This document shows positions 1 to 59,914 of a DNA stretch of 59,914 bases, piece after piece (position 1 is the stretch's first letter; each line of letters opens with the position of its first letter). Made by a program: the position numbers and the translations under genes. The stretch is from a virus. Lineage: Duplodnaviria > Caudoviricetes. The stretch covers positions 1 to 59,914 of the IMG/VR virus record IMGVR_UViG_3300034374_007566. One strand, given 5' to 3'. The notes beneath the pieces are model-generated. The model saw only the letters and a program-made list of their open reading frames with translations, was not told the origin of the DNA and ran no database searches.

Positions 1-95
1 GCCGCAACGAGCGTGTCGCCCAAATACGCTTTCGTCGGGTAGGCGGCAGAGCCCAGCCGTAACGTCGCGTCGGTGGTGCCGAGTTTCAGGGTCAT
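1..95 (-). CDS. 5' part of tail-associated protein (runs off left edge)
   Basis: ATG at 95 overlaps the stop of 92..409; MTLKLGTTDATLRLGSAAYPTKAYLGDTLVA resembles the N-terminus of 406..2025 (MPLKLGTQDVTLKLG..AYLG). Confidence 0.8.
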   Translation of the reverse strand, partial: MTLKLGTTDATLRLGSAAYPTKAYLGDTLVA

Positions 96-409
96 GGGGT
101 TGTTGGGTCAGGGGGGAGGAGGGCGAGGGCTTCGGCCAGCGGCACTACTTCGACGGCAGGCAGCAGGATTGCCGGGTCAGACGCTGACCACATGCCATGC
201 AGCAGACCTCCAGGCATCACCTCTGTCAGCACATCGGCGTGCAGGTAAAACCGCCCGTCGGGCAGGCTGGCAGCAATCGGCCAGCAGTTTGGGCTGCCGT
301 GTGCAGCGTGCAGTTCCGAGAGCCTCTCAGCAAGCGGCTGCGGAAACACAAGGGCGTACTCCTTGCACCACTCCAAAGACACAGGAAACTCAACGTCCTC
401 CAGCGTCAT
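92..409 (-). CDS. Small partner protein of lectin-like tail protein (copy 1)
   Basis: Clear paralog of 57715..58020 (LxELHAxHGxPxC, ADxLT, ILLPAVEVVPLA); coupled to 406..2025. Confidence 0.8.
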   Translation of the reverse strand: MTLEDVEFPVSLEWCKEYALVFPQPLAERLSELHAAHGSPNCWPIAASLPDGRFYLHADVLTEVMPGGLLHGMWSASDPAILLPAVEVVPLAEALALLPPDPTTP

Positions 410-2025
410 ACAAGCGGCCTCCCTAACGCAGAAATCAACGCGGTGTAGGCAGCATCGTAGGCGGCGGCTTGCGGCTGCGTCAGCGACAGGCCAATCGAAT
501 AACCGGCCAGCGGAAATGTCACAAATGCGCCCGGCGTGCCACTGTCGTTTGCCGCCGCTACATAGAAGTTTTCAGAGATCGCCCCTGGCGTGACGCTAGA
601 GGCTAGGCTGGCAATCGACGTGCCGCCCTCGTAAACGTCTAGCGATGTGGCCCCAGACCTGTTGGCGATGTAAAGACCGGCAGCAATGGTTGCTCCCAGC
701 GTTGCCGTTTGGGCTGGACTGTTTCCTCCCCAATAGCCACGCACAACCTGATCGCCTCCGGTAGTCCAACTGACTAGCCAGTATCGGTCTGTTGTGCTGA
801 CGTTTGCACCGACAGGGATCAAGAACGCAGCAGGTGTATGCGTGCCCATCCACGCCGCAATATGACCCGTTGCTGCGGAGGGAAGATCGTCAATAGCCAA
901 CCCTGTGTCTAAGTAGGCACTGGTGTTTCCCGTTTTTACCAAGCCTACCGTCGGACTGTAGTCGCCACTGACGAATGGGCCTGCTCCTGGGTTCGTATCG
1001 GTCGCGTTTCCGTAGGTCGTCCCGCCGAACGTCGGCCCCCGGTACAGCGGCACCAGCGCGGCGTTGAGCCCCGTTCCGGCGAACAGGTTGAGCCGGTAAA
1101 AGCGGTCGCGGATGGATGCCGCGTCGATGGCGTTGCAGAAGGTGTTGACCGCCGCCGCCGTCGATTCGCTGACCGTCCCGCCGTTGGCGTACACGCGGTT
1201 CACCCAATCCTGTGCGTCGGCGTTGCTCACCTGCGGGGCGAGGGTGATGCCCCACTTGCGGGCGAGGTAGTCGATCACCCGGCCCGCGTCAGCATCACTC
1301 ACACTGCCATCGTATAGTAGCAGTTCGCCAAACGCACCGGGCAAAATCGCTGTGTTGTTTGTAAACGCGCCGACATTGATGTGCTGCGACAGTCCGTTGC
1401 TTCCAACAGTGCTGTCTACCACTGACAGCGATTTGTTGTTTACCGCGCCAGAAGAACTAGCCCCATCAAACCGAAACGCACCGACAGCGATGTCGGACGC
1501 CTTCCAGTATCCGTAAATCTGAAATGCTGTACCCGCCCAGGCTTGTGTTGTGCTGTTCACAGTGCCAGAAAGAATAGCCCGCGTGCTGCCAGCACTCCCA
1601 TCAAACAATGTGCCGATACCACTGGCGTTAGCCTTGATCGCATAGAAAGCAGTGTACGGTTGCGACAGCCCAAGGTTGCTGCCTGTCGTAGTTAGCCAAG
1701 TGGCAGGCGAGGCTGCATATTGCAATCCTTTCCGGCTGCCGATGCTTGTGATCGTCGGCCTATTCCCCGCCGTCGCCTGCGTGGCGTGTCGGTTGTTCCC
1801 TGACTTGTCGCCCCAGTAGCCCACCGGATCGCTGGTTGCGGTGGCGGGGGTGGTGCCGTCGCTGTTCTGGAACAGCGTCGAACCGTCCGCCGCGTCCAGC
1901 CAGAGGGCCAGCCCTTCAATACTCGTCGGGTCAAACGCACTCACCTCCTCCGCCCCCAGGTACGCCGTAACGTCCTGGCTGCCGAGTTTCAGCGTTACGT
2001 CCTGGGTGCCTAGTTTCAGCGGCAT
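406..2025 (-). CDS. LamG/concanavalin-A-like two-domain virion (tail/receptor-binding) protein, copy 1
   Basis: LALWLDAAD...WGDKSGNNRHATQAT...GELLLYD...YLARKWGI signature typical of phage LamG-like proteins. Confidence 0.75.
   Translation of the reverse strand: MPLKLGTQDVTLKLGSQDVTAYLGAEEVSAFDPTSIEGLALWLDAADGSTLFQNSDGTTPATATSDPVGYWGDKSGNNRHATQATAGNRPTITSIGSRKGLQYAASPATWLTTTGSNLGLSQPYTAFYAIKANASGIGTLFDGSAGSTRAILSGTVNSTTQAWAGTAFQIYGYWKASDIAVGAFRFDGASSSGAVNNKSLSVVDSTVGSNGLSQHINVGAFTNNTAILPGAFGELLLYDGSVSDADAGRVIDYLARKWGITLAPQVSNADAQDWVNRVYANGGTVSESTAAAVNTFCNAIDAASIRDRFYRLNLFAGTGLNAALVPLYRGPTFGGTTYGNATDTNPGAGPFVSGDYSPTVGLVKTGNTSAYLDTGLAIDDLPSAATGHIAAWMGTHTPAAFLIPVGANVSTTDRYWLVSWTTGGDQVVRGYWGGNSPAQTATLGATIAAGLYIANRSGATSLDVYEGGTSIASLASSVTPGAISENFYVAAANDSGTPGAFVTFPLAGYSIGLSLTQPQAAAYDAAYTALISALGRPLV
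1085..1156. repeat. 72-bp direct repeat shared with 58687..58758
   Basis: 71/72 identical by direct comparison; encodes AAVNTFCNAIDAASIRDRFYRLNL. Confidence 0.9.
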
Positions 2026-2050
2026 GACGCTAGAGCCTCTCTCTTGGGAC

Positions 2051-2422
2051 TTATCGGTCCCAGCGCTTGTCGGATGATTCGTAGAGCCGCTCCAGCGACT
2101 GGTGGGCCGGCGTGCCGGCCGAGCGGTATCGCTGGTTCATGATTTGGATTTGCTCAGGGGTTAAGGGCCTTCCTTGGGATTCCGCCGTCAACGCATCAAG
2201 CACTCCGCCGTCCACAAACTTGTCGTAGTTAATGTGGTGGTTGTCCCCTGCCTGGATGTCCGCAACCGCAATCAACGCCGCGTGCCGCGCCATGGACGGC
2301 GACCGCGCGCCCCGAACCAAACGCAGCCTGCGGATCAGATCCTCCGGTGACCGAGAAGTGCGCAGGCTGGATTCCACCGCCGCTATATCGCCCGGCGTGT
2401 ACTCGTCAGTGTAAGTTGGCAT
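2051..2422 (-). CDS. Hypothetical late protein (contains SPEDLIRRL)
   Basis: 123-aa ORF in the late operon. Confidence 0.65.
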   Translation of the reverse strand: MPTYTDEYTPGDIAAVESSLRTSRSPEDLIRRLRLVRGARSPSMARHAALIAVADIQAGDNHHINYDKFVDGGVLDALTAESQGRPLTPEQIQIMNQRYRSAGTPAHQSLERLYESSDKRWDR

Positions 2423-2431
2423 GAGGCTCTC

Positions 2432-2596
2432 TCAGGACGTAATGATGTAGAGCGTCTTGGCGTCCGGGGCCGAGAGAGCGTCGTAGTCGCTCTGGGAGAG
2501 GGTCACAATGTTGCGAATCTCCGTAGCCCCAGCGATGCCGGCGGCTACGCTTTTGACGGTGTCTTCAGAGCGAGGCGGGAATGATGGTACGGACAT
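2432..2596 (-). CDS. Small tail-fibre-associated protein (54 aa)
   Basis: Translated by hand: MSVPSFPPRSEDTVKSVAAGIAGATEIRNIVTLSQSDYDALSAPDAKTLYIITS; the SQxDYDAL..D..TLY motif is common in phage tail fibre proteins. Confidence 0.75.
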   Translation of the reverse strand: MSVPSFPPRSEDTVKSVAAGIAGATEIRNIVTLSQSDYDALSAPDAKTLYIITS

Positions 2597-2598
2597 GG

Positions 2599-2925
2599 CT
2601 AACCCTTCAGGCAGACGGTCATGGCGCAGGTGGTATTGCCTGTCACCACCGGAACGACAAACGGGAAGGCAAAGCAGGCATCAGGCACCGGGTGGGCACC
2701 CACTGTCACAGCAGTTGTCACAGCGGAGCCATCGGCGTAGATCGCCAGGGGCGTTTCGTTCTGGCCGTGGGCACCGTACCAGTCGATCTGGGTGGCACCG
2801 GCCGTGTTGCCGATCAGCACCCCAGCACCAGCCATATGAGTGAAGGCGAACCGTGGGCTCGTTGACGCAGCGGCGCTGGACGCAACGATACTGACGGTGT
2901 TCTGGAACCGGGTGATTTCGATCAT
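2599..2925 (-). CDS. Hypothetical virion protein
   Basis: 108-aa beta-rich ORF coupled to the upstream gene. Confidence 0.7.
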   Translation of the reverse strand: MIEITRFQNTVSIVASSAAASTSPRFAFTHMAGAGVLIGNTAGATQIDWYGAHGQNETPLAIYADGSAVTTAVTVGAHPVPDACFAFPFVVPVVTGNTTCAMTVCLKG

Positions 2926-3455
2926 TTGCCCTGCCTCTTCTTTGGATGTGCCTGCTTGTTGATGATCATCTCCCGCAGCTCGCCATCCTTCTTGCCAGGA
3001 TGCCGCTTGCGGTAGCGGGGCAGCTCCTCCTTAATGATTCGCTCATTCAGCACCGTCCGCTTGGGTGGCACGGGAGTCCCATGGTGGGTCACCGCACCTT
3101 CCACCGTCAGGTTGCGTTGCCTCGCTACCTTCTTAATGTCCGCCGTGGAGTCCACCCACGCCAAAGGATCACGGTGGGCCCGGCCATCGGCCAGGCCGCC
3201 CACATAGACCTTTCCGCTAGGGTCGATCCCGGCTGCACGGGCCTCCCGCAGGATGGTCTCTGCCTGCTTCTTGGGCATGTTGTCCAGCCACTGCTGGTTT
3301 AGTCGCCCCTCCATGAAGGCCCTGTCGGACCCTTTGGTCCCAGGAGGGCACTGAAGGGCGCACATCTCAGCCCATCGCTCACCGTAGGGCAGGGCCCTGC
3401 GGTAGGTTTCCTCAGCCTCCGGGCCCAGCCGGCTGATTGTCAGCGGGATTTCCAT
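2922..3455 (-). CDS. Hypothetical protein downstream of portal
   Basis: 177-aa ORF, basic C-terminus. Confidence 0.75.
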   Translation of the reverse strand: MEIPLTISRLGPEAEETYRRALPYGERWAEMCALQCPPGTKGSDRAFMEGRLNQQWLDNMPKKQAETILREARAAGIDPSGKVYVGGLADGRAHRDPLAWVDSTADIKKVARQRNLTVEGAVTHHGTPVPPKRTVLNERIIKEELPRYRKRHPGKKDGELREMIINKQAHPKKRQGK

Positions 3456-5427
3456 CTGGCGGCTCCTGCCCCGGCGGAGGTCCTGGCGGCGGCGGGGGCG
3501 GCGGCGGCACCAGGTACTTACTCACATCGATGTCCATGGCCCTCCCCCAATCCTCCAACAAGGCGTTGAACAGATTCGGCATGCCGGCCTGCATCATGCC
3601 CTGGGCCACAGGCATCATGACCTGCATGGCCTGGTTGACCTGTTCGACCTTGGTTCCCTTGTTGGGCTTCCTCGCACTGCCGGCCTCCACGCGGAAGTCA
3701 AACTCCCGCAGAAGCTGCTCTGGGTCCATGCCCTGGACGTGCATCTGCCAGGCCTGCGCAGCCAAGGGCCCAAGGAGAGGGGCAACGTCCTGGGGCTGGA
3801 CCAGCCACCTCGCCAGGAAGGCTTCCTTGCGGGCCACCTCTGACAGAGCATCCTCCAGGGTGTTGGCCATGTCGTCGGGCCTCACGGAAATCTGCTCAGC
3901 CTTCACGGCGGCCTCTGCGGCACTCCTGAACTGATTTCTGGACATGCCATAAATGAGTTCTGTCAGACCCACCCGGCGGTCGAACAGCTCCGTGACCGCG
4001 GCAACGATGTTCCACATGTCCATGGATACGCCGGGCAAGTTGAACACGCTGATGATGTCGTTGACGTTCCGGCCAATGGCTTCGGAGATTTCAACGATTT
4101 TGAAGCCTGACTCATCCGAATCCAGAATCTTGGCCTTCAGGTCGTTGTCCGCGGCCTTGGCTACGCCGATCATCGTCTGGGACGAGGTGGCGATCTTGGT
4201 CGCCATGAACGACATCGCCCAGTTGATGAACCGCAGCTCACCAATCCCCGGTTTGATCAGCGAGATGGGATAGGAGTAGCCCGGCTTTTTGAACCACTGG
4301 AGAATGGTACAAGGCCAGCCGTGGGGCTCTGCCCAGAATGGAATCGGCCACTGGCAGGAGGCGAACAGTGCAGGGGGGACGCCCGTCTCGTCCACGTCCT
4401 CTTGGAGTAGTTCCTGCGGGACGTTCAGCGGGAAGTCCACCCCCTCCGCAACGACGATGTAGCAGTATTCGCCAAGGGCATCGAACTTGCCCCTAATCTG
4501 CTGGTCGGCGTCCTTCAGCCGGTCACCAAAGCCAGTCTTGGAATAGATTTCCCAATAGGTGACCAGGTCGTTGGTCTTGCCCATCTTCTTGCGAGTCTCA
4601 TAGCCCCGCTCTTTGCGGGTGCTGCGAGAATCGTAGCTCTCGGCGTGGCCCTTCAGGTCTTCTGGGTTCAGGCCAAACTTGGCGGCCACAAAGTCCTTGG
4701 GATGACACCTCCGCCTGGCCAGCCACAGGATGTCGTCCTGACTGTCGGCGTCCGGGTCCCAGACGATGTTGTCGAAGGACTCATAGAACGAAGTAGCGAT
4801 CCGCTGGTCGGAGCCGGGAGGCTGGTACAACTCCGTGAACCAGCAACTGGCACCTTTGATCAGGGCCTCGTCCACCACCATCCGGGACTGGTCCTTCAGG
4901 TTCATCTCATTGGCTGAGTAGTTCAGGTACTCATCCATCAGCTTGGAGATGACGTTCCGCCGCTCCGAGAGGAACTGGGTCTGCTGGACCATCTGCTGGT
5001 ACATCTGCATCATGGGGTCCGGCATCATCACCGGCTGGCCATCGGGCCCCATGACTGGCTGGCCGTCCGGACCCATCTGCGGGACCGGCGGCTGCGGAAT
5101 GATCCCCAGCATCTGCGGGGCGATGATCGGATGCTGGCGGGGCGTGCAGACCCGGGACGGGTTGCGGTGGTGGATGACTGAGCCAAAGAGCCGAACGGCC
5201 TCCCAGACCCGGTTGACGGTCATCCGGAAGGCCGGCGGCGCTAGGCCCTTGACAAACCCCTTCTCGCCCCGGCTGTACTCAGATTTGAACATCCATGCGT
5301 TGTCGCCGTCATAGAAGTTCATCGCCTCTTCGGCGTCCTCCTGGAAGGGCTTTTTATGCTCCTTGGCCAGGTGAATCTTTTCTAGCCACCCCTTAACGAT
5401 GGGGCGGAGCGGGTTTGTCTCAGACAT
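3412..5427 (-). CDS. Portal protein
   Basis: 671 aa directly downstream of terminase; helical, WDPDA motif, Pro-rich C-terminus as in P22/SU10-type portals. Confidence 0.85.
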   Translation of the reverse strand: MSETNPLRPIVKGWLEKIHLAKEHKKPFQEDAEEAMNFYDGDNAWMFKSEYSRGEKGFVKGLAPPAFRMTVNRVWEAVRLFGSVIHHRNPSRVCTPRQHPIIAPQMLGIIPQPPVPQMGPDGQPVMGPDGQPVMMPDPMMQMYQQMVQQTQFLSERRNVISKLMDEYLNYSANEMNLKDQSRMVVDEALIKGASCWFTELYQPPGSDQRIATSFYESFDNIVWDPDADSQDDILWLARRRCHPKDFVAAKFGLNPEDLKGHAESYDSRSTRKERGYETRKKMGKTNDLVTYWEIYSKTGFGDRLKDADQQIRGKFDALGEYCYIVVAEGVDFPLNVPQELLQEDVDETGVPPALFASCQWPIPFWAEPHGWPCTILQWFKKPGYSYPISLIKPGIGELRFINWAMSFMATKIATSSQTMIGVAKAADNDLKAKILDSDESGFKIVEISEAIGRNVNDIISVFNLPGVSMDMWNIVAAVTELFDRRVGLTELIYGMSRNQFRSAAEAAVKAEQISVRPDDMANTLEDALSEVARKEAFLARWLVQPQDVAPLLGPLAAQAWQMHVQGMDPEQLLREFDFRVEAGSARKPNKGTKVEQVNQAMQVMMPVAQGMMQAGMPNLFNALLEDWGRAMDIDVSKYLVPPPPPPPPGPPPGQEPPDGNPADNQPAGPGG

Positions 5428-5441
5428 CGGAGTTTCCTGGG

Positions 5442-5747
5442 CTACTTCTTATTGCCCGGTGAACGCCGCTCCAGGGCCGAAAGCCGCTCGGAGAGCTGGG
5501 CAATCCGGGGGTCCCGCGGGCGGTGTTCCCAGGTGCCGAACTTCTTCCACTCCGGGTTGTCCGCCAGGCGGGGGTCATCGACGTGGTGGACAGACGGCTT
5601 TTCGACACCCCCGTACCCAGGGGACAGGGCCCACAGGTAGAGCGTGTCCCTGCCGACCTTGGCCACAAACGCCATCTGGGCCTCGGCACCCTCATGGGGG
5701 CGGAACAGGACGGTATCACCAAGACCGGCTTCAGGCATCGACCACAT
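5442..5747 (-). CDS. Hypothetical protein
   Basis: 101-aa ORF between terminase and portal. Confidence 0.75.
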   Translation of the reverse strand: MWSMPEAGLGDTVLFRPHEGAEAQMAFVAKVGRDTLYLWALSPGYGGVEKPSVHHVDDPRLADNPEWKKFGTWEHRPRDPRIAQLSERLSALERRSPGNKK

Positions 5748-5749
5748 AA

Positions 5750-7414
5750 CTAGCTCCTTGTAGGACCCAAACAGACGTAACCCTTACCATCCTCGCCCCG
5801 CCGCTTCTTTCTCTCCGCCAGCCACTTCACCCACCAGGGGTCGGCGGCCGGCGTAGACGGGGGGGCGTGGTATGACGGCTCATAGGCGCAGAGGTACTCC
5901 AAGCACTGGACGGCGTGGACTTCGCCGCGGGTGTTGGGCATGTCAGTGACGAACGCCCCGGAGTTGCTCTGGATCACTTTCTTCTTGTATCGCTTTATCT
6001 CCCGGATCAGCTCCGGGCAGGCTCCCTCCAGGAACCGCAGTTGTGTTGTTCCATCGCCCCGGATGTGGAGCATCTGCCTGACCAGGCTCGTCCTGGCGAC
6101 GATGTCATCCGATCCAGGGATGAACTGATGGCCGCCCAGTTGGAAGCGAATCTTCCGGTTTCTCAGTTGCTCTGAATACAGGTCGCACGGCAGCCGGCCG
6201 GAGCCAAGGTCTCTGAGCGTGCCGCCGTGCATGTCCATGATGGCCGCGTAGATATGCTGATCTCGCACCTTCTTGGCGAACTCCTCGCCCCAGATCAGTG
6301 CGTTAGCGTTACGGATGTACAGTTCGTCGTAGATTAGCAGGAATCGCTCGTCAGGTGGGACCGCCCCAAAGACACAAGCCATCACTGTGTGGCCGGGGTC
6401 AATCGCTACATAACGGGTCCACTCATGCGGTACGCCCCCTTCTAGGCTCATCATGTGGACTGGCGAGAAGTTGGGGTACATCAGGATGGAGTCCTGGGTG
6501 AACTCCCCCTCGGCCCGCATGCGAAGCTCGTCCACGCCCAGGGCCGACCACCGGGCGATGTTCTTCTCCTTCTCCTCCGGGTCGATGTGGTCGTTGTCCA
6601 GGAACCGATAGACAAACTTTTCGATTCTTGGAGGGTCGATGCCGTCCTCCCGCTCCTTGTCGGCTCGCTCGCACAGCCCCAGCAGGGCGTCGTTCTTGGA
6701 GTGCGGCATGGCTGACCACATTAGCCTTCCCTTGCGGTCAGCCAGGCGGGCCTGCATTTCACCCACCCAAGAGGGGTTTGATATATCTTCGTCCAGGTGG
6801 ACAAGGTCGGCCTGGAACCCCTGGGGCGGCTCACCCTCCGATGAGAAGAAGTGGACCGTCCAGCCGTTCGCCAGGACCACCCGTTGGCAGTAGCCGGCGT
6901 TCTTCAGGACCCAGGAAGTCTCTGAGACGAATCTTGGTGGCACCAACGGCGGGGCCGGCTTGGCCTCGGCCTTGCGGTCGGCATCCTTGACGGGATCGAA
7001 GGCTCGCCACTCCTTCGTCTCCTCGTCCTTAATCATTTTGAACGCCCCGGCTTTGAAGAGCATCGGGTAGCAGACCAGGCCGATGTGCGGCCAGTTCCTC
7101 CCAACAACCACCAGGTTGCCGCCCTCTTTGGGGTACTTCTCATGCGGGTCCTGGCCAGTCAGGGCACGGGCGTCTTCGACAAACGTGGAAAGGCTCTTGC
7201 CGCTTCGGTTGCCTCCAAGCACTATCCGCTCAGAGGCCGTGGAGGCGTGCATCAGCTCCTGGTGGGCCATCGGTCGATAGAGACGCAACGCCTCTATCTT
7301 CCGGCTCTTCAGCTCGCTCTGAACCTCCTTCAGGACGCTCAGGGAGTGCTGCGTGATGCCAGGGACGATAGGCGGCTTAGGAGGCTCTGGTATCTGGCGC
7401 GGGTGCTTCTTCAT
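5750..7414 (-). CDS. terL: Terminase large subunit
   Basis: Walker A GGNRSGKS, Walker B LVHLDED, RNase-H-like nuclease VAIDPG. Confidence 0.92.
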   Translation of the reverse strand: MKKHPRQIPEPPKPPIVPGITQHSLSVLKEVQSELKSRKIEALRLYRPMAHQELMHASTASERIVLGGNRSGKSLSTFVEDARALTGQDPHEKYPKEGGNLVVVGRNWPHIGLVCYPMLFKAGAFKMIKDEETKEWRAFDPVKDADRKAEAKPAPPLVPPRFVSETSWVLKNAGYCQRVVLANGWTVHFFSSEGEPPQGFQADLVHLDEDISNPSWVGEMQARLADRKGRLMWSAMPHSKNDALLGLCERADKEREDGIDPPRIEKFVYRFLDNDHIDPEEKEKNIARWSALGVDELRMRAEGEFTQDSILMYPNFSPVHMMSLEGGVPHEWTRYVAIDPGHTVMACVFGAVPPDERFLLIYDELYIRNANALIWGEEFAKKVRDQHIYAAIMDMHGGTLRDLGSGRLPCDLYSEQLRNRKIRFQLGGHQFIPGSDDIVARTSLVRQMLHIRGDGTTQLRFLEGACPELIREIKRYKKKVIQSNSGAFVTDMPNTRGEVHAVQCLEYLCAYEPSYHAPPSTPAADPWWVKWLAERKKRRGEDGKGYVCLGPTRS

Positions 7415-7907
7415 GCGGTGCCGGCAACGCCTTAATGGTGATTGCCGTCTCCAGGAGTCGATCCCTCAGCTCCTCCTCCAGCTCTTCCTCACTCCACAGG
7501 GCAAGCGGTTTCTTGGCCCCGCCAAGAGCGGTGTTGTTGGTGACCAGCCGGACGATGGTCTCCAACTGCTTAGTTCGATGCGCCCCCCCTGGGGGTGAGT
7601 CGTAATACTGCTTCATGAAGAGGTTGGCAAAGCCCCGGACGCCCCCGGTGTACTCCAGGAGCGTCTCCAAAAGTTCCGCGGCATGCGGGATGTTCGCACC
7701 GCCAAGACGAGCCACCTGGCAGAACGTATCGACCGCATCGGCTTCGATCTTGTCTAGGCGTTCGTCCTTCTTCCGCTTGCGGCGTTTCTTCTCATACTCG
7801 CTGCGGCACTTCTTGCACTGACTGTGCCTGCGGCCATCAGAGGCCACATGGAACGCATGAAGGGGCAGGACCTTCTGGCACTTAACGCACTGCTTAGTAG
7901 ATGACAT
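7377..7907 (-). CDS. Probable terminase small subunit with N-terminal Zn-finger
   Basis: CVKC..CKKC, immediately upstream of terL, C-terminal SEEELEEEL helix. Confidence 0.6.
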   Translation of the reverse strand: MSSTKQCVKCQKVLPLHAFHVASDGRRHSQCKKCRSEYEKKRRKRKKDERLDKIEADAVDTFCQVARLGGANIPHAAELLETLLEYTGGVRGFANLFMKQYYDSPPGGAHRTKQLETIVRLVTNNTALGGAKKPLALWSEEELEEELRDRLLETAITIKALPAPHEEAPAPDTRAS

Positions 7908-9321
7908 CGTCAGCAAGGGCGAGGTCTAGCCTCGCCTTCCATACGTTCCCTTCGACCGTGTAGACCAGTTCGCTGTCCTGCACGGCCTGGCGGACTCCCT
8001 TAAACACATAGTAGTCATGGCCTGCCAGCAAGTGCTTGGCCTTGGGCCGCCACGCCTTGATGTCCGCCTCCACCGACTCCCGGTCATGCTCAGCGTCGAT
8101 GTAGACAATGTCGAACGCCCCGTCCGGGAACGTGCCGGCTACTTCCGGGGAGCGACCCACTGCGTGCGTGATGTCATAGCCCGCGGTGTTGCGGAGGAAG
8201 ACTTCCAGCGGCGTGCCGCGGGATTTGTCGTAAGCCTTGCACCCGTCGTCGTTCTTGGAGCCTTCCCAGGTATCAACGCAGGTGACCCTGGCCCCTGCCC
8301 TGGCCATGACGATGGCACTCCTGCCGGCCCAGGAGCCTACTTCACACACCGTGGGTGCGCGGCCATGCTCACGCAAGAAGTCCTGGATCAGGTTTCCCAA
8401 CGCCATGGCGTCCACGGCAGGCAAATCCATGCCCATGCCATCAAAGTCCTGGAGCTTGGCAAGCTTGTCCGCTACGGGGGAGCGGAAGTCCACCAGTTTG
8501 GTGTCATGTTCGTAGCCAGACTCCAAGGACGCCCGCATCTTGGCGCTCACGTCCGATGCAGCCATCACAACCGGCTTGCCAACGCACTTCGGCTTCCAAT
8601 GGCCAGCCCAGGCGTCCCAGTTGCAGTACACCGGGTTGTAGCCCAGCTTCTGAGTGCCAACCAAAGACAGGTCCCTAGTCATGGTCACGTCTTCTGTGGA
8701 GGCCTTCTCGGCACAGAAGCGGTCCTTCCACTCATAATAGAACCATGGCTTGTCTTCCGCAGTCCTGGGCTCCGTGAGTTCAAATGCTCTCATGTCGTAC
8801 ATGATAAGCCCGGTAGGCAGGGCGGCACATTCCTGGATGCCGGCCATCTTCACGGCCGTGTGCCGGTCGTACATCTCCAACTGGAAGTCCGGATTGGGGT
8901 TTTCGGACTGGAGGTTGTTCCACCGGAACACATAGACACACTCCACCGGAGGCGGGCCGCAGTACGGGGCACCAATCACGCACGGACCCTTGTGGTAGTG
9001 ATCAACCAAGAAGTCGAAGGAGGTAGGAAAGAACTCCCTGGCGTCTGGGTGGTCGGCGTGGATGTCCGGCTTCATGTCGCTGTCCACCATCACCAGGACA
9101 TCCAGGCCGTACTCCCTGGCCTGGATGACTGCCCGGTTGCGGGTCATGGTGATCGGCGTGTCCGCCAGATTCCAGACACGCACGCCGTCAACGCGGGGGT
9201 CCTTGACCGCCTTGTTGACCAGCGGAATCATCCACTCACGGATGTCCGGGACCTCAGACGAGATTCCGCCGTTGCCGCCATACGAAAAGGTGACAATGCC
9301 GACCTTGAACTTCTGCTGCAC
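7894..9321 (-). CDS. Glycosyltransferase (GT-A fold) / class I SAM methyltransferase fusion
   Basis: N-terminal TRN..DSDM..TGL..EDV motifs; C-terminal EVGSWAGRS, VDTW, DIVYIDAEH, AGHDY (Methyltransf_24-like). Confidence 0.85.
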   Translation of the reverse strand: MQQKFKVGIVTFSYGGNGGISSEVPDIREWMIPLVNKAVKDPRVDGVRVWNLADTPITMTRNRAVIQAREYGLDVLVMVDSDMKPDIHADHPDAREFFPTSFDFLVDHYHKGPCVIGAPYCGPPPVECVYVFRWNNLQSENPNPDFQLEMYDRHTAVKMAGIQECAALPTGLIMYDMRAFELTEPRTAEDKPWFYYEWKDRFCAEKASTEDVTMTRDLSLVGTQKLGYNPVYCNWDAWAGHWKPKCVGKPVVMAASDVSAKMRASLESGYEHDTKLVDFRSPVADKLAKLQDFDGMGMDLPAVDAMALGNLIQDFLREHGRAPTVCEVGSWAGRSAIVMARAGARVTCVDTWEGSKNDDGCKAYDKSRGTPLEVFLRNTAGYDITHAVGRSPEVAGTFPDGAFDIVYIDAEHDRESVEADIKAWRPKAKHLLAGHDYYVFKGVRQAVQDSELVYTVEGNVWKARLDLALADDVIY

Positions 9322-9386
9322 GGGGAACTCCTGAAGCTAGGGGGGGTGTACAGGTAGCCAGTATACCAAAGCCAGCCGCCGGCGCG

Positions 9387-10604
9387 CTACCTGCCGCGGT
9401 AATACTGTATGTATCGCGGGTCGGTGGCCTTAAGCGTCTCCGGCGATATCTCGTTACCTTCCCTGTCCAAGGTGCGAACCCGCCCGTCGCGGTAGGCCTG
9501 GGCCCGGGCCGAAGGCTTATTCTGGCTCTTCCACCATTCGTATTGGCTGGCGGGGATTGGCGTGCTTCCATTAACGTACATAATGCCCGCCGCTGCGGCC
9601 TGCGCCGGGGTGCCACGGAAGTTGCGTATTGCCGCCCAGGCGGCCGGGTCGTATTTCGGAGCATTGCCCTCACTGGCGGACTTTCGCCCACCACCGCGGA
9701 GGCGGCGAGCCGTCCGCTGCCTCAGGGCACGGCTCCCGGCAAGTTGCTGTCGCCGGATTTCCTGGGTCCGGCGTGCCTCCGCTTCCCTTTCTTCCTGCGT
9801 CGGGGGAGTGCTGTTCCTAACCACGGTTCGCCAGTGGTCCTCAGTAAGGGGACGGGTGCCACGGTACATTTCCCGGCTCTTTGCCAGGGTGCCGGCCGCC
9901 GGCCCGGAGAACGCCCCGCCAGAGTTGTGCTGCTGGAGATACTCTTCGTAACTGCCCGGCGCAGGGCCTGTCGGTTCGCTTGGCGGCTGGCTGGTCTCTG
10001 GCGGCCGGAAGCCCGGCTGGGCGTTGGGAAGCGGACCCAGCGAACCAGGCTGCGACTCGCCTTGCAGCCGGCGGATTAGGTCCGGGCTATTGTAAACATC
10101 GTTCCCCAGGGGGAGCCCCAGCCCACCTGGCGGCTGGGCCATTGGGTTGAAGTTGAACTGCGGTGCCCCAAGCACGCCGGGCTGCTGCCAGCTCTGCTGC
10201 TGCATCTGGCCAAGTTGACTGTTGACGTTGCTGATCAGCGAGTTACGCCAGTCGAAGTTAGGCTGGGATGTCGCCGCACCAAACGGGTTGCCCCAGGACT
10301 GCTGGAAGGGCGGGGGCCGCTGGTCAGGCGGTGCGTAGGCGAGATTGCCGTTCTGCCCGTATGGCGTGGAGTTCGCATACGGGCTCTGCTGGGGCTGGGC
10401 CATCCCAGGGCTATAAGCGGAATACGCACTAGGCTGCCGGTCGGACCCGCCCGTGTAGTAACCCTGCCACTGATTGGCGTTTGGCTTGCTGCCGTACAGC
10501 TCCTGGTTGGTCTTGCCAAGGGCATCCCAGGCCTGCTTGTATTCCTGCTGCGTCTTCCCGGTCTGGCTGCCGGGTTGCGTCATCCATCGCATGGGGCTGC
10601 TCAT
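9387..10604 (-). CDS. Low-complexity Q/P/G-rich late protein, probably internal virion
   Basis: 405-aa ORF; contains SPDLIRRL. Confidence 0.7.
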   Translation of the reverse strand: MSSPMRWMTQPGSQTGKTQQEYKQAWDALGKTNQELYGSKPNANQWQGYYTGGSDRQPSAYSAYSPGMAQPQQSPYANSTPYGQNGNLAYAPPDQRPPPFQQSWGNPFGAATSQPNFDWRNSLISNVNSQLGQMQQQSWQQPGVLGAPQFNFNPMAQPPGGLGLPLGNDVYNSPDLIRRLQGESQPGSLGPLPNAQPGFRPPETSQPPSEPTGPAPGSYEEYLQQHNSGGAFSGPAAGTLAKSREMYRGTRPLTEDHWRTVVRNSTPPTQEEREAEARRTQEIRRQQLAGSRALRQRTARRLRGGGRKSASEGNAPKYDPAAWAAIRNFRGTPAQAAAAGIMYVNGSTPIPASQYEWWKSQNKPSARAQAYRDGRVRTLDREGNEISPETLKATDPRYIQYYRGR

Positions 10605-10750
10605 TGCCGGTCCTCCTGCGGCTCAGAGATCATCGGCGGGGCGTACACCAGCATCCGGAGCTTCTCCATGTCCTCCATTGGCACTCCACGCCTCGCCTCA
10701 GCGATCAGCATCCGAAGGAACTCCAGGTTTTGGATTGCTGGACTGTCCAT
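10601..10750 (-). CDS. Small hypothetical protein (49 aa)
   Basis: MDSPAIQNLEFLRMLIAEARRGVPMEDMEKLRMLVYAPPMISEPQEDRQ; ATGA coupling to 9387..10604. Confidence 0.6.
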   Translation of the reverse strand: MDSPAIQNLEFLRMLIAEARRGVPMEDMEKLRMLVYAPPMISEPQEDRQ

Positions 10751-10752
10751 CT

Positions 10753-10793
10753 AAACGAAAGGCCTCTGACCCAGTTTCCCAGGTCAGAGGCCT
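10753..10793 (-). terminator. Rho-independent terminator after capsid/decoration genes
   Basis: AGGCCTCTGACC/GGTCAGAGGCCT 12-bp stem followed by TTCGTTT on the minus strand. Confidence 0.8.
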
Positions 10794-10818
10794 CCCCCTA
10801 GCCCCGTGAGAGGCATGC

Positions 10819-11373
10819 TCAGCTACGAACCAGGTTGACGATTGCCAGGACATCCTGGGCCGTGGTGCCGGCCGAGATGGCTCGGCCGATGTACCCAGCC
10901 TGGAGATAAGTGGAGGCTGCCGTCTGAGCCTGGCCGGCGGTGGTCGCCACATTGCTGGCGGCGGCCGTGAGGCTCGTCAGGACGGTGTCCGCCGCGGCCT
11001 CCTTGCCCGGACCAAGTTTGATCTCAGTCGGGCCCGACACGGTCAGCCAGAACACGTCGTTGTTGGCCACCCCAGCCGAGTTCAGATGCTCGTCCACCAC
11101 ACCAGCCGACGCAGTGTCGGTGGTGTTGTTGTAGCCATCGACCTCCGTGAAGGAGCCACTCTTCCAGGTGACCACCCGCTTGGGCAGGAGGGCCACGCCG
11201 GAGGTGTTCCGCACGGCAATGCAGGTCTTCAGCCGGTTGGACCGAATCGCACCCGTGGTGGGGTCCACGTCAGGGAACTGCTTGATGGCACCCACCCAGC
11301 CCGTGCCGTCAGAGGTTGACGACACGCCAAGGGTCTGGCCGAGCGCAAAGGGAGGATCATTCGTCAAAGACAT
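10819..11373 (-). CDS. Putative capsid decoration/cement protein
   Basis: 184 aa, A/T/G-rich, directly after the capsid gene; FWLTVSGP motif. Confidence 0.65.
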   Translation of the reverse strand: MSLTNDPPFALGQTLGVSSTSDGTGWVGAIKQFPDVDPTTGAIRSNRLKTCIAVRNTSGVALLPKRVVTWKSGSFTEVDGYNNTTDTASAGVVDEHLNSAGVANNDVFWLTVSGPTEIKLGPGKEAAADTVLTSLTAAASNVATTAGQAQTAASTYLQAGYIGRAISAGTTAQDVLAIVNLVRS

Positions 11374-11388
11374 CTAGTCAGCTCCTTG

Positions 11389-12495
11389 TCAGGCAAGTGC
11401 GGTCCACTTAATAAAGTTACGCGGGCTCTTAAACTTAAGGTTGCCGAGCGTTGAAACACAGTAGCGATAACTTTGGGTAACTTCGTCGTAGAAAGGCCCC
11501 TCAGAGTTAAACATCTGTCCCTCCATATTCAGGAGTTCGATGTTACCGATGGCCAGGCCGTAGGCCGTGTTGGCCGGGACCGCGTACTCCGTTCCCAGTT
11601 CCACGCCGTCAAGCTGCACGGTGTTGAAGCCGTAGCTCTTCAGGCTGTTCTCGCCGGAGACGATGACCCGCTCCTTGGAGTCCTGGGCGTTCAGGAAGTC
11701 GATGTACAACTTCCGATCCATGACCACCAAATCGACGGCGTCTTCCTTGGTGTCGTTCCGCTTGGCGAAGTGGAGGCCCTCACGGAGAGCCTTCACGCAG
11801 TTAGCCGACCAGGTGGTGTCACCAAAGTAGGACGAGGTGTAGTTAACAATCAGCGGCGAGTAGAAATCGAACTCGCTGTCGGCCTTGCCAGCCGGCCACA
11901 CGCCTTCCAACTGCGAACCGCCGTAGGCACCAAGCTGGGTGCTAAGGCCGGCGTAGGTGTCGGACGGGTAGCCAAACGGGTCGGCGGCGTTGGCCGTGCG
12001 GGCCTCGCCGGTCGCCACGTTGATCGTCTGCGTTCCGGCCAGGAAACTCTCCAGGCCGTGGTAACGCAGCTCGTTGCCCGCGGCCGATCCATCGATGTAA
12101 ACCTCCTGCGCGAGGTACTGTTCGATGGAGGTGAGCAGCCGGCTGCTCATCTTACCCGCCACGTTGACCAGGGCGCTGGTGCCCCGGTTCTCCAACAGCT
12201 CCTTGCGATAAATCGCATCGGTGGCCTGATAGCCGCGGTACTCCAGCTCCGCCTTCTTCCACAGGTTCTGCCGGCTGAAGGACCGGGGAGTCTCGCCGTT
12301 ATTCCCCTGCGGCTGATGCAGGCGGTAAGACACCTCCCAGTCGAAGCCACGGCCTGCCATGTTCATCCGGATGTTGCCCCGGCTTTCGATGGCAGCGAAG
12401 ACCATGTACTTCCGCAGGGAAGCGATCTCTTCCTCACGCAGGTGGTTAACCAGCGTAGTTGCGATACTTCGGGCAAAATCAGTGGTGCTGGCCAT
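11389..12495 (-). CDS. Major capsid protein
   Basis: 368 aa after scaffold, strong RBS; YIDG...GLESF pattern typical of HK97-fold podovirus capsids. Confidence 0.85.
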   Translation of the reverse strand: MASTTDFARSIATTLVNHLREEEIASLRKYMVFAAIESRGNIRMNMAGRGFDWEVSYRLHQPQGNNGETPRSFSRQNLWKKAELEYRGYQATDAIYRKELLENRGTSALVNVAGKMSSRLLTSIEQYLAQEVYIDGSAAGNELRYHGLESFLAGTQTINVATGEARTANAADPFGYPSDTYAGLSTQLGAYGGSQLEGVWPAGKADSEFDFYSPLIVNYTSSYFGDTTWSANCVKALREGLHFAKRNDTKEDAVDLVVMDRKLYIDFLNAQDSKERVIVSGENSLKSYGFNTVQLDGVELGTEYAVPANTAYGLAIGNIELLNMEGQMFNSEGPFYDEVTQSYRYCVSTLGNLKFKSPRNFIKWTALA

Positions 12496-12503
12496 TTTAA
12501 CTC

Positions 12504-13478
12504 CTAGATCAAGCCGTCCTTAACGAGTTGGGACTTAAGGCGTTCTTCCAAGGTCTGCTTGGGCTTTGGTGCCCTGGGCTCCGTTGCCCCACCGCTCCTG
12601 TTGGGCGTGCGGGTGGCACGCTCACGCAGGAACTGCATGTTCGATTGTTCGACCGGCGACTCTTGCGGCGGCGGGGGCGGCGGTGCCTGCTGCATCTGCT
12701 GGTATCGCAGGTTCAGCAGGTCGCGCTCCAACATGCTCGTCGCATACTGCCAACGGCCTTCTGGTGTGTTGATTCCGGACTGGGCGGCCTGGGCGATGTA
12801 CTGCTGAATCGCCTGGCCCTCCGGGGTGATCTGTCCTTGCTGGTCGTAGAGCCAGTCAGCGTTCTGCTGCTCTAGGCTCTGGACGTAGTTTTGTGCGGTG
12901 TACTGGCCGAGTTGCTGCTGGACAAGCTCCTGGGCCTTCTGCATCGCCACCTGTTCGACAAATGGCTTCAGGGTGCTTTCGGGGTCCGTGACCAGCTTCT
13001 TGGCGAAGTTGGTGGTGTAGGCCTGGTAGTTCTGAAGGGCGGCCTTGGCCTCCAGCGGTGCGCTTGGGTCTACAACCTCTCGGCCCGTCTCTGGGTCCCG
13101 GATGATGTACTGCTTCCAGGTGTCTTCAACCTTGGGAGGGTTCCACCACCTAGGCTGCTCTTCGGTCTTGGGCTGCTGCTGGGACTGGAGCCACTCCTGG
13201 TACTTCTGCTTGTTACTGGCGTACTCCATCGCCACCGGCATGACATCTTGGTACTGGCGAAGCTGCTGCTGAGCTTCCCGGTAACCCTGCATGGACGCAT
13301 AGAGCGTCTGGGCGATGGCCACATCGTCTGCACCACGGAACTCAGGAAGTTCCTTGAAAGCGTCGTAAACGCTTCCTTGGGGTGCTGGCTGATTGTCAAA
13401 GGACTGCTGAGGAGGAGCTTCAGGAACTGGGGCTCCCGCTACTTCGGGAGCTTCTACCTGCGGTGCTTCTTCGCTCAT
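12504..13478 (-). CDS. Scaffolding protein
   Basis: Q/E-rich helical protein directly upstream of the capsid gene. Confidence 0.75.
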   Translation of the reverse strand: MSEEAPQVEAPEVAGAPVPEAPPQQSFDNQPAPQGSVYDAFKELPEFRGADDVAIAQTLYASMQGYREAQQQLRQYQDVMPVAMEYASNKQKYQEWLQSQQQPKTEEQPRWWNPPKVEDTWKQYIIRDPETGREVVDPSAPLEAKAALQNYQAYTTNFAKKLVTDPESTLKPFVEQVAMQKAQELVQQQLGQYTAQNYVQSLEQQNADWLYDQQGQITPEGQAIQQYIAQAAQSGINTPEGRWQYATSMLERDLLNLRYQQMQQAPPPPPPQESPVEQSNMQFLRERATRTPNRSGGATEPRAPKPKQTLEERLKSQLVKDGLI

Positions 13479-13550
13479 GGTTTTCCTTTCCGGTAGCTAG
13501 GGGGTGTATGTGTGTAGATTGCCCCTTAGCCCAGATTCGTAAACCGATTT

Positions 13551-14801
13551 TTAGCGCACGGCCGGCATGAGCTGTTCGATGAGCGGGTCAACAGCCAATC
13601 GATTCATCGTCTTGTCCGGGTACGCCATGACTGGAAGTGCGGCTCCTTCCATCATCGCCGCACCGACACCCACGTCCGTACCAAGAGCAGCGGCCGTCGC
13701 TTCCGCAGTCCGTGACGCACCCGACCTGCCGAAAGTCCCCGTCCATCCACGGTGCCTGGCTATATTCATCTGCCGAAGGGCCCGCGTGAACGGGTTTGTT
13801 CCGCCGTGCAAGGCAGACTTCGTTACAGCGGAGCGAACTCCACCAAAGGCCGGGATGTTGTCCGTGAGGGAGCCCGCCACTATCGCCGTTGGGTAACGCA
13901 GCCATTCAACCCCGTCGAACACATCCGGGGCCTCATTAACATAGGTGAACATGTCGCCGGACATGTTTTGCTTGCTTGGCATGTACGGCATCACGGACCC
14001 GTCTTCGTACCGCCTTAGAGCCTCCTGGTAGGCGCGGTCGGCCAGCGAGGTCGAACTGCCGTCCGCGGACGGGTCCACCATGTCCATGGCACCCGTCAGA
14101 CCGCCCAGGAGCAACGTATCCAGGGCGTTGCCAGTCTGCGTTGCGATCTCTTGGCGGTTGTCATACGCATAGTTGGGCAGGCCAAGATCATTAAGCACAC
14201 GCCCGCCAACCAACTGGCCGTAACCGCCAAACGTGCCGCCAATAGAACTGAGCCAGTTAAACGCCTTCCCGGCCGGGGACCAGGGCGGCAGCATCTCCTG
14301 CCGGTACGGCTTGATCTCCGTGTCCGCGTTCCGGATCATCGTCATCGGCACCGTAGTGCCATCCGGCAGCGTGATGGCGTCCTGGAACGCCTGCTTGGTG
14401 GCGGCGTCAGAGTCTTTGATCTCTCCGGCCACCGCCTGCAAACCCCGGAGCAGCCCCGACCGTTGATTTGCTAACTCCCAGTCTTTCTGGGTGCGGACTG
14501 TCTTGGGGGCGTAGAGGTACGACATTGACAGCGGACGGGCGTCCGGAAGCAGGACGCCACGCTCGTCAAACATCGGCGGAGCGACTCGCTTGCCCTGGCC
14601 GGCAAGCCTGGCCTCACGGGGGAAGGGGTGCGGGGGCACAGACTGCATGCCAGCCTGCTGGATGCGGGCGATCATCTCGTCACGGAGACGAAGACGCTTC
14701 TCCGTTTCCTGCTTGGCGTAGCTACGGGCATAAGCCAGACGCTCCGCCTCCTCGGCCTCCTTGGCACGGATGCGTGCCGCTTCTTCGGCCAGGCTTGCCA
14801 C
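13551..14801 (-). CDS. Hypothetical virion/internal protein
   Basis: 416-aa ORF, GTG start. Confidence 0.65.
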   Translation of the reverse strand: MASLAEEAARIRAKEAEEAERLAYARSYAKQETEKRLRLRDEMIARIQQAGMQSVPPHPFPREARLAGQGKRVAPPMFDERGVLLPDARPLSMSYLYAPKTVRTQKDWELANQRSGLLRGLQAVAGEIKDSDAATKQAFQDAITLPDGTTVPMTMIRNADTEIKPYRQEMLPPWSPAGKAFNWLSSIGGTFGGYGQLVGGRVLNDLGLPNYAYDNRQEIATQTGNALDTLLLGGLTGAMDMVDPSADGSSTSLADRAYQEALRRYEDGSVMPYMPSKQNMSGDMFTYVNEAPDVFDGVEWLRYPTAIVAGSLTDNIPAFGGVRSAVTKSALHGGTNPFTRALRQMNIARHRGWTGTFGRSGASRTAEATAAALGTDVGVGAAMMEGAALPVMAYPDKTMNRLAVDPLIEQLMPAVR

Positions 14802-14814
14802 GGCTCACCCCTGG

Positions 14815-15147
14815 TTACTTGCCGTATGAGGGGGCGTAGGTCATTTCCTGGCTGCTATTGCCCGTGGCCAGTTGCTGCGGAGCCAAGCGGATCGTTCCGG
14901 GCCCCATGCCGGAAGCGAGCCGCTGCTGCTCCAACTGATCCATCAACTGGCGGATACGCATCTCCGCCGGCTGGGACTGGAAGGCAGCAAGCTCCAGGCC
15001 CTTTAGCGTGGCCGCATCCTTTGCGAACGTGCGGGGATCATTGGAATAAGGATCGATTGGGTTGTTGAAGTTCAGGCGACCGGCAGCGTCATAGCCAACG
15101 CCGCGGCCCGCAATGAACCGATTGTAGTTGTCTACTGCACTCATCAC
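14815..15147 (-). CDS. Hypothetical late protein (PAEMRIRQL)
   Basis: 110-aa ORF coupled to 15144..15476. Confidence 0.65.
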   Translation of the reverse strand: MMSAVDNYNRFIAGRGVGYDAAGRLNFNNPIDPYSNDPRTFAKDAATLKGLELAAFQSQPAEMRIRQLMDQLEQQRLASGMGPGTIRLAPQQLATGNSSQEMTYAPSYGK

Positions 15148-15476
15148 ATTCCCCGGGCTTGGCGGATTCGTTCAATCATGGCAGCGATCTGCCCTTCAGT
15201 GAGGGCTGGTGTTTCCTGTCGCTGAGCGTGGGGCATGCCGAAGGCCCGCTGGTGGTATTGCAGGGCCCGCTCTTGGCGAAGCCGCCGCATGTCCTCTTCG
15301 GGCGAGGGCGGAGCGTTTGCAATCGGGCCACCCTGGGCCATGGCGGGATTCCACCGCTGCATGTCCGCAGGCGTGGCCATGGTGGAAGGGCCAGCCTGGA
15401 ACTGCGGGGGCATCATGTGGCCGCCAGGAGGAAGCTGGAAGTTCGTCATCCCAGGGGCTTGCATCGTTGCGTTCAT
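15144..15476 (-). CDS. Hypothetical Q/P/M-rich late protein (SPEEDMRRL)
   Basis: 110-aa ORF with AGGAG RBS. Confidence 0.7.
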   Translation of the reverse strand: MNATMQAPGMTNFQLPPGGHMMPPQFQAGPSTMATPADMQRWNPAMAQGGPIANAPPSPEEDMRRLRQERALQYHQRAFGMPHAQRQETPALTEGQIAAMIERIRQARGM

Positions 15477-15484
15477 GGCGTCTC

Positions 15485-15886
15485 CTAGTTCTTATTGCCC
15501 TTCTTCCGGGCACGGCGGATCGCAAGTTTGATAAGTAGCCTGCCGACCACGGAAACGTAAGGGAACTTTCGCTTCTTAGCCTCTTCAGCTAGCCAACGGT
15601 CGATGTCTTCGATGTGCTGCTCGCACCACGCGCAGCCGTTCTTGTCCATCGCCGCCGCCCGCTTATTGCAGGCGCAGTTTGGTTTGGCCATGATGCCGAA
15701 AGACTTCAGGAGCGCCTTCAGCTCCGTTCCTGGCCCGCCGACAACAGGCGGCGGCTTCGGGCGGCAGTGCGCGCGGAGGCCTGGCCTGCGGGTCGCCACG
15801 CGGCGACCACAGTGACGGCACACCGCCACGCCTCGGCCGTAGACGAAATCACACTCCTTGGACATCGATCTGAGCAGATGTTCCAT
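15485..15886 (-). CDS. Cys-rich hypothetical protein
   Basis: CRHC, GPGTELKALL..CAC..RA..MD..GCAWC. Confidence 0.75.
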   Translation of the reverse strand: MEHLLRSMSKECDFVYGRGVAVCRHCGRRVATRRPGLRAHCRPKPPPVVGGPGTELKALLKSFGIMAKPNCACNKRAAAMDKNGCAWCEQHIEDIDRWLAEEAKKRKFPYVSVVGRLLIKLAIRRARKKGNKN

Positions 15887-16538
15887 CGCCGTCTCCGCCG
15901 TATGAAGTGACAGTCCCGTTGTAGTCGCTGCACGGATACACCGCCCAGCCGCAGGCCGTGTTGGTGGCCGACTCTGCTGACGGCGTGAGAGTCATGAAGG
16001 CCGAAAGCGCACCAAACTTGTAAACACTTATTGACGCAGATCGGACAGACGCCACGCCCACAAAAACAACAACTGAGTAGTCGCCGGAGTCGAAGTTCGC
16101 CGTACCCGAGCCCGTGCATCCCAGGTCCACCAGATACCCGCCCGTGAAGTTAATCAAAGACTCTACGTCGCTGTCGTATGTGGCATCCCCGGTAGACATC
16201 GTATAGCCGCTCCCGGTGACCCGGGCACTAGACGTGCCTCCGCCAGAGCAGTCTGGCACGGGGTCCGACACTGCGTCCGCCACGGGGTCGCACTCCGTTC
16301 CGCAGGCGGTGGAGTTGTATCCCCTCACGCACTGATAGACGACGCACCCATCGTCATTTGTTACGGGTTCACAGCAACCAGACGTGCAATCGAAGTCCGC
16401 ACAGTCGGTTCCTGAGCCCTTGTACACACCGCCCAGCGTGGCACAGTCCGCTGCTGTCTCCTGGGTGCAAACGTAGGAGCCGGCCGACAGATGGCAGCAC
16501 GCCCCCTTGCAACAGCCGCACGGGTCCGTGTAGGACAT
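15849..16538 (-). CDS. Cys-rich GACC-motif protein, probably virion-exposed
   Basis: PCGCCKGACC...C...C...GG.YKG.GT.C repeat unit. Confidence 0.75.
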   Translation of the reverse strand: MSYTDPCGCCKGACCHLSAGSYVCTQETAADCATLGGVYKGSGTDCADFDCTSGCCEPVTNDDGCVVYQCVRGYNSTACGTECDPVADAVSDPVPDCSGGGTSSARVTGSGYTMSTGDATYDSDVESLINFTGGYLVDLGCTGSGTANFDSGDYSVVVFVGVASVRSASISVYKFGALSAFMTLTPSAESATNTACGWAVYPCSDYNGTVTSYGGDGDGTSAQIDVQGV

Positions 16539-16539
16539 G

Positions 16540-16836
16540 TCACCACGCCAGGAAAGCGAGAAGAACCCACTTCACGCGGTCAGCCCAGTACGCCGCGGAC
16601 ATCTTGCCCTTGGCGATGTTCTTAGCGTGGCGGGCCTTGAAGGACTCTCGCCGCTTGCGGTAGGACTCCGACTCGCCGTCCTTCCTGGGGGAACCAGAGA
16701 CTCCCTGCTGCCCGAAGCGGATGATCTTCTCCTGGCCGCCGGCACAGGCCTTAACAACGTGGGACTTGGTGTCATGGCCAGGTGTCCGCTTGGGAGAGTT
16801 GCAGGCCAGGCGGCGGATGTTGTCTTCACTTCCCAC
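16540..16836 (-). CDS. Small basic phage protein (IRFGQQG / SFKARH / SAAYWA family)
   Basis: Motifs KIIRFGQQG, RRESFKARH, SAAYWAD; likely GTG start at 16836 giving MGSEDNIRRL. Confidence 0.75.
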   Translation of the reverse strand: MGSEDNIRRLACNSPKRTPGHDTKSHVVKACAGGQEKIIRFGQQGVSGSPRKDGESESYRKRRESFKARHAKNIAKGKMSAAYWADRVKWVLLAFLAW

Positions 16837-16972
16837 TGAGCTTCTTCCATTGCTTGGAGTCTGGGTAGTCCTTGTCGCCAGGCTTGGCGGGCTTCTCGCC
16901 TCGCTCACGCTTGGCCCGGATGTTGTGCCACAGGCCCCGCTTCAGTTGGCGGATGTTGTTCTCGCTGCTCAT
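16826..16972 (-). CDS. Small basic protein (GLWHNIRAKR family)
   Basis: MSSENNIRQLKRGLWHNIRAKRERGEKPAKPG... Confidence 0.7.
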   Translation of the reverse strand: MSSENNIRQLKRGLWHNIRAKRERGEKPAKPGDKDYPDSKQWKKLSGK

Positions 16973-17045
16973 ACGGGGTAGCCGTCCATCTCTATTGGTC
17001 CCCAGGTGTCCCCGTCCCACCAAATCCACATAAGGTCAAAGGGCA

Positions 17046-17342
17046 TCAGTCCAAGCCCACGGGGCCACTCTTCTTAGGACGGCGTTCTTTCTTCATGTAC
17101 TGATTGGGCTTGGAGTTACGATACGGCATCAGGCGTGGTCCGCCGTAATAGCCATTCCGCTGGTAGTCTTCCAGTTGCTGGAACTCCTCCGCCATGGCGG
17201 CCTGGCCCATCTCTTTGGCGAACGCCTGATATTCCGGCGACTGCGCTTGGCTGTACGCCTGCGACCGCTGCTGGGAGTCCAGTTGGCCTCGCAGCATGGC
17301 GTTCTCTTCCAACAACATTCGGATGCGTTCTTCAGGGCTCAT
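17046..17342 (-). CDS. Hypothetical late protein (MSPEERIRML)
   Basis: 98 aa, AAGGAG RBS. Confidence 0.75.
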   Translation of the reverse strand: MSPEERIRMLLEENAMLRGQLDSQQRSQAYSQAQSPEYQAFAKEMGQAAMAEEFQQLEDYQRNGYYGGPRLMPYRNSKPNQYMKKERRPKKSGPVGLD

Positions 17343-18115
17343 CGGTTGTCTCCTTGGTAGTTATTGCCCGCCGCCACACCAGCGCCGATCAATGCACGCC
17401 TCAGGTAAGGAATCGCCTCATTGCGCAGCGAGCGGGAGTTCAGGACTCCTTCTGCGGTGATGCGTTCCCGGAGATTCCCAGCCTCACGGGCCTTTTCCAG
17501 GAGCCGGGCTGCATCCTCTGCGGTGTTGATCGGCCCCGCACCAGGTAGCAACCCGCCCAGGGTCGCCCTGATCTCCTCAGGCAAAGAGAGGTACTCCATG
17601 TACTGCTCGGCCTTCCTGGGCGACATGTCCGCCCACAGGGGAGGGGAGTTAGCAGGAGCTTGCAGGCGGCGAGCTACCCCTTTGCCGTAAAGGCGGTCCA
17701 GGGCGTGGCGGGACTCTTCAACCAGAGCCAATGGGTTGTTGCCTACCTGAATCGCAGAGCGGCCCCGGCTGTCCAGGCGGAACCGTCCCTCTGCCCCACG
17801 GCCAACTCCAGGCCGGTCGTAGTAGTACAGCGGAATCTCATGGCCGGAGACGCCGTAGTAGTCATTCGTCCGGTAGCGGGCGTCGTCTAGGAACTGAATA
17901 GGGTCGTCTGCCTGCTTGGCCTTGGCCCGTGCCAGGAACTCCGCTGCCTCGTCGCCGTACTGGGCCATGACCACCTTCAGCGGGTCCACTGCCAGAACGC
18001 GGTCGTAGTTCCGCTGGGACTTGGGAATCTCGGCCGAGCGGCGGGCCACAAACTCGCCGGCCTCGCCAACTAGCTCACGGACGGCATTGGCGTATGCGTC
18101 GGCTAGGCGGCTCAT
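17339..18115 (-). CDS. Zincin-like metallopeptidase-fold protein (EExxH variant)
   Basis: ALVEESRHALD followed by YLSLPEEIRA, the layout of polyvalent-protein MPTase domains. Confidence 0.5.
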   Translation of the reverse strand: MSRLADAYANAVRELVGEAGEFVARRSAEIPKSQRNYDRVLAVDPLKVVMAQYGDEAAEFLARAKAKQADDPIQFLDDARYRTNDYYGVSGHEIPLYYYDRPGVGRGAEGRFRLDSRGRSAIQVGNNPLALVEESRHALDRLYGKGVARRLQAPANSPPLWADMSPRKAEQYMEYLSLPEEIRATLGGLLPGAGPINTAEDAARLLEKAREAGNLRERITAEGVLNSRSLRNEAIPYLRRALIGAGVAAGNNYQGDNR

Positions 18116-19176
18116 GCCATTCCCTCGGCCCAGCTATCGTTTCGATACATGTACTGCCGGCCGCGGATCACGTCGTCCAGGACCTTCTCTGGCGGCTCGC
18201 CAAGTTGCTTCGCCCGTTGCTTTAGGCGATTCTCCAGGCCATGGAGGAAAGACGGGTAGTCCAGACTCCTCATGGCCGGCGAGCGGGCACCCCGCATCAT
18301 CCAGATTGCCGGCTGTGCCTGGCTGATCGGCACATCGCCCGCCGCTTGCAGGATGGCCTGACGGGCCGGCGAGTAGGCCCGGGATTCAAACGGCAGGCCA
18401 AGCCAGCGGTGCATCCAGCTATCCATGGCGGCTGCGTCCGGATCGCCAAGTTTCTGGTTGTAATAGTCGCCCAGCTTATACCTAGCACCGGCCCCTTCAT
18501 CGCCAGGGAACTGCAAGCGACCCTGGAGGTATTGGTTGGCCTTGTACAAATCCTGCCCCTGGGCGAAGCCTCCATAGCCCTGCGGGATCAGCCCTTCTTC
18601 ACGGGCCCGGCGTATCCGTTCGACAGCCTCATCGTAACTGGCCGCCTCTGGCAGTAGTCCTTGCTTGTGGAGGTTGTAGAGCAGCGAACCCTTCTTAATC
18701 TCCTGCTGGACGGGCGAGGCATTGCTAGATGCCGATGTCAGCCCCATGAAGCGGCGAAACTCCCGGTCGCCCCTATCTCTACCAAGCACAGAGCGGAATC
18801 GTTCCTGGAGCGGTCCCGTGAAGTACCACTGCCCATAGCCCGCCTCCAGGCCACGCCGCATGTCTTCTTGGAGAGACGGCATCACCGCATCTATCGCTTC
18901 GATCTCATCTTCATAGACCATGCCCGGCCGGCGAACCCTGGAACGGACCGGCATGTCAACTGCCGGATACAACTCACTGCCCATGACCTCTAGGGGCCGC
19001 ATTGGGGGAAGCGGGCGGGCGGTTTCCGATAGTTCCAGTGGAACGGCCCTGTTTGCTCTGGCCGGGCGAACCACTGCACCGGCAGGCGGAACATAAGCTC
19101 CCGGCCTAGACTGCGATGCCACCCTATCCAGGACGGCATCGGTCAACTTCCTGGCGATACGGTCGGCTGTGCCCAT
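18112..19176 (-). CDS. HhH-GPD/DNA-glycosylase-like protein
   Basis: QWY...SASS..SPV...K..DY.....GD..AMDSWMHR..Y.....I..AA....SQAQPAIW spacing matches phage EndoIII-like domains. Confidence 0.55.
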   Translation of the reverse strand: MGTADRIARKLTDAVLDRVASQSRPGAYVPPAGAVVRPARANRAVPLELSETARPLPPMRPLEVMGSELYPAVDMPVRSRVRRPGMVYEDEIEAIDAVMPSLQEDMRRGLEAGYGQWYFTGPLQERFRSVLGRDRGDREFRRFMGLTSASSNASPVQQEIKKGSLLYNLHKQGLLPEAASYDEAVERIRRAREEGLIPQGYGGFAQGQDLYKANQYLQGRLQFPGDEGAGARYKLGDYYNQKLGDPDAAAMDSWMHRWLGLPFESRAYSPARQAILQAAGDVPISQAQPAIWMMRGARSPAMRSLDYPSFLHGLENRLKQRAKQLGEPPEKVLDDVIRGRQYMYRNDSWAEGMA

Positions 19177-19181
19177 ACAGG

Positions 19182-19673
19182 CTATTGCCCCACGGGAATC
19201 CAGTCCCAGCCAGGTGTCGCCAAGAGGGCGTCCGTCGCCCTGACCGGAGCGTCCGGAAGCAGTAGCCCCTCCGGCACGCGGACGACTTGCTTGCCCATGT
19301 TTGCACGGAAGAACTGCACCGGCTCACCAGAGCCGCCCCGCACCCAGTGCTTCACATTTACCCCGCCACCGCGTGATCTGCCAGACGCAGGAGGAAGAAA
19401 GAACCCTATGCTCCGGGCGTCCGCTAGCTCCGGTTCCGTTAGCGTGCGGTAAATCCAGCCTTGCTCCGTGAGGTGGTCCAAGGGGCCTGGAGCGCCGTAC
19501 TGAATAGCTGGCCGGTCATGGACAAGATTCCTCATCGGGGGGCCACCGGGCATGCCGGCGCGAGCAGCTTCTGCTGCCAGGCGGCGTACATTAGCCGGAG
19601 TTGATATCGCCACCTGCGGTCGGCTGGCTGGCCTGCCCATCAACCGCCGCAGGAGTTCTTCACGTCGCCCCAT
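19182..19673 (-). CDS. Putative ADP-ribosyltransferase-fold protein
   Basis: WIYRTLTEPELADARSIGF resembles ART strand 1 plus helix (YR....E......G). Confidence 0.45.
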   Translation of the reverse strand: MGRREELLRRLMGRPASRPQVAISTPANVRRLAAEAARAGMPGGPPMRNLVHDRPAIQYGAPGPLDHLTEQGWIYRTLTEPELADARSIGFFLPPASGRSRGGGVNVKHWVRGGSGEPVQFFRANMGKQVVRVPEGLLLPDAPVRATDALLATPGWDWIPVGQ

Positions 19674-19680
19674 GGAGATG

Positions 19681-19687
19681 AGTGTCC
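19681..19687 (-). promoter_or_regulatory. GGRCAMT putative late-promoter element (representative copy)
   Basis: Same motif at 5451, 13518, 14857, 15494, 17363, 19184, 20290, 51863, 56493, each just upstream of a minus-strand late gene. Confidence 0.6.
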
Positions 19688-19703
19688 GGGCTAAACGACG
19701 CTG

Positions 19704-20282
19704 TTAATCAACTACCGGATATCCCAGGGACCGAAAGATGTCCTCAGCACCCAGAGAGGCGGCCTCTCTTTCAGGAATGCTGTACAGAATCGTCCTCGGC
19801 CTCTTGCCTGGGTCCGGGCCATAGAGCTGTAGACGGCGTTCAATGTCACCCGCCAAGTTTGCCCGTTTCGTCATCCAGTTGACAAAGTATGAAGGGTGAT
19901 CCCGGAGAGGAACGCCAGGGAAGAGTTGGTCTCCGCGAGCGCCGTCCATGGGAATCATCGGTCGATACAAGTGATAGGCGGTGTCGTTCGGATGAAGGTC
20001 AGGCTCCAACTGACGCCACACTCGCCCCACTTCCGGGTCTCTAATCAATCGCTGAGGGCCATACGTTCGATACTGGTTGGGGATGCCTGCATCCATCAGG
20101 CGATTCCACTCTTCCAGGTACGGGTCAATGGCAGGAAAGCGCGGCCCAGGAATGGCCACGGAAGACGGCCTCGGCGGCACCAGGACCTTTGGTGGCGGCG
20201 GCGGGGGAGCAGGAATACGCGGAGGAGCGGCCCTCGCAGCCGCTTCACCGACTCGCTTAATAAGCCACTCTCGTCGCCCCAT
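19704..20282 (-). CDS. Hypothetical protein, possible ART fold; true start ATG 20282
   Basis: MGRREWLIKRV start mirrors MGRREELLRRL of its neighbour; Pro-rich linker; HLYR..VNWMT..TILYSIP. Confidence 0.55.
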   Translation of the reverse strand: MGRREWLIKRVGEAAARAAPPRIPAPPPPPPKVLVPPRPSSVAIPGPRFPAIDPYLEEWNRLMDAGIPNQYRTYGPQRLIRDPEVGRVWRQLEPDLHPNDTAYHLYRPMIPMDGARGDQLFPGVPLRDHPSYFVNWMTKRANLAGDIERRLQLYGPDPGKRPRTILYSIPEREAASLGAEDIFRSLGYPVVD

Positions 20283-20909
20283 AAAGACAAGTGTCCGACC
20301 GACGTGATCCCGGAGATTTTCAAAAATCCAAGAGAGGGATTGATATAAGACCTCCTGATCGACTGGGGGGGCCGGGGGCCTGACCGAAAGCCGATCACGC
20401 CCCCCCTGGCCGCTGCCGTGGCCGGTCGATTCTGGCCGGTCTGGCCGTCCGGCTGCCGGTCGCAACCCGCTGCGGCGTCACGGTTTGCGTGTTCGGGCAG
20501 GGTTCCCGCCCAAACACCCCCCCAATGGGGACGGGTTGCCGGCGTGGTTTCGGGCGGTGGCCGGCGGGACCGGGCAGCGTGCGGTGCATCTGCACCCCTC
20601 ACTGATTGTCCCCTGGCCGTGGTCCCGTGTTCCGATTGTGGCAGGCGTCACCCGCCGCGTGTACGGTGGGCCAGTCGTTGTAGCGTCGGGATGCTGGCAA
20701 TCCCCCGGGCCGGGCGCGTCCGCCCTGCGCACTGCATGCTATGGTTGGTGGTCCTCCTCCGTGGCCGGGTATCACTCCCGGCCGTACACTTGATCCATAT
20801 CGTCTCCTTCGCGGTTCTCGGTGGCACGCTCTGCCCGGGTGCTGGCGGGCGTGTACGGTCAGCCCCCGCCGCGCTCTCCGTGTCGGGTCTGCTGCGGCGG
20901 GGGCGGTTC

Positions 20910-21149
20910 TCATAGGAGCCAGACCGGCACGGCATCGGGGAGCGTTACCCCTAGCCGGCGGGCAATCTGGCGGGCGGTCTGGTGCGGGGTCGGGTTCCGG
21001 TCCTCCGCATACCATACCTCCCAGGTCCGGCGACCATCGCCCCAGGTGAAGCCACCAGCGACGATAGAGGCCCCTCGGTATGCCCAGCGGTGGATTCTCC
21101 CGTCCTCACTGCCGGGGCGAGTCTCGCATTGTGGGAACGGTGGCCTCAT
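20910..21149 (-). CDS. Hypothetical early protein
   Basis: MRPPFPQCETRPG...; ATGA coupling to 21146..21730. Confidence 0.6.
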   Translation of the reverse strand: MRPPFPQCETRPGSEDGRIHRWAYRGASIVAGGFTWGDGRRTWEVWYAEDRNPTPHQTARQIARRLGVTLPDAVPVWLL

Positions 21150-21730
21150 GCTGCCCCCCCCTTCATTGGCGGCAAGCCCGCAACCCTCCGCCAGTCGTTG
21201 ATAGCCTCCAGGCGGGAAGCCTCTCGGCTGGCCGGATTGGGATCGCCAAGCCCCACCGGGATACGGTCGGGCATCCACTCCGGCGGTCCTGCCTCTGTAA
21301 CTGTTGGGGTCCATCCCGGTTCATGCTCCGCCCGGCTGCCGATCCCGTAGGCTGCCAGAGCATCCGCCAGCGGGATACCTCTTGGCTCTGCGGCCATGGC
21401 AATGGTCTGCGGGTCTGGCATCACTGAGCGGTCCACAACCGGGACCCGATAGCGTCCCTCCTCCTCCGCCTTACGCCTGCGGCTGGCCCTCTTGGCCTCT
21501 GCGTCTGCGTGGGGCAGAAGAGCCCGATAGGTTCCCGCTCTGCGGGCGATAATGCGGGCCGTGTTGATCACCTGGCCAGGAGCCTCGGCGGTCCTGCACA
21601 ATCGGCCTTCCAGGTGCCGAAGTGCCACCTCTTGGGCTATGTCGTCCGCGGTGGCGGGGTCGATTCCTTCCCGGATTGCGTTGTTGCGTACTGCGGTGAT
21701 GACGCGGGGGAAGTCGCTGGGAAGTATCAT
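21146..21730 (-). CDS. Sigma-70 region-2-like (ECF-like) protein
   Basis: ATADDIAQEVALRHL resembles ECF DAEDLVQEVFLRL; AGGAG RBS and upstream promoter. Confidence 0.5.
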   Translation of the reverse strand: MILPSDFPRVITAVRNNAIREGIDPATADDIAQEVALRHLEGRLCRTAEAPGQVINTARIIARRAGTYRALLPHADAEAKRASRRRKAEEEGRYRVPVVDRSVMPDPQTIAMAAEPRGIPLADALAAYGIGSRAEHEPGWTPTVTEAGPPEWMPDRIPVGLGDPNPASREASRLEAINDWRRVAGLPPMKGGAA

Positions 21731-21775
21731 GTTCTCGGCTCCTGGGTGTGTGTCGGTTGTCCAGCCGACTGTATG

Positions 21776-21803
21776 ATTCTATCGGCTGCCCACTGTCTTG
21801 CAA
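21776..21803 (-). promoter_or_regulatory. Sigma-70-type promoter
   Basis: TTGCAA-16 nt-TAGAAT on the minus strand upstream of 21730. Confidence 0.65.
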
Positions 21804-21815
21804 GTGAGAATATGA

Positions 21816-22046
21816 TTAGTTCCATGACCAGCGGTGGCGGATTGTAACGCCGTGGTCATCTCGCAGCGTGATATATGCCACGGTGCTACCCTCACGCCTG
21901 CGGTAGGCTATCTGCGATTGTCTGCGGGCATACTCCTGGGCTGCCTTCACTGCGTCCCGCCAGTTGGGGCGGGTTAGGGTTCGGGCTGTGCTGCTGATGC
22001 CTCGGCGGTGGTGGTGCGTCTCTGTGATTATCTGCGCCTGTACCAT
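21816..22046 (-). CDS. Hypothetical early protein (76 aa)
   Basis: MVQAQIITETHH...; AAGGGG RBS. Confidence 0.6.
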   Translation of the reverse strand: MVQAQIITETHHHRRGISSTARTLTRPNWRDAVKAAQEYARRQSQIAYRRREGSTVAYITLRDDHGVTIRHRWSWN

Positions 22047-22120
22047 CGGTTTCCCCTTGGGCTGGTGGTTCGGTTCTTGCCGGCCCCGGCTACGCTGCCG
22101 GGGCCGGCTTGCCTGCTGGC

Positions 22121-22378
22121 CTACTTGGTGGCCAGTTCCCCGGCATGGTCCAGGATGTAACCCTTCAGATCGTCGGCACGGTCCAGCAGTCGCTCCCACT
22201 GGTCGCGGTAGAGCGTGACGGGAAACCGTGCGTTTAGTCCGTAGACGCTGACGGCCCCCTTTTGGCTGACCTTGAACGTGATACTCTTTCCGGCCCGTGC
22301 CTTGGTGGCTGCCAGTTCCGCACGGACCTGCTCCAGTTCGGCGGCAAGTTCGGCGGCGGTGGGGCTCTTGTTGGCCAT
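22121..22378 (-). CDS. Conserved small protein (KVSxKGAVSVYGLxxFPVTLY family), possibly PC4-like ssDNA-binding
   Basis: Recognisable motif after an N-terminal coiled coil; AGGAG RBS. Confidence 0.75.
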   Translation of the reverse strand: MANKSPTAAELAAELEQVRAELAATKARAGKSITFKVSQKGAVSVYGLNARFPVTLYRDQWERLLDRADDLKGYILDHAGELATK

Positions 22379-22557
22379 GGTTTCGGCTCCTGGGTTGGCG
22401 TGGGTTCCGCAACGTGCGGCACCCTCACCACAAGAGGGACGAAGGCCCCGAAAAAAAACGCCGCCGCGTCCCTCTTTAGATGCGGGCCTCACGCTCGCCG
22501 CCGTCGCCGCCGCTGCGGGGCGGTTTCGCCCCTGTTTTCCAGGGGTTTCCCCGGTTT

Positions 22558-22579
22558 GGAGTGTACAAGGGTACACTCC
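22558..22579. promoter_or_regulatory. Palindromic operator GGAGTGTAC-AAGG-GTACACTCC
   Basis: Perfect 9-bp arms in the divergent early intergenic region. Confidence 0.7.
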
Positions 22580-22668
22580 CCCTGCCAGCCTGGCCCCCCA
22601 CGGGGGGAACTGTGCGGTGCGGACAGCGGTTGGCTTTCGCACGGTGCGGACAGCACATGGAGATTGGT

Positions 22669-23541
22669 ATGTACAAGACGGCGACGATCCTACAACCCGG
22701 AGACAGCAACAGTAAGATCAGCCATGGGACTGGATACAAGGCCTATACCATCTCCTTGGCATCGTCTGACTCCTCTGGATACAACATGTGTGCCAGGGCG
22801 ATCAGACGGTCCAAGATTGAAGAGTTTCGGGACAGGGGATGGGATATCTCTGAGATTGCCCAGTGGGCCAATGCCCGTGGGTTGTCCATGTGTTCCTACG
22901 GCTGTGTGACCTGGGAGGCCGGGCATGGTCGGTCTGACTTTGTGCGGGATGCCCGGATCAACCTGACTAACTGGCTGCGGGAGAATCCCCGGTCCTTTGG
23001 TGCCTATCTCCGCAGGGGTATTGACAAGGCGGAGCGGAACAAGGGTGACAGTGAGATCGCATGCCGGCCAAATGTTGACTCTGACGAGCGGTGGGAGAAG
23101 CGGTTTCCTTGGATGTTTGACTATGCCTGGAAGTGGTATGACTACACCAAGCTGTCAGATCGTCTTGGTCGGGCCCCTTATCACCTGACCTACAGTTACA
23201 ACGACGGCACTACCTACGATGACTGGAAGCGTGTCTATGACACTGGCTCCAACATCTCTGTAGTGTTTGACGCTCTGTGGAATCCCTGGGGTAACCAGTT
23301 TGGTTACCTGCCGGCCACCTGGACTGACCCCAATGGCAAGGTCTGGCGGGTCATCGACGGGGACAAGAGTGACTACCGCTTCCTGGATGACCAGGACGTG
23401 TGTGTCGGCCTTCGCCTGAAGGCTGACCCTGAGCGGCGGGATGAGATGCGAGAGACAGAGTTTGTGGTGCCGAATGGCATCGACATGGTGGGTGACGGTC
23501 ACCCATCGGAACTGAGTTTCGGCCACTACCTAGCGGGGTGA
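22669..23541 (+). CDS. GP88-family protein
   Basis: C...C...C, RPNVDSD.RW, YDYTK, YHLTYS, IDGDKSDYRF.D, VGLRLK. Confidence 0.85.
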   Translation: MYKTATILQPGDSNSKISHGTGYKAYTISLASSDSSGYNMCARAIRRSKIEEFRDRGWDISEIAQWANARGLSMCSYGCVTWEAGHGRSDFVRDARINLTNWLRENPRSFGAYLRRGIDKAERNKGDSEIACRPNVDSDERWEKRFPWMFDYAWKWYDYTKLSDRLGRAPYHLTYSYNDGTTYDDWKRVYDTGSNISVVFDALWNPWGNQFGYLPATWTDPNGKVWRVIDGDKSDYRFLDDQDVCVGLRLKADPERRDEMRETEFVVPNGIDMVGDGHPSELSFGHYLAG

Positions 23542-23544
23542 TTT

Positions 23545-23718
23545 ATGTGCGACTACGACTGGCTTGGCTATGGCCTGCTCCTGAAGTTCGGCCATGGCAC
23601 CGTGTTCATGCAAGGCGATGAAGCCTCTGAGTTGTATGACCAACTGGAGGAGTGTCAGAGCCAGGAGCAGATTGACCTTTTGATCGGGGACTACGCGGAA
23701 CTTGCGGAGGAGGAGTGA
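23545..23718 (+). CDS. Small acidic hypothetical protein (57 aa)
   Basis: MCDYDWLGYGLLLKFGHGTVFMQGDEA...; fills the gap, coupled to next gene. Confidence 0.6.
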   Translation: MCDYDWLGYGLLLKFGHGTVFMQGDEASELYDQLEECQSQEQIDLLIGDYAELAEEE

Positions 23719-23957
23719 GCATGGACTTTGACCACATGAAGACCCTGGAGATTGTTCCTCCTTATGAGGTTCGGTTCATCCGGGAGTGTGAGCGTGACTA
23801 TGTCAGCCTCTGCTGGTGGGCTTCCCGTGCCTACGGCAGCAGCAGGCATGAGCGGCTGTGCTATGTGGTGCGGCAGTTCATTCGGAAGTACCCCCAGTAC
23901 GAAGGCCGCGGTGGCGGGGTGTACAAGGACGTGTGCGGCATCCTGGAGAATGCGTGA
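23715..23957 (+). CDS. Hypothetical protein
   Basis: Coupled small ORF in the early operon. Confidence 0.6.
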   Translation: MSMDFDHMKTLEIVPPYEVRFIRECERDYVSLCWWASRAYGSSRHERLCYVVRQFIRKYPQYEGRGGGVYKDVCGILENA

Positions 23958-24328
23958 TGAGCGACTACTACACCGAAGACTTTGCCGACATCGTTTCCTG
24001 TGCCAGGGAGCGATGCATGCTGAATGACATCATGCGAGCCTGGGGTGACAGCGGACTGCCCGAGGACTTTTCCGACAGCGGTGTCCGACCGGCCTTCAAT
24101 CGCAACAGCGGGCATGTGTTCCTTGTCAATGAGGACCTGGATGTCTGCATGCTGCGGGACGGCAAGTTGGAGTCCTTCTACACCAGCCCCTATGAGGGCA
24201 GGGAAGGTTTCTTCGATGAACTGCTGGAGGAGTACGCCGACATGCACCCAGAGGACCAGCGGTGGATGCGTGACATCGCTGACCACACTGGCCGTGATAT
24301 CCCGGAGGTTGACGATGCTGAAGTCTGA
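23957..24328 (+). CDS. Hypothetical protein (FNxNSGxVFLVNED motif)
   Basis: ATG 23957 coupled to the previous stop. Confidence 0.7.
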   Translation: MSDYYTEDFADIVSCARERCMLNDIMRAWGDSGLPEDFSDSGVRPAFNRNSGHVFLVNEDLDVCMLRDGKLESFYTSPYEGREGFFDELLEEYADMHPEDQRWMRDIADHTGRDIPEVDDAEV

Positions 24329-24524
24329 GCGGGCCAAGCAAGACCTGGAGGATGGCCGGGCAGTGGTCTTCCTCAGTGATGGGGAGACCTGGGATCAGGT
24401 CGAAGACTGTGTTGTTCGCTTCCACTCCGAGGAGGAGGAGTGGGAGTGGGGTGACGGGCCCAAGGGCTGGGTCACGTTGCATCTGGATCAGATCATTCGC
24501 CACTACTTGGAGAGCCACCAATGA
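24315..24524 (+). CDS. Hypothetical protein
   Basis: MLKSERAK...LSDGETW; GGAGG RBS. Confidence 0.6.
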   Translation: MLKSERAKQDLEDGRAVVFLSDGETWDQVEDCVVRFHSEEEEWEWGDGPKGWVTLHLDQIIRHYLESHQ

Positions 24525-25141
24525 ACCTTCCCAAAGCAATCGCTGCTCTGCCCAAGTGGGCTGACGAGTACCCATCCCACTACCAGTTGGACTGCATCCG
24601 CCTGCGGGCCGATGGCCGGCAAGCATACGCCGAGGCCACGGACGGCTGCCGCCTGTGCCGGCTGACGTGGCATTGCGAGGGAGTTGAGGGTGACTATCGC
24701 CTGCCGCACAAGGCCCTTGCCCGTGCCCTGCGGTCGGTCGGTGTCACCCCTGATGGGTATCACGCCAGCCTGAACGGAGATGTCACGGTGTACGGCAAGA
24801 AGTCTGGTGCGACAGTCAAGCCAGAGGAGCCGGAACGCTGGCCGCAAAGCGAGGAGGTGTTGTACCCGGAGCCTGGCACGGAGCCGATCCTTCTGTCGGC
24901 CAAGGAGCTGAGGGACCGTGCCCGTGCTGCCCTGAAGGCAGGCGAGGACGGGATGACGCTGAAGATTGACGATGTGACTACCAAGTTGACATCCAAGTAC
25001 GTCCGTGACATGGCCGAGACTGCGATCCAGTGCGGCTATGACAACGTGGCTGCGTCCACCAAGGATGAGAAGTCTGCCGTCCACTTCTGGGCGGACGGCA
25101 AACTGCTGTTTGATTCCGTGATCATGCCCCGTTTGGACTGA
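24521..25141 (+). CDS. DNA polymerase III beta-clamp-like protein (short)
   Basis: AEATDGCRL and C-terminal VIMPR motifs of DnaN. Confidence 0.7.
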   Translation: MNLPKAIAALPKWADEYPSHYQLDCIRLRADGRQAYAEATDGCRLCRLTWHCEGVEGDYRLPHKALARALRSVGVTPDGYHASLNGDVTVYGKKSGATVKPEEPERWPQSEEVLYPEPGTEPILLSAKELRDRARAALKAGEDGMTLKIDDVTTKLTSKYVRDMAETAIQCGYDNVAASTKDEKSAVHFWADGKLLFDSVIMPRLD

Positions 25142-25153
25142 GGAGGAACCCTG

Positions 25154-25603
25154 ATGATTCGCTACCTGAAGAACCGTTTCCGTGCTTACATCCAGGGCAT
25201 CATTGCCGAGAAGGTGGATGCCATCGCTGCCCTTGCCGCCGAGCAGGTGGATGTGGACTCCGTTGTTGACACTGTGATGGACCGCGTGACGGCCGAGCCT
25301 GACGTGGAGTACGACCTGCTGGCCGAGCAGATCGACATCGAAGAACTGGCCCGGCAGATCGACACGTCCTACCTGGCAGGGGAGATGGACTACTCGTCCC
25401 TGGCCTCCGGGGTGGACGTGTCGGAGTTGGCCCGGGAGATTGACGTGTCGGACATTGCTGCCGAGATCGACGCCTCAGAGGTGGCGTCAGCGTTTGATGA
25501 GGATTCCATTGCCGACCGGGTAGTGGAGGACCTGGACTACAAGTGCCTGGCCGCTGCGATTCTGAAGGAACTCCGCCCGGTGGAGGTGCGGCCTTCGGCC
25601 TGA
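25154..25603 (+). CDS. Highly acidic 9-residue-repeat protein
   Basis: IDIEELARQ/IDTSYLAGE/MDYSSLASG/VDVSELARE/IDVSDIAAE/IDASEVASA. Confidence 0.8.
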   Translation: MIRYLKNRFRAYIQGIIAEKVDAIAALAAEQVDVDSVVDTVMDRVTAEPDVEYDLLAEQIDIEELARQIDTSYLAGEMDYSSLASGVDVSELAREIDVSDIAAEIDASEVASAFDEDSIADRVVEDLDYKCLAAAILKELRPVEVRPSA

Positions 25604-25652
25604 GTGTGGTAGAATGCGTTGACTGGGTGGGCCTTCTGGCCCGCTCCTGGGG

Positions 25653-25695
25653 CCCCGGCGGGGAAAATGTCCTAAGTACCCGCCGGGGTTTTTTT
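25653..25695 (+). terminator. Rho-independent terminator
   Basis: CCCCGGCGGG/CCCGCCGGGG stem followed by T7. Confidence 0.8.
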
Positions 25696-25728
25696 GTGTA
25701 CGTTCCTGAACCTGTACGGATGCACACC

Positions 25729-25947
25729 ATGAAGACCATCGTCCATGTGAACCAGCATGTGATCCGCAAGAACAACAAGACCGGCGAGCGTGATCCCGTG
25801 CTGACAGTCAAGACCTACAAGGACAACCGCTATGCACACTCAGTGCGGATCGATGGTCCTTGCGTTGTGCGTTATGAGCCTGATGCCCCGCTCTCCTGCG
25901 GTGCCAGGGTGTGGATTGAAACCGAAAGCAAAGTGGAGGTGGAGTGA
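25729..25947 (+). CDS. Conserved phage hypothetical (HVNQHVIR..PLSCGARVWIET)
   Basis: Recognisable motif; ATG 25729. Confidence 0.8.
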   Translation: MKTIVHVNQHVIRKNNKTGERDPVLTVKTYKDNRYAHSVRIDGPCVVRYEPDAPLSCGARVWIETESKVEVE

Positions 25948-26147
25948 TGACTGTCGGCCAACTGCGAGAACTGATTGCGGACCTGCCGGACACCTACAAC
26001 GTCCGGCCCCAGTGGGCACCGGGCAAGGAGCCCGGCGACCATGAGCCTCACGTTTGCCTGCGTGGGTTCGATGTGCTGAACGGTGAACTGCTGGCCCTGG
26101 TGGAACTGTTCTACCTGGACGAGATCGAAGACGAGGAGGCGGAGTGA
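25944..26147 (+). CDS. Hypothetical protein (MTVGQLRELI start)
   Basis: Coupled small ORF. Confidence 0.7.
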   Translation: MMTVGQLRELIADLPDTYNVRPQWAPGKEPGDHEPHVCLRGFDVLNGELLALVELFYLDEIEDEEAE

Positions 26148-26280
26148 TGAAGAGCAAAGTCACGGCTAGGTATTCCGTCATTTGGAGAGACGGCGTGGCG
26201 AGGAAGATTCCGCACAGGCGATGAATGACGCTATAGGACCGCGGATACGGAACACACCAGCGAATGAAGGAGGTGAAGTG

Positions 26281-26478
26281 ATGAGCGAGATCGACAGCGA
26301 GGCGCAACAGTCGTTGGCAGGAATCTGGTACGCCAGGTCGCAGTTGCTGGAGAAGCGGCTGCTCCGGCTCCGGGCAGCGTGCGTTGAGGTTCTTGACTGG
26401 GCCGAGGCCCAAGACGAAGAGCGGCGGCCGGCGTGGGTGGATCGACTGACCCGCAGTATGAGTGCGATGAACCCATAG
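26281..26478 (+). CDS. Hypothetical protein
   Basis: GGAGGTG RBS before ATG 26281. Confidence 0.6.
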   Translation: MSEIDSEAQQSLAGIWYARSQLLEKRLLRLRAACVEVLDWAEAQDEERRPAWVDRLTRSMSAMNP

Positions 26479-26491
26479 AGGAGGACTACTG

Positions 26492-26680
26492 ATGCCGACG
26501 ATTGAACTGCGTGACGAAGACTTAGAGACAGTCCTGGAGGCTGTTATCTATGCCATAGAAACAATGAAGTACGATCTTATTGACCCAAGCAACAGCACGC
26601 TTTACTCCCCGGAAGAACGATCTGCCAAGGAGAAACTTGTAGCACGCTTGGAAATGCTCGCCTCCCGTTTCATTCTTTAG
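26492..26680 (+). CDS. Hypothetical protein (MPTIEL)
   Basis: GAGGAGG RBS; N-terminus paralogous to 26693. Confidence 0.7.
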   Translation: MPTIELRDEDLETVLEAVIYAIETMKYDLIDPSNSTLYSPEERSAKEKLVARLEMLASRFIL

Positions 26681-26692
26681 AAAGGTTACGAC

Positions 26693-26887
26693 ATGCCAAC
26701 GATTGACCTGACCGACGAGCAGTATCGGACCGTCATTGCCGCCTTGTCTCAGACTGACTACGCATGCCATCACGGAGACTCCGACGCTCTGGACGCGGCG
26801 GCTCACAACGCCGGCCTAGCCCTGAAGTTTTTCGGAGAGAAGACTGCCGCCGAAGAGGCGGCCGAGCAGGAAGAGGAGGAAGACTGA
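26693..26887 (+). CDS. Hypothetical protein (MPTIDL)
   Basis: N-terminus paralogous to 26492. Confidence 0.7.
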   Translation: MPTIDLTDEQYRTVIAALSQTDYACHHGDSDALDAAAHNAGLALKFFGEKTAAEEAAEQEEEED

Positions 26888-27129
26888 TGCCCTACCAAGA
26901 CAGTGACTACCCCAGTGTCCTGCGGGGGAGAGACAAGAGAGAGAGCCGGAGGTTGCTGGCGGCGGCACCGGAGATGCTGGCCGCACTGAAGCGGATGCGT
27001 GAAGTGTTTGAACAGTTGTCAGACGGCGACTGGCGGATGCTAGACGCTACCTATGTGGATCAACTTATCGAAAGCGATGGACTGCACGGCTGCGATAAGG
27101 CAATCGCCAAAGCAGAAGGGAGGGAGTGA
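26887..27129 (+). CDS. AAAPxLL..AIAKAEGRE family protein 1
   Basis: RLLAAAPEMLAAL...AIAKAEGRE*. Confidence 0.75.
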   Translation: MPYQDSDYPSVLRGRDKRESRRLLAAAPEMLAALKRMREVFEQLSDGDWRMLDATYVDQLIESDGLHGCDKAIAKAEGRE

Positions 27130-27401
27130 TGTTTCATACACCTGGGCCTTGGACTATTGAATACGAAGACGCTGATGGCGACATGTTGGAGAACGGCGTG
27201 ACCATTGAGTCATGCGAGGGGCCAGTGGCTTTCAATGTGATCGACTGCTCTGCCCGCCTCATCGCAGCAGCACCGGAGTTACTGAAGGAACTGAAGTATT
27301 TGGTGGAGCAGTTTGAGGAGGCCGTTGATTGGGTGCCTGAGTACACTGCGATGGCGGACAGAGCAAAGGCCGCCATTGCCAAAGCTGAAGGGAGGGAGTG
27401 A
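27129..27401 (+). CDS. AAAPxLL..AIAKAEGRE family protein 2
   Basis: HTPGPW...ARLIAAAPELL...AIAKAEGRE*. Confidence 0.8.
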   Translation: MFHTPGPWTIEYEDADGDMLENGVTIESCEGPVAFNVIDCSARLIAAAPELLKELKYLVEQFEEAVDWVPEYTAMADRAKAAIAKAEGRE

Positions 27402-27733
27402 TGGAGACTAGGGACTGGACGCTAGAAGAGCCTAGCTGGGGCTGGCCGGACAACGTCGATGAGACTGGAACCGATGCGGCATACGGCTACCGATACGTTC
27501 CGATCAAGCAGACACGCCAGGACGGCTACTGGTGGCACGTCGCCAGGGTATCAGTGGACGAAGGCGATGATGAAATGCTGGCAGACGCCCGCCTCATTGC
27601 AGCAGCCCCGGACCTCCTGGCCGCGGCTAGACTGGCGAACCAGGAACTGATTGACATGGGACAGGGCAGCAGCGGGTCGCCTGCGTTGGTGGCACTGTGG
27701 GCTGCGATTGCTAAGGCTGAAGGGAGGGAGTGA
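27401..27733 (+). CDS. AAAPxLL..AIAKAEGRE family protein 3
   Basis: DARLIAAAPDLL...AIAKAEGRE*. Confidence 0.8.
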   Translation: METRDWTLEEPSWGWPDNVDETGTDAAYGYRYVPIKQTRQDGYWWHVARVSVDEGDDEMLADARLIAAAPDLLAAARLANQELIDMGQGSSGSPALVALWAAIAKAEGRE

Positions 27734-27737
27734 CGTT

Positions 27738-27935
27738 ATGCGAATATCCAACAAGCAAATATCCTATGCCCTTGTTGGCTATGAGTTGTCCTCTGAGGAG
27801 ATCGCTATTGCTCTGCGGAACATTGAGACGACGCTTGATGCCGTCGCGGAAACACTAGAGAACGACAGCGCCTCTGCCACCTTGGGCGATGCGTCTAATC
27901 TTATCCAGGCCATGCGGGAGGGATTGAATGCCTAG
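27738..27935 (+). CDS. Hypothetical protein
   Basis: MRISNKQ..., follows repeat copy 3. Confidence 0.65.
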   Translation: MRISNKQISYALVGYELSSEEIAIALRNIETTLDAVAETLENDSASATLGDASNLIQAMREGLNA

Positions 27936-27962
27936 CATTGCCACAGCAGAAGGGAGGGAGTG

Positions 27963-28217
27963 ATGATCTACGCCACCAGCGTGTCGGGCTGCGCCAGTTC
28001 CCTGCGGGCTGCTGAGTTGGCGCAGTTCTTCGGCTGCCCGTATGGTTTCCGCCGCGTGCATGGGGTGCGGCGCATGTTTGAAAGTTACCGCATTGGCCAG
28101 GCCGACCCGCCCGTTGGTTGCCTGAACCAAAACTGGTCAGGCCCGGCCCTAGTCTGGTATCCAGAAGGCAACTGGATGGAGGTTGCTGAGGCCGTTTCCA
28201 ATGGAGAATCCACATGA
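27963..28217 (+). CDS. Hypothetical protein
   Basis: Starts within repeat copy 4. Confidence 0.6.
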   Translation: MIYATSVSGCASSLRAAELAQFFGCPYGFRRVHGVRRMFESYRIGQADPPVGCLNQNWSGPALVWYPEGNWMEVAEAVSNGEST

Positions 28218-28501
28218 AGAAGTCTGACATCATTGCCGAGATCGCTGGCTGGGAGCAGAAGTATTTCGACCTAGTCTGGTATGCCCGCAGCACCCATGAT
28301 GAACCTGCCAGCCAGTCAGGCCGGCAGAGAGTGGAGGCGGCATGGCCCACCGACCTGGAGGAGCTGCGGTCTGATGACACCAACTGGCAGCACGGGTTCA
28401 ACAGTGGTTGCCTTGCGGCATTCCGGCTGGTTCAGGGGCTCCTTGGTTCCGATGATGACGCGGAGTTTGCACGGCAAGAGTTTCCGTTCCTAGATACATG
28501 A
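28214..28501 (+). CDS. Hypothetical protein (VWYAR..WQHGFNSG motif)
   Basis: Coupled ORF. Confidence 0.75.
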   Translation: MKKSDIIAEIAGWEQKYFDLVWYARSTHDEPASQSGRQRVEAAWPTDLEELRSDDTNWQHGFNSGCLAAFRLVQGLLGSDDDAEFARQEFPFLDT

Positions 28502-28512
28502 GGAGGTGAGTG

Positions 28513-28764
28513 ATGGGTAAGAAGAAGTCCGATGGCGTGGGTTTCTCGTACCCACGGGTATACACCCTGGTGCTGTATAACACTGGCGGCGGCGACCACG
28601 GCAACACGTTCGCCGTGTTGTCTCAGTTGGTTGACGAGGAGATCGACCGCATCGACCGCGGTGAGATTGCGGATGACCACCTGAAGCCGTTGCTTGTGAT
28701 CCGAGAGCAACTGATTGTGGAGTTCGACAAGGGGCGCTATGGCCCGCGGGGCAGTGAGTCCTAA
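28513..28764 (+). CDS. Hypothetical protein
   Basis: GGAGGTGA RBS. Confidence 0.65.
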   Translation: MGKKKSDGVGFSYPRVYTLVLYNTGGGDHGNTFAVLSQLVDEEIDRIDRGEIADDHLKPLLVIREQLIVEFDKGRYGPRGSES

Positions 28765-28779
28765 AAGCGGAGGTGAGTT

Positions 28780-29043
28780 ATGGCTAAGAAGAAAGCCAAG
28801 AAGAAGTTGGAGTCCGGCATGGTGTTCCATGCCCTGAAGCTGAACGAGCAGGACCTACGTCACCTGCGGTGGGTGCTGTCCGATCACATAGAGGACCAGA
28901 AGCACCTGATGAACTCGCCGCCAGCGAAGGGCCAGACCCCGGAGGAGATGCTGGAGGATTGGGTGATCGCACGGGACTTCATGGCCGACTCCATGAAGAT
29001 CATTCAGATGATTGACAAGGTGTACCCGGAGGGAGATGAGTGA
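28780..29043 (+). CDS. Hypothetical protein
   Basis: GGAGGTGA RBS. Confidence 0.7.
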   Translation: MAKKKAKKKLESGMVFHALKLNEQDLRHLRWVLSDHIEDQKHLMNSPPAKGQTPEEMLEDWVIARDFMADSMKIIQMIDKVYPEGDE

Positions 29044-29345
29044 TGGAGAGACATGAGCATGACACGTTGCGAGATGCGGTCACCAAGGCGTGCGGCGATG
29101 CCGCCTACCTGGACTACCGTGACCCTATATGGCAGGCAATATCTGGTGCGTTCGACTGGCAGAACTGCTGGCCCGTCATCGATGGGAGTGGCCACATAAC
29201 GGGTGAGGTCTCCGAGGGCGTGCCAGGATTGCTCGCCACCCCGGACTATGAGGCCATGATCTGGCGGGCCCAGGCACAGTTGCACCACTGGGAGATCGAT
29301 GAGGAGGAAGGGACTGCACGGATTCCCCTAGTTACCAAGGAGTAG
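29043..29345 (+). CDS. Hypothetical protein
   Basis: Coupled ORF. Confidence 0.65.
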   Translation: MERHEHDTLRDAVTKACGDAAYLDYRDPIWQAISGAFDWQNCWPVIDGSGHITGEVSEGVPGLLATPDYEAMIWRAQAQLHHWEIDEEEGTARIPLVTKE

Positions 29346-29435
29346 GTCATGGATGACCAGACTGCGGAGATCGTAATGCTGGTGGTGCGTTTGATCCTCG
29401 CCATTTTCGGAGAGGGATGACCACCTAATCGAAGA

Positions 29436-29459
29436 GATACTGTACGCTTGTACGGTATC
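29436..29459. promoter_or_regulatory. Palindromic operator GATACTGTAC-GCTT-GTACGGTATC
   Basis: 9/10 arm match; same core as 22558. Confidence 0.6.
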
Positions 29460-29470
29460 GGCCTTGTTTG

Positions 29471-29504
29471 CCCCGACGGCAGCGTGCCGGCGGGGTTTTC
29501 TTTT
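29471..29504 (+). terminator. Rho-independent terminator
   Basis: CCCCGACGGCA/TGCCGGCGGGG stem followed by TTTTCTTTT. Confidence 0.7.
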
Positions 29505-29521
29505 GCGCTAAGGAGACTGCT

Positions 29522-30247
29522 ATGACGATGCTGATCCACTGCGGCGGAGAGCTTGTGACCCGTGACCAGATCGATGATGCCCCTGTCCCTGAGTCCACCC
29601 ACACCTGGACCCCTGTCGCTCACGGCGATGTCGTCAGCATGGTGGAGGATTCCATCCAGGGCAGCGGGCTGAAGATCACCGACAGCCAGTTCGCTCTTGC
29701 CCGCAGCGGGCAGCGGATGTTCGGCACCATCACCCTGGCCGGCGGCACGGACTACGCCACCGTCATCGGAGTTCGCAACTCCCATGACAAGTCCTTTCCC
29801 GTGTCGTTCTGCCTGGGCTCCCGGGTGTTTGTCTGCGACAACCTGGCCTTCTCTTCGGAGGTGGTGGTCAAGACCAAGCACAGCCGGCTGGTGCTGGACC
29901 GACTGCCCCGCCTGGTCAATGAGGGTGTCGCCCGGCTGATCGAAAAGCGAGGCCACCAGGCCAAGCGGATCGAAGCCTACAAGGACGAGCAGGTCCGTGG
30001 CCTGCCCCACCTGCATGACCTGGTGCTGCGGTCCTACCGGGCCAATGCCCTGCCGGCACGGGCGATCTCTGAGGTGCTGAACGAGTATGACTCGCCCAGC
30101 CACCCGGAGTTCTCCGAGCCTACGCTGTGGAGTTACTTCAACGCCTGCACGGAGGTGCTGAAGAAGTACGGCAACCTGCCGCAGCGGACCATGCGTCTGC
30201 ACGGCGTGGTCGACGCCGAGGTCGGCAGCAAGTTGCTGGCGGTCTGA
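29522..30247 (+). CDS. DUF932/DUF945-family protein
   Basis: GVRNSHDKS...G.RVFVCDNL..KH; C-terminal LWS.FNA.TE. Confidence 0.85.
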   Translation: MTMLIHCGGELVTRDQIDDAPVPESTHTWTPVAHGDVVSMVEDSIQGSGLKITDSQFALARSGQRMFGTITLAGGTDYATVIGVRNSHDKSFPVSFCLGSRVFVCDNLAFSSEVVVKTKHSRLVLDRLPRLVNEGVARLIEKRGHQAKRIEAYKDEQVRGLPHLHDLVLRSYRANALPARAISEVLNEYDSPSHPEFSEPTLWSYFNACTEVLKKYGNLPQRTMRLHGVVDAEVGSKLLAV

Positions 30248-30284
30248 TCCCTGACGGCTGTGCGGTGCGTTGCCGTTCAGCCGT

Positions 30285-30327
30285 GTGGTGGGGGGGGAGC
30301 CCAAGCCCCCCCGCCACTTCCTTTTTC
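30285..30327 (+). terminator. Rho-independent terminator
   Basis: GTGGTGGGGGGG/CCCCCCCGCCAC stem followed by TTCCTTTTT. Confidence 0.65.
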
Positions 30328-30337
30328 TTGCAAGGAG

Positions 30338-30607
30338 ATGAGCATGAAAGCCCTGCGATTCGACGTGTCTAAGTTTTGCAAGGACTACATGGAGGCCCGT
30401 GACGCTGGCCTGACCATGGAGGAGTTCGCCCAACTGCTGGGCGTGACGCTTGGCGTGGTGGCCGGCAGAAAGCATCGCCTGATGAAGCGTGGCATCGTCC
30501 TGCCACCGCTGAAGGTCACCAGGAAGCGGGCTGCTAAGCCTGTCCTGCGGCTGACTGGGCCTGTCGTCCAGGCTCCGCTGCACTTCACCATCACAGTAGG
30601 AGGCTGA
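30338..30607 (+). CDS. Small HTH DNA-binding protein
   Basis: GLTMEEFAQLLGVTLGVV. Confidence 0.65.
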   Translation: MSMKALRFDVSKFCKDYMEARDAGLTMEEFAQLLGVTLGVVAGRKHRLMKRGIVLPPLKVTRKRAAKPVLRLTGPVVQAPLHFTITVGG

Positions 30608-30608
30608 G

Positions 30609-30803
30609 ATGACTATCACGCTGACAGTCAATGCTAGGGAGATCGACTACCTGCGGCGGGCAGTCGAACGTGACTTGGAGATGTTTGATGCCGAGTCGAT
30701 GATGTGCGACATGGAGGAGTACGCTATGGTGGAGGCAGCGCAGGCATGCCAGGTTCTGAAGATGCTGAAGCGTGTTTGCCAGGACCATGTTTACCCTCAC
30801 TAG
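30609..30803 (+). CDS. Hypothetical protein
   Basis: AGGAGG RBS. Confidence 0.65.
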   Translation: MTITLTVNAREIDYLRRAVERDLEMFDAESMMCDMEEYAMVEAAQACQVLKMLKRVCQDHVYPH

Positions 30804-30882
30804 GAGCCGCCATGGACTTTCTGCTGGGCACGTTTATCTTGTGTGTTATCTTTTACGCTTCATCGAAACAGTGGGGTGAGTA

Positions 30883-31221
30883 GTGGTAGACTTTGACTCT
30901 GTAAAACAAGACGACTGCATGTATGGCCTGAGCATGGAAGTGCTGGATGAACTGCGTGACCACATCCAGGACCTTTACCTACGCATGTTCCAGCGGTGCG
31001 AGGAACTCCCAGACGGCCTACCCAACGTCGTCCTGCCTGCCTTGACGCTGGCCTGGATTGAAGCCACGTCTTCAATCTTTGGTTCTGCTTCCTATGAATC
31101 GGCACTGTCTATCCTGTCTGGCATCTCGCCAGAAGACAAAGAGTCCCGTAAACTTATGCGGCAATCCATCAACGACCTTCTCCGCCGCACGCGGTGGAGC
31201 CTCCGGAGGAAGAAGTCTTGA
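30883..31221 (+). CDS. Hypothetical protein
   Basis: 112-aa ORF in the early operon. Confidence 0.55.
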   Translation: MVDFDSVKQDDCMYGLSMEVLDELRDHIQDLYLRMFQRCEELPDGLPNVVLPALTLAWIEATSSIFGSASYESALSILSGISPEDKESRKLMRQSINDLLRRTRWSLRRKKS

Positions 31222-31577
31222 AGTACCACGGCTTTATCACAGAAGAGAAGAACACTGGCGACATCCTGAAGTCCACCTTCCGCGGTTACTACATCCCTGT
31301 AGAAGAGCGGGAAGGCGGCTGGATGCCAGCCGGCCCTGCGATGGAAGACCCGGACGACCAGGTCAACCTGTACTCCAACGTGTACATGTTCCAGGTACAC
31401 CGCAACGGAGAGCCCACGGGTCCGCTGGACGACATACCTTCCCCGGACGGGTTCACCGTGGTGGCACGTTACTGGTTGCCCGATGACTACCGACCGGACA
31501 CGCCGGAGGAGCGGGCCGCCCGGAGGGAGCAGTCAGAGGCAACGCTGCGAGACATACTAGGGAGGTGCAAGGAATGA
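31194..31577 (+). CDS. Hypothetical protein
   Basis: Coupled to the recombinase start. Confidence 0.6.
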   Translation: MEPPEEEVLKYHGFITEEKNTGDILKSTFRGYYIPVEEREGGWMPAGPAMEDPDDQVNLYSNVYMFQVHRNGEPTGPLDDIPSPDGFTVVARYWLPDDYRPDTPEERAARREQSEATLRDILGRCKE

Positions 31578-32335
31578 ACTGCTACGGCTACATCCGGGTA
31601 TCCACGGACGATCAAGCGAACTCCCGTGAGAACCAATCCGACAAGATCACTGAGTTCGCAGAGCGGGAGGGCATACATCTGGCTCAGATTTTTGTTGACG
31701 AAGACGTTTCCGGCTCCATTCAACTGCGCCGCCGCCCCCAGGGCAAGATTCTCTGGGACATCCTGGACCCTGGCGACACGGTTGTGTTCTGCAAGCCCGA
31801 CAGGGTCTTCCGCTCAGTCCTTGACTCCGCCGACACTGTCCACATATGGCTACAGCGGCAGGTCCGTTGCGTCATCTTGGACCTGGGGATCGACCTGGCA
31901 ACGCCTGCCGGCCGGCTGGTATTCAACCAGATGACCGCTTTCGCTGAGTTTGAGCGGGAGATGATCGCCCAGCGGACCCGGGAGATCGCTGCCTACCTGA
32001 AGAAGCAGGGCCGTCCTTACGGGGGCGCGCGGCCCTTCGGGTGGCAGAAGGTTGGCCGCGGCCGGGATGCTCGCTTTGAACCTCTGGATTCTGAGAGAGA
32101 GATCGCCTTCCGCGTCCTTGACCTGAAGGAGCAGGGCAAGTCTTACCGTGACATCGCTTGGATTCTTGCGAAGGATCGGACAGTGAAGCCGGGGAAGAAG
32201 TGGACTGACACGGGGAAGGGCGTTTGGTACTCCGTCTCCGAGGTCCATGCGCTGTGTCAGGCAGCTCGTCTAGGATTCCCAGTCGCTCCAAGAGCTGCTT
32301 TGCTAGCCGCCGGGAAGCAAGGGACGCCGACCTGA
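31574..32335 (+). CDS. Serine recombinase (resolvase/invertase family)
   Basis: YGYIRVSTDDQ catalytic motif, DRVFR, AEFEREMI..RT, PFGW. Confidence 0.92.
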   Translation: MNCYGYIRVSTDDQANSRENQSDKITEFAEREGIHLAQIFVDEDVSGSIQLRRRPQGKILWDILDPGDTVVFCKPDRVFRSVLDSADTVHIWLQRQVRCVILDLGIDLATPAGRLVFNQMTAFAEFEREMIAQRTREIAAYLKKQGRPYGGARPFGWQKVGRGRDARFEPLDSEREIAFRVLDLKEQGKSYRDIAWILAKDRTVKPGKKWTDTGKGVWYSVSEVHALCQAARLGFPVAPRAALLAAGKQGTPT

Positions 32336-32771
32336 CGTTCAGGTTGAACTCGTCCGCCAGGTCGGTGATCCGTCGCTTGCGGACAAACCTGCACACAGCC
32401 ATGGCCTTGTCCCGCTCTTCCATCCCAGCGATGGCTTCCGACAGGTCATCCCTCTCATCGGTAGTGGCGGTCTCCGCCTCAGCCATGGCCATGCCAACCC
32501 TCTCCCCGGGAGAGCGGGTCAGCTTCCGGATGGACTTCAGCATCGCATTCAGGATGGCCTGGGCGAAGTACCTCTTGGGGTAGGGCAGCTTGTCCTTGTT
32601 GTAAGTGCGGGCGGCCTTGCAGAGAGCCAGATACCCCTCGCCTTCCAGGTCAGGAATCAGTGCGGCCCGCTGCCAGCCCGGACGATTCTGAACGAAGTAA
32701 CGGGCGATCACCAGGACCATCTCCTGGTACTCAGTCACCAGGGCCTGCTGCTTCTTGGTCAATCGCTTCAC
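31923..32771 (-). CDS. Sigma-70-family sigma factor (FliA/WhiG-like), probable late sigma
   Basis: Region 2 DLEGEGYLALCKAARTYN..Y....I; region 4 HTH; conserved part ends near 32270 but the ORF runs on to 31923. Confidence 0.75.
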   Translation of the reverse strand: MKRLTKKQQALVTEYQEMVLVIARYFVQNRPGWQRAALIPDLEGEGYLALCKAARTYNKDKLPYPKRYFAQAILNAMLKSIRKLTRSPGERVGMAMAEAETATTDERDDLSEAIAGMEERDKAMAVCRFVRKRRITDLADEFNLNVRSASLASRRLAKQLLERLGILDELPDTAHGPRRRSTKRPSPCQSTSSPASLSDPSQESKRCHGKTCPAPSGQGRGRRSLSQNPEVQSEHPGRGQPSATRRAARPRKDGPASSGRQRSPGSAGRSSPAQTQRKRSSG

Positions 32772-32962
32772 TCGTCCGCCTCTTCGACAATGATCTTGAT
32801 CAGGCCCGCCGCCGCCATGACCGGCAGTTTCTTGCGCCGCCTGTCCTTCATCACCCTGCGGACAGCCAGCCGCCAGTCTTCCGGCTCATACTGGTAGACC
32901 CAATACTCTTCACCGTCCGTGGCGGTGACCCGCATCAGGCGTTGCGTCAGTCGATTCGGCAC
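32768..32962 (-). CDS. Hypothetical protein
   Basis: AAGGA before GTG; coupled to the sigma gene. Confidence 0.55.
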   Translation of the reverse strand: MPNRLTQRLMRVTATDGEEYWVYQYEPEDWRLAVRRVMKDRRRKKLPVMAAAGLIKIIVEEADE

Positions 32963-33186
32963 TCCTTGCACTCCTTGCACGCACAGTCTTCCGGGCAAGG
33001 GCAGATGCTGGTGGTCCCGTCAGGGTGAGTGATCACGCCGCTCTCGCACTCCCCGCAGCATCCCCGCGTGGGGCTCATGCTGGCCCGAGCAGCAGAGATA
33101 GCCGCTGCCGAGCGGGCGTGTGCAATGTCCAGGTCATTGGGATCAGCCGACAACCAAGTCAGGAACCAGATGAATAAACGCCACAT
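32947..33186 (-). CDS. Small Cys-rich exported/membrane protein
   Basis: Hydrophobic N-terminus, CCGEC..G..DG...CPCP..C.C. Confidence 0.7.
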   Translation of the reverse strand: MWRLFIWFLTWLSADPNDLDIAHARSAAAISAARASMSPTRGCCGECESGVITHPDGTTSICPCPEDCACKECKECRID

Positions 33187-33187
33187 C

Positions 33188-33451
33188 TCACCACCCCCGC
33201 GTGTGGTCAACCATGACATAGCCGTCTGCACCAACCTCCGACTTCACCGGCTGCAACTCTTCCGGCGGGTCCTCCGCAACCAAGGCAATCCAAAGCAGGT
33301 TCTTGGCGGCACGGGCCACCCACTTCAGGAAGGGCCGGTCGTCTTTGCGGGACGGCGTGGTGGCCGAGCCGGCAAACACAAACCATCCGACCGCTAGGCC
33401 GACCACCAAGGCGATGATGACGGGCCGGTTATTGTGCGAGCCAGCCGCCAT
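33188..33451 (-). CDS. Small membrane protein
   Basis: N-terminal TM; RPFLKWVARAAK.LLW. Confidence 0.7.
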   Translation of the reverse strand: MAAGSHNNRPVIIALVVGLAVGWFVFAGSATTPSRKDDRPFLKWVARAAKNLLWIALVAEDPPEELQPVKSEVGADGYVMVDHTRGW

Positions 33452-34460
33452 TATCCAGTTCCCGGAAGTCGAAACCGTCGATTGAGCCGATTGCATACGA
33501 GTCACCCTGTCCTAGTATCGATTCAACGTCCTTCTTCTCTGCCCAAAAACATCCATCTGGCATGTCGTCTGGCCACTTGCCACCCCCTACATAGTTGCCC
33601 CAGCTATTGATGATCAGCGCACCATCACGGGGGCTGCCGTTCTCTTGGAACCTAAGGCCGATGATGCACATTTGGTGCATCCAAACCCCCGAGCGACGGC
33701 AGTAGCCATCACTGTCCCTGGTGGTATTGAAGCCAACACTGGATGCGATGGTCACGGGGTAGCCGCTAGTCACCGCTGCGACCAGCTCTTCCCAGGTCTT
33801 CACTGCAACGACATGCTTGCAGGGATGCTTCTTGGCCTCAGCATCCATCTTGCCGTTGTCGCCCTGCCCGCCGCATCCGTAGGCTCCGTACTCTTTAGCC
33901 CTGCTTGCAGAGTAGGTGGTCAGGTCCCGCCCAACCACGGGCTCACGGTAGACCACCCCCCAGTCCTTCAGCCACTTCGCTGCACCCCAGCCCGTGGCAC
34001 CATCGCTGTACCCGCCGACCGGGCGGGCACCGTCGCCTGGCTTCCCTCTGGCTTCTACGCGGGCTCCGCCGTAGATTGGCTCAGACGCAGGCAGGAGGGG
34101 CGGGTCGGCACGCTGGCCCTGGGTCCAGTCTACGCTCTCAGCACAGTACACAGCGTGCATAGCTCCCCATGACACGCAGTCTCCAATGCCCTGCCGTGCA
34201 ACTTTGAACGGCGTCCCATAGCGGGCCTGGTGGGCCTGGTCCATGTGGCGGTATAGGAAGGTGTCCTTGTGCGTTGCCTTGGCCATGGCATCCGCACCAG
34301 CCTGGGCGAAGTACGGCTGGTCCAGTGAGCGCAGGAATATCTGCACACCCACCGGGTCAGGCACATAGCCAGTTGGCATCTCCTTCTTGGGGAGAGCCAG
34401 GAGGACCGCCAATGAGACAACGGCCACCGCCAGGAAGAGTCGGAACGGATGCGGCTTCAC
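33429..34460 (-). CDS. Papain-like (C1) cysteine peptidase with signal/anchor; candidate lysin
   Basis: QGIGDCVSWG (Q, C), WMHQM (H), INSWG (N). Confidence 0.85.
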   Translation of the reverse strand: MKPHPFRLFLAVAVVSLAVLLALPKKEMPTGYVPDPVGVQIFLRSLDQPYFAQAGADAMAKATHKDTFLYRHMDQAHQARYGTPFKVARQGIGDCVSWGAMHAVYCAESVDWTQGQRADPPLLPASEPIYGGARVEARGKPGDGARPVGGYSDGATGWGAAKWLKDWGVVYREPVVGRDLTTYSASRAKEYGAYGCGGQGDNGKMDAEAKKHPCKHVVAVKTWEELVAAVTSGYPVTIASSVGFNTTRDSDGYCRRSGVWMHQMCIIGLRFQENGSPRDGALIINSWGNYVGGGKWPDDMPDGCFWAEKKDVESILGQGDSYAIGSIDGFDFRELDNGGWLAQ

Positions 34461-34981
34461 CGGGCGGACTCCGCTGCCTTGGCAACCTCACGGTAAGCAG
34501 CGATCCACTTCCGCTTGGTCTCGTCATCCATCGGCCCGCCAGATGTGCCAGCGTGGGAATCCAGGTAAGCACCGATGGCATCCCTGGCCAGGGGATGCTT
34601 CTCGCCAAGGCTCTCGCCCTTGCAGAGGAGCTTCCTGGTTCTGATCCGGAGTTCATCAAAAGCCATCCCGGAGACCAGGAGCGGCTCCGCCTGGGCCATG
34701 TCCCATTCCAGTTCGTTCGCTAACTCCGCACAGAGAGCGGCCACTAGAGCGGCATCCTCCGAAGCGTCCGGCCCGACGAACTTCCCAGTCAGGTTGAACC
34801 CGACCGGCGGCGGAGGAGTGGGGGCCGGAGACCGGCCTGCGTAGGACCAGACCGCCGCAGCCAGCAGGGCAACTGCCGCAAGATGGCGAGAGTCCGGTGC
34901 TTTGAACTCATGGTAGTTCGCTTTGATCCAGGGCCAGGCCAACGCCACGCCGGCCAGCAGCAGCAGGATGATCGTCATCAT
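34457..34981 (-). CDS. Membrane-anchored protein
   Basis: Two N-terminal hydrophobic segments and a Pro linker. Confidence 0.75.
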   Translation of the reverse strand: MMTIILLLLAGVALAWPWIKANYHEFKAPDSRHLAAVALLAAAVWSYAGRSPAPTPPPPVGFNLTGKFVGPDASEDAALVAALCAELANELEWDMAQAEPLLVSGMAFDELRIRTRKLLCKGESLGEKHPLARDAIGAYLDSHAGTSGGPMDDETKRKWIAAYREVAKAAESAR

Positions 34982-35346
34982 GAGCGCACCATCGGAAGAA
35001 GGACCTCCACCGCACCAGCCGTGAGCGACAGAATCAGGGCCCGGATGGACGGCTTAGCCAGGAGCCAGACTGGCCAGACCACTGGCGGAATGGCCTTGTC
35101 CGCAAGGCGGTCGAAGAGAGCCGCCACCGCCTCCACCACCATCTCCTTCTTCTCCGCCCCGGTCATCTGGTTGACGGCGTCCAGGGTGGTGATGGACAGC
35201 CGGACCAGGGCCAGCATCAACTCGCCAAACTCAGACCAGGTAAGGCCGTCCTTGGCCTTCTCGGCGGCAGCGTCCAGGAACACAAGGACTTTCGGCCCAA
35301 AGAACTGGGAGTCACTTGCCTTTGCAAGGGGGGCATCTGCGTACAT
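34978..35346 (-). CDS. Hypothetical amphipathic protein (holin-like cassette member)
   Basis: DGLTWSEFGEL..GAEKKEMV; first gene of the peptidase cassette. Confidence 0.65.
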   Translation of the reverse strand: MYADAPLAKASDSQFFGPKVLVFLDAAAEKAKDGLTWSEFGELMLALVRLSITTLDAVNQMTGAEKKEMVVEAVAALFDRLADKAIPPVVWPVWLLAKPSIRALILSLTAGAVEVLLPMVRS

Positions 35347-35710
35347 TCTTTCTCCTCTCGCAGGCCACGGCGACCACCGCATGGCCGGCTATATCCAAGA
35401 GTGTCTTCTGGATAGATATTGTCTCTTCAAGCGCCCTCAGCCGGCGGGTTTTCTCACCGATCCTGGCGACCTGATAACGGGTCGGATCGATGCCGTCGTC
35501 CTTCACGCCCAGGGCGTTCTCCAGCGGGTCCTCCCCGCAGCCGTAGTAGCCACGCTTCCGCGTTAGTAGGGCGTACAACTCATCACAGATCGCCCGGTAC
35601 GGATCACCAGGTCCGCTCTCTGGCGGCGTTGACGATCCTTCCGTATTCGGCCCAGAAGGTGGGGTGGTGGGGGTCTTCCTCCCCGTCACAAAGGTGGGCA
35701 GTCCTGGCAT
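35312..35710 (-). CDS. Nucleotide-modification-associated domain 1 (DUF1599-like); start uncertain
   Basis: K..YYG...DP.EN...RIGEK.RRL..TLLDIAGHA. Confidence 0.65.
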   Translation of the reverse strand: MPGLPTFVTGRKTPTTPPSGPNTEGSSTPPESGPGDPYRAICDELYALLTRKRGYYGCGEDPLENALGVKDDGIDPTRYQVARIGEKTRRLRALEETISIQKTLLDIAGHAVVAVACERRKNVRRCPPCKGK

Positions 35711-35942
35711 GTGCTAGCTCCTCACACAGGGTGTCAACCAAAACGTCCAGGCTAGACGTGTTAGCCAGGACAATCATTCCTCTCTGCTCGTCTTCGTCGA
35801 AGTCAAAGTAGCCGTGCATCTCCGGGAGCTTGTCAGGGCTCCTCAGGTAGTACCGGAGGGGGAACGGAACCGGGAACCTCCGGTTCGCCCACCGCCGGAA
35901 CCTCTGGACCACGCGCTTCCTCCAGTCGGATGAACAGTTCAT
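35604..35942 (-). CDS. SprT-like zincin (EELAH variant)
   Basis: DTLCEELAHA...DPHHPTFW. Confidence 0.65.
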   Translation of the reverse strand: MNCSSDWRKRVVQRFRRWANRRFPVPFPLRYYLRSPDKLPEMHGYFDFDEDEQRGMIVLANTSSLDVLVDTLCEELAHARTAHLCDGEEDPHHPTFWAEYGRIVNAARERTW

Positions 35943-36228
35943 ACGCCCGCTCCAAGGGCACCGTCAGCAACCACGGCTCTTTGGTTTTTCGGTGCAGGAC
36001 CACAGGTACATTGCCCTGGGCGTCACGGATGGCCTGCCGCATCCAGGCACGGACGCTCTCTCGCTCCACAAACTTCACCTCCCAATGGACGCCATCAGCG
36101 TCCACCGCCAGGTCGGCCGAGCCTTCGCCGGAGAACTGCTGGGCCCGCCGGGCGGAGATTCCCAGGGCAGAGCGGATCGCCTCCGCAGCCTGGCGCTCGC
36201 CGCGTTTTCCCTTCTCCCGCTGGTTCAC
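35833..36228 (-). CDS. Holliday junction resolvase, PD-(D/E)XK type
   Basis: KGKRGER..RR.QQFSG..ADL..WEVK. Confidence 0.8.
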   Translation of the reverse strand: MNQREKGKRGERQAAEAIRSALGISARRAQQFSGEGSADLAVDADGVHWEVKFVERESVRAWMRQAIRDAQGNVPVVLHRKTKEPWLLTVPLERAYELFIRLEEARGPEVPAVGEPEVPGSVPPPVLPEEP

Positions 36229-36515
36229 AGGACCCTCACAAACAGGGGGCCATCCGGCCCGACATAGGCACCCAGCGTGTTGTATTCAAACCACTCCACG
36301 GCCTCCTCAGGAGACATGCCGTCCTTCTCCAGGATTTCCAGGCAATGGTCGGCGTCGTAGACCAGGACATGCCGATGGAATGGGTTCAGCGTGTAGCCAA
36401 TGGCGGCGTCTTCAAACCCGTCTGCGGCCATGGCATCAGGGTTCAACTCAGCGAGGACCTCCATCAGGGTTTCCTCCCGGAAGTCAGATTCGTCTGGCGT
36501 TCCAGCAGATACCAT
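36225..36515 (-). CDS. Conserved phage hypothetical (DGFEDA.IG / EEAVEWFEYN.LGAY.G)
   Basis: Recognisable motif. Confidence 0.75.
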   Translation of the reverse strand: MVSAGTPDESDFREETLMEVLAELNPDAMAADGFEDAAIGYTLNPFHRHVLVYDADHCLEILEKDGMSPEEAVEWFEYNTLGAYVGPDGPLFVRVL

Positions 36516-36865
36516 TCGTCTGGCTCCTCTGGCTCATAACCCAGGTGCTTCTTATGCCGCAGCGAGGCTAGGTACACCGGGTCATAGTTTTCGGGATCGC
36601 TCTGCTGCTTCGCCCACAGCACTGTACTATTGTATATCGGCGGGAAGTTCCCCGCTACCTTGCCGGCATGGAGAACGTCATGGCAGCGAGAGCAGAGTCG
36701 GCAGTAGTTCCTGACATCATGCTTGCGGGCGGAGCCGGACATGATGTGGTGGACGTGCAGGTCACGCCGGCCATCGCTCTGCGGCCACCAGCAGATAGCG
36801 CAGGAGAGGTGTTCCTGGGCCCACTCCCAGCATTCCGCCTGCTCTCGCTTGTTCATCCTTGCCAT
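36464..36865 (-). CDS. HNH endonuclease
   Basis: CAIC...VHHI...N..RLC..CH...H. Confidence 0.85.
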   Translation of the reverse strand: MARMNKREQAECWEWAQEHLSCAICWWPQSDGRRDLHVHHIMSGSARKHDVRNYCRLCSRCHDVLHAGKVAGNFPPIYNSTVLWAKQQSDPENYDPVYLASLRHKKHLGYEPEEPDEWYLLERQTNLTSGRKP

Positions 36866-37141
36866 AGCGTGGACCCCTTCCCTGCCGAGAAGGGGTGAGT
36901 CTCCTTGGGGGCGTCCTTGCCTGGGCGTGGTGCCGTCTTATATGGGGCTAGTCTCGGCTGCGACCAGGACGTAGGGGTTTTTGCTGGATCAAGTACCAGC
37001 CCGTTGCCTGGAGTTTCGCACGGACCACGCTGACTTCGGCGGACTCGCCGCTCCGGCTGTAGGCCGGCTTTCTTTAGGCTGGCGTCTGGTTGATTTCTAT
37101 TGCGGTGTCAGGAAGCCAGAATATGAGGCACCGCGTGTTCG
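36866..37141 (-). ncRNA. Candidate structured non-coding element (~275 nt)
   Basis: Gap in an otherwise overlapping operon; at least seven stems, with G-U pairs favouring the minus strand. Confidence 0.45.
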
Positions 37142-37342
37142 TTAGGTTGGATCAGGGATGCCGTACATGGCATTCCCCATGATCCGTATGTCACTACTAT
37201 CGAAGTGATTAAAGCGGCCGTCATCGAACAGCCAGACGCCCCAGACAGTGTTAATGTGGGGCCCGTAGTCAATCATTACCAGTGCATCACCCTCTCCCAG
37301 GGGCGTCATTACATGGATCGGCGGATTCAACTGGAGCATCAC
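37142..37342 (-). CDS. Conserved phage hypothetical (QLNPPI.V.TP.G..IDYG)
   Basis: Recognisable motif; coupled start. Confidence 0.75.
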   Translation of the reverse strand: MMLQLNPPIHVMTPLGEGDALVMIDYGPHINTVWGVWLFDDGRFNHFDSSDIRIMGNAMYGIPDPT

Positions 37343-37641
37343 TGCGGCACGGCACATCCACGGACGTAAGCGTGCCACTGTTCCATCATGTCGTCAGGCC
37401 ATTCCCATGGAATCAGGGTCCCTTCGATGGGGTAGGGCGTCAGAACAGCCCGCCCCGTCTCTTCGTCAATCTCTTCGGTCCAACCGACATGCGGGCAGCG
37501 CCCCTTTACAACCATCACCTTGGCAGCGAATGGGTTGTCTTCACTATCCAAGGCTGAAAACAGCCAGAACGCATCCCAGTCAGCAGGCGACCGCAGAACG
37601 GACACAGAGTTATTAGGCCAGGTTGCAACTATCAGTGACAT
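37339..37641 (-). CDS. Hypothetical protein
   Basis: GAGGAGG RBS. Confidence 0.65.
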   Translation of the reverse strand: MSLIVATWPNNSVSVLRSPADWDAFWLFSALDSEDNPFAAKVMVVKGRCPHVGWTEEIDEETGRAVLTPYPIEGTLIPWEWPDDMMEQWHAYVRGCAVPQ

Positions 37642-37650
37642 GGTTCCTCC

Positions 37651-37794
37651 TCACTTCGCCAACATCCACAAGCCAATGTTACTAAAGGCATAGCCTGCGT
37701 AGGCGATGCCCATTGCGTCGTTGCCCTTCAGGAACTGTTCAAAGCTCACAAAGGCGTAGACGCAGCCGGTCAGGATTATAAGCAAACCGCTCAT
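37651..37794 (-). CDS. Small membrane protein (47 aa)
   Basis: MSGLLIILTGCVYAFVSFEQFLKGNDAMGIAYAGYAFSNIGLWMLAK. Confidence 0.75.
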   Translation of the reverse strand: MSGLLIILTGCVYAFVSFEQFLKGNDAMGIAYAGYAFSNIGLWMLAK

Positions 37795-38051
37795 CTGTGT
37801 ATCGCCGGATGAAGTTCGTAACCGCATCCGCTTTCCGCGTCGGTAATCTGGATGCGGACAATCCTGGGGAACTGCGTGGCTGTGATCCTGGCGACCGCAG
37901 CCATGTCATGCTCGTCCAGAACTTCCTTGTGATTAGCCGCCCAGACCTGGATGGCGGCGTGGTCACGCTGGTAGGTTTCCTCACTGTCCAGCGTGACGCC
38001 CATCCGCCACCTCGGCATGCGAACGACGACGTAGTTTTGCAGTAGGTCCAT
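37791..38051 (-). CDS. Hypothetical protein
   Basis: Coupled ORF with GGAG RBS. Confidence 0.65.
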   Translation of the reverse strand: MDLLQNYVVVRMPRWRMGVTLDSEETYQRDHAAIQVWAANHKEVLDEHDMAAVARITATQFPRIVRIQITDAESGCGYELHPAIHR

Positions 38052-38075
38052 GGCTACTCCGGTATGTATCCCCAG

Positions 38076-38648
38076 CTAGAGATCAGGATTGCTCTTAGCC
38101 TCTCCATCTCCTTCTCCATCGCCGCCATCCTGGCGGAATGCCTGCATGTCGCCATCGACCCATTGCAGTTGGTCCTCTGTGCAGAGGTACTGCAACAAGG
38201 TGTCGGCTGGTCGCAGGAACTTGGTTGGGGCGACGAGGGTGCTAACTTTGAACCCTCGCATCGAATCCCAGATTTCTTGGAACTCCCAGGAGTCGTCTCT
38301 GTCCAGGGCGGAAATCCAGCACCAGGCTCCGGTTGGCTTGGACAAGAAGACCCAAGCCCATGGCTGTGGTCCGTTCTTAAGGCCTGACTCGTCATCTACG
38401 AACACTGTGTCATATGGGTAATCCTTTGGTCCTGTGAACTTCAGTCCGCGCAGCTTGACTTCGATTGCGACGAGGCCAACGCAGTCGGGCGTGGGGCAGA
38501 AGTCCTTCCGCGGGTTGTGGTTAGGAAGAACAAGCTTCTTCCCGTGAGCCACAGCCCCCCCAGCAGTCCGACAGGTCTCCACCCAGTGCTTCTCGGCCCG
38601 GTGTGCCTCGCCAAGGACCCGCAAGAAGTCCGCTTTGCGCCAGCTCAT
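38076..38648 (-). CDS. PD-(D/E)XK nuclease-like protein
   Basis: AE..W..TPDC..IEVK.R..F. Confidence 0.65.
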   Translation of the reverse strand: MSWRKADFLRVLGEAHRAEKHWVETCRTAGGAVAHGKKLVLPNHNPRKDFCPTPDCVGLVAIEVKLRGLKFTGPKDYPYDTVFVDDESGLKNGPQPWAWVFLSKPTGAWCWISALDRDDSWEFQEIWDSMRGFKVSTLVAPTKFLRPADTLLQYLCTEDQLQWVDGDMQAFRQDGGDGEGDGEAKSNPDL

Positions 38649-39144
38649 TACGCCTCCTCACTACAGCAGCCCGAGCGTAAATCTCGTCCTGCGTTAGATC
38701 GGTCTCTAGGATGTCCTCCCAGTACTCACTGGAGAGGGGCTCTGCCTTGCGGATACGGTCGATCCGCAAGTCGCAGTCTCTGACAACCTCATCGCTCACG
38801 CCGAAGGCTGCGGCGATGTGGCGGTATGTTCGCTCTGGGTAGCCCAGTGACAGGGCGATCAGCCGGTCCCGTGAAGGCAGGCCGTGCTTGCGGAGCATGT
38901 ATGACATCCGCATGGCGACAGGCTTTGACAATCCGATCTGGATCGACACCTTCTTCAGCCCCTCACGGTTCTTTACCACCCTGTGATACAGAGTCGGTGC
39001 CAGTGCGAGCGGCACGCCCGCGGAACCAGTCCGCAACTCTTCGCCATATTCCAGGCCGGTGAGCCTCTCCCTCTCCCTCATCTTCTTCCTCCTCCACAAA
39101 CGGAAAAGCCTCTTCGACGTGAAGAAGCCGCGTGATCTCGTCAA
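38521..39144 (-). CDS. Hypothetical HTH-containing protein
   Basis: TYRHIAAAFGVSDEVV; coupled to the helicase stop. Confidence 0.55.
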   Translation of the reverse strand: MTRSRGFFTSKRLFRLWRRKKMRERERLTGLEYGEELRTGSAGVPLALAPTLYHRVVKNREGLKKVSIQIGLSKPVAMRMSYMLRKHGLPSRDRLIALSLGYPERTYRHIAAAFGVSDEVVRDCDLRIDRIRKAEPLSSEYWEDILETDLTQDEIYARAAVVRRRNELAQSGLLAGPWRGTPGREALGGDLSDCWGGCGSREEACSS

Positions 39145-40628
39145 GCGTGCTGGAGAGCAGTGCGTCTCTCCTTTTCTCTCCGGAAGTAACCTCGCTGCCA
39201 GCCTCGGATGGTTGGCTGCCTGAGTGCCCAGTCGATGTAGCCATCTGGTACGTCCCTCATTCGCTTGCCCGCGTACCGCCCCCGTAGCGGCACCTTGTAA
39301 TCTGCGATGTCCTTCTTCTGGCCGCGGATGTTGACTTCCTCGGCATGTAACTCAGCCTCTGCCTGGCCATGTAACGCCCGCAGCCCCTCTTCGATCAGCT
39401 TGGCCTTGCGGAGTTTCTCGGCGGCCTGGGCTAGCAGGTCGGCCTCGTCCATCGGCTCGTCGGCCTCGCCGGCAGCCTCGCGGGCGAACTCCCGGAGTTC
39501 TGGTTCTTTGACGAACATGTCCACAGCAGTCACCAGACGGTGGTCGGCCACGCTGTCGGTGATGTCGATGATCCGGAAGTGCGGCTTGTCGCTGGCGGCT
39601 ATGGCAGCACGCCGCTCCTCGGCGGTCTCCAGGCCATCCACCACCCCAGGCAGTGGACGCATCGCCCTCCCGTAGATTTGCAGGGCGAGGACCAGGCTCT
39701 TGGTCGGCCTGGCCATGAAGATCGTCTCCGTGATCGGAGCGTCGAAGCCCATGGTCGCAACCTGGCAGTTGCACAGAAGGTCCAGGTCGCCTTGCCGGTA
39801 GCGGGCGATGATCTGGTTTCGCTCCTCCTCAGGCTGGATCGACTTGTCACCGCAGACAAAGGCTGCGTTGATGCCGTACTTGGGAGCCATCTCAGCGAGA
39901 GCGCGGGCGCTGGCAACACCGGGGAGGAAGGCGATGGCCGCGCCTCTGCGCTCTCGCTGGATGGTCACGCACAGTTCAGACAGTGGCCTCGCGGCCCCCA
40001 TGATCAGGTCCAGGTCGGCGGCACTGAAGTCTCCCCCAGTGACCCTGACATCAGTCATCTTGAAGTGCCGGCAGCGAACGATCTTCGCCAAGGGAGGGAC
40101 GCACCAGCCCTGGTCGATCCCTTCCTCGGCCGCCATATGGAAGGCCTCATGCTCATAGACCTCCATCAGCGGCTTGCCGTCCATGCGGAACGGCGTGGCG
40201 GTGAAGCCGATCACATAGCCGCCAGCCTCCACAAACTCCCGCAGCATGGCCAGGAAGGCCGGGCTGAACTGGGTGTGGCACTCATCGATGATGATGACAC
40301 GCACCCCCAGGAATCGCTTATACCTCCCCCGCAGGAGAGTCTGAGCGGAAGCCACAGTGACCCTGCCGTCCTGGCCCCAGGCACCAGCCATCTCCACGTC
40401 CGTGTACTCGCCCGTCACTCTGTCGGCGGTGTCGGCTGCCTGCCAGACAAGCTCCCGCATGGGGGCGATGATTAGAATCTTGCTGTTGCACAGCATCTTG
40501 GCCAGGAGCGAGAAGATCACGGTCTTCCCAGCCCCGGTGAACAGCGTGCAAAGAATCCACCTGTGACCAACTGCCATCGCATCGATGAGCCGGTCGCAGC
40601 ATTCCTGCTGGTAGTCTCTCGCTTTCAT
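39141..40628 (-). CDS. Superfamily 2 DExH helicase (RadD/YejH-like) with small C-terminal domain
   Basis: RDYQ, TGAGKT, DECH, TATP, GFDAP, QIYGR.MR; C-terminal GRYAGK.M.DVP..YI.W. Confidence 0.92.
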   Translation of the reverse strand: MKARDYQQECCDRLIDAMAVGHRWILCTLFTGAGKTVIFSLLAKMLCNSKILIIAPMRELVWQAADTADRVTGEYTDVEMAGAWGQDGRVTVASAQTLLRGRYKRFLGVRVIIIDECHTQFSPAFLAMLREFVEAGGYVIGFTATPFRMDGKPLMEVYEHEAFHMAAEEGIDQGWCVPPLAKIVRCRHFKMTDVRVTGGDFSAADLDLIMGAARPLSELCVTIQRERRGAAIAFLPGVASARALAEMAPKYGINAAFVCGDKSIQPEEERNQIIARYRQGDLDLLCNCQVATMGFDAPITETIFMARPTKSLVLALQIYGRAMRPLPGVVDGLETAEERRAAIAASDKPHFRIIDITDSVADHRLVTAVDMFVKEPELREFAREAAGEADEPMDEADLLAQAAEKLRKAKLIEEGLRALHGQAEAELHAEEVNIRGQKKDIADYKVPLRGRYAGKRMRDVPDGYIDWALRQPTIRGWQRGYFRREKERRTALQHA

Positions 40629-40699
40629 CAGCCTCTCCCTGGCTGTGCCCCCCGGGGCCCTCCTTGGACCCCGGGGGACGCAATCCGTTCAGCCATCCT

Positions 40700-41026
40700 T
40701 CAGAACGCCGGAATCTCTGCTTCCTCCCTGACCCCGCCTCCAAGCAGGGCAAGATTCCGAACGTCCAGCGACCAGAACTCCTTTTGCTGGCCGTCCTTCT
40801 CATACTGGCGGCACTTCAGTTCGCCGCTCACGGCAACCTGCTTGCCGCGGGTGAGGTACTCAGTCACCCCGCCAGGTCGCCACATGTCGCAGGAGATGTA
40901 GAGCGTCTCGTCCCGCCGGCCATTGACCGCAATGCGGAACGAAGCGACTTCGTTCTCTCCAACCACCTTGCTCTCGGCGTCACGGGTCAGGTTGCCAGTG
41001 AACGCACAGCTATTCAGACTTGCCAT
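40700..41026 (-). CDS. ssb: Single-stranded DNA-binding protein
   Basis: GNLTRDAE..F.IAVN..YLTRGKQVAVSGEL; acidic tail ending IPAF. Confidence 0.92.
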   Translation of the reverse strand: MASLNSCAFTGNLTRDAESKVVGENEVASFRIAVNGRRDETLYISCDMWRPGGVTEYLTRGKQVAVSGELKCRQYEKDGQQKEFWSLDVRNLALLGGGVREEAEIPAF

Positions 41027-41675
41027 CTCGTCCTCCTTCTATATTGGCCGCATAGGCCTCCACTCGGTCCAATACGCCGGGCGAGCAAACCTTCTCACTC
41101 ACCCGGAGTTTCACCAGGCCGACGATCTTCTTGACCTCGGCCTTGTTCTTTGCCTTGTCCAACTGGTGCTTGGCGGCCTGTTCGATCTCCAGGCTCTTGT
41201 CGCCCTTCTTGTCGGGTGCGACACGCTGACCGTCGTCGTCCTCCTCCGCCCAGCCACCCACCAAGCCAAGCAGCAGATATTTCTTGGCGTAGGTGTACGC
41301 CGACCCAAGGCTCTGCATGTCCATCTTCGCCTCGCCAGACTTGTCAACGCCCAGGTAGATCGGGCACTGCGAGGTAATGAACTGGCCGCTCTTGTGGCGG
41401 AGAATGCCCGTGGCGATCCACTCGCCCTGGCGGTGCGACAATCCAATCTGAGGCAGGGCCAGGCCGTACTTGGTCAGCGGCCCCCTGAGCGCCTCGCAGA
41501 TTCCCGCGTAGGTCAGGTAGTGGTACTTCCCGAACTTGTTCTCGCCGGTCTTGGAGATCGCAGGGTATTCCGCCTGGGCCTTTGCCAAGTCAGCGGTCAA
41601 CTCTGCGGTCTCTGTCGAACTCGTCACCCCAAAGAGCGAGTGGTCAAGCACCGAGTCCATTCTTGCAATCGTCAT
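41010..41675 (-). CDS. erf: ERF-family single-strand annealing protein
   Basis: LAKAQ..N....Y..L...GL..H.SGQ..Q.LGSA.TYAKKY..EDDDG. Confidence 0.9.
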   Translation of the reverse strand: MTIARMDSVLDHSLFGVTSSTETAELTADLAKAQAEYPAISKTGENKFGKYHYLTYAGICEALRGPLTKYGLALPQIGLSHRQGEWIATGILRHKSGQFITSQCPIYLGVDKSGEAKMDMQSLGSAYTYAKKYLLLGLVGGWAEEDDDGQRVAPDKKGDKSLEIEQAAKHQLDKAKNKAEVKKIVGLVKLRVSEKVCSPGVLDRVEAYAANIEGGRDGKSE

Positions 41676-42553
41676 CTCTGTCCTCCTCTAGTCCAGGCTG
41701 GGAACTCCAGCTCCATCTCCTCCTCATCCTCCGCACTGCGATACACGCCCAGCTCCCTCCGCAGGGCCATCTGGTCCAGCGTGACCGCAATCTCCAGCCT
41801 CGCCCGCTGCACCAGGTCCTCTGGGAGCGTGTACACCCGCACCGCAAACGGGGGCGTACTCTGGGCAAAGACAAACTTCAGTTGGTGGTCGGGCCAGCCG
41901 CAGGCCATGGCAGCATCGACGTACCACGCGGCTTGCCAGAGGTAGCCGTAGTCGATGCAGGAGCGGTAAAGCTGCGACCAGTTGCTGGATGTGGTCTTGA
42001 AGTCCCACAAGTAGTCGGGCGTCACCCCGTCAGCCAAAGCCTTCCGCTTGTGGCCGGCGGCGTCCGTGTGGCGGAACGTCGCCTGGCAGTCCTCTGTGGC
42101 TTCGATGATCTCCCGGGCGGCCCGGTTGCCCATCACGTTGGCAACGATGTGGCGGAGCTTCCAGGAGTCGGAGCGGGAGATTTCCATCGCATTACCGATG
42201 GAGTCCTTCCATTCGGTGTACGCCTTTCCACGCCTTGCCCCGTTGCTCAGGACCTCGTCAGGCGGCGAGACGTACAGAGATTCCCATTCCACGCCGCAGA
42301 CCAGCATCGGGATCGCCCTGTCAACCAGGGTCCCGAAGTCAGTCGCTGAGTTGCCGGTGAACAGGCGTTCCCCGCTGTCCAGCATTTCCTGCCCCAGCCC
42401 GCCGTTCTTGAAGACTGAGTGGGCTGTGCTGCGGGTGACGTGCCCGTCGTCCTGACGGTAGGCAAGGTCAATGGACTCTTGGTCCAAGAGCAGCTTCGTC
42501 CCGCTGGTGGAATCGATGCAGCCAGTCGTATAGCCTGAGATAGTGGTCGTCAC
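41672..42553 (-). CDS. RecE/ExoVIII-like PD-(D/E)XK exonuclease
   Basis: FGTLV..KALADG..DFKTT..YGY.WQAAWY; GTG start with GGAGG RBS. Confidence 0.85.
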   Translation of the reverse strand: MTTTISGYTTGCIDSTSGTKLLLDQESIDLAYRQDDGHVTRSTAHSVFKNGGLGQEMLDSGERLFTGNSATDFGTLVDRAIPMLVCGVEWESLYVSPPDEVLSNGARRGKAYTEWKDSIGNAMEISRSDSWKLRHIVANVMGNRAAREIIEATEDCQATFRHTDAAGHKRKALADGVTPDYLWDFKTTSSNWSQLYRSCIDYGYLWQAAWYVDAAMACGWPDHQLKFVFAQSTPPFAVRVYTLPEDLVQRARLEIAVTLDQMALRRELGVYRSAEDEEEMELEFPAWTRGGQR

Positions 42554-42648
42554 GCTTTCCTCCCGTTTTTGGGATAAGCGTGGACACCACAAGAGGGGCG
42601 GACGGCAGGACCATGTGTCCTGCTTCGCCGCACAACGGGCTGTGCTAG

Positions 42649-42667
42649 CCAACTGAGCTAGCTGCCC
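42649..42667 (-). other. tRNA 5'-end fragment, candidate attP core
   Basis: GGGCAGC-TAGCTCAGTTGG equals an acceptor 5' strand plus D-arm start; 45 nt from the integrase start. Confidence 0.55.
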
Positions 42668-42712
42668 GCCCTCTTGACTGACCCCTTTTTTGGGGGCAAG
42701 TAAAGGTGTGCC

Positions 42713-43540
42713 ATGCTTATCCTAGATTACGCTAAACAATACGCTAACAGAGTCGGTGCTTCTCCGGGATACCTGGAGCAGTTGGAAGTGTTTTTCCGCC
42801 GATTGCCGTGGAATGTGGAGTCTGTTACAGCAGACAATGTCGATGCCTACCTCACGCAGGCGCTCACTCATCTCTCCCCTCAGACCGTCGCCAACCACCG
42901 CAGAATGCTCACAACCGTCATGGACGACGCAGCCAAGCAAGGAGTGAACACCTGTATACACAGGCGATTCCGCCGAGTCAAGGTGCCCAGACCGATTCCG
43001 AGAGCTTGGAGCCGGAGCGAGATTCGCTGCCTGGTGGACGAGGCTAGAGCAGAGAGCGGTCATTTCCGTGACCTACCGAAGTCCGATTTCCTTGTCGCCT
43101 GGTTTTTGGCCGGCTACTGCCTGGGCCTCCGGGCGGGAGATTTGCACGCCATCCGTTGGGAGCAAATCCGTGGGCGAAGGTTGTATCTGATCCAGGGCAA
43201 GACTGCAAGCCCGCACGTTGCGGTTTTTACCGACGAGGCTTTGCTGGCGTGTAAGGCCCTTCCGCGGCGGGCCCGGGTCTTTGGTGACTTCGCTGCTATC
43301 AACACCATCCAGCAGTGGGTGGCCAAGGTGGTGAAGCGGGCGGGCCTGGCCGGCAGCACCAAGTTCCTCCGGCGAAGCTGTGCGACCTATAGCAAGGTCA
43401 TGGGCAAGAGCCCGCAGCATGCCCTCGGCCACCTCACTGAAGGACTGGCCGAACGGAACTACGTTGACCGCCTTCTATATGAAGAGGAGGCCGGCATCAA
43501 CGGAGAGCCGCTGCCGGCAGTGCTAGATGTTGAAGACTGA
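42713..43540 (+). CDS. int: Tyrosine recombinase (integrase)
   Basis: GLRAGDL (R), QGKT (K), KFLRR (R), LGH, NYVD (Y). Confidence 0.9.
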   Translation: MLILDYAKQYANRVGASPGYLEQLEVFFRRLPWNVESVTADNVDAYLTQALTHLSPQTVANHRRMLTTVMDDAAKQGVNTCIHRRFRRVKVPRPIPRAWSRSEIRCLVDEARAESGHFRDLPKSDFLVAWFLAGYCLGLRAGDLHAIRWEQIRGRRLYLIQGKTASPHVAVFTDEALLACKALPRRARVFGDFAAINTIQQWVAKVVKRAGLAGSTKFLRRSCATYSKVMGKSPQHALGHLTEGLAERNYVDRLLYEEEAGINGEPLPAVLDVED

Positions 43541-46500
43541 CAGCGGGTCCTGCTCGGCCTGCTTCCGTTCCCGGGCCTTCCGGGCCGCCTCGGCCTGGAG
43601 CGCCCTGTACAACAAGTATTGCCGCTGCTCTTCCTGCGAGAGCTTCACCAGGTCCTCTGGCTTGATGTACAAGTTCTCATAGGAGGACATGCCAGTGGCC
43701 TGGTCCAGGAGTTCGTTCAGCGTCGTCCGGGCTGCCAGCCGCCGGACGCGGTCCTGGTCAACGTCCTGGAACTTCATGCCAGTGAGGGTGTTGAAGGCAA
43801 TCTTTGCGGCCCGCTCGCCGGGATTCAGCCGGTTGTCTCGGGCCTGGCGGATGAGCCCAAGCACCCGTGACCCACCTGGCAAGTTGACGCCGATCTGCTC
43901 TATCGTCCTGCCAAGTGGGCCGATGTCCTGCTCCAGCATGGAATAGAGGTCGCTCAGTTGACGCCCTGAGTAGAACTGGCGGTTAAGGATGTACTCCAGC
44001 GGACCCTTAATCAGCGGGTTGCTCTGGCCAAGAATGTTCTGGCCGGTCTTCATGATGGAGTCGCCAACTGAACCAACCACACTGTTGCTGACGCCTGGCG
44101 TAAAAAGGTTCAGCAGGCCCTCATACGGCCAGTCTATGCTGGTGAGAAACCGCGTCAGATCGGGGTTGCTTTGGCCAATGAATGGAATGCTCTCGTCAAG
44201 CGGTATCGACGTGGACTGCCGAAGATACTCAGGCGTGAAGCGGTCCTCGCTTGGCTCGCCGGCCCGGTTGATCGCCCGGATCGACTGCCCCATCAGCCCG
44301 GCCGGCTTGTTGACAAGCTGGTCAGCTACCAGCGGCGTGATGCCCTTGGTGTAGGAGTAGAACGGAATGAGCCTCTTCAGGTACTCACGTTCAAACTCTG
44401 TGAAGGCCTGGGGGCGATAGTCCACCTGTGTCAGGTCAGCAATCGCCTTTGCCTGGCGGGGATCGTCGCCCTTGCGGATGCGATTCAGGTACGCTCCCAG
44501 ACGATTCATGGTGTCAGTGGTCTGGGCGGCGGCGTCCCCAGCGGCCACCAGGAAGTTGTCCGAACCGCTCTTGCCGCGGACCCTAAATGGATTCCAGAAC
44601 GCCCAGCTTCCTGGCCGGAACTTCGCTCCCAGGCCGGCGGTGTAGTTGCCCCCCAGTCCCGGGATGTTGGTCTGCATGTTCAGGTTGCCGGCCTGCCGAC
44701 CCAGGTCGTCAACGACACTGGTCCCCAGGACCCCCTCGGCCCCAGCGTCAGTGAGGAACTTGCGAACCATCAGTTCGTCAAGGAGTTCCTGGTCCGTCGC
44801 GTCCGCGTACTTAGGAAGCGAGCGAAGGGCGTTTAGGTTTGCAGGCGTGTTCAGTGCCTGGTATTCCGGCAGGTCCCTGACGCGGCCTGGAATCCAGGAG
44901 TAGTCACCCCTGCCGATCTTGTAGGCGGCGACCTCATCCGTAGGGCTGAAGGCGCTCTTCATCGCAGAGGCGAAGGAGCCACTGTACTTGTCCCGGGAAT
45001 AGCGGCTTGGGTAGAGCAAGGCCAGCGACTTAAACACATTGGTGTAGTCATCCACGGCCTTCATCAGCGGGCCGAGTTCACGGGGGTTGCGTGCGCCCAG
45101 GATGCGCTGGTTCAGACGGTCGATGTCGGCCTTACGGACAGACAGATTGGCAAGGTCTTCGGGCAAAATGCCGAGCCGGCCGGCGACGGCATTGGTGGCG
45201 TTCGACACGCCCTCCCGCCCTCCCTTTAGCTTTGGCCGCTTAGTGTCGAATCCCAGTAGCTTCAGGGCTTCTTCCAGGCCATACACCTCATCGCCGGCCA
45301 CCTCGTCAGCGGCGCGTCGGATGAGCATGTCATCGCCAAGGATGCGATCCAGCAGCACATCGGCGGTGGCTTCGGATCGCCTCCTGGACCGGACATACCG
45401 TTGGATGTCGTTGACCGCGTCTCCGTAGAATGGCAGTTGATCTCGGGCAAAGTTTTCTGGCAGGTTGCGGAGCGTGTCCGCCAGGTCGGTAAACAGTTTT
45501 TGCTCAGCCTCAGCGGCAGCGGCCTCGGCAGCAAAGCCTTTCCCTGTTCGCAGATAAGCGAACGGGTCTGCGAACTCATTGGCATTGTCGGCCAGCCACT
45601 TCTTCAGTATGGATGAGCCAGTTGCGCCGGTTTCGGCAATATCAGGCGCGTTGCGGAGCGCCTCTTGCAGCGCGCCGTCCTTGGCCATGGCGTCGATGAC
45701 CCTTGCAGGGAAAGCCCTGGTGTAGCCGCGGCGGCCACGCCCTTCGCCCAGAACGCTCGCAACCCTGGGATCAGAGGCGTACCCGCGGCCCCGCCTGCCT
45801 TTTGCTCCGGCGGGGTAGACAGGGCGATCAGGGGTGACACGTTGCCGCAAAAAGTATTCGATGTCGTTGGGGAGTTTGCTGTCTGTGAGCGGAATGCCCC
45901 GTGCCCTTGCAGCGTCAATGGCTCGGCGGGTCTCGCCCTTGGCAAAGTCGATGAGACCTTCCGCCCCACCGCCCGGCGCAAAGAGAGGGCGGATTTCATC
46001 CGACAACTGGTCTAGCGGTCGGCCTTCCAGCACGTCCCTCAGAGCAGACCGGAAGCCCTGAGAGCGGAAGGTGTCTTCGCCAACATTGCGGGCGGTGTTG
46101 ACCAGGGCCTCCGACAGTTCCCTGTCTGCAACGCGGGCAGCGTCCTTTGTAGACTGCGTCAGTTGCCTTGCCATCCACCGATCAGCCTCGTCGCTGAAGC
46201 CCATGAACTTGGTGTCGAACATGGCCTGGGCGGCCCGGACGGCTGGGCCAGTGAGGCGGCCGTACTGGAGCGTGTCGCCAATCTTGTCGGCACCCTTGGC
46301 AAGGAGGTCGCCGCCTCGCTTGCCATAGAAGTCCACGCCCCACTCGCCAACGAACGGGATCGATACCCGGTTGCTGGCGGTCAGCGACTGGCCCAAGAGA
46401 TCGTCGGCCCTGTCGCCCGCGGCCCGCAGGAAACGCTCCCTGGCATCCGCCCGGAGGTTGGCAGGCAGTAGGTCGATGAGTTCACTTGGCGACTGGCGAA

Positions 46501-47029
46501 GAAGCTGATTGCGACCGATCTCTTTTCCTGACCGCTTGCTGGCTTCCCGTGCCAAGAGCCCAAGGTCGTCCGTGAGCAGGCCAGCCTTTGATGCGGCTCG
46601 GCCGGCGGCCGTCTTGGCTGCACCGCCAAGGAGCGGGGCCAGGCCGAAAGAAGCATAGGTCAGCGGGTCTAGGAGAATCTCTGCGGCCAGGCCGCCGCCA
46701 AAGTTTCCGTAGTTGTCCTCACCGCTAACCAGCCCGTAGTCCCTCAGCAACTCCCGGCCGGTCACGCGCTCGTCGGAGGTCTCCCAAAGCGCCGACAAGC
46801 CCTTCATTGGGCCTTCGCTGAGAAGCCCCCGGACGATGGCACCGGGCGTGTCCAGGAGCCACCCAACGGCAGACAGCCCAGACGCTCCCCGCTGGGCCAA
46901 CTCCCGGAGCATGGAGTCCTTCTCATCCTCCGGGATGGCGTCTTCGACGCGGCGCTTGCGGGTAACTGGGATTACGCCAAAGATGTCTTCGCCAATCCCT
47001 GGCAGCGGTGGTAGGGATGGCAATGACAT
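43523..47029 (-). CDS. Large internal virion (ejection) protein
   Basis: 1168 aa, last late gene; DY....T.FE...KR.IPFYS motif typical of large podovirus internal proteins. Confidence 0.75.
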   Translation of the reverse strand: MSLPSLPPLPGIGEDIFGVIPVTRKRRVEDAIPEDEKDSMLRELAQRGASGLSAVGWLLDTPGAIVRGLLSEGPMKGLSALWETSDERVTGRELLRDYGLVSGEDNYGNFGGGLAAEILLDPLTYASFGLAPLLGGAAKTAAGRAASKAGLLTDDLGLLAREASKRSGKEIGRNQLLRQSPSELIDLLPANLRADARERFLRAAGDRADDLLGQSLTASNRVSIPFVGEWGVDFYGKRGGDLLAKGADKIGDTLQYGRLTGPAVRAAQAMFDTKFMGFSDEADRWMARQLTQSTKDAARVADRELSEALVNTARNVGEDTFRSQGFRSALRDVLEGRPLDQLSDEIRPLFAPGGGAEGLIDFAKGETRRAIDAARARGIPLTDSKLPNDIEYFLRQRVTPDRPVYPAGAKGRRGRGYASDPRVASVLGEGRGRRGYTRAFPARVIDAMAKDGALQEALRNAPDIAETGATGSSILKKWLADNANEFADPFAYLRTGKGFAAEAAAAEAEQKLFTDLADTLRNLPENFARDQLPFYGDAVNDIQRYVRSRRRSEATADVLLDRILGDDMLIRRAADEVAGDEVYGLEEALKLLGFDTKRPKLKGGREGVSNATNAVAGRLGILPEDLANLSVRKADIDRLNQRILGARNPRELGPLMKAVDDYTNVFKSLALLYPSRYSRDKYSGSFASAMKSAFSPTDEVAAYKIGRGDYSWIPGRVRDLPEYQALNTPANLNALRSLPKYADATDQELLDELMVRKFLTDAGAEGVLGTSVVDDLGRQAGNLNMQTNIPGLGGNYTAGLGAKFRPGSWAFWNPFRVRGKSGSDNFLVAAGDAAAQTTDTMNRLGAYLNRIRKGDDPRQAKAIADLTQVDYRPQAFTEFEREYLKRLIPFYSYTKGITPLVADQLVNKPAGLMGQSIRAINRAGEPSEDRFTPEYLRQSTSIPLDESIPFIGQSNPDLTRFLTSIDWPYEGLLNLFTPGVSNSVVGSVGDSIMKTGQNILGQSNPLIKGPLEYILNRQFYSGRQLSDLYSMLEQDIGPLGRTIEQIGVNLPGGSRVLGLIRQARDNRLNPGERAAKIAFNTLTGMKFQDVDQDRVRRLAARTTLNELLDQATGMSSYENLYIKPEDLVKLSQEEQRQYLLYRALQAEAARKARERKQAEQDPLSVFNI

Positions 47030-48759
47030 TACTGTGCAACCGTTCCGGGAGGGAGTGATCTGTACGGGTCTCGCATTTCTGACACCTCAGACTTGCGTTC
47101 TTCCGGCTGTTTAAAAGTTGCCCCAACAGTGTCCACCATCGCAATCAGTTCCGCCTCAGGCATCCACGGGAAAGTCTTGCGCGCCCAGGCCAATGTCCGC
47201 TGACGGCCTTCGGGCGTGAATGCGCTACCGCCACTGCCAGGTCTGCTTGCGATATGGGTGGCCACCCACTCGTCAGTCGTTTTGTAAGCAAGCTCTTGTT
47301 GCTTGCGCGCCATCTCTTGCTGTTGCCACGCAAGGGCCTGCCCTTCCGTCCCGTCGTTGAAGCCAGAGTTAAGCCATCGTCGGGTTTCAAATCCCGCTTG
47401 GGCAGCCTGAACATCCAGCGGCGTAGCCCCACCCCGCCGCCCCTGCGTCAGGCGGTCAAGCAGCATGACCTGCCGAAACCCAGGGTCCATTTGTTGCATT
47501 TGGAGACCAGGCTGACCGCTGTTCATCTGCGCGTTTTCGGTCTGGATGCGGCGGGCATTGGCAACCTGCGCGGCCTTGCGATCTTCGTAGCCGCGGCGGG
47601 CGTCTCGCTTTAGTTGCCGCATCGCCATGTCGTCGTCGCCCTGGAGTTCTTCCGGGAGCGGAAGAGTCTCGTCCACGTCTGGGTAAGGCACGCCGGCACG
47701 CCGGGCCAATCGGTCCACGCGCTGCTCATACAGGAAGGCATCTCGCTTCCTGGTAGCCTCGGCATGGGCCTCTGGCGAGAGCTTGTAGGCGTACTGCGGG
47801 CCGGAGGGACCGTCAACGAGTGTTGGAACGTAGCCACGCGCCTCTAGGTCAGGTCGGCGTGGCGGCTCACCGAAAGCCGCGTTCGCAACACCGGCCTGCG
47901 GAATTGGCTGAGGCCGTCTCCCGGCGACCGGGGTCCTCAGCATCTGCTGTGCGATCCCAAGCGTTTCTGCTGGCGAGGCACCCGAAAAATCGCCCGTCCG
48001 CAAGGCTGGGGTCGGTGCGGCAATCTGCGGACCAGCGCCTCCCGGCTTATTCTCCAGGATCATAGGCGTATCGGAAGCCATCATGTCCTGCTCTAGCTGC
48101 GACGGCTGGCCCGGAGAAGACGCTTCGTAGGCGTCCATCTGCTGCTGCGATTCAAACGGCTGCTGGCTGCCCCAGCGTCCTGGAGCCTGGGAACGCTTCC
48201 GCTGCCCGCCGGCAGTCTGGAAATCGTCAACCATCAGCGTGCGGGCGAAATCAACCTCTTCCTGCGTGCGAGGCGGGCGGCCGAAGCGGCGCTCATATTC
48301 TTGTCGCAGGGCCACATCGTCATCGATGGGGTCCTCAGATCGGCCGCGGGTAAACGGCGCACCTTCCATGGCCATCATCCGGTCACGGGCTGCGAAGGCC
48401 TCCGTGCCGGGCCGAAGGATGGGGCCGTCCTGTCGGTAGCCACCAGCCATCTCTGCGGCAAGGCCACGCTCATAGTCCGCCTCTGCCTCCATCACGTCGG
48501 TGGGCCGCTGATCAGTTCCGGCCATGTCCCAGGCTTCTTGACGCTGCCGGCTGGCATCAGCAAGGCCTGCCTCACGGGCAGCAGCCGCATCCTTCCGTGC
48601 ATCAATCTCAGCCTCGGCACGGGCCGCAGCCTCACGGGGCTTCATGCCCTGCGAGACGTAGTAAGCAGCGAGGGCTTCCATCTCCTCTTGCTCAAAGTCC
48701 ACGCCGGGAGCGCCGTCCAGGCGGCTCTCCATGCCGGGAGTGAGGGTCAAGCGACTCAT
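47029..48759 (-). CDS. Internal virion protein, putative
   Basis: 576 aa, coupled, in the ejection-gene position. Confidence 0.7.
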   Translation of the reverse strand: MSRLTLTPGMESRLDGAPGVDFEQEEMEALAAYYVSQGMKPREAAARAEAEIDARKDAAAAREAGLADASRQRQEAWDMAGTDQRPTDVMEAEADYERGLAAEMAGGYRQDGPILRPGTEAFAARDRMMAMEGAPFTRGRSEDPIDDDVALRQEYERRFGRPPRTQEEVDFARTLMVDDFQTAGGQRKRSQAPGRWGSQQPFESQQQMDAYEASSPGQPSQLEQDMMASDTPMILENKPGGAGPQIAAPTPALRTGDFSGASPAETLGIAQQMLRTPVAGRRPQPIPQAGVANAAFGEPPRRPDLEARGYVPTLVDGPSGPQYAYKLSPEAHAEATRKRDAFLYEQRVDRLARRAGVPYPDVDETLPLPEELQGDDDMAMRQLKRDARRGYEDRKAAQVANARRIQTENAQMNSGQPGLQMQQMDPGFRQVMLLDRLTQGRRGGATPLDVQAAQAGFETRRWLNSGFNDGTEGQALAWQQQEMARKQQELAYKTTDEWVATHIASRPGSGGSAFTPEGRQRTLAWARKTFPWMPEAELIAMVDTVGATFKQPEERKSEVSEMRDPYRSLPPGTVAQ

Positions 48760-49829
48760 CGGCGGCCTCCTGTCACCATGCGGTACTCTGCCGGGCTCAG
48801 CGAAGCCTGGCCCCGGGCGATCCGGCCGGCTCGCTCTGATGGGATGCCGGCGTTCATCAAAACCTGGACGGTTCGCTTCTGGGCGTTGGTCATGTAGGGA
48901 TCACGGTCGGGCGGAGACTCACGCGGCGGCGTGTTGTCACGCTCTAGGACGAGGTCGTCCATCGTCAGGCCACGGCCCATGTCAGCTTCGCTGGCCCCCT
49001 GGAAGCCTTGTTCTCCAAGGTCCACCCCGTCGTCCAGCATGGTAACGGACTCGTCCATAAGACCTTCGATGCCTGGAACGACAGGGGTATCCATGGCTTC
49101 CAGGATCATCTCTGCGAGGCCTTCTGTGTCGTAGTCGGACTCGTCAATCCCAACCTCCGGCTCCACTAAGTCGCTGGCGAGGAGCGTGGACGGTGAATCC
49201 ATCATCCTGGAGGCGTAGTCCGCAAGGCCCTGTGATACAGCGTTCAGCGGAGTGGGGATTTCCTCCGTGCGGTACTCGTCCTGGAACCGGCCAGAGAAGT
49301 CGCCAAGGTCGATCTCATCAACAGGCATGGCGTCAGCCGGGTCCATCGCCTGGGCGGCGGCACCCAGGACGGCGATGTCGTCCAGCGTCAGCGGCTCCTC
49401 GGCCACCTCTTCCGGCTTCGATCCCGCCATCATCACACCACCAGCCCCCAGGGCCGCAGCCAGTGGCACGGCAGCGTCAGACATCATGCTGTTCCGCTGG
49501 AGGCGAGCGGCCTCTTCTCCCATGCGGGCCTGCCGCTGGTAGTCCTCATAGGCCCGGGAGATTGCCGGGAGCGACCGCATCTCTTGCTCAGGAGTAAGGC
49601 GGTCCAGGCGGTTGTTGACCAGAGCCCTGGTCCGATCATTGCGGAGAAGCTGGTCCGCCAGGGGCAGTTCTTCCACCTGGGGCGGCATCTGCGCCCGGAT
49701 GCGGCGATTGAACTGGGCGGGAGTCAACGCATCGACCGACTTCAGGCCACGGCCACGGGCCGCCAGGCGGCGCTGCTGCGCGGCCAGCCGCGCCAGGAAA
49801 GCGTTGACGGCGTTTGGCTGGGGATTCAT
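48756..49829 (-). CDS. Internal virion protein, putative
   Basis: 357 aa; basic N-terminus, acidic C-terminal half. Confidence 0.7.
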   Translation of the reverse strand: MNPQPNAVNAFLARLAAQQRRLAARGRGLKSVDALTPAQFNRRIRAQMPPQVEELPLADQLLRNDRTRALVNNRLDRLTPEQEMRSLPAISRAYEDYQRQARMGEEAARLQRNSMMSDAAVPLAAALGAGGVMMAGSKPEEVAEEPLTLDDIAVLGAAAQAMDPADAMPVDEIDLGDFSGRFQDEYRTEEIPTPLNAVSQGLADYASRMMDSPSTLLASDLVEPEVGIDESDYDTEGLAEMILEAMDTPVVPGIEGLMDESVTMLDDGVDLGEQGFQGASEADMGRGLTMDDLVLERDNTPPRESPPDRDPYMTNAQKRTVQVLMNAGIPSERAGRIARGQASLSPAEYRMVTGGRR

Positions 49830-50050
49830 TCAGGCTTCTTTCTGGTGGGCTCGGCGTCCATGTCGATCTCTTTGGGCTTGCCGCGCTTCTCTTCTGTCAG
49901 GTCAGCGAGGTCATTCGACTCCTTAGTCAAACTCTGGAGCATCTCCCGCTCCTCCTGCTCGCTGGCCGTGATCAGCTTCTTAACGAACTTCCGCATGCCA
50001 TCGCGGGTCATGCCTTCCAAGAGTTCGTCAAGGTCCAAGTCCATCTTCAT
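49826..50050 (-). CDS. Hypothetical protein
   Basis: 74 aa, coupled at both ends. Confidence 0.7.
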   Translation of the reverse strand: MKMDLDLDELLEGMTRDGMRKFVKKLITASEQEEREMLQSLTKESNDLADLTEEKRGKPKEIDMDAEPTRKKPE

Positions 50051-50442
50051 CTCGCTATATCCCCGTAGAGTCCATAGAGAAGGCCAGTGCGCTCATAGTT
50101 CCGAAGCTGGGACTGGGTGTTGTAATCAGTCAGGAGAGACTGCAACGCTTGGGAGTATTGCTCCCGGGATCGGTCGTAGGACAGATTGCTGCCGGCTTCC
50201 TGGTCTGCTTCTTGGAGGTAGTCGGAGTACGCACCTGCCATTCCGCTGGCGTAGTTCTGAGCGGCCTGGATGCCAGCCTGGTTCATCTGGCCGGCACCAC
50301 GGGAGAACCCGGGACGGTCCAGAGACTTGGCGTTGTAGCGGGGGTCAGCGGCAGCCTGTGCCTGGGCTACCTTGGACGGCGAGACTTTCGCTGTCGGTGC
50401 CCGCCGGGGAGGCTGCTGTGCGGTGGTGCGTGTGTAAGCCAT
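50047..50442 (-). CDS. Q/A-rich virion protein, putative
   Basis: 131 aa. Confidence 0.7.
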   Translation of the reverse strand: MAYTRTTAQQPPRRAPTAKVSPSKVAQAQAAADPRYNAKSLDRPGFSRGAGQMNQAGIQAAQNYASGMAGAYSDYLQEADQEAGSNLSYDRSREQYSQALQSLLTDYNTQSQLRNYERTGLLYGLYGDIAR

Positions 50443-50781
50443 TTATCCCATTAATCCAGATAGCAGGGTGTTCATGTTGCGGAGCCTTGCCATTTCAATC
50501 TGACGCTGCTGGTCCTGCGACTGTGCCATTGCCGTGAGGCCTCGCAGGGAAAGGTCCTGCTGGGCCTGGTCGAACGCGGACTGATATCCGTAGTTGGCGA
50601 GATTTGCCCCCTTCTGGAAGTTGGCCGCATTCTCGGCGGAATAGGCCTTCGATAAATCGCCGTAGGAACTTCCGTACTGACTGTGCTGCGGTGCGGACGC
50701 AAAAGCCGCGGCGGCGTTCGCCCGGTCCTGTCCGCCGACAGGCTTGCGATACGGAAGTTCTGTGCGGTAGTTCAGTTGCAC
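50443..50781 (-). CDS. Q/A-rich virion protein, putative
   Basis: 112 aa, AGGAGG RBS. Confidence 0.7.
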   Translation of the reverse strand: MQLNYRTELPYRKPVGGQDRANAAAAFASAPQHSQYGSSYGDLSKAYSAENAANFQKGANLANYGYQSAFDQAQQDLSLRGLTAMAQSQDQQRQIEMARLRNMNTLLSGLMG

Positions 50782-50784
50782 CGT

Positions 50785-51843
50785 CTACCTCCTAGCGAAC
50801 AAGCCGACTTTTCCAAGCGACTGGTTCCAAAAGTCCGACAGGTTTTGGCCGAACGAGTCGTAGCCGCTCTGCATCTGACCGCGGAGGTCACCCATCCCGC
50901 TCATAAACTGAGAACCGGCAGATCGCTGGTTGCCATAGAACTGATCCATGCCAGCCATGATCGGATCGGTGCCGTCTCTCAGCAGGCCCTGGAGCCCGTC
51001 GTAAACGGTAGATAGCTGCGAGGATGGCATGTCACGGGACGAGTAGTGTTGGCGGTCAAGCTGCTGCCGCGTGAGGGCTGAGTTATTCAGGAGGGCATCC
51101 CGGTAGTCCGGGGACATGATGGCATCCTGCAAGCCCTCTAGCCGACCCATGGCTGTTGTGCTGCCAGGCGTGTAGCTAATCCCGCCGCCCGGGTTGCCCA
51201 TAGGCATGCCCGTGTAGCCGCCAGAGGCGATGGGCCCGGTCGTACCCTCGGCAGAGAACCCACCTCCCGGAGGCATGTAACCACCGCCAAATGCCCCAGA
51301 AAGCGCACCGCCGGCAATCTCGGCCCGCCCCAGGCCGGCGTAGGCATTACCAAGTCCGCTCAGGGCGGCGTATCGGCTGCTGCCCAGCCCGGCCAGCCCC
51401 GCTTGGTCGGCCGCCGCTGCCGTCGCCAGGGCCTGGTTGTATGACTGCTGGTTTCTCGCCCAGGCATCCATGGAGGCGTTGGCGGCAGAGCCGTAGGCAC
51501 CCAGGCTGGCGGAGCCAAGATTCCCAAGGGCACCCATGCGGGCAGCTTCGGCCATGGCGTTTGCGCCATACATGGCACCCCGCTCATTGGCCATAGCGGT
51601 GGCCATGTTCGACAGGCCGCTGTTGTAGTTGCCATATGCCCCCGCCATGGCGTTGGCAAACTGGGCGGGCTGCTGGTACAGCGAGGACAGGATGTTTCCC
51701 TGGGCCTGATACCTGGCGGCATCACGCTGGGCGTTGGCCTGCTGCTCGGCGGCATGACCCTGCATGGTGGCCTGATGAGACCGCCAGGCAGCCTCTATCG
51801 CCTCGGGGGAGCCGCTAAACGTAAAGTTTGTTGTCGGTGGCAC
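50785..51843 (-). CDS. G/A/Q-rich DNA pilot/ejection-type protein
   Basis: Composition and position after the tail genes. Confidence 0.65.
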   Translation of the reverse strand: MPPTTNFTFSGSPEAIEAAWRSHQATMQGHAAEQQANAQRDAARYQAQGNILSSLYQQPAQFANAMAGAYGNYNSGLSNMATAMANERGAMYGANAMAEAARMGALGNLGSASLGAYGSAANASMDAWARNQQSYNQALATAAAADQAGLAGLGSSRYAALSGLGNAYAGLGRAEIAGGALSGAFGGGYMPPGGGFSAEGTTGPIASGGYTGMPMGNPGGGISYTPGSTTAMGRLEGLQDAIMSPDYRDALLNNSALTRQQLDRQHYSSRDMPSSQLSTVYDGLQGLLRDGTDPIMAGMDQFYGNQRSAGSQFMSGMGDLRGQMQSGYDSFGQNLSDFWNQSLGKVGLFARR

Positions 51844-51870
51844 AGTATTCTCCGCTACTATGAGTGTCCT

Positions 51871-52899
51871 CTAACGCTTGACGAAGAAATCATCTCGCAG
51901 CACAACTACGCCTTTTAGCTGCGGCTCGGCGGCTACGAACACGTTTTCGGTGTTCCGGAAGAAGCCCTCGTCGTCCTCTTTCACCAGAATCCCGTTTGTC
52001 CCATCGCTCGCCAGACCAGAGGCGTCGGCGGTGCGGAAAAGCGCGGCTTTTAGGTTGTCCTGGGTCCCGTGGATTGTCCCGGACGCCGTTTCCGCAGTGC
52101 TGACGTAGACCGTGGTGGTGCCAGAAAACGTCACAGAGCAGGTGTCGGGGTCGAATGTCACCCCCGTGGGGATCGTCACGCTGGACATCTGGATCGATAC
52201 TGTCCCGCCAGAGATGGGTGCAGCCGGGATATCGATGGTTTCGTAGGGCAGGACGCTGGCGTCAGAAACGTACTGGTGGGGGCGGGCAGCGATCCGGCGC
52301 ACAAACTCCACGCGGGGATTGATGCCGTTTAGATATCCAAGATTCTGGAAAATCCCACGCGGGATAGGCCCCGGGAAGAATCCTCCAGGAGCCCCGGGCC
52401 TGCCGTCCCTGCCGGGCTGGCCTGGCGGGCCCGGCGGGCCAACTACACCCCCGCCATTGATGACGTTGACGTTGATGTTATCGACGTTCATGTCGCCGCC
52501 GTTAAACACCTGGTTGCTAATGAAGTCAGAGTTGAAGTTGGTGGTGTTGACCTGCGGCCCGCCGAAATACTGGTTCTGAAGGAAGTGATTGTCGGTCGGA
52601 AAAAAGAAAGCGCTGTCATACCTGTTGCCAGCGTTCCAGTTGACCGTCATGCCGGGGATATCGACCTGGTCGTAGTTGCTTGTTGTCGGAACGAGCCCTG
52701 GGTACTGCGACGGGTCCCATGAGCCAGGCGGAGCAATCCCAGATGGATGGGCCGGAATCCGGGGCGAGAAGTTGACGCCGCCCCGGTGGGACAGCGGAAG
52801 CTGGCAGTTGCCGAAGGCCTGGGCTAGGGGCTGGACCTGCGACTGAGGCACCCCAGCGGCAAAGGCCGGGAATGCTGCCGGCATGGCTTGCGTGAACAT
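51871..52899 (-). CDS. Tail protein with short collagen-like segment
   Basis: GPPGPPGQPGRDGRPGAPG. Confidence 0.7.
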   Translation of the reverse strand: MFTQAMPAAFPAFAAGVPQSQVQPLAQAFGNCQLPLSHRGGVNFSPRIPAHPSGIAPPGSWDPSQYPGLVPTTSNYDQVDIPGMTVNWNAGNRYDSAFFFPTDNHFLQNQYFGGPQVNTTNFNSDFISNQVFNGGDMNVDNINVNVINGGGVVGPPGPPGQPGRDGRPGAPGGFFPGPIPRGIFQNLGYLNGINPRVEFVRRIAARPHQYVSDASVLPYETIDIPAAPISGGTVSIQMSSVTIPTGVTFDPDTCSVTFSGTTTVYVSTAETASGTIHGTQDNLKAALFRTADASGLASDGTNGILVKEDDEGFFRNTENVFVAAEPQLKGVVVLRDDFFVKR

Positions 52900-55355
52900 C
52901 AGCCGGCCACTCCGCTTACGGTGACTCCGTGAATGACGACGGGCGTCGGCCCCTGGGTGCCGGCCATCGCAACGGCGACGTGCCGGTCACCACCAGAAGA
53001 ACGGGGGTCCATCCTCCCGGCGTAATGCGCCTCGGCGTAACCCACCGCACTGCCAAGGCCGCTGCGGCTAGAGTCCATGTCCAGGACGGCTTCGGTCGAA
53101 CCAGTGGCTGTCGTAAACCCAGACCCCCTGTCGCTGGCCACAGCGTTCTGCCTGGGGGATGTGCTGCCGTTGTAGTGAAGCCGGAGCTTTAGGTCGCATG
53201 CCCCCGTCGTTGGGGTGTACAGGACGCCTACGGCACGGTTTGGCTCGGCCGTCAGGGGCAGGTTGCCAGAGCGATACTGCCAGGAGATAGCGGAGCCGCC
53301 ATCACCGACTCCTGGCTCTAGCGTCTTGGGTGTACCGCCGGCCATGTAGACCACCGTGCGGCGAGACCCGACCGTGGCGTGAGTAGTCTCGGTAATCGCC
53401 TCCGGGTACTCCTCCTCCCACCAGGCCTGCGTGCCGACGCAGTAGCACAGGGCGCGGACGGGCGTAGAGTCGGTGCTGCGGCAATAGAAAAACCGGACGA
53501 CGCGGTCAGCCAGGTTGGCGGAGACATGGAACTTGGCGGACTGCGAGAAGTCAATAATCCCGTCCCGCCAGTAGTTGTCCACGGCCGCTGACAGTGGAGA
53601 CTCTGAGCTGCCGTCGAAGGCGTACATCCCAAAGCTGTCAACGATGAAGGCTACCCCGCCCATGGTGGCCCAGCACTTCCGGGTGAGGATTCCGCGGAAC
53701 ACAGCAAGGTTGATGGACGCATCAATGACGGGCTGGGCGACGTACCTCAGGGAGTAGAGATGCTCAGTCTGCACCACCAGAAGCTGCGATGCCAGCGGAA
53801 TGAGTGCGACAATGCTGTCCTGGACGCCGGCATTTTCCTGGATGATCAGTTCGTTTTCGGCAGGCACGCTTTCAGGTTCGTTGACCTCCGAGAACAGCAG
53901 GCTGTTGGGCTTGGCTCCGGTACTGTCTGCGGCGAACCAGGCCCGGTCCTGAAAGATGACGCCCACGGAGTATTCGGAGGGAAGCACGCCAAACCTGCGG
54001 GCATTAAGCTGCCCGTTAGGGAGGGTGATCGGCATCAGTGCGTAGCCGTCCCGGTCGGGGTCGGTCAGTTGCTCGTCTGACAGAGACTCTGTGTAGGTAG
54101 TAGTTCCGACAGCAATCCTTGCCACCCGGTACAGGACCACGCCCTGGTCGGCCGTTGTTCGCCACAACTCTGTATGCGTTACCCGTGCGTCTGCGGGGGC
54201 GTCCCATTGCCAGGCGAACGCCGTCACGCCTTCGGTAGCGTCGATTTCCACTAGCTCCGATATGTTCGACGGGGCATCCGGGTCGGTGGTGTCGTCCACA
54301 TAGCGATGGCAGCAGAGGTACTGCCCGCGGGCCGGGTAATCCACCTCGGCAACGGCCGCAGCGGCAGTGTCGGCCACAATCGCCTCGGGCTCAGAGACAT
54401 ACAGGCCGCCACTTAGGACGGTGACGGCGTCCACGGTGCCGCCCGTGACTGACGCAGTGGCAACGGCACCACCGCCCTCATCTGCCCGGAACGTAATGAG
54501 CGGTGGCGTGGCATGGTCGGAGCCGCCATCAGTCACGGTGACTGATGCCACGGAATACAGGTGACTGACTTCCAGTTGTGCCCCAGCCCCGCCGCCGCCA
54601 GTGATCGCTGCGGTGATTTCCGTGAGGGCCGACTGCCCGGCATAGAGGATTGACACACCGGAAATCTCGCCCCGCTCGTTGACCGATGGGACGGCATAGG
54701 CGCTAGTTGCATTAGTGATGACAACGGAAGGAGAGGTGGTGGCGTTCTGGGTGTAGCCAGCGCCGCCCGCAGCGACATTGATCTCTGAAAGAAAGTAGTT
54801 CAGATTTGTTTGAAGGGTGGGCATAGAAGGGAACCCGCCGGAGATGGTGACTTCGGGAGTGCCTGTGTACCCTTCGCCACGGGTGATCAGGCGAATCCCA
54901 GAAATACGGCCATCCCGCAGCTCCGCTTTCGCTGTGGCATCGACCGTGGCCCCGCCGCCGGACACGGCCACGGAGGGCGGGCTGTAGTAGCCAGCCCCCT
55001 CATTGACCATGTAGATGCTTTTCACAACGCGGTTGGTGCCGGTTGTTTGCTTCGCAACCGTAGCAGCCGCTGCCGGGGCCTGAACACCGATGGGAACTGT
55101 GGTGGTGTCGGTGATCCGAATCCCCCGCGTGAGGCCGTTAATGCCATACGTCGCGCCGTCACGGCCGTTGAAGAAGCTGTAGCTTGTGCTTCCCAGCGTC
55201 ACAGATGTGTAGGACGAAGTAGTAAGGCCCGGCCGAACAGACAACTGGCCGGGGACTAAGGCTTGGATATTGACCTGCGTTACCGCCGCTGCCGGTGCGA
55301 CTGAGTAGGGCGACACATTTGTGGCCAAGCCTTTGAACTGCGTGATCTGGATCAT
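52899..55355 (-). CDS. Tail nozzle/stabilisation protein (tubular B/gp10-like) with G-x-GY repeat insert
   Basis: 818 aa; FQDRAWF..FSE..EPES beta-propeller-type motifs; repeated GxGYT..P.V.I.GG. Confidence 0.75.
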   Translation of the reverse strand: MIQITQFKGLATNVSPYSVAPAAAVTQVNIQALVPGQLSVRPGLTTSSYTSVTLGSTSYSFFNGRDGATYGINGLTRGIRITDTTTVPIGVQAPAAAATVAKQTTGTNRVVKSIYMVNEGAGYYSPPSVAVSGGGATVDATAKAELRDGRISGIRLITRGEGYTGTPEVTISGGFPSMPTLQTNLNYFLSEINVAAGGAGYTQNATTSPSVVITNATSAYAVPSVNERGEISGVSILYAGQSALTEITAAITGGGGAGAQLEVSHLYSVASVTVTDGGSDHATPPLITFRADEGGGAVATASVTGGTVDAVTVLSGGLYVSEPEAIVADTAAAAVAEVDYPARGQYLCCHRYVDDTTDPDAPSNISELVEIDATEGVTAFAWQWDAPADARVTHTELWRTTADQGVVLYRVARIAVGTTTYTESLSDEQLTDPDRDGYALMPITLPNGQLNARRFGVLPSEYSVGVIFQDRAWFAADSTGAKPNSLLFSEVNEPESVPAENELIIQENAGVQDSIVALIPLASQLLVVQTEHLYSLRYVAQPVIDASINLAVFRGILTRKCWATMGGVAFIVDSFGMYAFDGSSESPLSAAVDNYWRDGIIDFSQSAKFHVSANLADRVVRFFYCRSTDSTPVRALCYCVGTQAWWEEEYPEAITETTHATVGSRRTVVYMAGGTPKTLEPGVGDGGSAISWQYRSGNLPLTAEPNRAVGVLYTPTTGACDLKLRLHYNGSTSPRQNAVASDRGSGFTTATGSTEAVLDMDSSRSGLGSAVGYAEAHYAGRMDPRSSGGDRHVAVAMAGTQGPTPVVIHGVTVSGVAG

Positions 55356-56485
55356 CCCTGGTCCGCCTCCAGCGGGCTCGTCCAGCCGCCGTCATGCCAG
55401 ACCTCGCTGGACCGACCAGAGATCGGAGCAAGCTGATCCCGCTCCATGGCCAGCCGCAGGTCTCTTTGGTAAAGGCCAAGGCGATCTTCGATGTCGGTGT
55501 TGCGAATCCGCGCCAGCCAATACTGCGAAGCACTGTCCATGACCTGGTGCATGTGCGGAGCCACGTCGATTGGGTCAGTGATCAGGTACTTGGTAGACGA
55601 GGCGATAGTCCCTGAGTCTGCTGCGGTCAGGCTTGTCGCTGAGCCGACTGCGGTAACCTTTGTTTCTGACTCCCATGGCGTGAGGGATTCCAGCGATCCG
55701 GGCACATTTGACGTGTCGCCCACCCGCAGGACAGAGCCAACCATAGAGTCGGCAAACGACGTGCTGTCTCCCGTGACTGTGGCCCCCGTCCTGGAAATCG
55801 TCCCCGCCCTGGCTGCCGTCTCATGGCCGCTCCAGCGGATTTGCCGGGCTGTCCGGCGGTAGGTGAAGTCGATGGTCTGGACGTTGGTCGGGTAGCCGAT
55901 CAGTTTCAGGGCCCACCCAGTGCTGGCAGGGTCTTTGATGACAGTCCAGTGGAGAGGTTCACCAGAGCTGTTGCTGACCCGCTCCATCTTCATAGCCTGG
56001 TCCGGGGTGACGTATAGCCCGGACCACCAGTTCAGCTCATCTGACGGCTCGTCTAGGTTCCGGAAGTCCGCCGGCAGCGGGTAGACGGTCTTGTAGAAAG
56101 TCGCAGAGTCGCCGGACGACACTGAGCCGGCCGGGAATGTCACGGAGCTGCTGAGAGTCCAGAAAGTGTTTCCTCCAGCGGAAGAAACGATCTCAGCGAT
56201 CCGGTCCCCAATCCTGACGTGGCTATAGTCCCCGGATGGGAGACCGGCTGCGGTTTCCAGGAGGTTCTGGGACAGGTCGGTTCCGCCTGCCAGGGTGGCT
56301 GTGGCCGGGGCAAGCGTGATGACCCGCCCGTGGACGCTGTAGTACTGCCAATCCCTGGCAGTTGTGACCTCGTCATAGGCCCTGTGAACGGCCGTGCGGA
56401 TGTCCCGCTGCTCGGCGTCCTGAGGGCCGCCGTAGGAAGCGATGATAAGCGATTCGACTAGGTCGAAGTAGGTGAGGTAGGGCAT
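55352..56485 (-). CDS. Head-tail adaptor (tail tubular A-like)
   Basis: TYFDL..AVHRAY..W..YPLPADF; AGGAGG RBS before ATG 56485. Confidence 0.75.
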   Translation of the reverse strand: MPYLTYFDLVESLIIASYGGPQDAEQRDIRTAVHRAYDEVTTARDWQYYSVHGRVITLAPATATLAGGTDLSQNLLETAAGLPSGDYSHVRIGDRIAEIVSSAGGNTFWTLSSSVTFPAGSVSSGDSATFYKTVYPLPADFRNLDEPSDELNWWSGLYVTPDQAMKMERVSNSSGEPLHWTVIKDPASTGWALKLIGYPTNVQTIDFTYRRTARQIRWSGHETAARAGTISRTGATVTGDSTSFADSMVGSVLRVGDTSNVPGSLESLTPWESETKVTAVGSATSLTAADSGTIASSTKYLITDPIDVAPHMHQVMDSASQYWLARIRNTDIEDRLGLYQRDLRLAMERDQLAPISGRSSEVWHDGGWTSPLEADQG

Positions 56486-56525
56486 ACCTCCTATTGCCCG
56501 CCGGGAGGCACCCCGGCAACGGGAA

Positions 56526-57167
56526 TCACCACACCGCCTCTGTTGGCGCAACGCCCAACTCTGCCGTTACCCGGCTGATCTCCCGCCAGTAGTGGTGTAC
56601 TGCCGGGCCGTAGCCTGAATAGAGGTGGCACCCGATCAGCACCGGCTCGGGCATGGGCAGCCAGACGGGCTGCCCGCTGTCACCGCTCGCCCAGATGCCG
56701 GGGGCCGCGTAGTTCTCGCCCAGCACCCGCAACGTCGCCTCTTGCACGGTGCCGTCGGCCCGTGTGCCCAGGCAGCGTATCGGCCGCCGGAGATGCTTCC
56801 CCTGGCGATCTGTCCGCAGGCTGACCGCCCAATCCCACGGCAGCAGTCTCGCCGGCTCGCATTCGGCCTCGGCGTCCAGCGTGGCAATGGCGATGTCGGT
56901 GCTGGCGACCTGGGCCACGCTCACCACCGTGCGCTGCCCCCATTCGTAGGTCACCACGTCGCCCGGCGTCAGCCGATAGTGCCAAGCGTGGACAGCGTGC
57001 CACGGCGTGACGAGGCAGCCGCCACGCGGGCCAATTGCCACGCACGGTGGCCGCTCTAGCGGTGCCGCCTCGCAGAGCGTGTAGGGCGACTCTTCCAACG
57101 CCTCCACGCGGTCGCGGAGGTCGCGGATGGCTTCGATTATCGCTCGCCGCAAGGCACCGCCGGCCAT
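56526..57167 (-). CDS. Trypsin-like serine protease with N-terminal coiled coil
   Basis: HAWH (His), TDIAI (Asp), GDSGQP (Ser). Confidence 0.75.
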   Translation of the reverse strand: MAGGALRRAIIEAIRDLRDRVEALEESPYTLCEAAPLERPPCVAIGPRGGCLVTPWHAVHAWHYRLTPGDVVTYEWGQRTVVSVAQVASTDIAIATLDAEAECEPARLLPWDWAVSLRTDRQGKHLRRPIRCLGTRADGTVQEATLRVLGENYAAPGIWASGDSGQPVWLPMPEPVLIGCHLYSGYGPAVHHYWREISRVTAELGVAPTEAVW

Positions 57168-57376
57168 CACGCCTCCAGTAGTTCCGCCGGTAGCATCGCC
57201 CTAATCTCCTCGGCCAGCCTGCGGGTCTCGTCGCTGGGTTCACCGTGCTTCAGCAGCGAGCGGCAGTGCTGGTCGATCTCCCACAGTGCAGACAGCGCGG
57301 CCTGTCCCAGGCGGGCGGCGTCGAAATCGCCTTGCTCCTCGGGGAGGCGGAATCGGAATGTCGCTATGGGACACAT
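57167..57376 (-). CDS. Conserved phage hypothetical (F.LPEE...F..A..G)
   Basis: 69 aa, coupled to the protease gene. Confidence 0.7.
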   Translation of the reverse strand: MCPIATFRFRLPEEQGDFDAARLGQAALSALWEIDQHCRSLLKHGEPSDETRRLAEEIRAMLPAELLEA

Positions 57377-57419
57377 ATCATTTTTGATGTGTTGTGCAAA
57401 CGTATTAGTAGCCGGGTAC

Positions 57420-57450
57420 ACAGAACCTGTCACTTTTCTACAGGTTCTGT
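57420..57450. terminator. Hairpin, possible terminator or operator
   Basis: ACAGAACCTGT/ACAGGTTCTGT perfect 11-bp inverted repeat in an AT-rich gap. Confidence 0.5.
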
Positions 57451-57457
57451 TGACTCT

Positions 57458-57655
57458 TTATGTACGGTCAGTCGGCGGCTCTGGGAGCGGCATCCAGTGG
57501 GCAATCTTTTTGCCGGGATTGTGGTCGGCATCTCGCCATTGCCCCCACAAGTCCAGATAGGCGATGTGCAGGCCGTTGCTCTGGCTCCACACCAGCACTC
57601 GCTGCTCCTCTGCCGGCAGTCGGTCTGTGACGCTGATCCATTCCATGCCCGCCAT
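57458..57655 (-). CDS. DUF551-family protein
   Basis: MEWISVTDRLP...IAHWMPLPEPP. Confidence 0.85.
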   Translation of the reverse strand: MAGMEWISVTDRLPAEEQRVLVWSQSNGLHIAYLDLWGQWRDADHNPGKKIAHWMPLPEPPTDRT

Positions 57656-57714
57656 CCTACCGACCTGGGCCGGCGAGTCTACGCCTGTTCTGGCTGGACA
57701 TTGTGCGTCTACGG

Positions 57715-58020
57715 TCACTCGGCAGGCAGCAGGGCCACCGCATCAGCCAGCGGCACTACTTCTACCGCAGGCAGCAGGATCGACTTATCAGCCGCCTCCC
57801 ACATTTCATGCAGATACCCGCCGGGCACTGTCGCCGTCAAAATGTCGGCTGTCAGCATAAGCCGCCCATCGGTCAGGAGGCGTGGCGTTGCCCGGCAGTC
57901 TGGCTGTCCATGCTGTGCGTGAAGTTCAACCAGTCGCTGGGCAAGTTGGGCCGTAAACAGCAGCGCGTGCTGTTTGCCCCACGCATACGTCACCGGCATT
58001 TCAATGTCGGCCAATGTCAT
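57715..58020 (-). CDS. Small partner protein of lectin-like tail protein (copy 2)
   Basis: Paralog of 92..409. Confidence 0.8.
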   Translation of the reverse strand: MTLADIEMPVTYAWGKQHALLFTAQLAQRLVELHAQHGQPDCRATPRLLTDGRLMLTADILTATVPGGYLHEMWEAADKSILLPAVEVVPLADAVALLPAE

Positions 58021-59642
58021 GGAGTCCTCCCCAGCGATGATTGAAACGCCGTCATAGCCGCAGCAAACGCCGTGTGCTGGGCCGCACTCATCGACGCGCC
58101 AATGGTGTAGCCGGCGATAGTTTCGTCGTAGTAGCCGGTTCCAATGGGCGAGCCGTCTAGGTTTTGATTGAAAACGTAGATGTTTAGTCCTGGCATCGGG
58201 TCGCCCGTAGCGTCAGATGCGTGAGTCGCGGCACTTGTGCCGTCATCGTAGGTCGTCAGCGAAGTTTCGGCGTCCCTGTCTACAACCAGCAACCCGCCGG
58301 ATGTCGTTGCTATTTGCGCGACAGCACCAACACCCCGAACTTCTGGCGTGAAGTCTCCGCTATTGTTGGAGCGAAACCCCAAAATGCCGTCGGGATCAGA
58401 AATCACCGAATACGCACCGATTGGCCTGTCACTGGCTGGCGGCGCGTTTGTGTTTGGCTTGTAAAAGCCGATATGCGCCATGTCTGGCAGTATGTCTGCA
58501 CTAAATCCAGTGTCTAGATATTTGCTGGTCGCGTTGCCCGTCAGCCCAACGCTCTCGCTGTAGTCTCCCTGAACGAAGTTGTTGTTGGTGTCCAAGGCGT
58601 TGCCGTACTGCGTGCCGCCAAGGCTCGTTCCTCGGTAGAGCGGCACCCTGACGGCGACCAACGAGGCATCGGAGTCGCCACAGAAAAGGTTGAGCCGGTA
58701 GAAGCGGTCGCGGATGGATGCCGCGTCGATGGCGTTGCAGAAGGTGTTGACCGCCGCCAGCGTCCCCACGCTCACGCTGCCAGAGTTGCTGTAGACCGCC
58801 GACTCCCACGCCAAGGCATCGCCGTTGTCTGGGCGGGCCTGCGAGCCGAATCCGGGGAACGAGTAGGCGTAGGGGTGATTGCTGGGCAGTTGGGCCTGGA
58901 GTCCCCACTTCCAGGCGAGGTAGCCTTCGATCTTCTGGTATTCCTCTAGTGTCAGCGCCCTATCCCAGGACAAGACCTCGCAAAGCGTCATCTGGGAGCG
59001 GTATTGAACGGAGATCGCGCCAGACTGAAACCGGCCGCCCAGCAGAACCCCGGCAGCCGTGCCTTCCGATGCGCTTGCGCTTGTTCCCCTGGTCACGCCG
59101 TTGGTGCGAAGCGTCTGCCTGTCGCCAGCAGCGATCTGTCGTCGGATCGTAATGACCGAGAGGGGCAGCGTTCCGGCTCCCGAGTAATCGACAGTGTAGT
59201 TTTCCGATTGCAGGCGAAGGAACGCCGTATTGTCGCGGGTCTCTATCAGCCAAGCATTCGCATTGCCGTTGTCGTTGCCAGACGGCGGATAATAAGAGAA
59301 AACACCTGAAAAGCCGGCTGCGGCGTCCTCCCTGACAACAGTTATCACAGTGTTGTCGCCCAGCGTCACACTTGTGGCGGCAGACAGCACATCACCGCCG
59401 TCGAACGCCAGGGCGTTTTTGCCGTTGACGTAGGCCGCTTGGTAGGTCGGCTGGGCGGCGGCCGTGCCTTGCGTTAGTGCCACGCCCGCCCCACTCTTGT
59501 CACGCCACTCGCTGACGGTGGTGCTGTTCAGCGTGATGGTAGAGGAGTCGGAAGCGTCCCACCAGCCAGAGAGCCCCGCGATGCTCTTGGGATTGAACCC
59601 AGAAGCCAGCGGGCGGAGCAGCCTGGGATTCATGGCACACAT
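58017..59642 (-). CDS. LamG/concanavalin-A-like two-domain virion protein, copy 2
   Basis: WWDASD..VSEWRDKSG..FDG.D..EGYLAWKWGL; paralog of 406..2025. Confidence 0.75.
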   Translation of the reverse strand: MCAMNPRLLRPLASGFNPKSIAGLSGWWDASDSSTITLNSTTVSEWRDKSGAGVALTQGTAAAQPTYQAAYVNGKNALAFDGGDVLSAATSVTLGDNTVITVVREDAAAGFSGVFSYYPPSGNDNGNANAWLIETRDNTAFLRLQSENYTVDYSGAGTLPLSVITIRRQIAAGDRQTLRTNGVTRGTSASASEGTAAGVLLGGRFQSGAISVQYRSQMTLCEVLSWDRALTLEEYQKIEGYLAWKWGLQAQLPSNHPYAYSFPGFGSQARPDNGDALAWESAVYSNSGSVSVGTLAAVNTFCNAIDAASIRDRFYRLNLFCGDSDASLVAVRVPLYRGTSLGGTQYGNALDTNNNFVQGDYSESVGLTGNATSKYLDTGFSADILPDMAHIGFYKPNTNAPPASDRPIGAYSVISDPDGILGFRSNNSGDFTPEVRGVGAVAQIATTSGGLLVVDRDAETSLTTYDDGTSAATHASDATGDPMPGLNIYVFNQNLDGSPIGTGYYDETIAGYTIGASMSAAQHTAFAAAMTAFQSSLGRTP

Positions 59643-59677
59643 GGGAATGACTCTATAGTGGTTGATCTAGGGAAGGG

Positions 59678-59914
59678 TCAGGTCACGGTCACAGGGTCGG
59701 ACTTCGGCCCCTCGCCAACGGCGCTGACCGCCGAGACTTCGGCCACTGCGCCGGTGTAGTCCTGGGATTGGAAGTTTGCCGATGAGGTGATGGAGGTTGG
59801 CTCCGTCAGCACGCCGTCGAAATAAAACTTGTAGCCGGTGATCGCTGACCCGCCGTTGTCGGATGATGCCGTGTAGATGATTGCCGTGTTGCCGGCCCCG
59901 AACGATGAGTAGGT
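59678..59914 (-). CDS. 3' part of fibronectin type III domain protein (enters from right edge)
   Basis: ...SDNGGSAITGYKFYFDG...VSAVSAVGEGPKSDPVTVT*. Confidence 0.8.
   Translation of the reverse strand, partial: TYSSFGAGNTAIIYTASSDNGGSAITGYKFYFDGVLTEPTSITSSANFQSQDYTGAVAEVSAVSAVGEGPKSDPVTVT

What the first reader, a model, noticed from the sequence alone, without database searches (positions are those of the whole stretch)
2051..20282. Shared 9-residue motif on many unrelated late proteins: candidate capsid-loading signal
Seen: SPEDLIRRL (2051..2422), NSPDLIRRL (9387..10604), PAEMRIRQL (14815..15147), SPEEDMRRL (15144..15476), GSEDNIRRL (16540..16836), SSENNIRQL (16826..16972), SPEERIRML (17046..17342), RREELLRRL (19182..19673), and weaker EDMEKLRML (10601..10750). 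Four copies are at the extreme N-terminus, two of them prefixed to widespread small phage families. The proteins are otherwise unrelated. Known: T4 internal proteins share a short capsid-targeting sequence. Inference: this is a portable helix that directs diverse cargo into the prohead; it loosely resembles the scaffold C-terminus TLEERLKSQL.
Basis: partly seen in the sequence, partly recalled or inferred. Interest (0 to 1): 0.78.

Follow-up and report, generated by a model that had tools for sequence, protein, structure and literature searches.

The report
Shared peptide tag on phage proteins
Several unrelated small proteins of an uncultured temperate phage and its relatives carry the same eight-residue peptide, most likely a docking tag that loads them into the virus head, though no experiment has tested this.

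Summary
The motif is real but narrower than listed. Six of the nine instances are strong (2051, 9387, 14815, 16540, 16826, 17046). One is marginal (15144) and two are weak (19182, 10601).

The core is [S/T/P]-E-[D/N/E]-x-I-R-[R/K/Q/M]-L. A scoring matrix built only from relatives finds 6 hits of at least 14 bits in the window against 0.08 expected. All lie in the head block; none lie in early/middle or tail genes.

In 39 related contigs the tag recurs on the late strand (68 hits against 4 on the other strand). It usually sits as the exact N-terminus M-x-x-E-D-N-I-R-R-L of three or four consecutive small genes. It also occurs near C-termini.

Codons vary between copies, so the peptide is what is selected.

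Three widespread small basic phage families carry the tag only in this clade: phrog_7595, DUF6321 and a GLW/GLY family. Homologs in cultured phages lack it.

One near-complete relative has neither the tags nor these families, so the system is accessory.

No head protease was found. The tag does not resemble the scaffold C-terminus.

Head loading is the best reading (about 0.45) but is untested. The one complex prediction gave no verdict. Earlier notes of this scan describe similar tags on other phage DNA.

The parts
17313..17342 (-). N-terminal tag MSPEERIRML of the 98-aa protein 17046..17342
   Evidence: 21.6 bits. ATG follows AAGGAG. Orthologs in 6 loci keep M-[NT]-P-E-[DE]-R-I-R-[MQ]-L.
16943..16972 (-). 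N-terminal tag MSSENNIRQL of the 48-aa GLW-family protein 16826..16972
   Evidence: 26.6 bits. Matches phrog_11180 and phrog_16028 from residue 27-29 of the long ORF onward. Ten clade homologs all carry a tag variant; CRP-810 gp49 starts directly before the GLY core. An alternative ATG at 17029 is not excluded.
16807..16836 (-). N-terminal tag M(GTG)GSEDNIRRL of the 98-aa phrog_7595 protein 16540..16836
   Evidence: 28.4 bits. phrog_7595 E 9.7e-36, matching only after the tag. The tag residues E, D, I, R and L are invariant in 14 clade homologs. In the AlphaFold2 model residues 3-8 form a helix ahead of the beta core.
2324..2350 (-). Internal tag SPEDLIRRL (residues 25-33) of the 123-aa protein 2051..2422
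   Evidence: 20.0 bits with a matrix trained on other proteins. No homolog in the 39 loci.
14944..14970 (-). Internal tag PAEMRIRQL (residues 60-68) of the 110-aa protein 14815..15147
   Evidence: 15.5 bits. No homolog in the 39 loci.
10065..10091 (-). Internal tag NSPDLIRRL (residues 172-180) in the Q/P/G-rich 405-aa protein 9387..10604
   Evidence: 14.6 bits. Flanked by low-complexity sequence.
15279..15305 (-). Marginal copy SPEEDMRRL in the 110-aa protein 15144..15476
   Evidence: 9.8 bits. The region from the tag onward aligns with 17046..17342 over 56 aa.
19641..19673 (-). Weak N-terminal copy MGRREELLRRL of the 163-aa protein 19182..19673
   Evidence: 5.1 bits. Fits only the reduced core. 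No homolog in the loci.
10601..10750 (-). 49-aa protein conserved in 29 loci, with two reduced-core copies (NLEFLRML, EDMEKLRML)
   Evidence: Reduced-core hits. Both score -1.4 bits with the tag matrix. R13, L15, L31, R32 and M33 are invariant.
12504..13478 (-). Scaffold-like protein (324 aa), a candidate receptor
   Evidence: Sits directly upstream of the capsid gene. Found in 37 of 39 loci, with near-invariant N-terminal and C-terminal blocks. The name rests on position and composition; no family hit.
11389..12495 (-). Major capsid protein (368 aa, HK97 fold), a candidate receptor
   Evidence: phrog_9953 E 2.2e-11. AlphaFold2 model pLDDT 87.5. Foldseek probability 1.00 to many phage capsids.
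3412..5427 (-). Portal protein (671 aa), a candidate receptor
   Evidence: phrog_1216 E 3.5e-5 and a weak SU10_portal match.

Best explanation
The peptide [S/T/P]-E-[D/N/E]-x-I-R-[R/K/Q/M]-L is a portable short linear motif. It forms a one- to two-turn amphipathic helix set off from the rest of the protein by Pro/Gly-rich linkers.

Inferred mechanism: it docks a changing set of accessory, mostly basic proteins onto one common site of the assembling head (scaffold core, inner capsid face or portal). They would then be built into the procapsid and travel with the DNA. Because it works at N-termini, at C-termini and internally, and no head protease is detectable, it would act without being cut off. 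In that respect it is closer in logic to an encapsulin cargo-loading peptide than to the T4 propeptide.

Shown: the motif, its selection as a peptide, its portability, and its restriction to late-strand genes.

Inferred: the docking, the receptor and the presence of carriers in virions.
For: 1. Enrichment and restriction. There are 6 window hits of at least 14 bits against 0.08 expected, and 3 independent ones against 0.059 expected. None occur in early/middle or tail proteins.

2. Replication in relatives.
- 68 hits on the late strand against 4 on the other strand in 39 loci.
- Late-strand hits in five complete relatives and the window number 7, 4, 3, 3, 4 and 6. The other strand has 0, 0, 0, 0, 0 and 2; the two in the window lie on the strand opposite the late genes, one of them opposite the 17046 tag itself.
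- A strict DNA pattern gives 10 hits in 5 genomes, all on the late strand, and 0 for the reversed control.

3. Selection acts on the peptide. Codons differ between copies (GAA/GAG, four Leu codons, CGC/CGG). The tag residues are invariant in orthologs while the following linker varies.

4. Portability.
- The same tag opens four consecutive unrelated genes in L002.
- It sits 13-26 residues from the C-terminus of other proteins and is internal in others.
- It is attached to phrog_7595, DUF6321 (PF19846, E 9.5e-19, match starting at residue 21) and the GLW family only in this clade.

5. Specificity control. In 158 other phage loci with phrog_7595 genes (1.62 Mb) there are 12 and 9 hits on the two strands and no clusters.

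6. Context fits head cargo.
- Most carriers lie 1-7 kb upstream of scaffold and capsid.
- 6 of 9 carriers have pI of at least 8.9, against a proteome median of 5.8.
- One tagged relative protein has a partial ART-PolyVal match (E 8e-6, 27.1 bits, below the 31.2 cut-off). This recalls T4 Alt, a packaged ADP-ribosyltransferase.
- Precedent: the first 10 residues of T4 IPIII suffice for head targeting, and the internal proteins are otherwise diverse (PMC9026906 and PMC3012670, passages read).
Against: - There are no virion data for any carrier.
- In two relatives (G005, G007) the tagged genes are not near the head genes. They lie about 20 kb upstream, beside membrane-protein genes, and in G005 next to an S8 subtilase.
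- DUF6321 and GLY genes of cultured phages sit inside structural modules without any tag. If those proteins are virion proteins, the tag is not needed for packaging in general.
- G010 is 99% complete and its capsid protein is 84% identical, yet it lacks the tags and all three small families. Whatever the tag does is dispensable.
- The tag does not resemble the scaffold C-terminus, so the 'scaffold mimic' route has no support.
- A crude unbiased 8-mer test was not significant.
- The carriers with the weaker scores may simply have an ordinary helix start (S/T-P-E-E).
Confidence: 0.45

Rival explanations
1. The tag is a docking motif for a common partner that is not the head. Candidates are a host protein (chaperone, protease adaptor, polymerase or nucleoid factor) or a phage hub protein. 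On this view the tagged small basic proteins act together in the cell rather than inside the virion.
For: - Everything that shows a selected portable motif fits this reading equally well.
- In G005 and G007 the tagged genes lie far from the head genes, next to membrane-protein genes.
- Untagged homologs in cultured phages keep their place in structural modules.
- A relative's protein preceding the scaffold has a weak J-domain-like HPD stretch right after a tag-like segment (DnaJ, E 0.1).
Against: - All hits are on the late strand, and in most genomes they are packed directly upstream of scaffold and capsid.
- No candidate partner was identified.
- The J-domain match is far below threshold.
Confidence: 0.25
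2. The shared peptide is inherited sequence rather than an address. On this view a mosaic gene-start or helix-start module was spread by recombination among neighbouring small genes. It is kept because it stabilises each protein's own fold or oligomer, with no common partner.
For: - S/T-P-E-E is a common helix start (general knowledge).
- In 17046 the tag runs straight into a longer helical, coiled-coil-like stretch.
- 15144 and 17046 align over 56 aa including the tag.
- Four tagged genes are adjacent.
Against: - On GLW, phrog_7595 and DUF6321 the tag is followed at once by Pro/Gly breakers, and it is the only added piece relative to homologs elsewhere.
- It also occurs at C-termini and internally in unrelated proteins.
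- I-R-x-L is invariant while the flanks vary.
- Codons differ between copies, which argues against recent copying.
Confidence: 0.13
3. The peptide is a processing signal recognised by a protease, either phage-encoded or of the host. It would mark where the carriers are trimmed, like the cleavage part of the T4 propeptide.
For: - T4 propeptides combine targeting and cleavage (PMC9026906, passages).
- One relative (G005) encodes an S8 subtilase (PF00082, E 6.7e-49) immediately upstream of its tagged trio.
Against: - No prohead-protease or other protease family appeared among the 58 window proteins scanned with PHROGs, 28 of which were also scanned with Pfam.
- The window has no S8 gene.
- Capsid and scaffold carry no tag.
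- Copies 13-26 residues from C-termini and internal copies would cut carriers into pieces.
Confidence: 0.06
4. The motif is chance recurrence of a common E/R/L-rich helix pattern in a GC-rich proteome.
For: - The first regex was fitted after the fact.
- A crude unbiased 8-mer test does not beat shuffles.
- Two of the nine listed copies are weak.
Against: - A matrix trained on other genomes still finds 3 independent hits against 0.059 expected, and 0 of 3000 shuffles reach that.
- Strand asymmetry is 68 to 4 in relatives.
- Background level was measured in 1.62 Mb of control phage DNA.
- Tag residues are invariant in orthologs.
Confidence: 0.02

Closest known systems
Capsid targeting sequence (CTS) of phage T4 internal proteins IPI-III and Alt
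   Same: A peptide of about 10 residues is shared by otherwise diverse, mostly basic, fast-changing accessory proteins of one phage lineage. It is typically at the exact N-terminus. An ADP-ribosyltransferase-like protein may be among the carriers (PMC9026906 and PMC3012670, passages read).
   Different: No gp21-type or other head protease was detected. The tag also works from C-terminal and internal positions. The sequence differs. The phage is a temperate, podovirus-like phage of about 60 kb, not a T4-like myovirus. Packaging is not shown here.
Encapsulin cargo-loading peptides
   Same: A short terminal peptide on unrelated cargo. The shell protein has the HK97 fold. Cargo genes lie mostly next to the shell gene. 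No proteolysis is required (recalled knowledge; PMC8229669 seen in a search listing only).
   Different: This is a genuine DNA-packaging phage with portal, terminase and a separate scaffold. The consensus of the peptide is different (recalled). There are many carriers per genome. Binding to the shell is untested.
Scaffold-dependent incorporation of ejection proteins in phage P22 (gp7, gp16, gp20)
   Same: Internal proteins co-assemble with the scaffold during procapsid assembly in a short-tailed phage without a head protease (PMC12005531, passages read).
   Different: No shared short address peptide is described for the P22 ejection proteins in the passages read. Here the carriers are small and numerous and share one motif.
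Polyvalent proteins of phages and conjugative elements (ART-PolyVal, LPD domains)
   Same: Effector-like domains are thought to be delivered with the DNA. A tagged relative protein has a partial ART-PolyVal match. One atlas cluster near the 416-aa protein carries LPD22 in 21% of its members, which is a lead only.
   Different: There the domains are fused into one giant protein. Here they would be separate proteins sharing a tag. Both matches are below curated thresholds.

Membership tests
T4-type capsid targeting sequence | Short peptide shared at the N-terminus of otherwise unrelated phage proteins | tested here: met
   Three strong N-terminal copies in the window. In 37 of 50 regex matches across loci and window, a start codon lies exactly three codons before the E. 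21 distinct N-terminal versions on at least 5 families.
T4-type capsid targeting sequence | Removed by the prohead protease at a consensus site also present in capsid or scaffold proteins | tested here: inconclusive
   No protease family among the 58 window proteins scanned with PHROGs, 28 of them also with Pfam. No tag in capsid or scaffold. A divergent protease cannot be excluded, and cleavage itself is not testable here.
T4-type capsid targeting sequence | Carriers are present inside the head and the peptide suffices to package a foreign protein | not testable with these tools
   The phage is uncultured and there are no proteomics.
Encapsulin-type cargo-loading peptide | Shell protein has the HK97 fold | tested here: met
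   AlphaFold2 model pLDDT 87.5. Foldseek probability 1.00 to HK97, SU10, A-1(L) and other capsids.
Encapsulin-type cargo-loading peptide | Peptide binds the inner face of the shell protein | not testable with these tools
   The single complex job gave no verdict (see Tried and rejected).
Encapsulin-type cargo-loading peptide | Cargo genes adjacent to the shell gene | tested here: inconclusive
   Most hits lie 1.1-7 kb upstream of the capsid gene. In G005 and G007 they lie about 20 kb away, and in G003 and G004 one lies at the end of the tail block.
   The best tag-matrix score in the scaffold is -2.5 bits and is not at the C-terminus. hhalign of the 49-aa two-motif protein against the scaffold gives 13 columns at probability 4%.
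phrog_7595 small basic phage protein | Profile match over the family core | tested here: met
   16540..16836: E 9.7e-36, residues 33-114 of the long ORF. At least 8000 homolog clusters.
DUF6321 (PF19846) | Profile match above the curated cut-off | tested here: met
   Relative's protein L002:6127-6393: 68.3 bits against a cut-off of 28.5, match from residue 21. No DUF6321 gene was found in the window itself.

The most novel reading that the evidence does not exclude
This would be a protease-independent, position-independent cargo-loading peptide in a genuine tailed phage. An eight-residue helix works from either end or from inside a protein. A temperate podophage clade has grafted it onto three pan-phage small basic protein families and onto enzyme-like effectors (an ADP-ribosyltransferase-like protein among them). 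The result would be a swappable payload carried in the head: an encapsulin-style solution to the problem that T4 solves with a cleavable propeptide and other phages solve with giant polyvalent fusion proteins.
Probability: 0.3. Interest if true: 0.8.

Novelty: new variant of a known kind. Interest (0 to 1): 0.62.

Why it matters
How short-tailed phages without a head protease select the proteins they carry and inject is poorly understood. The one well-defined address peptide is T4's.

A minimal, uncleaved tag that works at any position would give a rule for reading 'virion cargo' directly from metagenomic phage genomes. It would point to fast-changing candidate anti-defence or take-over proteins. 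It would also offer a very small handle for loading foreign proteins into phage capsids.

The finding also assigns a first testable property to three very widespread small phage protein families of unknown function: phrog_7595 (at least 8000 clusters), DUF6321 (561 GenBank phage records) and the GLW/GLY family.

Tried and rejected
- **Complex prediction.** Capsid protein (alignment of 122 sequences), scaffold (22) and tagged phrog_7595 cargo (14) were submitted with the cargo as partner. The score was 0.00 against a mark of 0.32, and the tool's verdict was 'no answer'. Controls were not run. This is no evidence either way.
- **Scaffold mimicry.** Rejected on the tag-matrix scores and hhalign.
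- **A DNA-level element (promoter, recombination site).** Rejected because codons vary between copies.
- **Do other clades use their own shared prefix?** The other N-terminal prefixes of phrog_7595 homologs were searched for in neighbours within about 6 kb, in 21 loci, with strict regexes. None was found outside the phrog_7595 gene itself. A broader scored version of this test timed out. Five loci with full-length matches to a minimal-tag homolog (and one further locus) showed no shared prefix either.
- **Unbiased all-against-all 8-mer test.** At the high threshold proline runs dominate. After masking, the tag ranks first but does not exceed shuffles.
- **Fold of the phrog_7595 carrier.** No Foldseek match at E of 0.001 or better, and the best VIA-align Z is 3.1. 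No family can be named.
- **Pfam at lenient thresholds on 12 head-block proteins.** Nothing usable.
- **ESM Atlas on the 416-aa protein.** Only unnamed clusters and one LPD22 lead.
- **Kinase-like loop.** One was seen by eye in L002:3787-4503, but there is no Pfam or PHROG hit, so it is not claimed.
- **Closest cultured phage.** tblastn of the capsid protein found no match in 50,697 GenBank phage records.
- **Literature.** A search for 'DUF6321' found 0 papers.
Full report
**What the window is.** The 59,914-base window is a complete IMG/VR virus record with about 61% G+C.
- One long minus-strand block runs from about 21,700 down to 406 and continues at the other end of the record (59,642 to 43,523).
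- It encodes a portal (phrog_1216), a large terminase (phrog_2), a major capsid protein (phrog_9953), tail-tip and fibre-like proteins and many unknowns.
- The AlphaFold2 model of the capsid protein (pLDDT 87.5) has the HK97 fold, with Foldseek probability 1.00 to many phage capsids.
- The rest of the record holds recombination and replication genes: Erf, an exonuclease VIII-like protein, SSB, RusA and a helicase. It also holds two recombinases, so the phage is probably temperate.
- No cultured relative was found by capsid tblastn in 50,697 GenBank phage records.
- No protease family was seen among the 58 window proteins scanned with PHROGs, 28 of which were also scanned with Pfam.

- The fitted regex E..[ILM]R[RQM]L gives 7 hits in 75 called proteins against 0.20 expected; 0 of 500 shuffles reach 7.
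- That regex was written after seeing the hits. I therefore built an 8-column matrix from 12 tags of relatives only.
- The matrix finds 6 window hits of at least 14 bits against 0.08 expected.
- After removing the three proteins orthologous to the training families, three independent hits remain. They are 2051 at 20.0 bits, 14815 at 15.5 and 9387 at 14.6, against 0.059 expected. None of 3000 shuffles reaches three.
- 15144 is marginal at 9.8 bits. 19182 (5.1 bits) and the 10601 copy (-1.4 bits) are weak.
- A reduced core, [DE].[ILM]R[RQMK][LMI], occurs 8 times in the 28 head-block proteins (0.27 expected). It does not occur in the 34 early/middle proteins or the 13 tail-block proteins.
- A crude all-against-all 8-mer comparison ranks the tag windows first but does not exceed shuffles. 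I report that as a neutral result.

**Relatives.** A capsid-based search gave 39 related viral contigs with 58-90% capsid identity.
- Core genes are shared: capsid in 39 loci, scaffold in 37, terminase in 37 and portal in 32.
- The carriers are patchy. 2051, 14815, 15144 and 19182 have no homolog in any locus.
- The matrix nevertheless finds 68 hits of at least 12 bits on the late strand of these loci and 4 on the other strand. Nearly all lie 1.1-7 kb upstream of the capsid gene.
- In 37 of 50 regex matches a start codon lies exactly three codons before the Glu.
- There are 21 distinct genuine N-terminal versions.
- In L002 four consecutive genes open with the tag. Their openings are M-N-P-E-D-R-I-R-Q-L, M-A-T-E-D-N-I-R-R-L, M-S-S-E-N-N-I-R-K-L and (GTG)A-S-E-D-N-I-R-R-L. 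Their bodies are unrelated: a helical protein, an unknown 74-aa protein, the GLW family and DUF6321.
- Variants such as M-D-E-N-G-D-K-I-R-K-L show that the constant part is D/N-x-I-R-[R/K]-L.
- The motif also sits 13-26 residues from the C-terminus of larger proteins. One is a 283-aa protein with a partial ART-PolyVal match (E 8e-6, below the cut-off). Another is the protein that precedes the scaffold.

**Peptide or DNA?** Copies use different codons for the same residues: GAA and GAG, four Leu codons, CGC and CGG. The conserved object is therefore the peptide. In an alignment of 14 tagged phrog_7595 proteins, E4, D5, I7, R8 and L10 are invariant while the next six residues vary. The AlphaFold2 model of that protein shows a short helix (residues 3-8, lower confidence) ahead of a beta core.

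**Is the tag an add-on?** Yes.
- The phrog_7595 profile matches only after the tag.
- Among the 112 best homologs with the family anchor, 18 start with a tag-like peptide (9 by regex and 9 more by eye). The other 94 start with other prefixes or directly with the core.
- Roseobacter phage CRP-810 has the same gene order (phrog_7595, GLY, small genes, scaffold-like protein, capsid) but no tags.
- Pelagibacter phage HTVC115P and Prochlorococcus phage P-SCSP1d carry untagged DUF6321 and GLY genes inside their structural modules.
- In 158 other phage loci with phrog_7595 genes (1.62 Mb) the matrix finds only background: 12 and 9 hits on the two strands, with no clusters.
- The other prefixes of the family are not shared with neighbours.

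**Whole genomes.** Six-frame scans of five complete relatives and the window give 7, 4, 3, 3, 4 and 6 hits on the late strand.
- The other strand has none, except two in the window that lie on the strand opposite the late genes, one of them opposite the 17046 tag itself.
- A strict DNA pattern gives 10 hits, all on the late strand, and 0 for the reversed control.
- Placement is not always beside the head genes. In G005 (terminal repeats, so the ends are known) and in G007 the tagged genes lie about 20 kb upstream. They sit beside membrane-protein genes, and in G005 also beside an S8 subtilase.
- In G003 and G004 one tagged gene follows the last, roughly 1055-aa late gene.
- G010 is 99% complete and has a capsid protein 84% identical to the window's. 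It has no tag and none of the three small families. G006 (75% complete) also has none. The system is therefore accessory.

**What it most likely does.** A selected, portable peptide of 7-8 residues that is set off by Pro/Gly linkers and works at either end is the signature of a docking motif for one common partner. Several observations point to the assembling head as that partner:
- the late-strand restriction;
- the usual position directly upstream of scaffold and capsid;
- the basic character of the carriers (6 of 9 with pI of at least 8.9, against a proteome median of 5.8);
- the T4 precedent;
- scaffold-dependent co-assembly of ejection proteins in P22.

I put this reading at about 0.45. 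The receptor is unknown.

The rival readings are a non-head partner (0.25), an inherited helix-start module with no common partner (0.13), a processing signal (0.06) and chance (0.02).

**Comparison with known systems.** The behaviour is closest to the T4 capsid targeting sequence. It fails or leaves open the features that define that family beyond 'shared N-terminal peptide': no protease, no cleavage site shared with capsid or scaffold, and use at C-termini and internal sites. In logic it is nearer to encapsulin cargo-loading peptides (an uncleaved terminal peptide and an HK97-fold shell), but in a real DNA-packaging phage. I file it as a new variant of a known kind. Earlier AI notes of this scan describe comparable shared tags in other viral genomes. 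Those notes are unchecked and were not used as evidence.

**What could not be seen.** There are no virion proteomes. No supplements were consulted. Of the papers cited, PMC3012670, PMC9026906 and PMC12005531 were read as passages only; all others were seen only in search listings.

Noticed in passing
window 16540..16836: The window's phrog_7595 protein ends with an extra hydrophobic octapeptide (VLLAFLAW). Twelve of the 13 other aligned clade homologs end at ...KW and lack it.
   Followed up: no
L123 (G005:C1:52000-57962), minus strand 4568..5452: A 294-aa S8 subtilase (PF00082, E 6.7e-49) lies immediately upstream of the tagged gene trio in a relative with terminal repeats. The window has no such gene.
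   Followed up: partly
L002 4503..5354 and 3787..4503: Two larger proteins of a relative have C-terminal tags. One has a partial ART-PolyVal match (E 8e-6, below cut-off). The other has a kinase-like H-x-D-x-K-x-x-N loop seen by eye only, with no family hit.
   Followed up: partly
L002 7823..8914: The protein preceding the scaffold ends with a weak J-domain-like stretch containing H-P-D (DnaJ, E 0.1) right after a tag-like A-G-E-R-I-R-Q-L. The window's counterpart (13551..14801) lacks it.
   Followed up: no
window 16826..16972 and L002 6127..6393: The GLW/GLY motif and DUF6321 match different parts of the same PHROG profiles (phrog_11180 and phrog_28131). In some phages the two small proteins are therefore fused. 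In P-SCSP1d they are adjacent, between the capsid gene and tail tubular protein A.
   Followed up: partly
window 7894..9321: A 475-aa protein with a Methyltransf_24 domain (PF13578, E 6.7e-14) in its C-terminal half sits inside the head module. It is conserved in 34 of 39 loci.
   Followed up: no
window 15849..16538 and 15485..15886: Two cysteine-rich proteins lie in the tag-rich block (229 aa, acidic, many CC/CxxC; 133 aa, basic). The 133-aa one is conserved in 21 loci. Neither carries the tag.
   Followed up: no
window 3412..5427, 12504..13478, 19704..20465, 34457..34981: Runs of 6-8 prolines recur in the portal C-terminus, the scaffold and two other proteins. They dominated the unmasked 8-mer comparison.
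   Followed up: no
window 406..2025 and 58017..59642: Two fibre-like proteins of about 540 aa lie at opposite ends of the record and hit the same PHROGs (phrog_10356, phrog_11772). The late block therefore wraps around the record ends.
   Followed up: no
window 17305 (+ strand): The strand opposite the MSPEERIRML tag itself reads ...S-S-N-N-I-R-M-R... and scores 14.5 bits. This is an accident of the near-palindromic ATCCGAATG.
   Followed up: yes
window 42713..43540 (+) and 31565..32335 (+): Both a tyrosine integrase-like protein (phrog_1, E 2.6e-18) and a serine recombinase/invertase-like protein (phrog_95, E 6.2e-46) are present.
   Followed up: no
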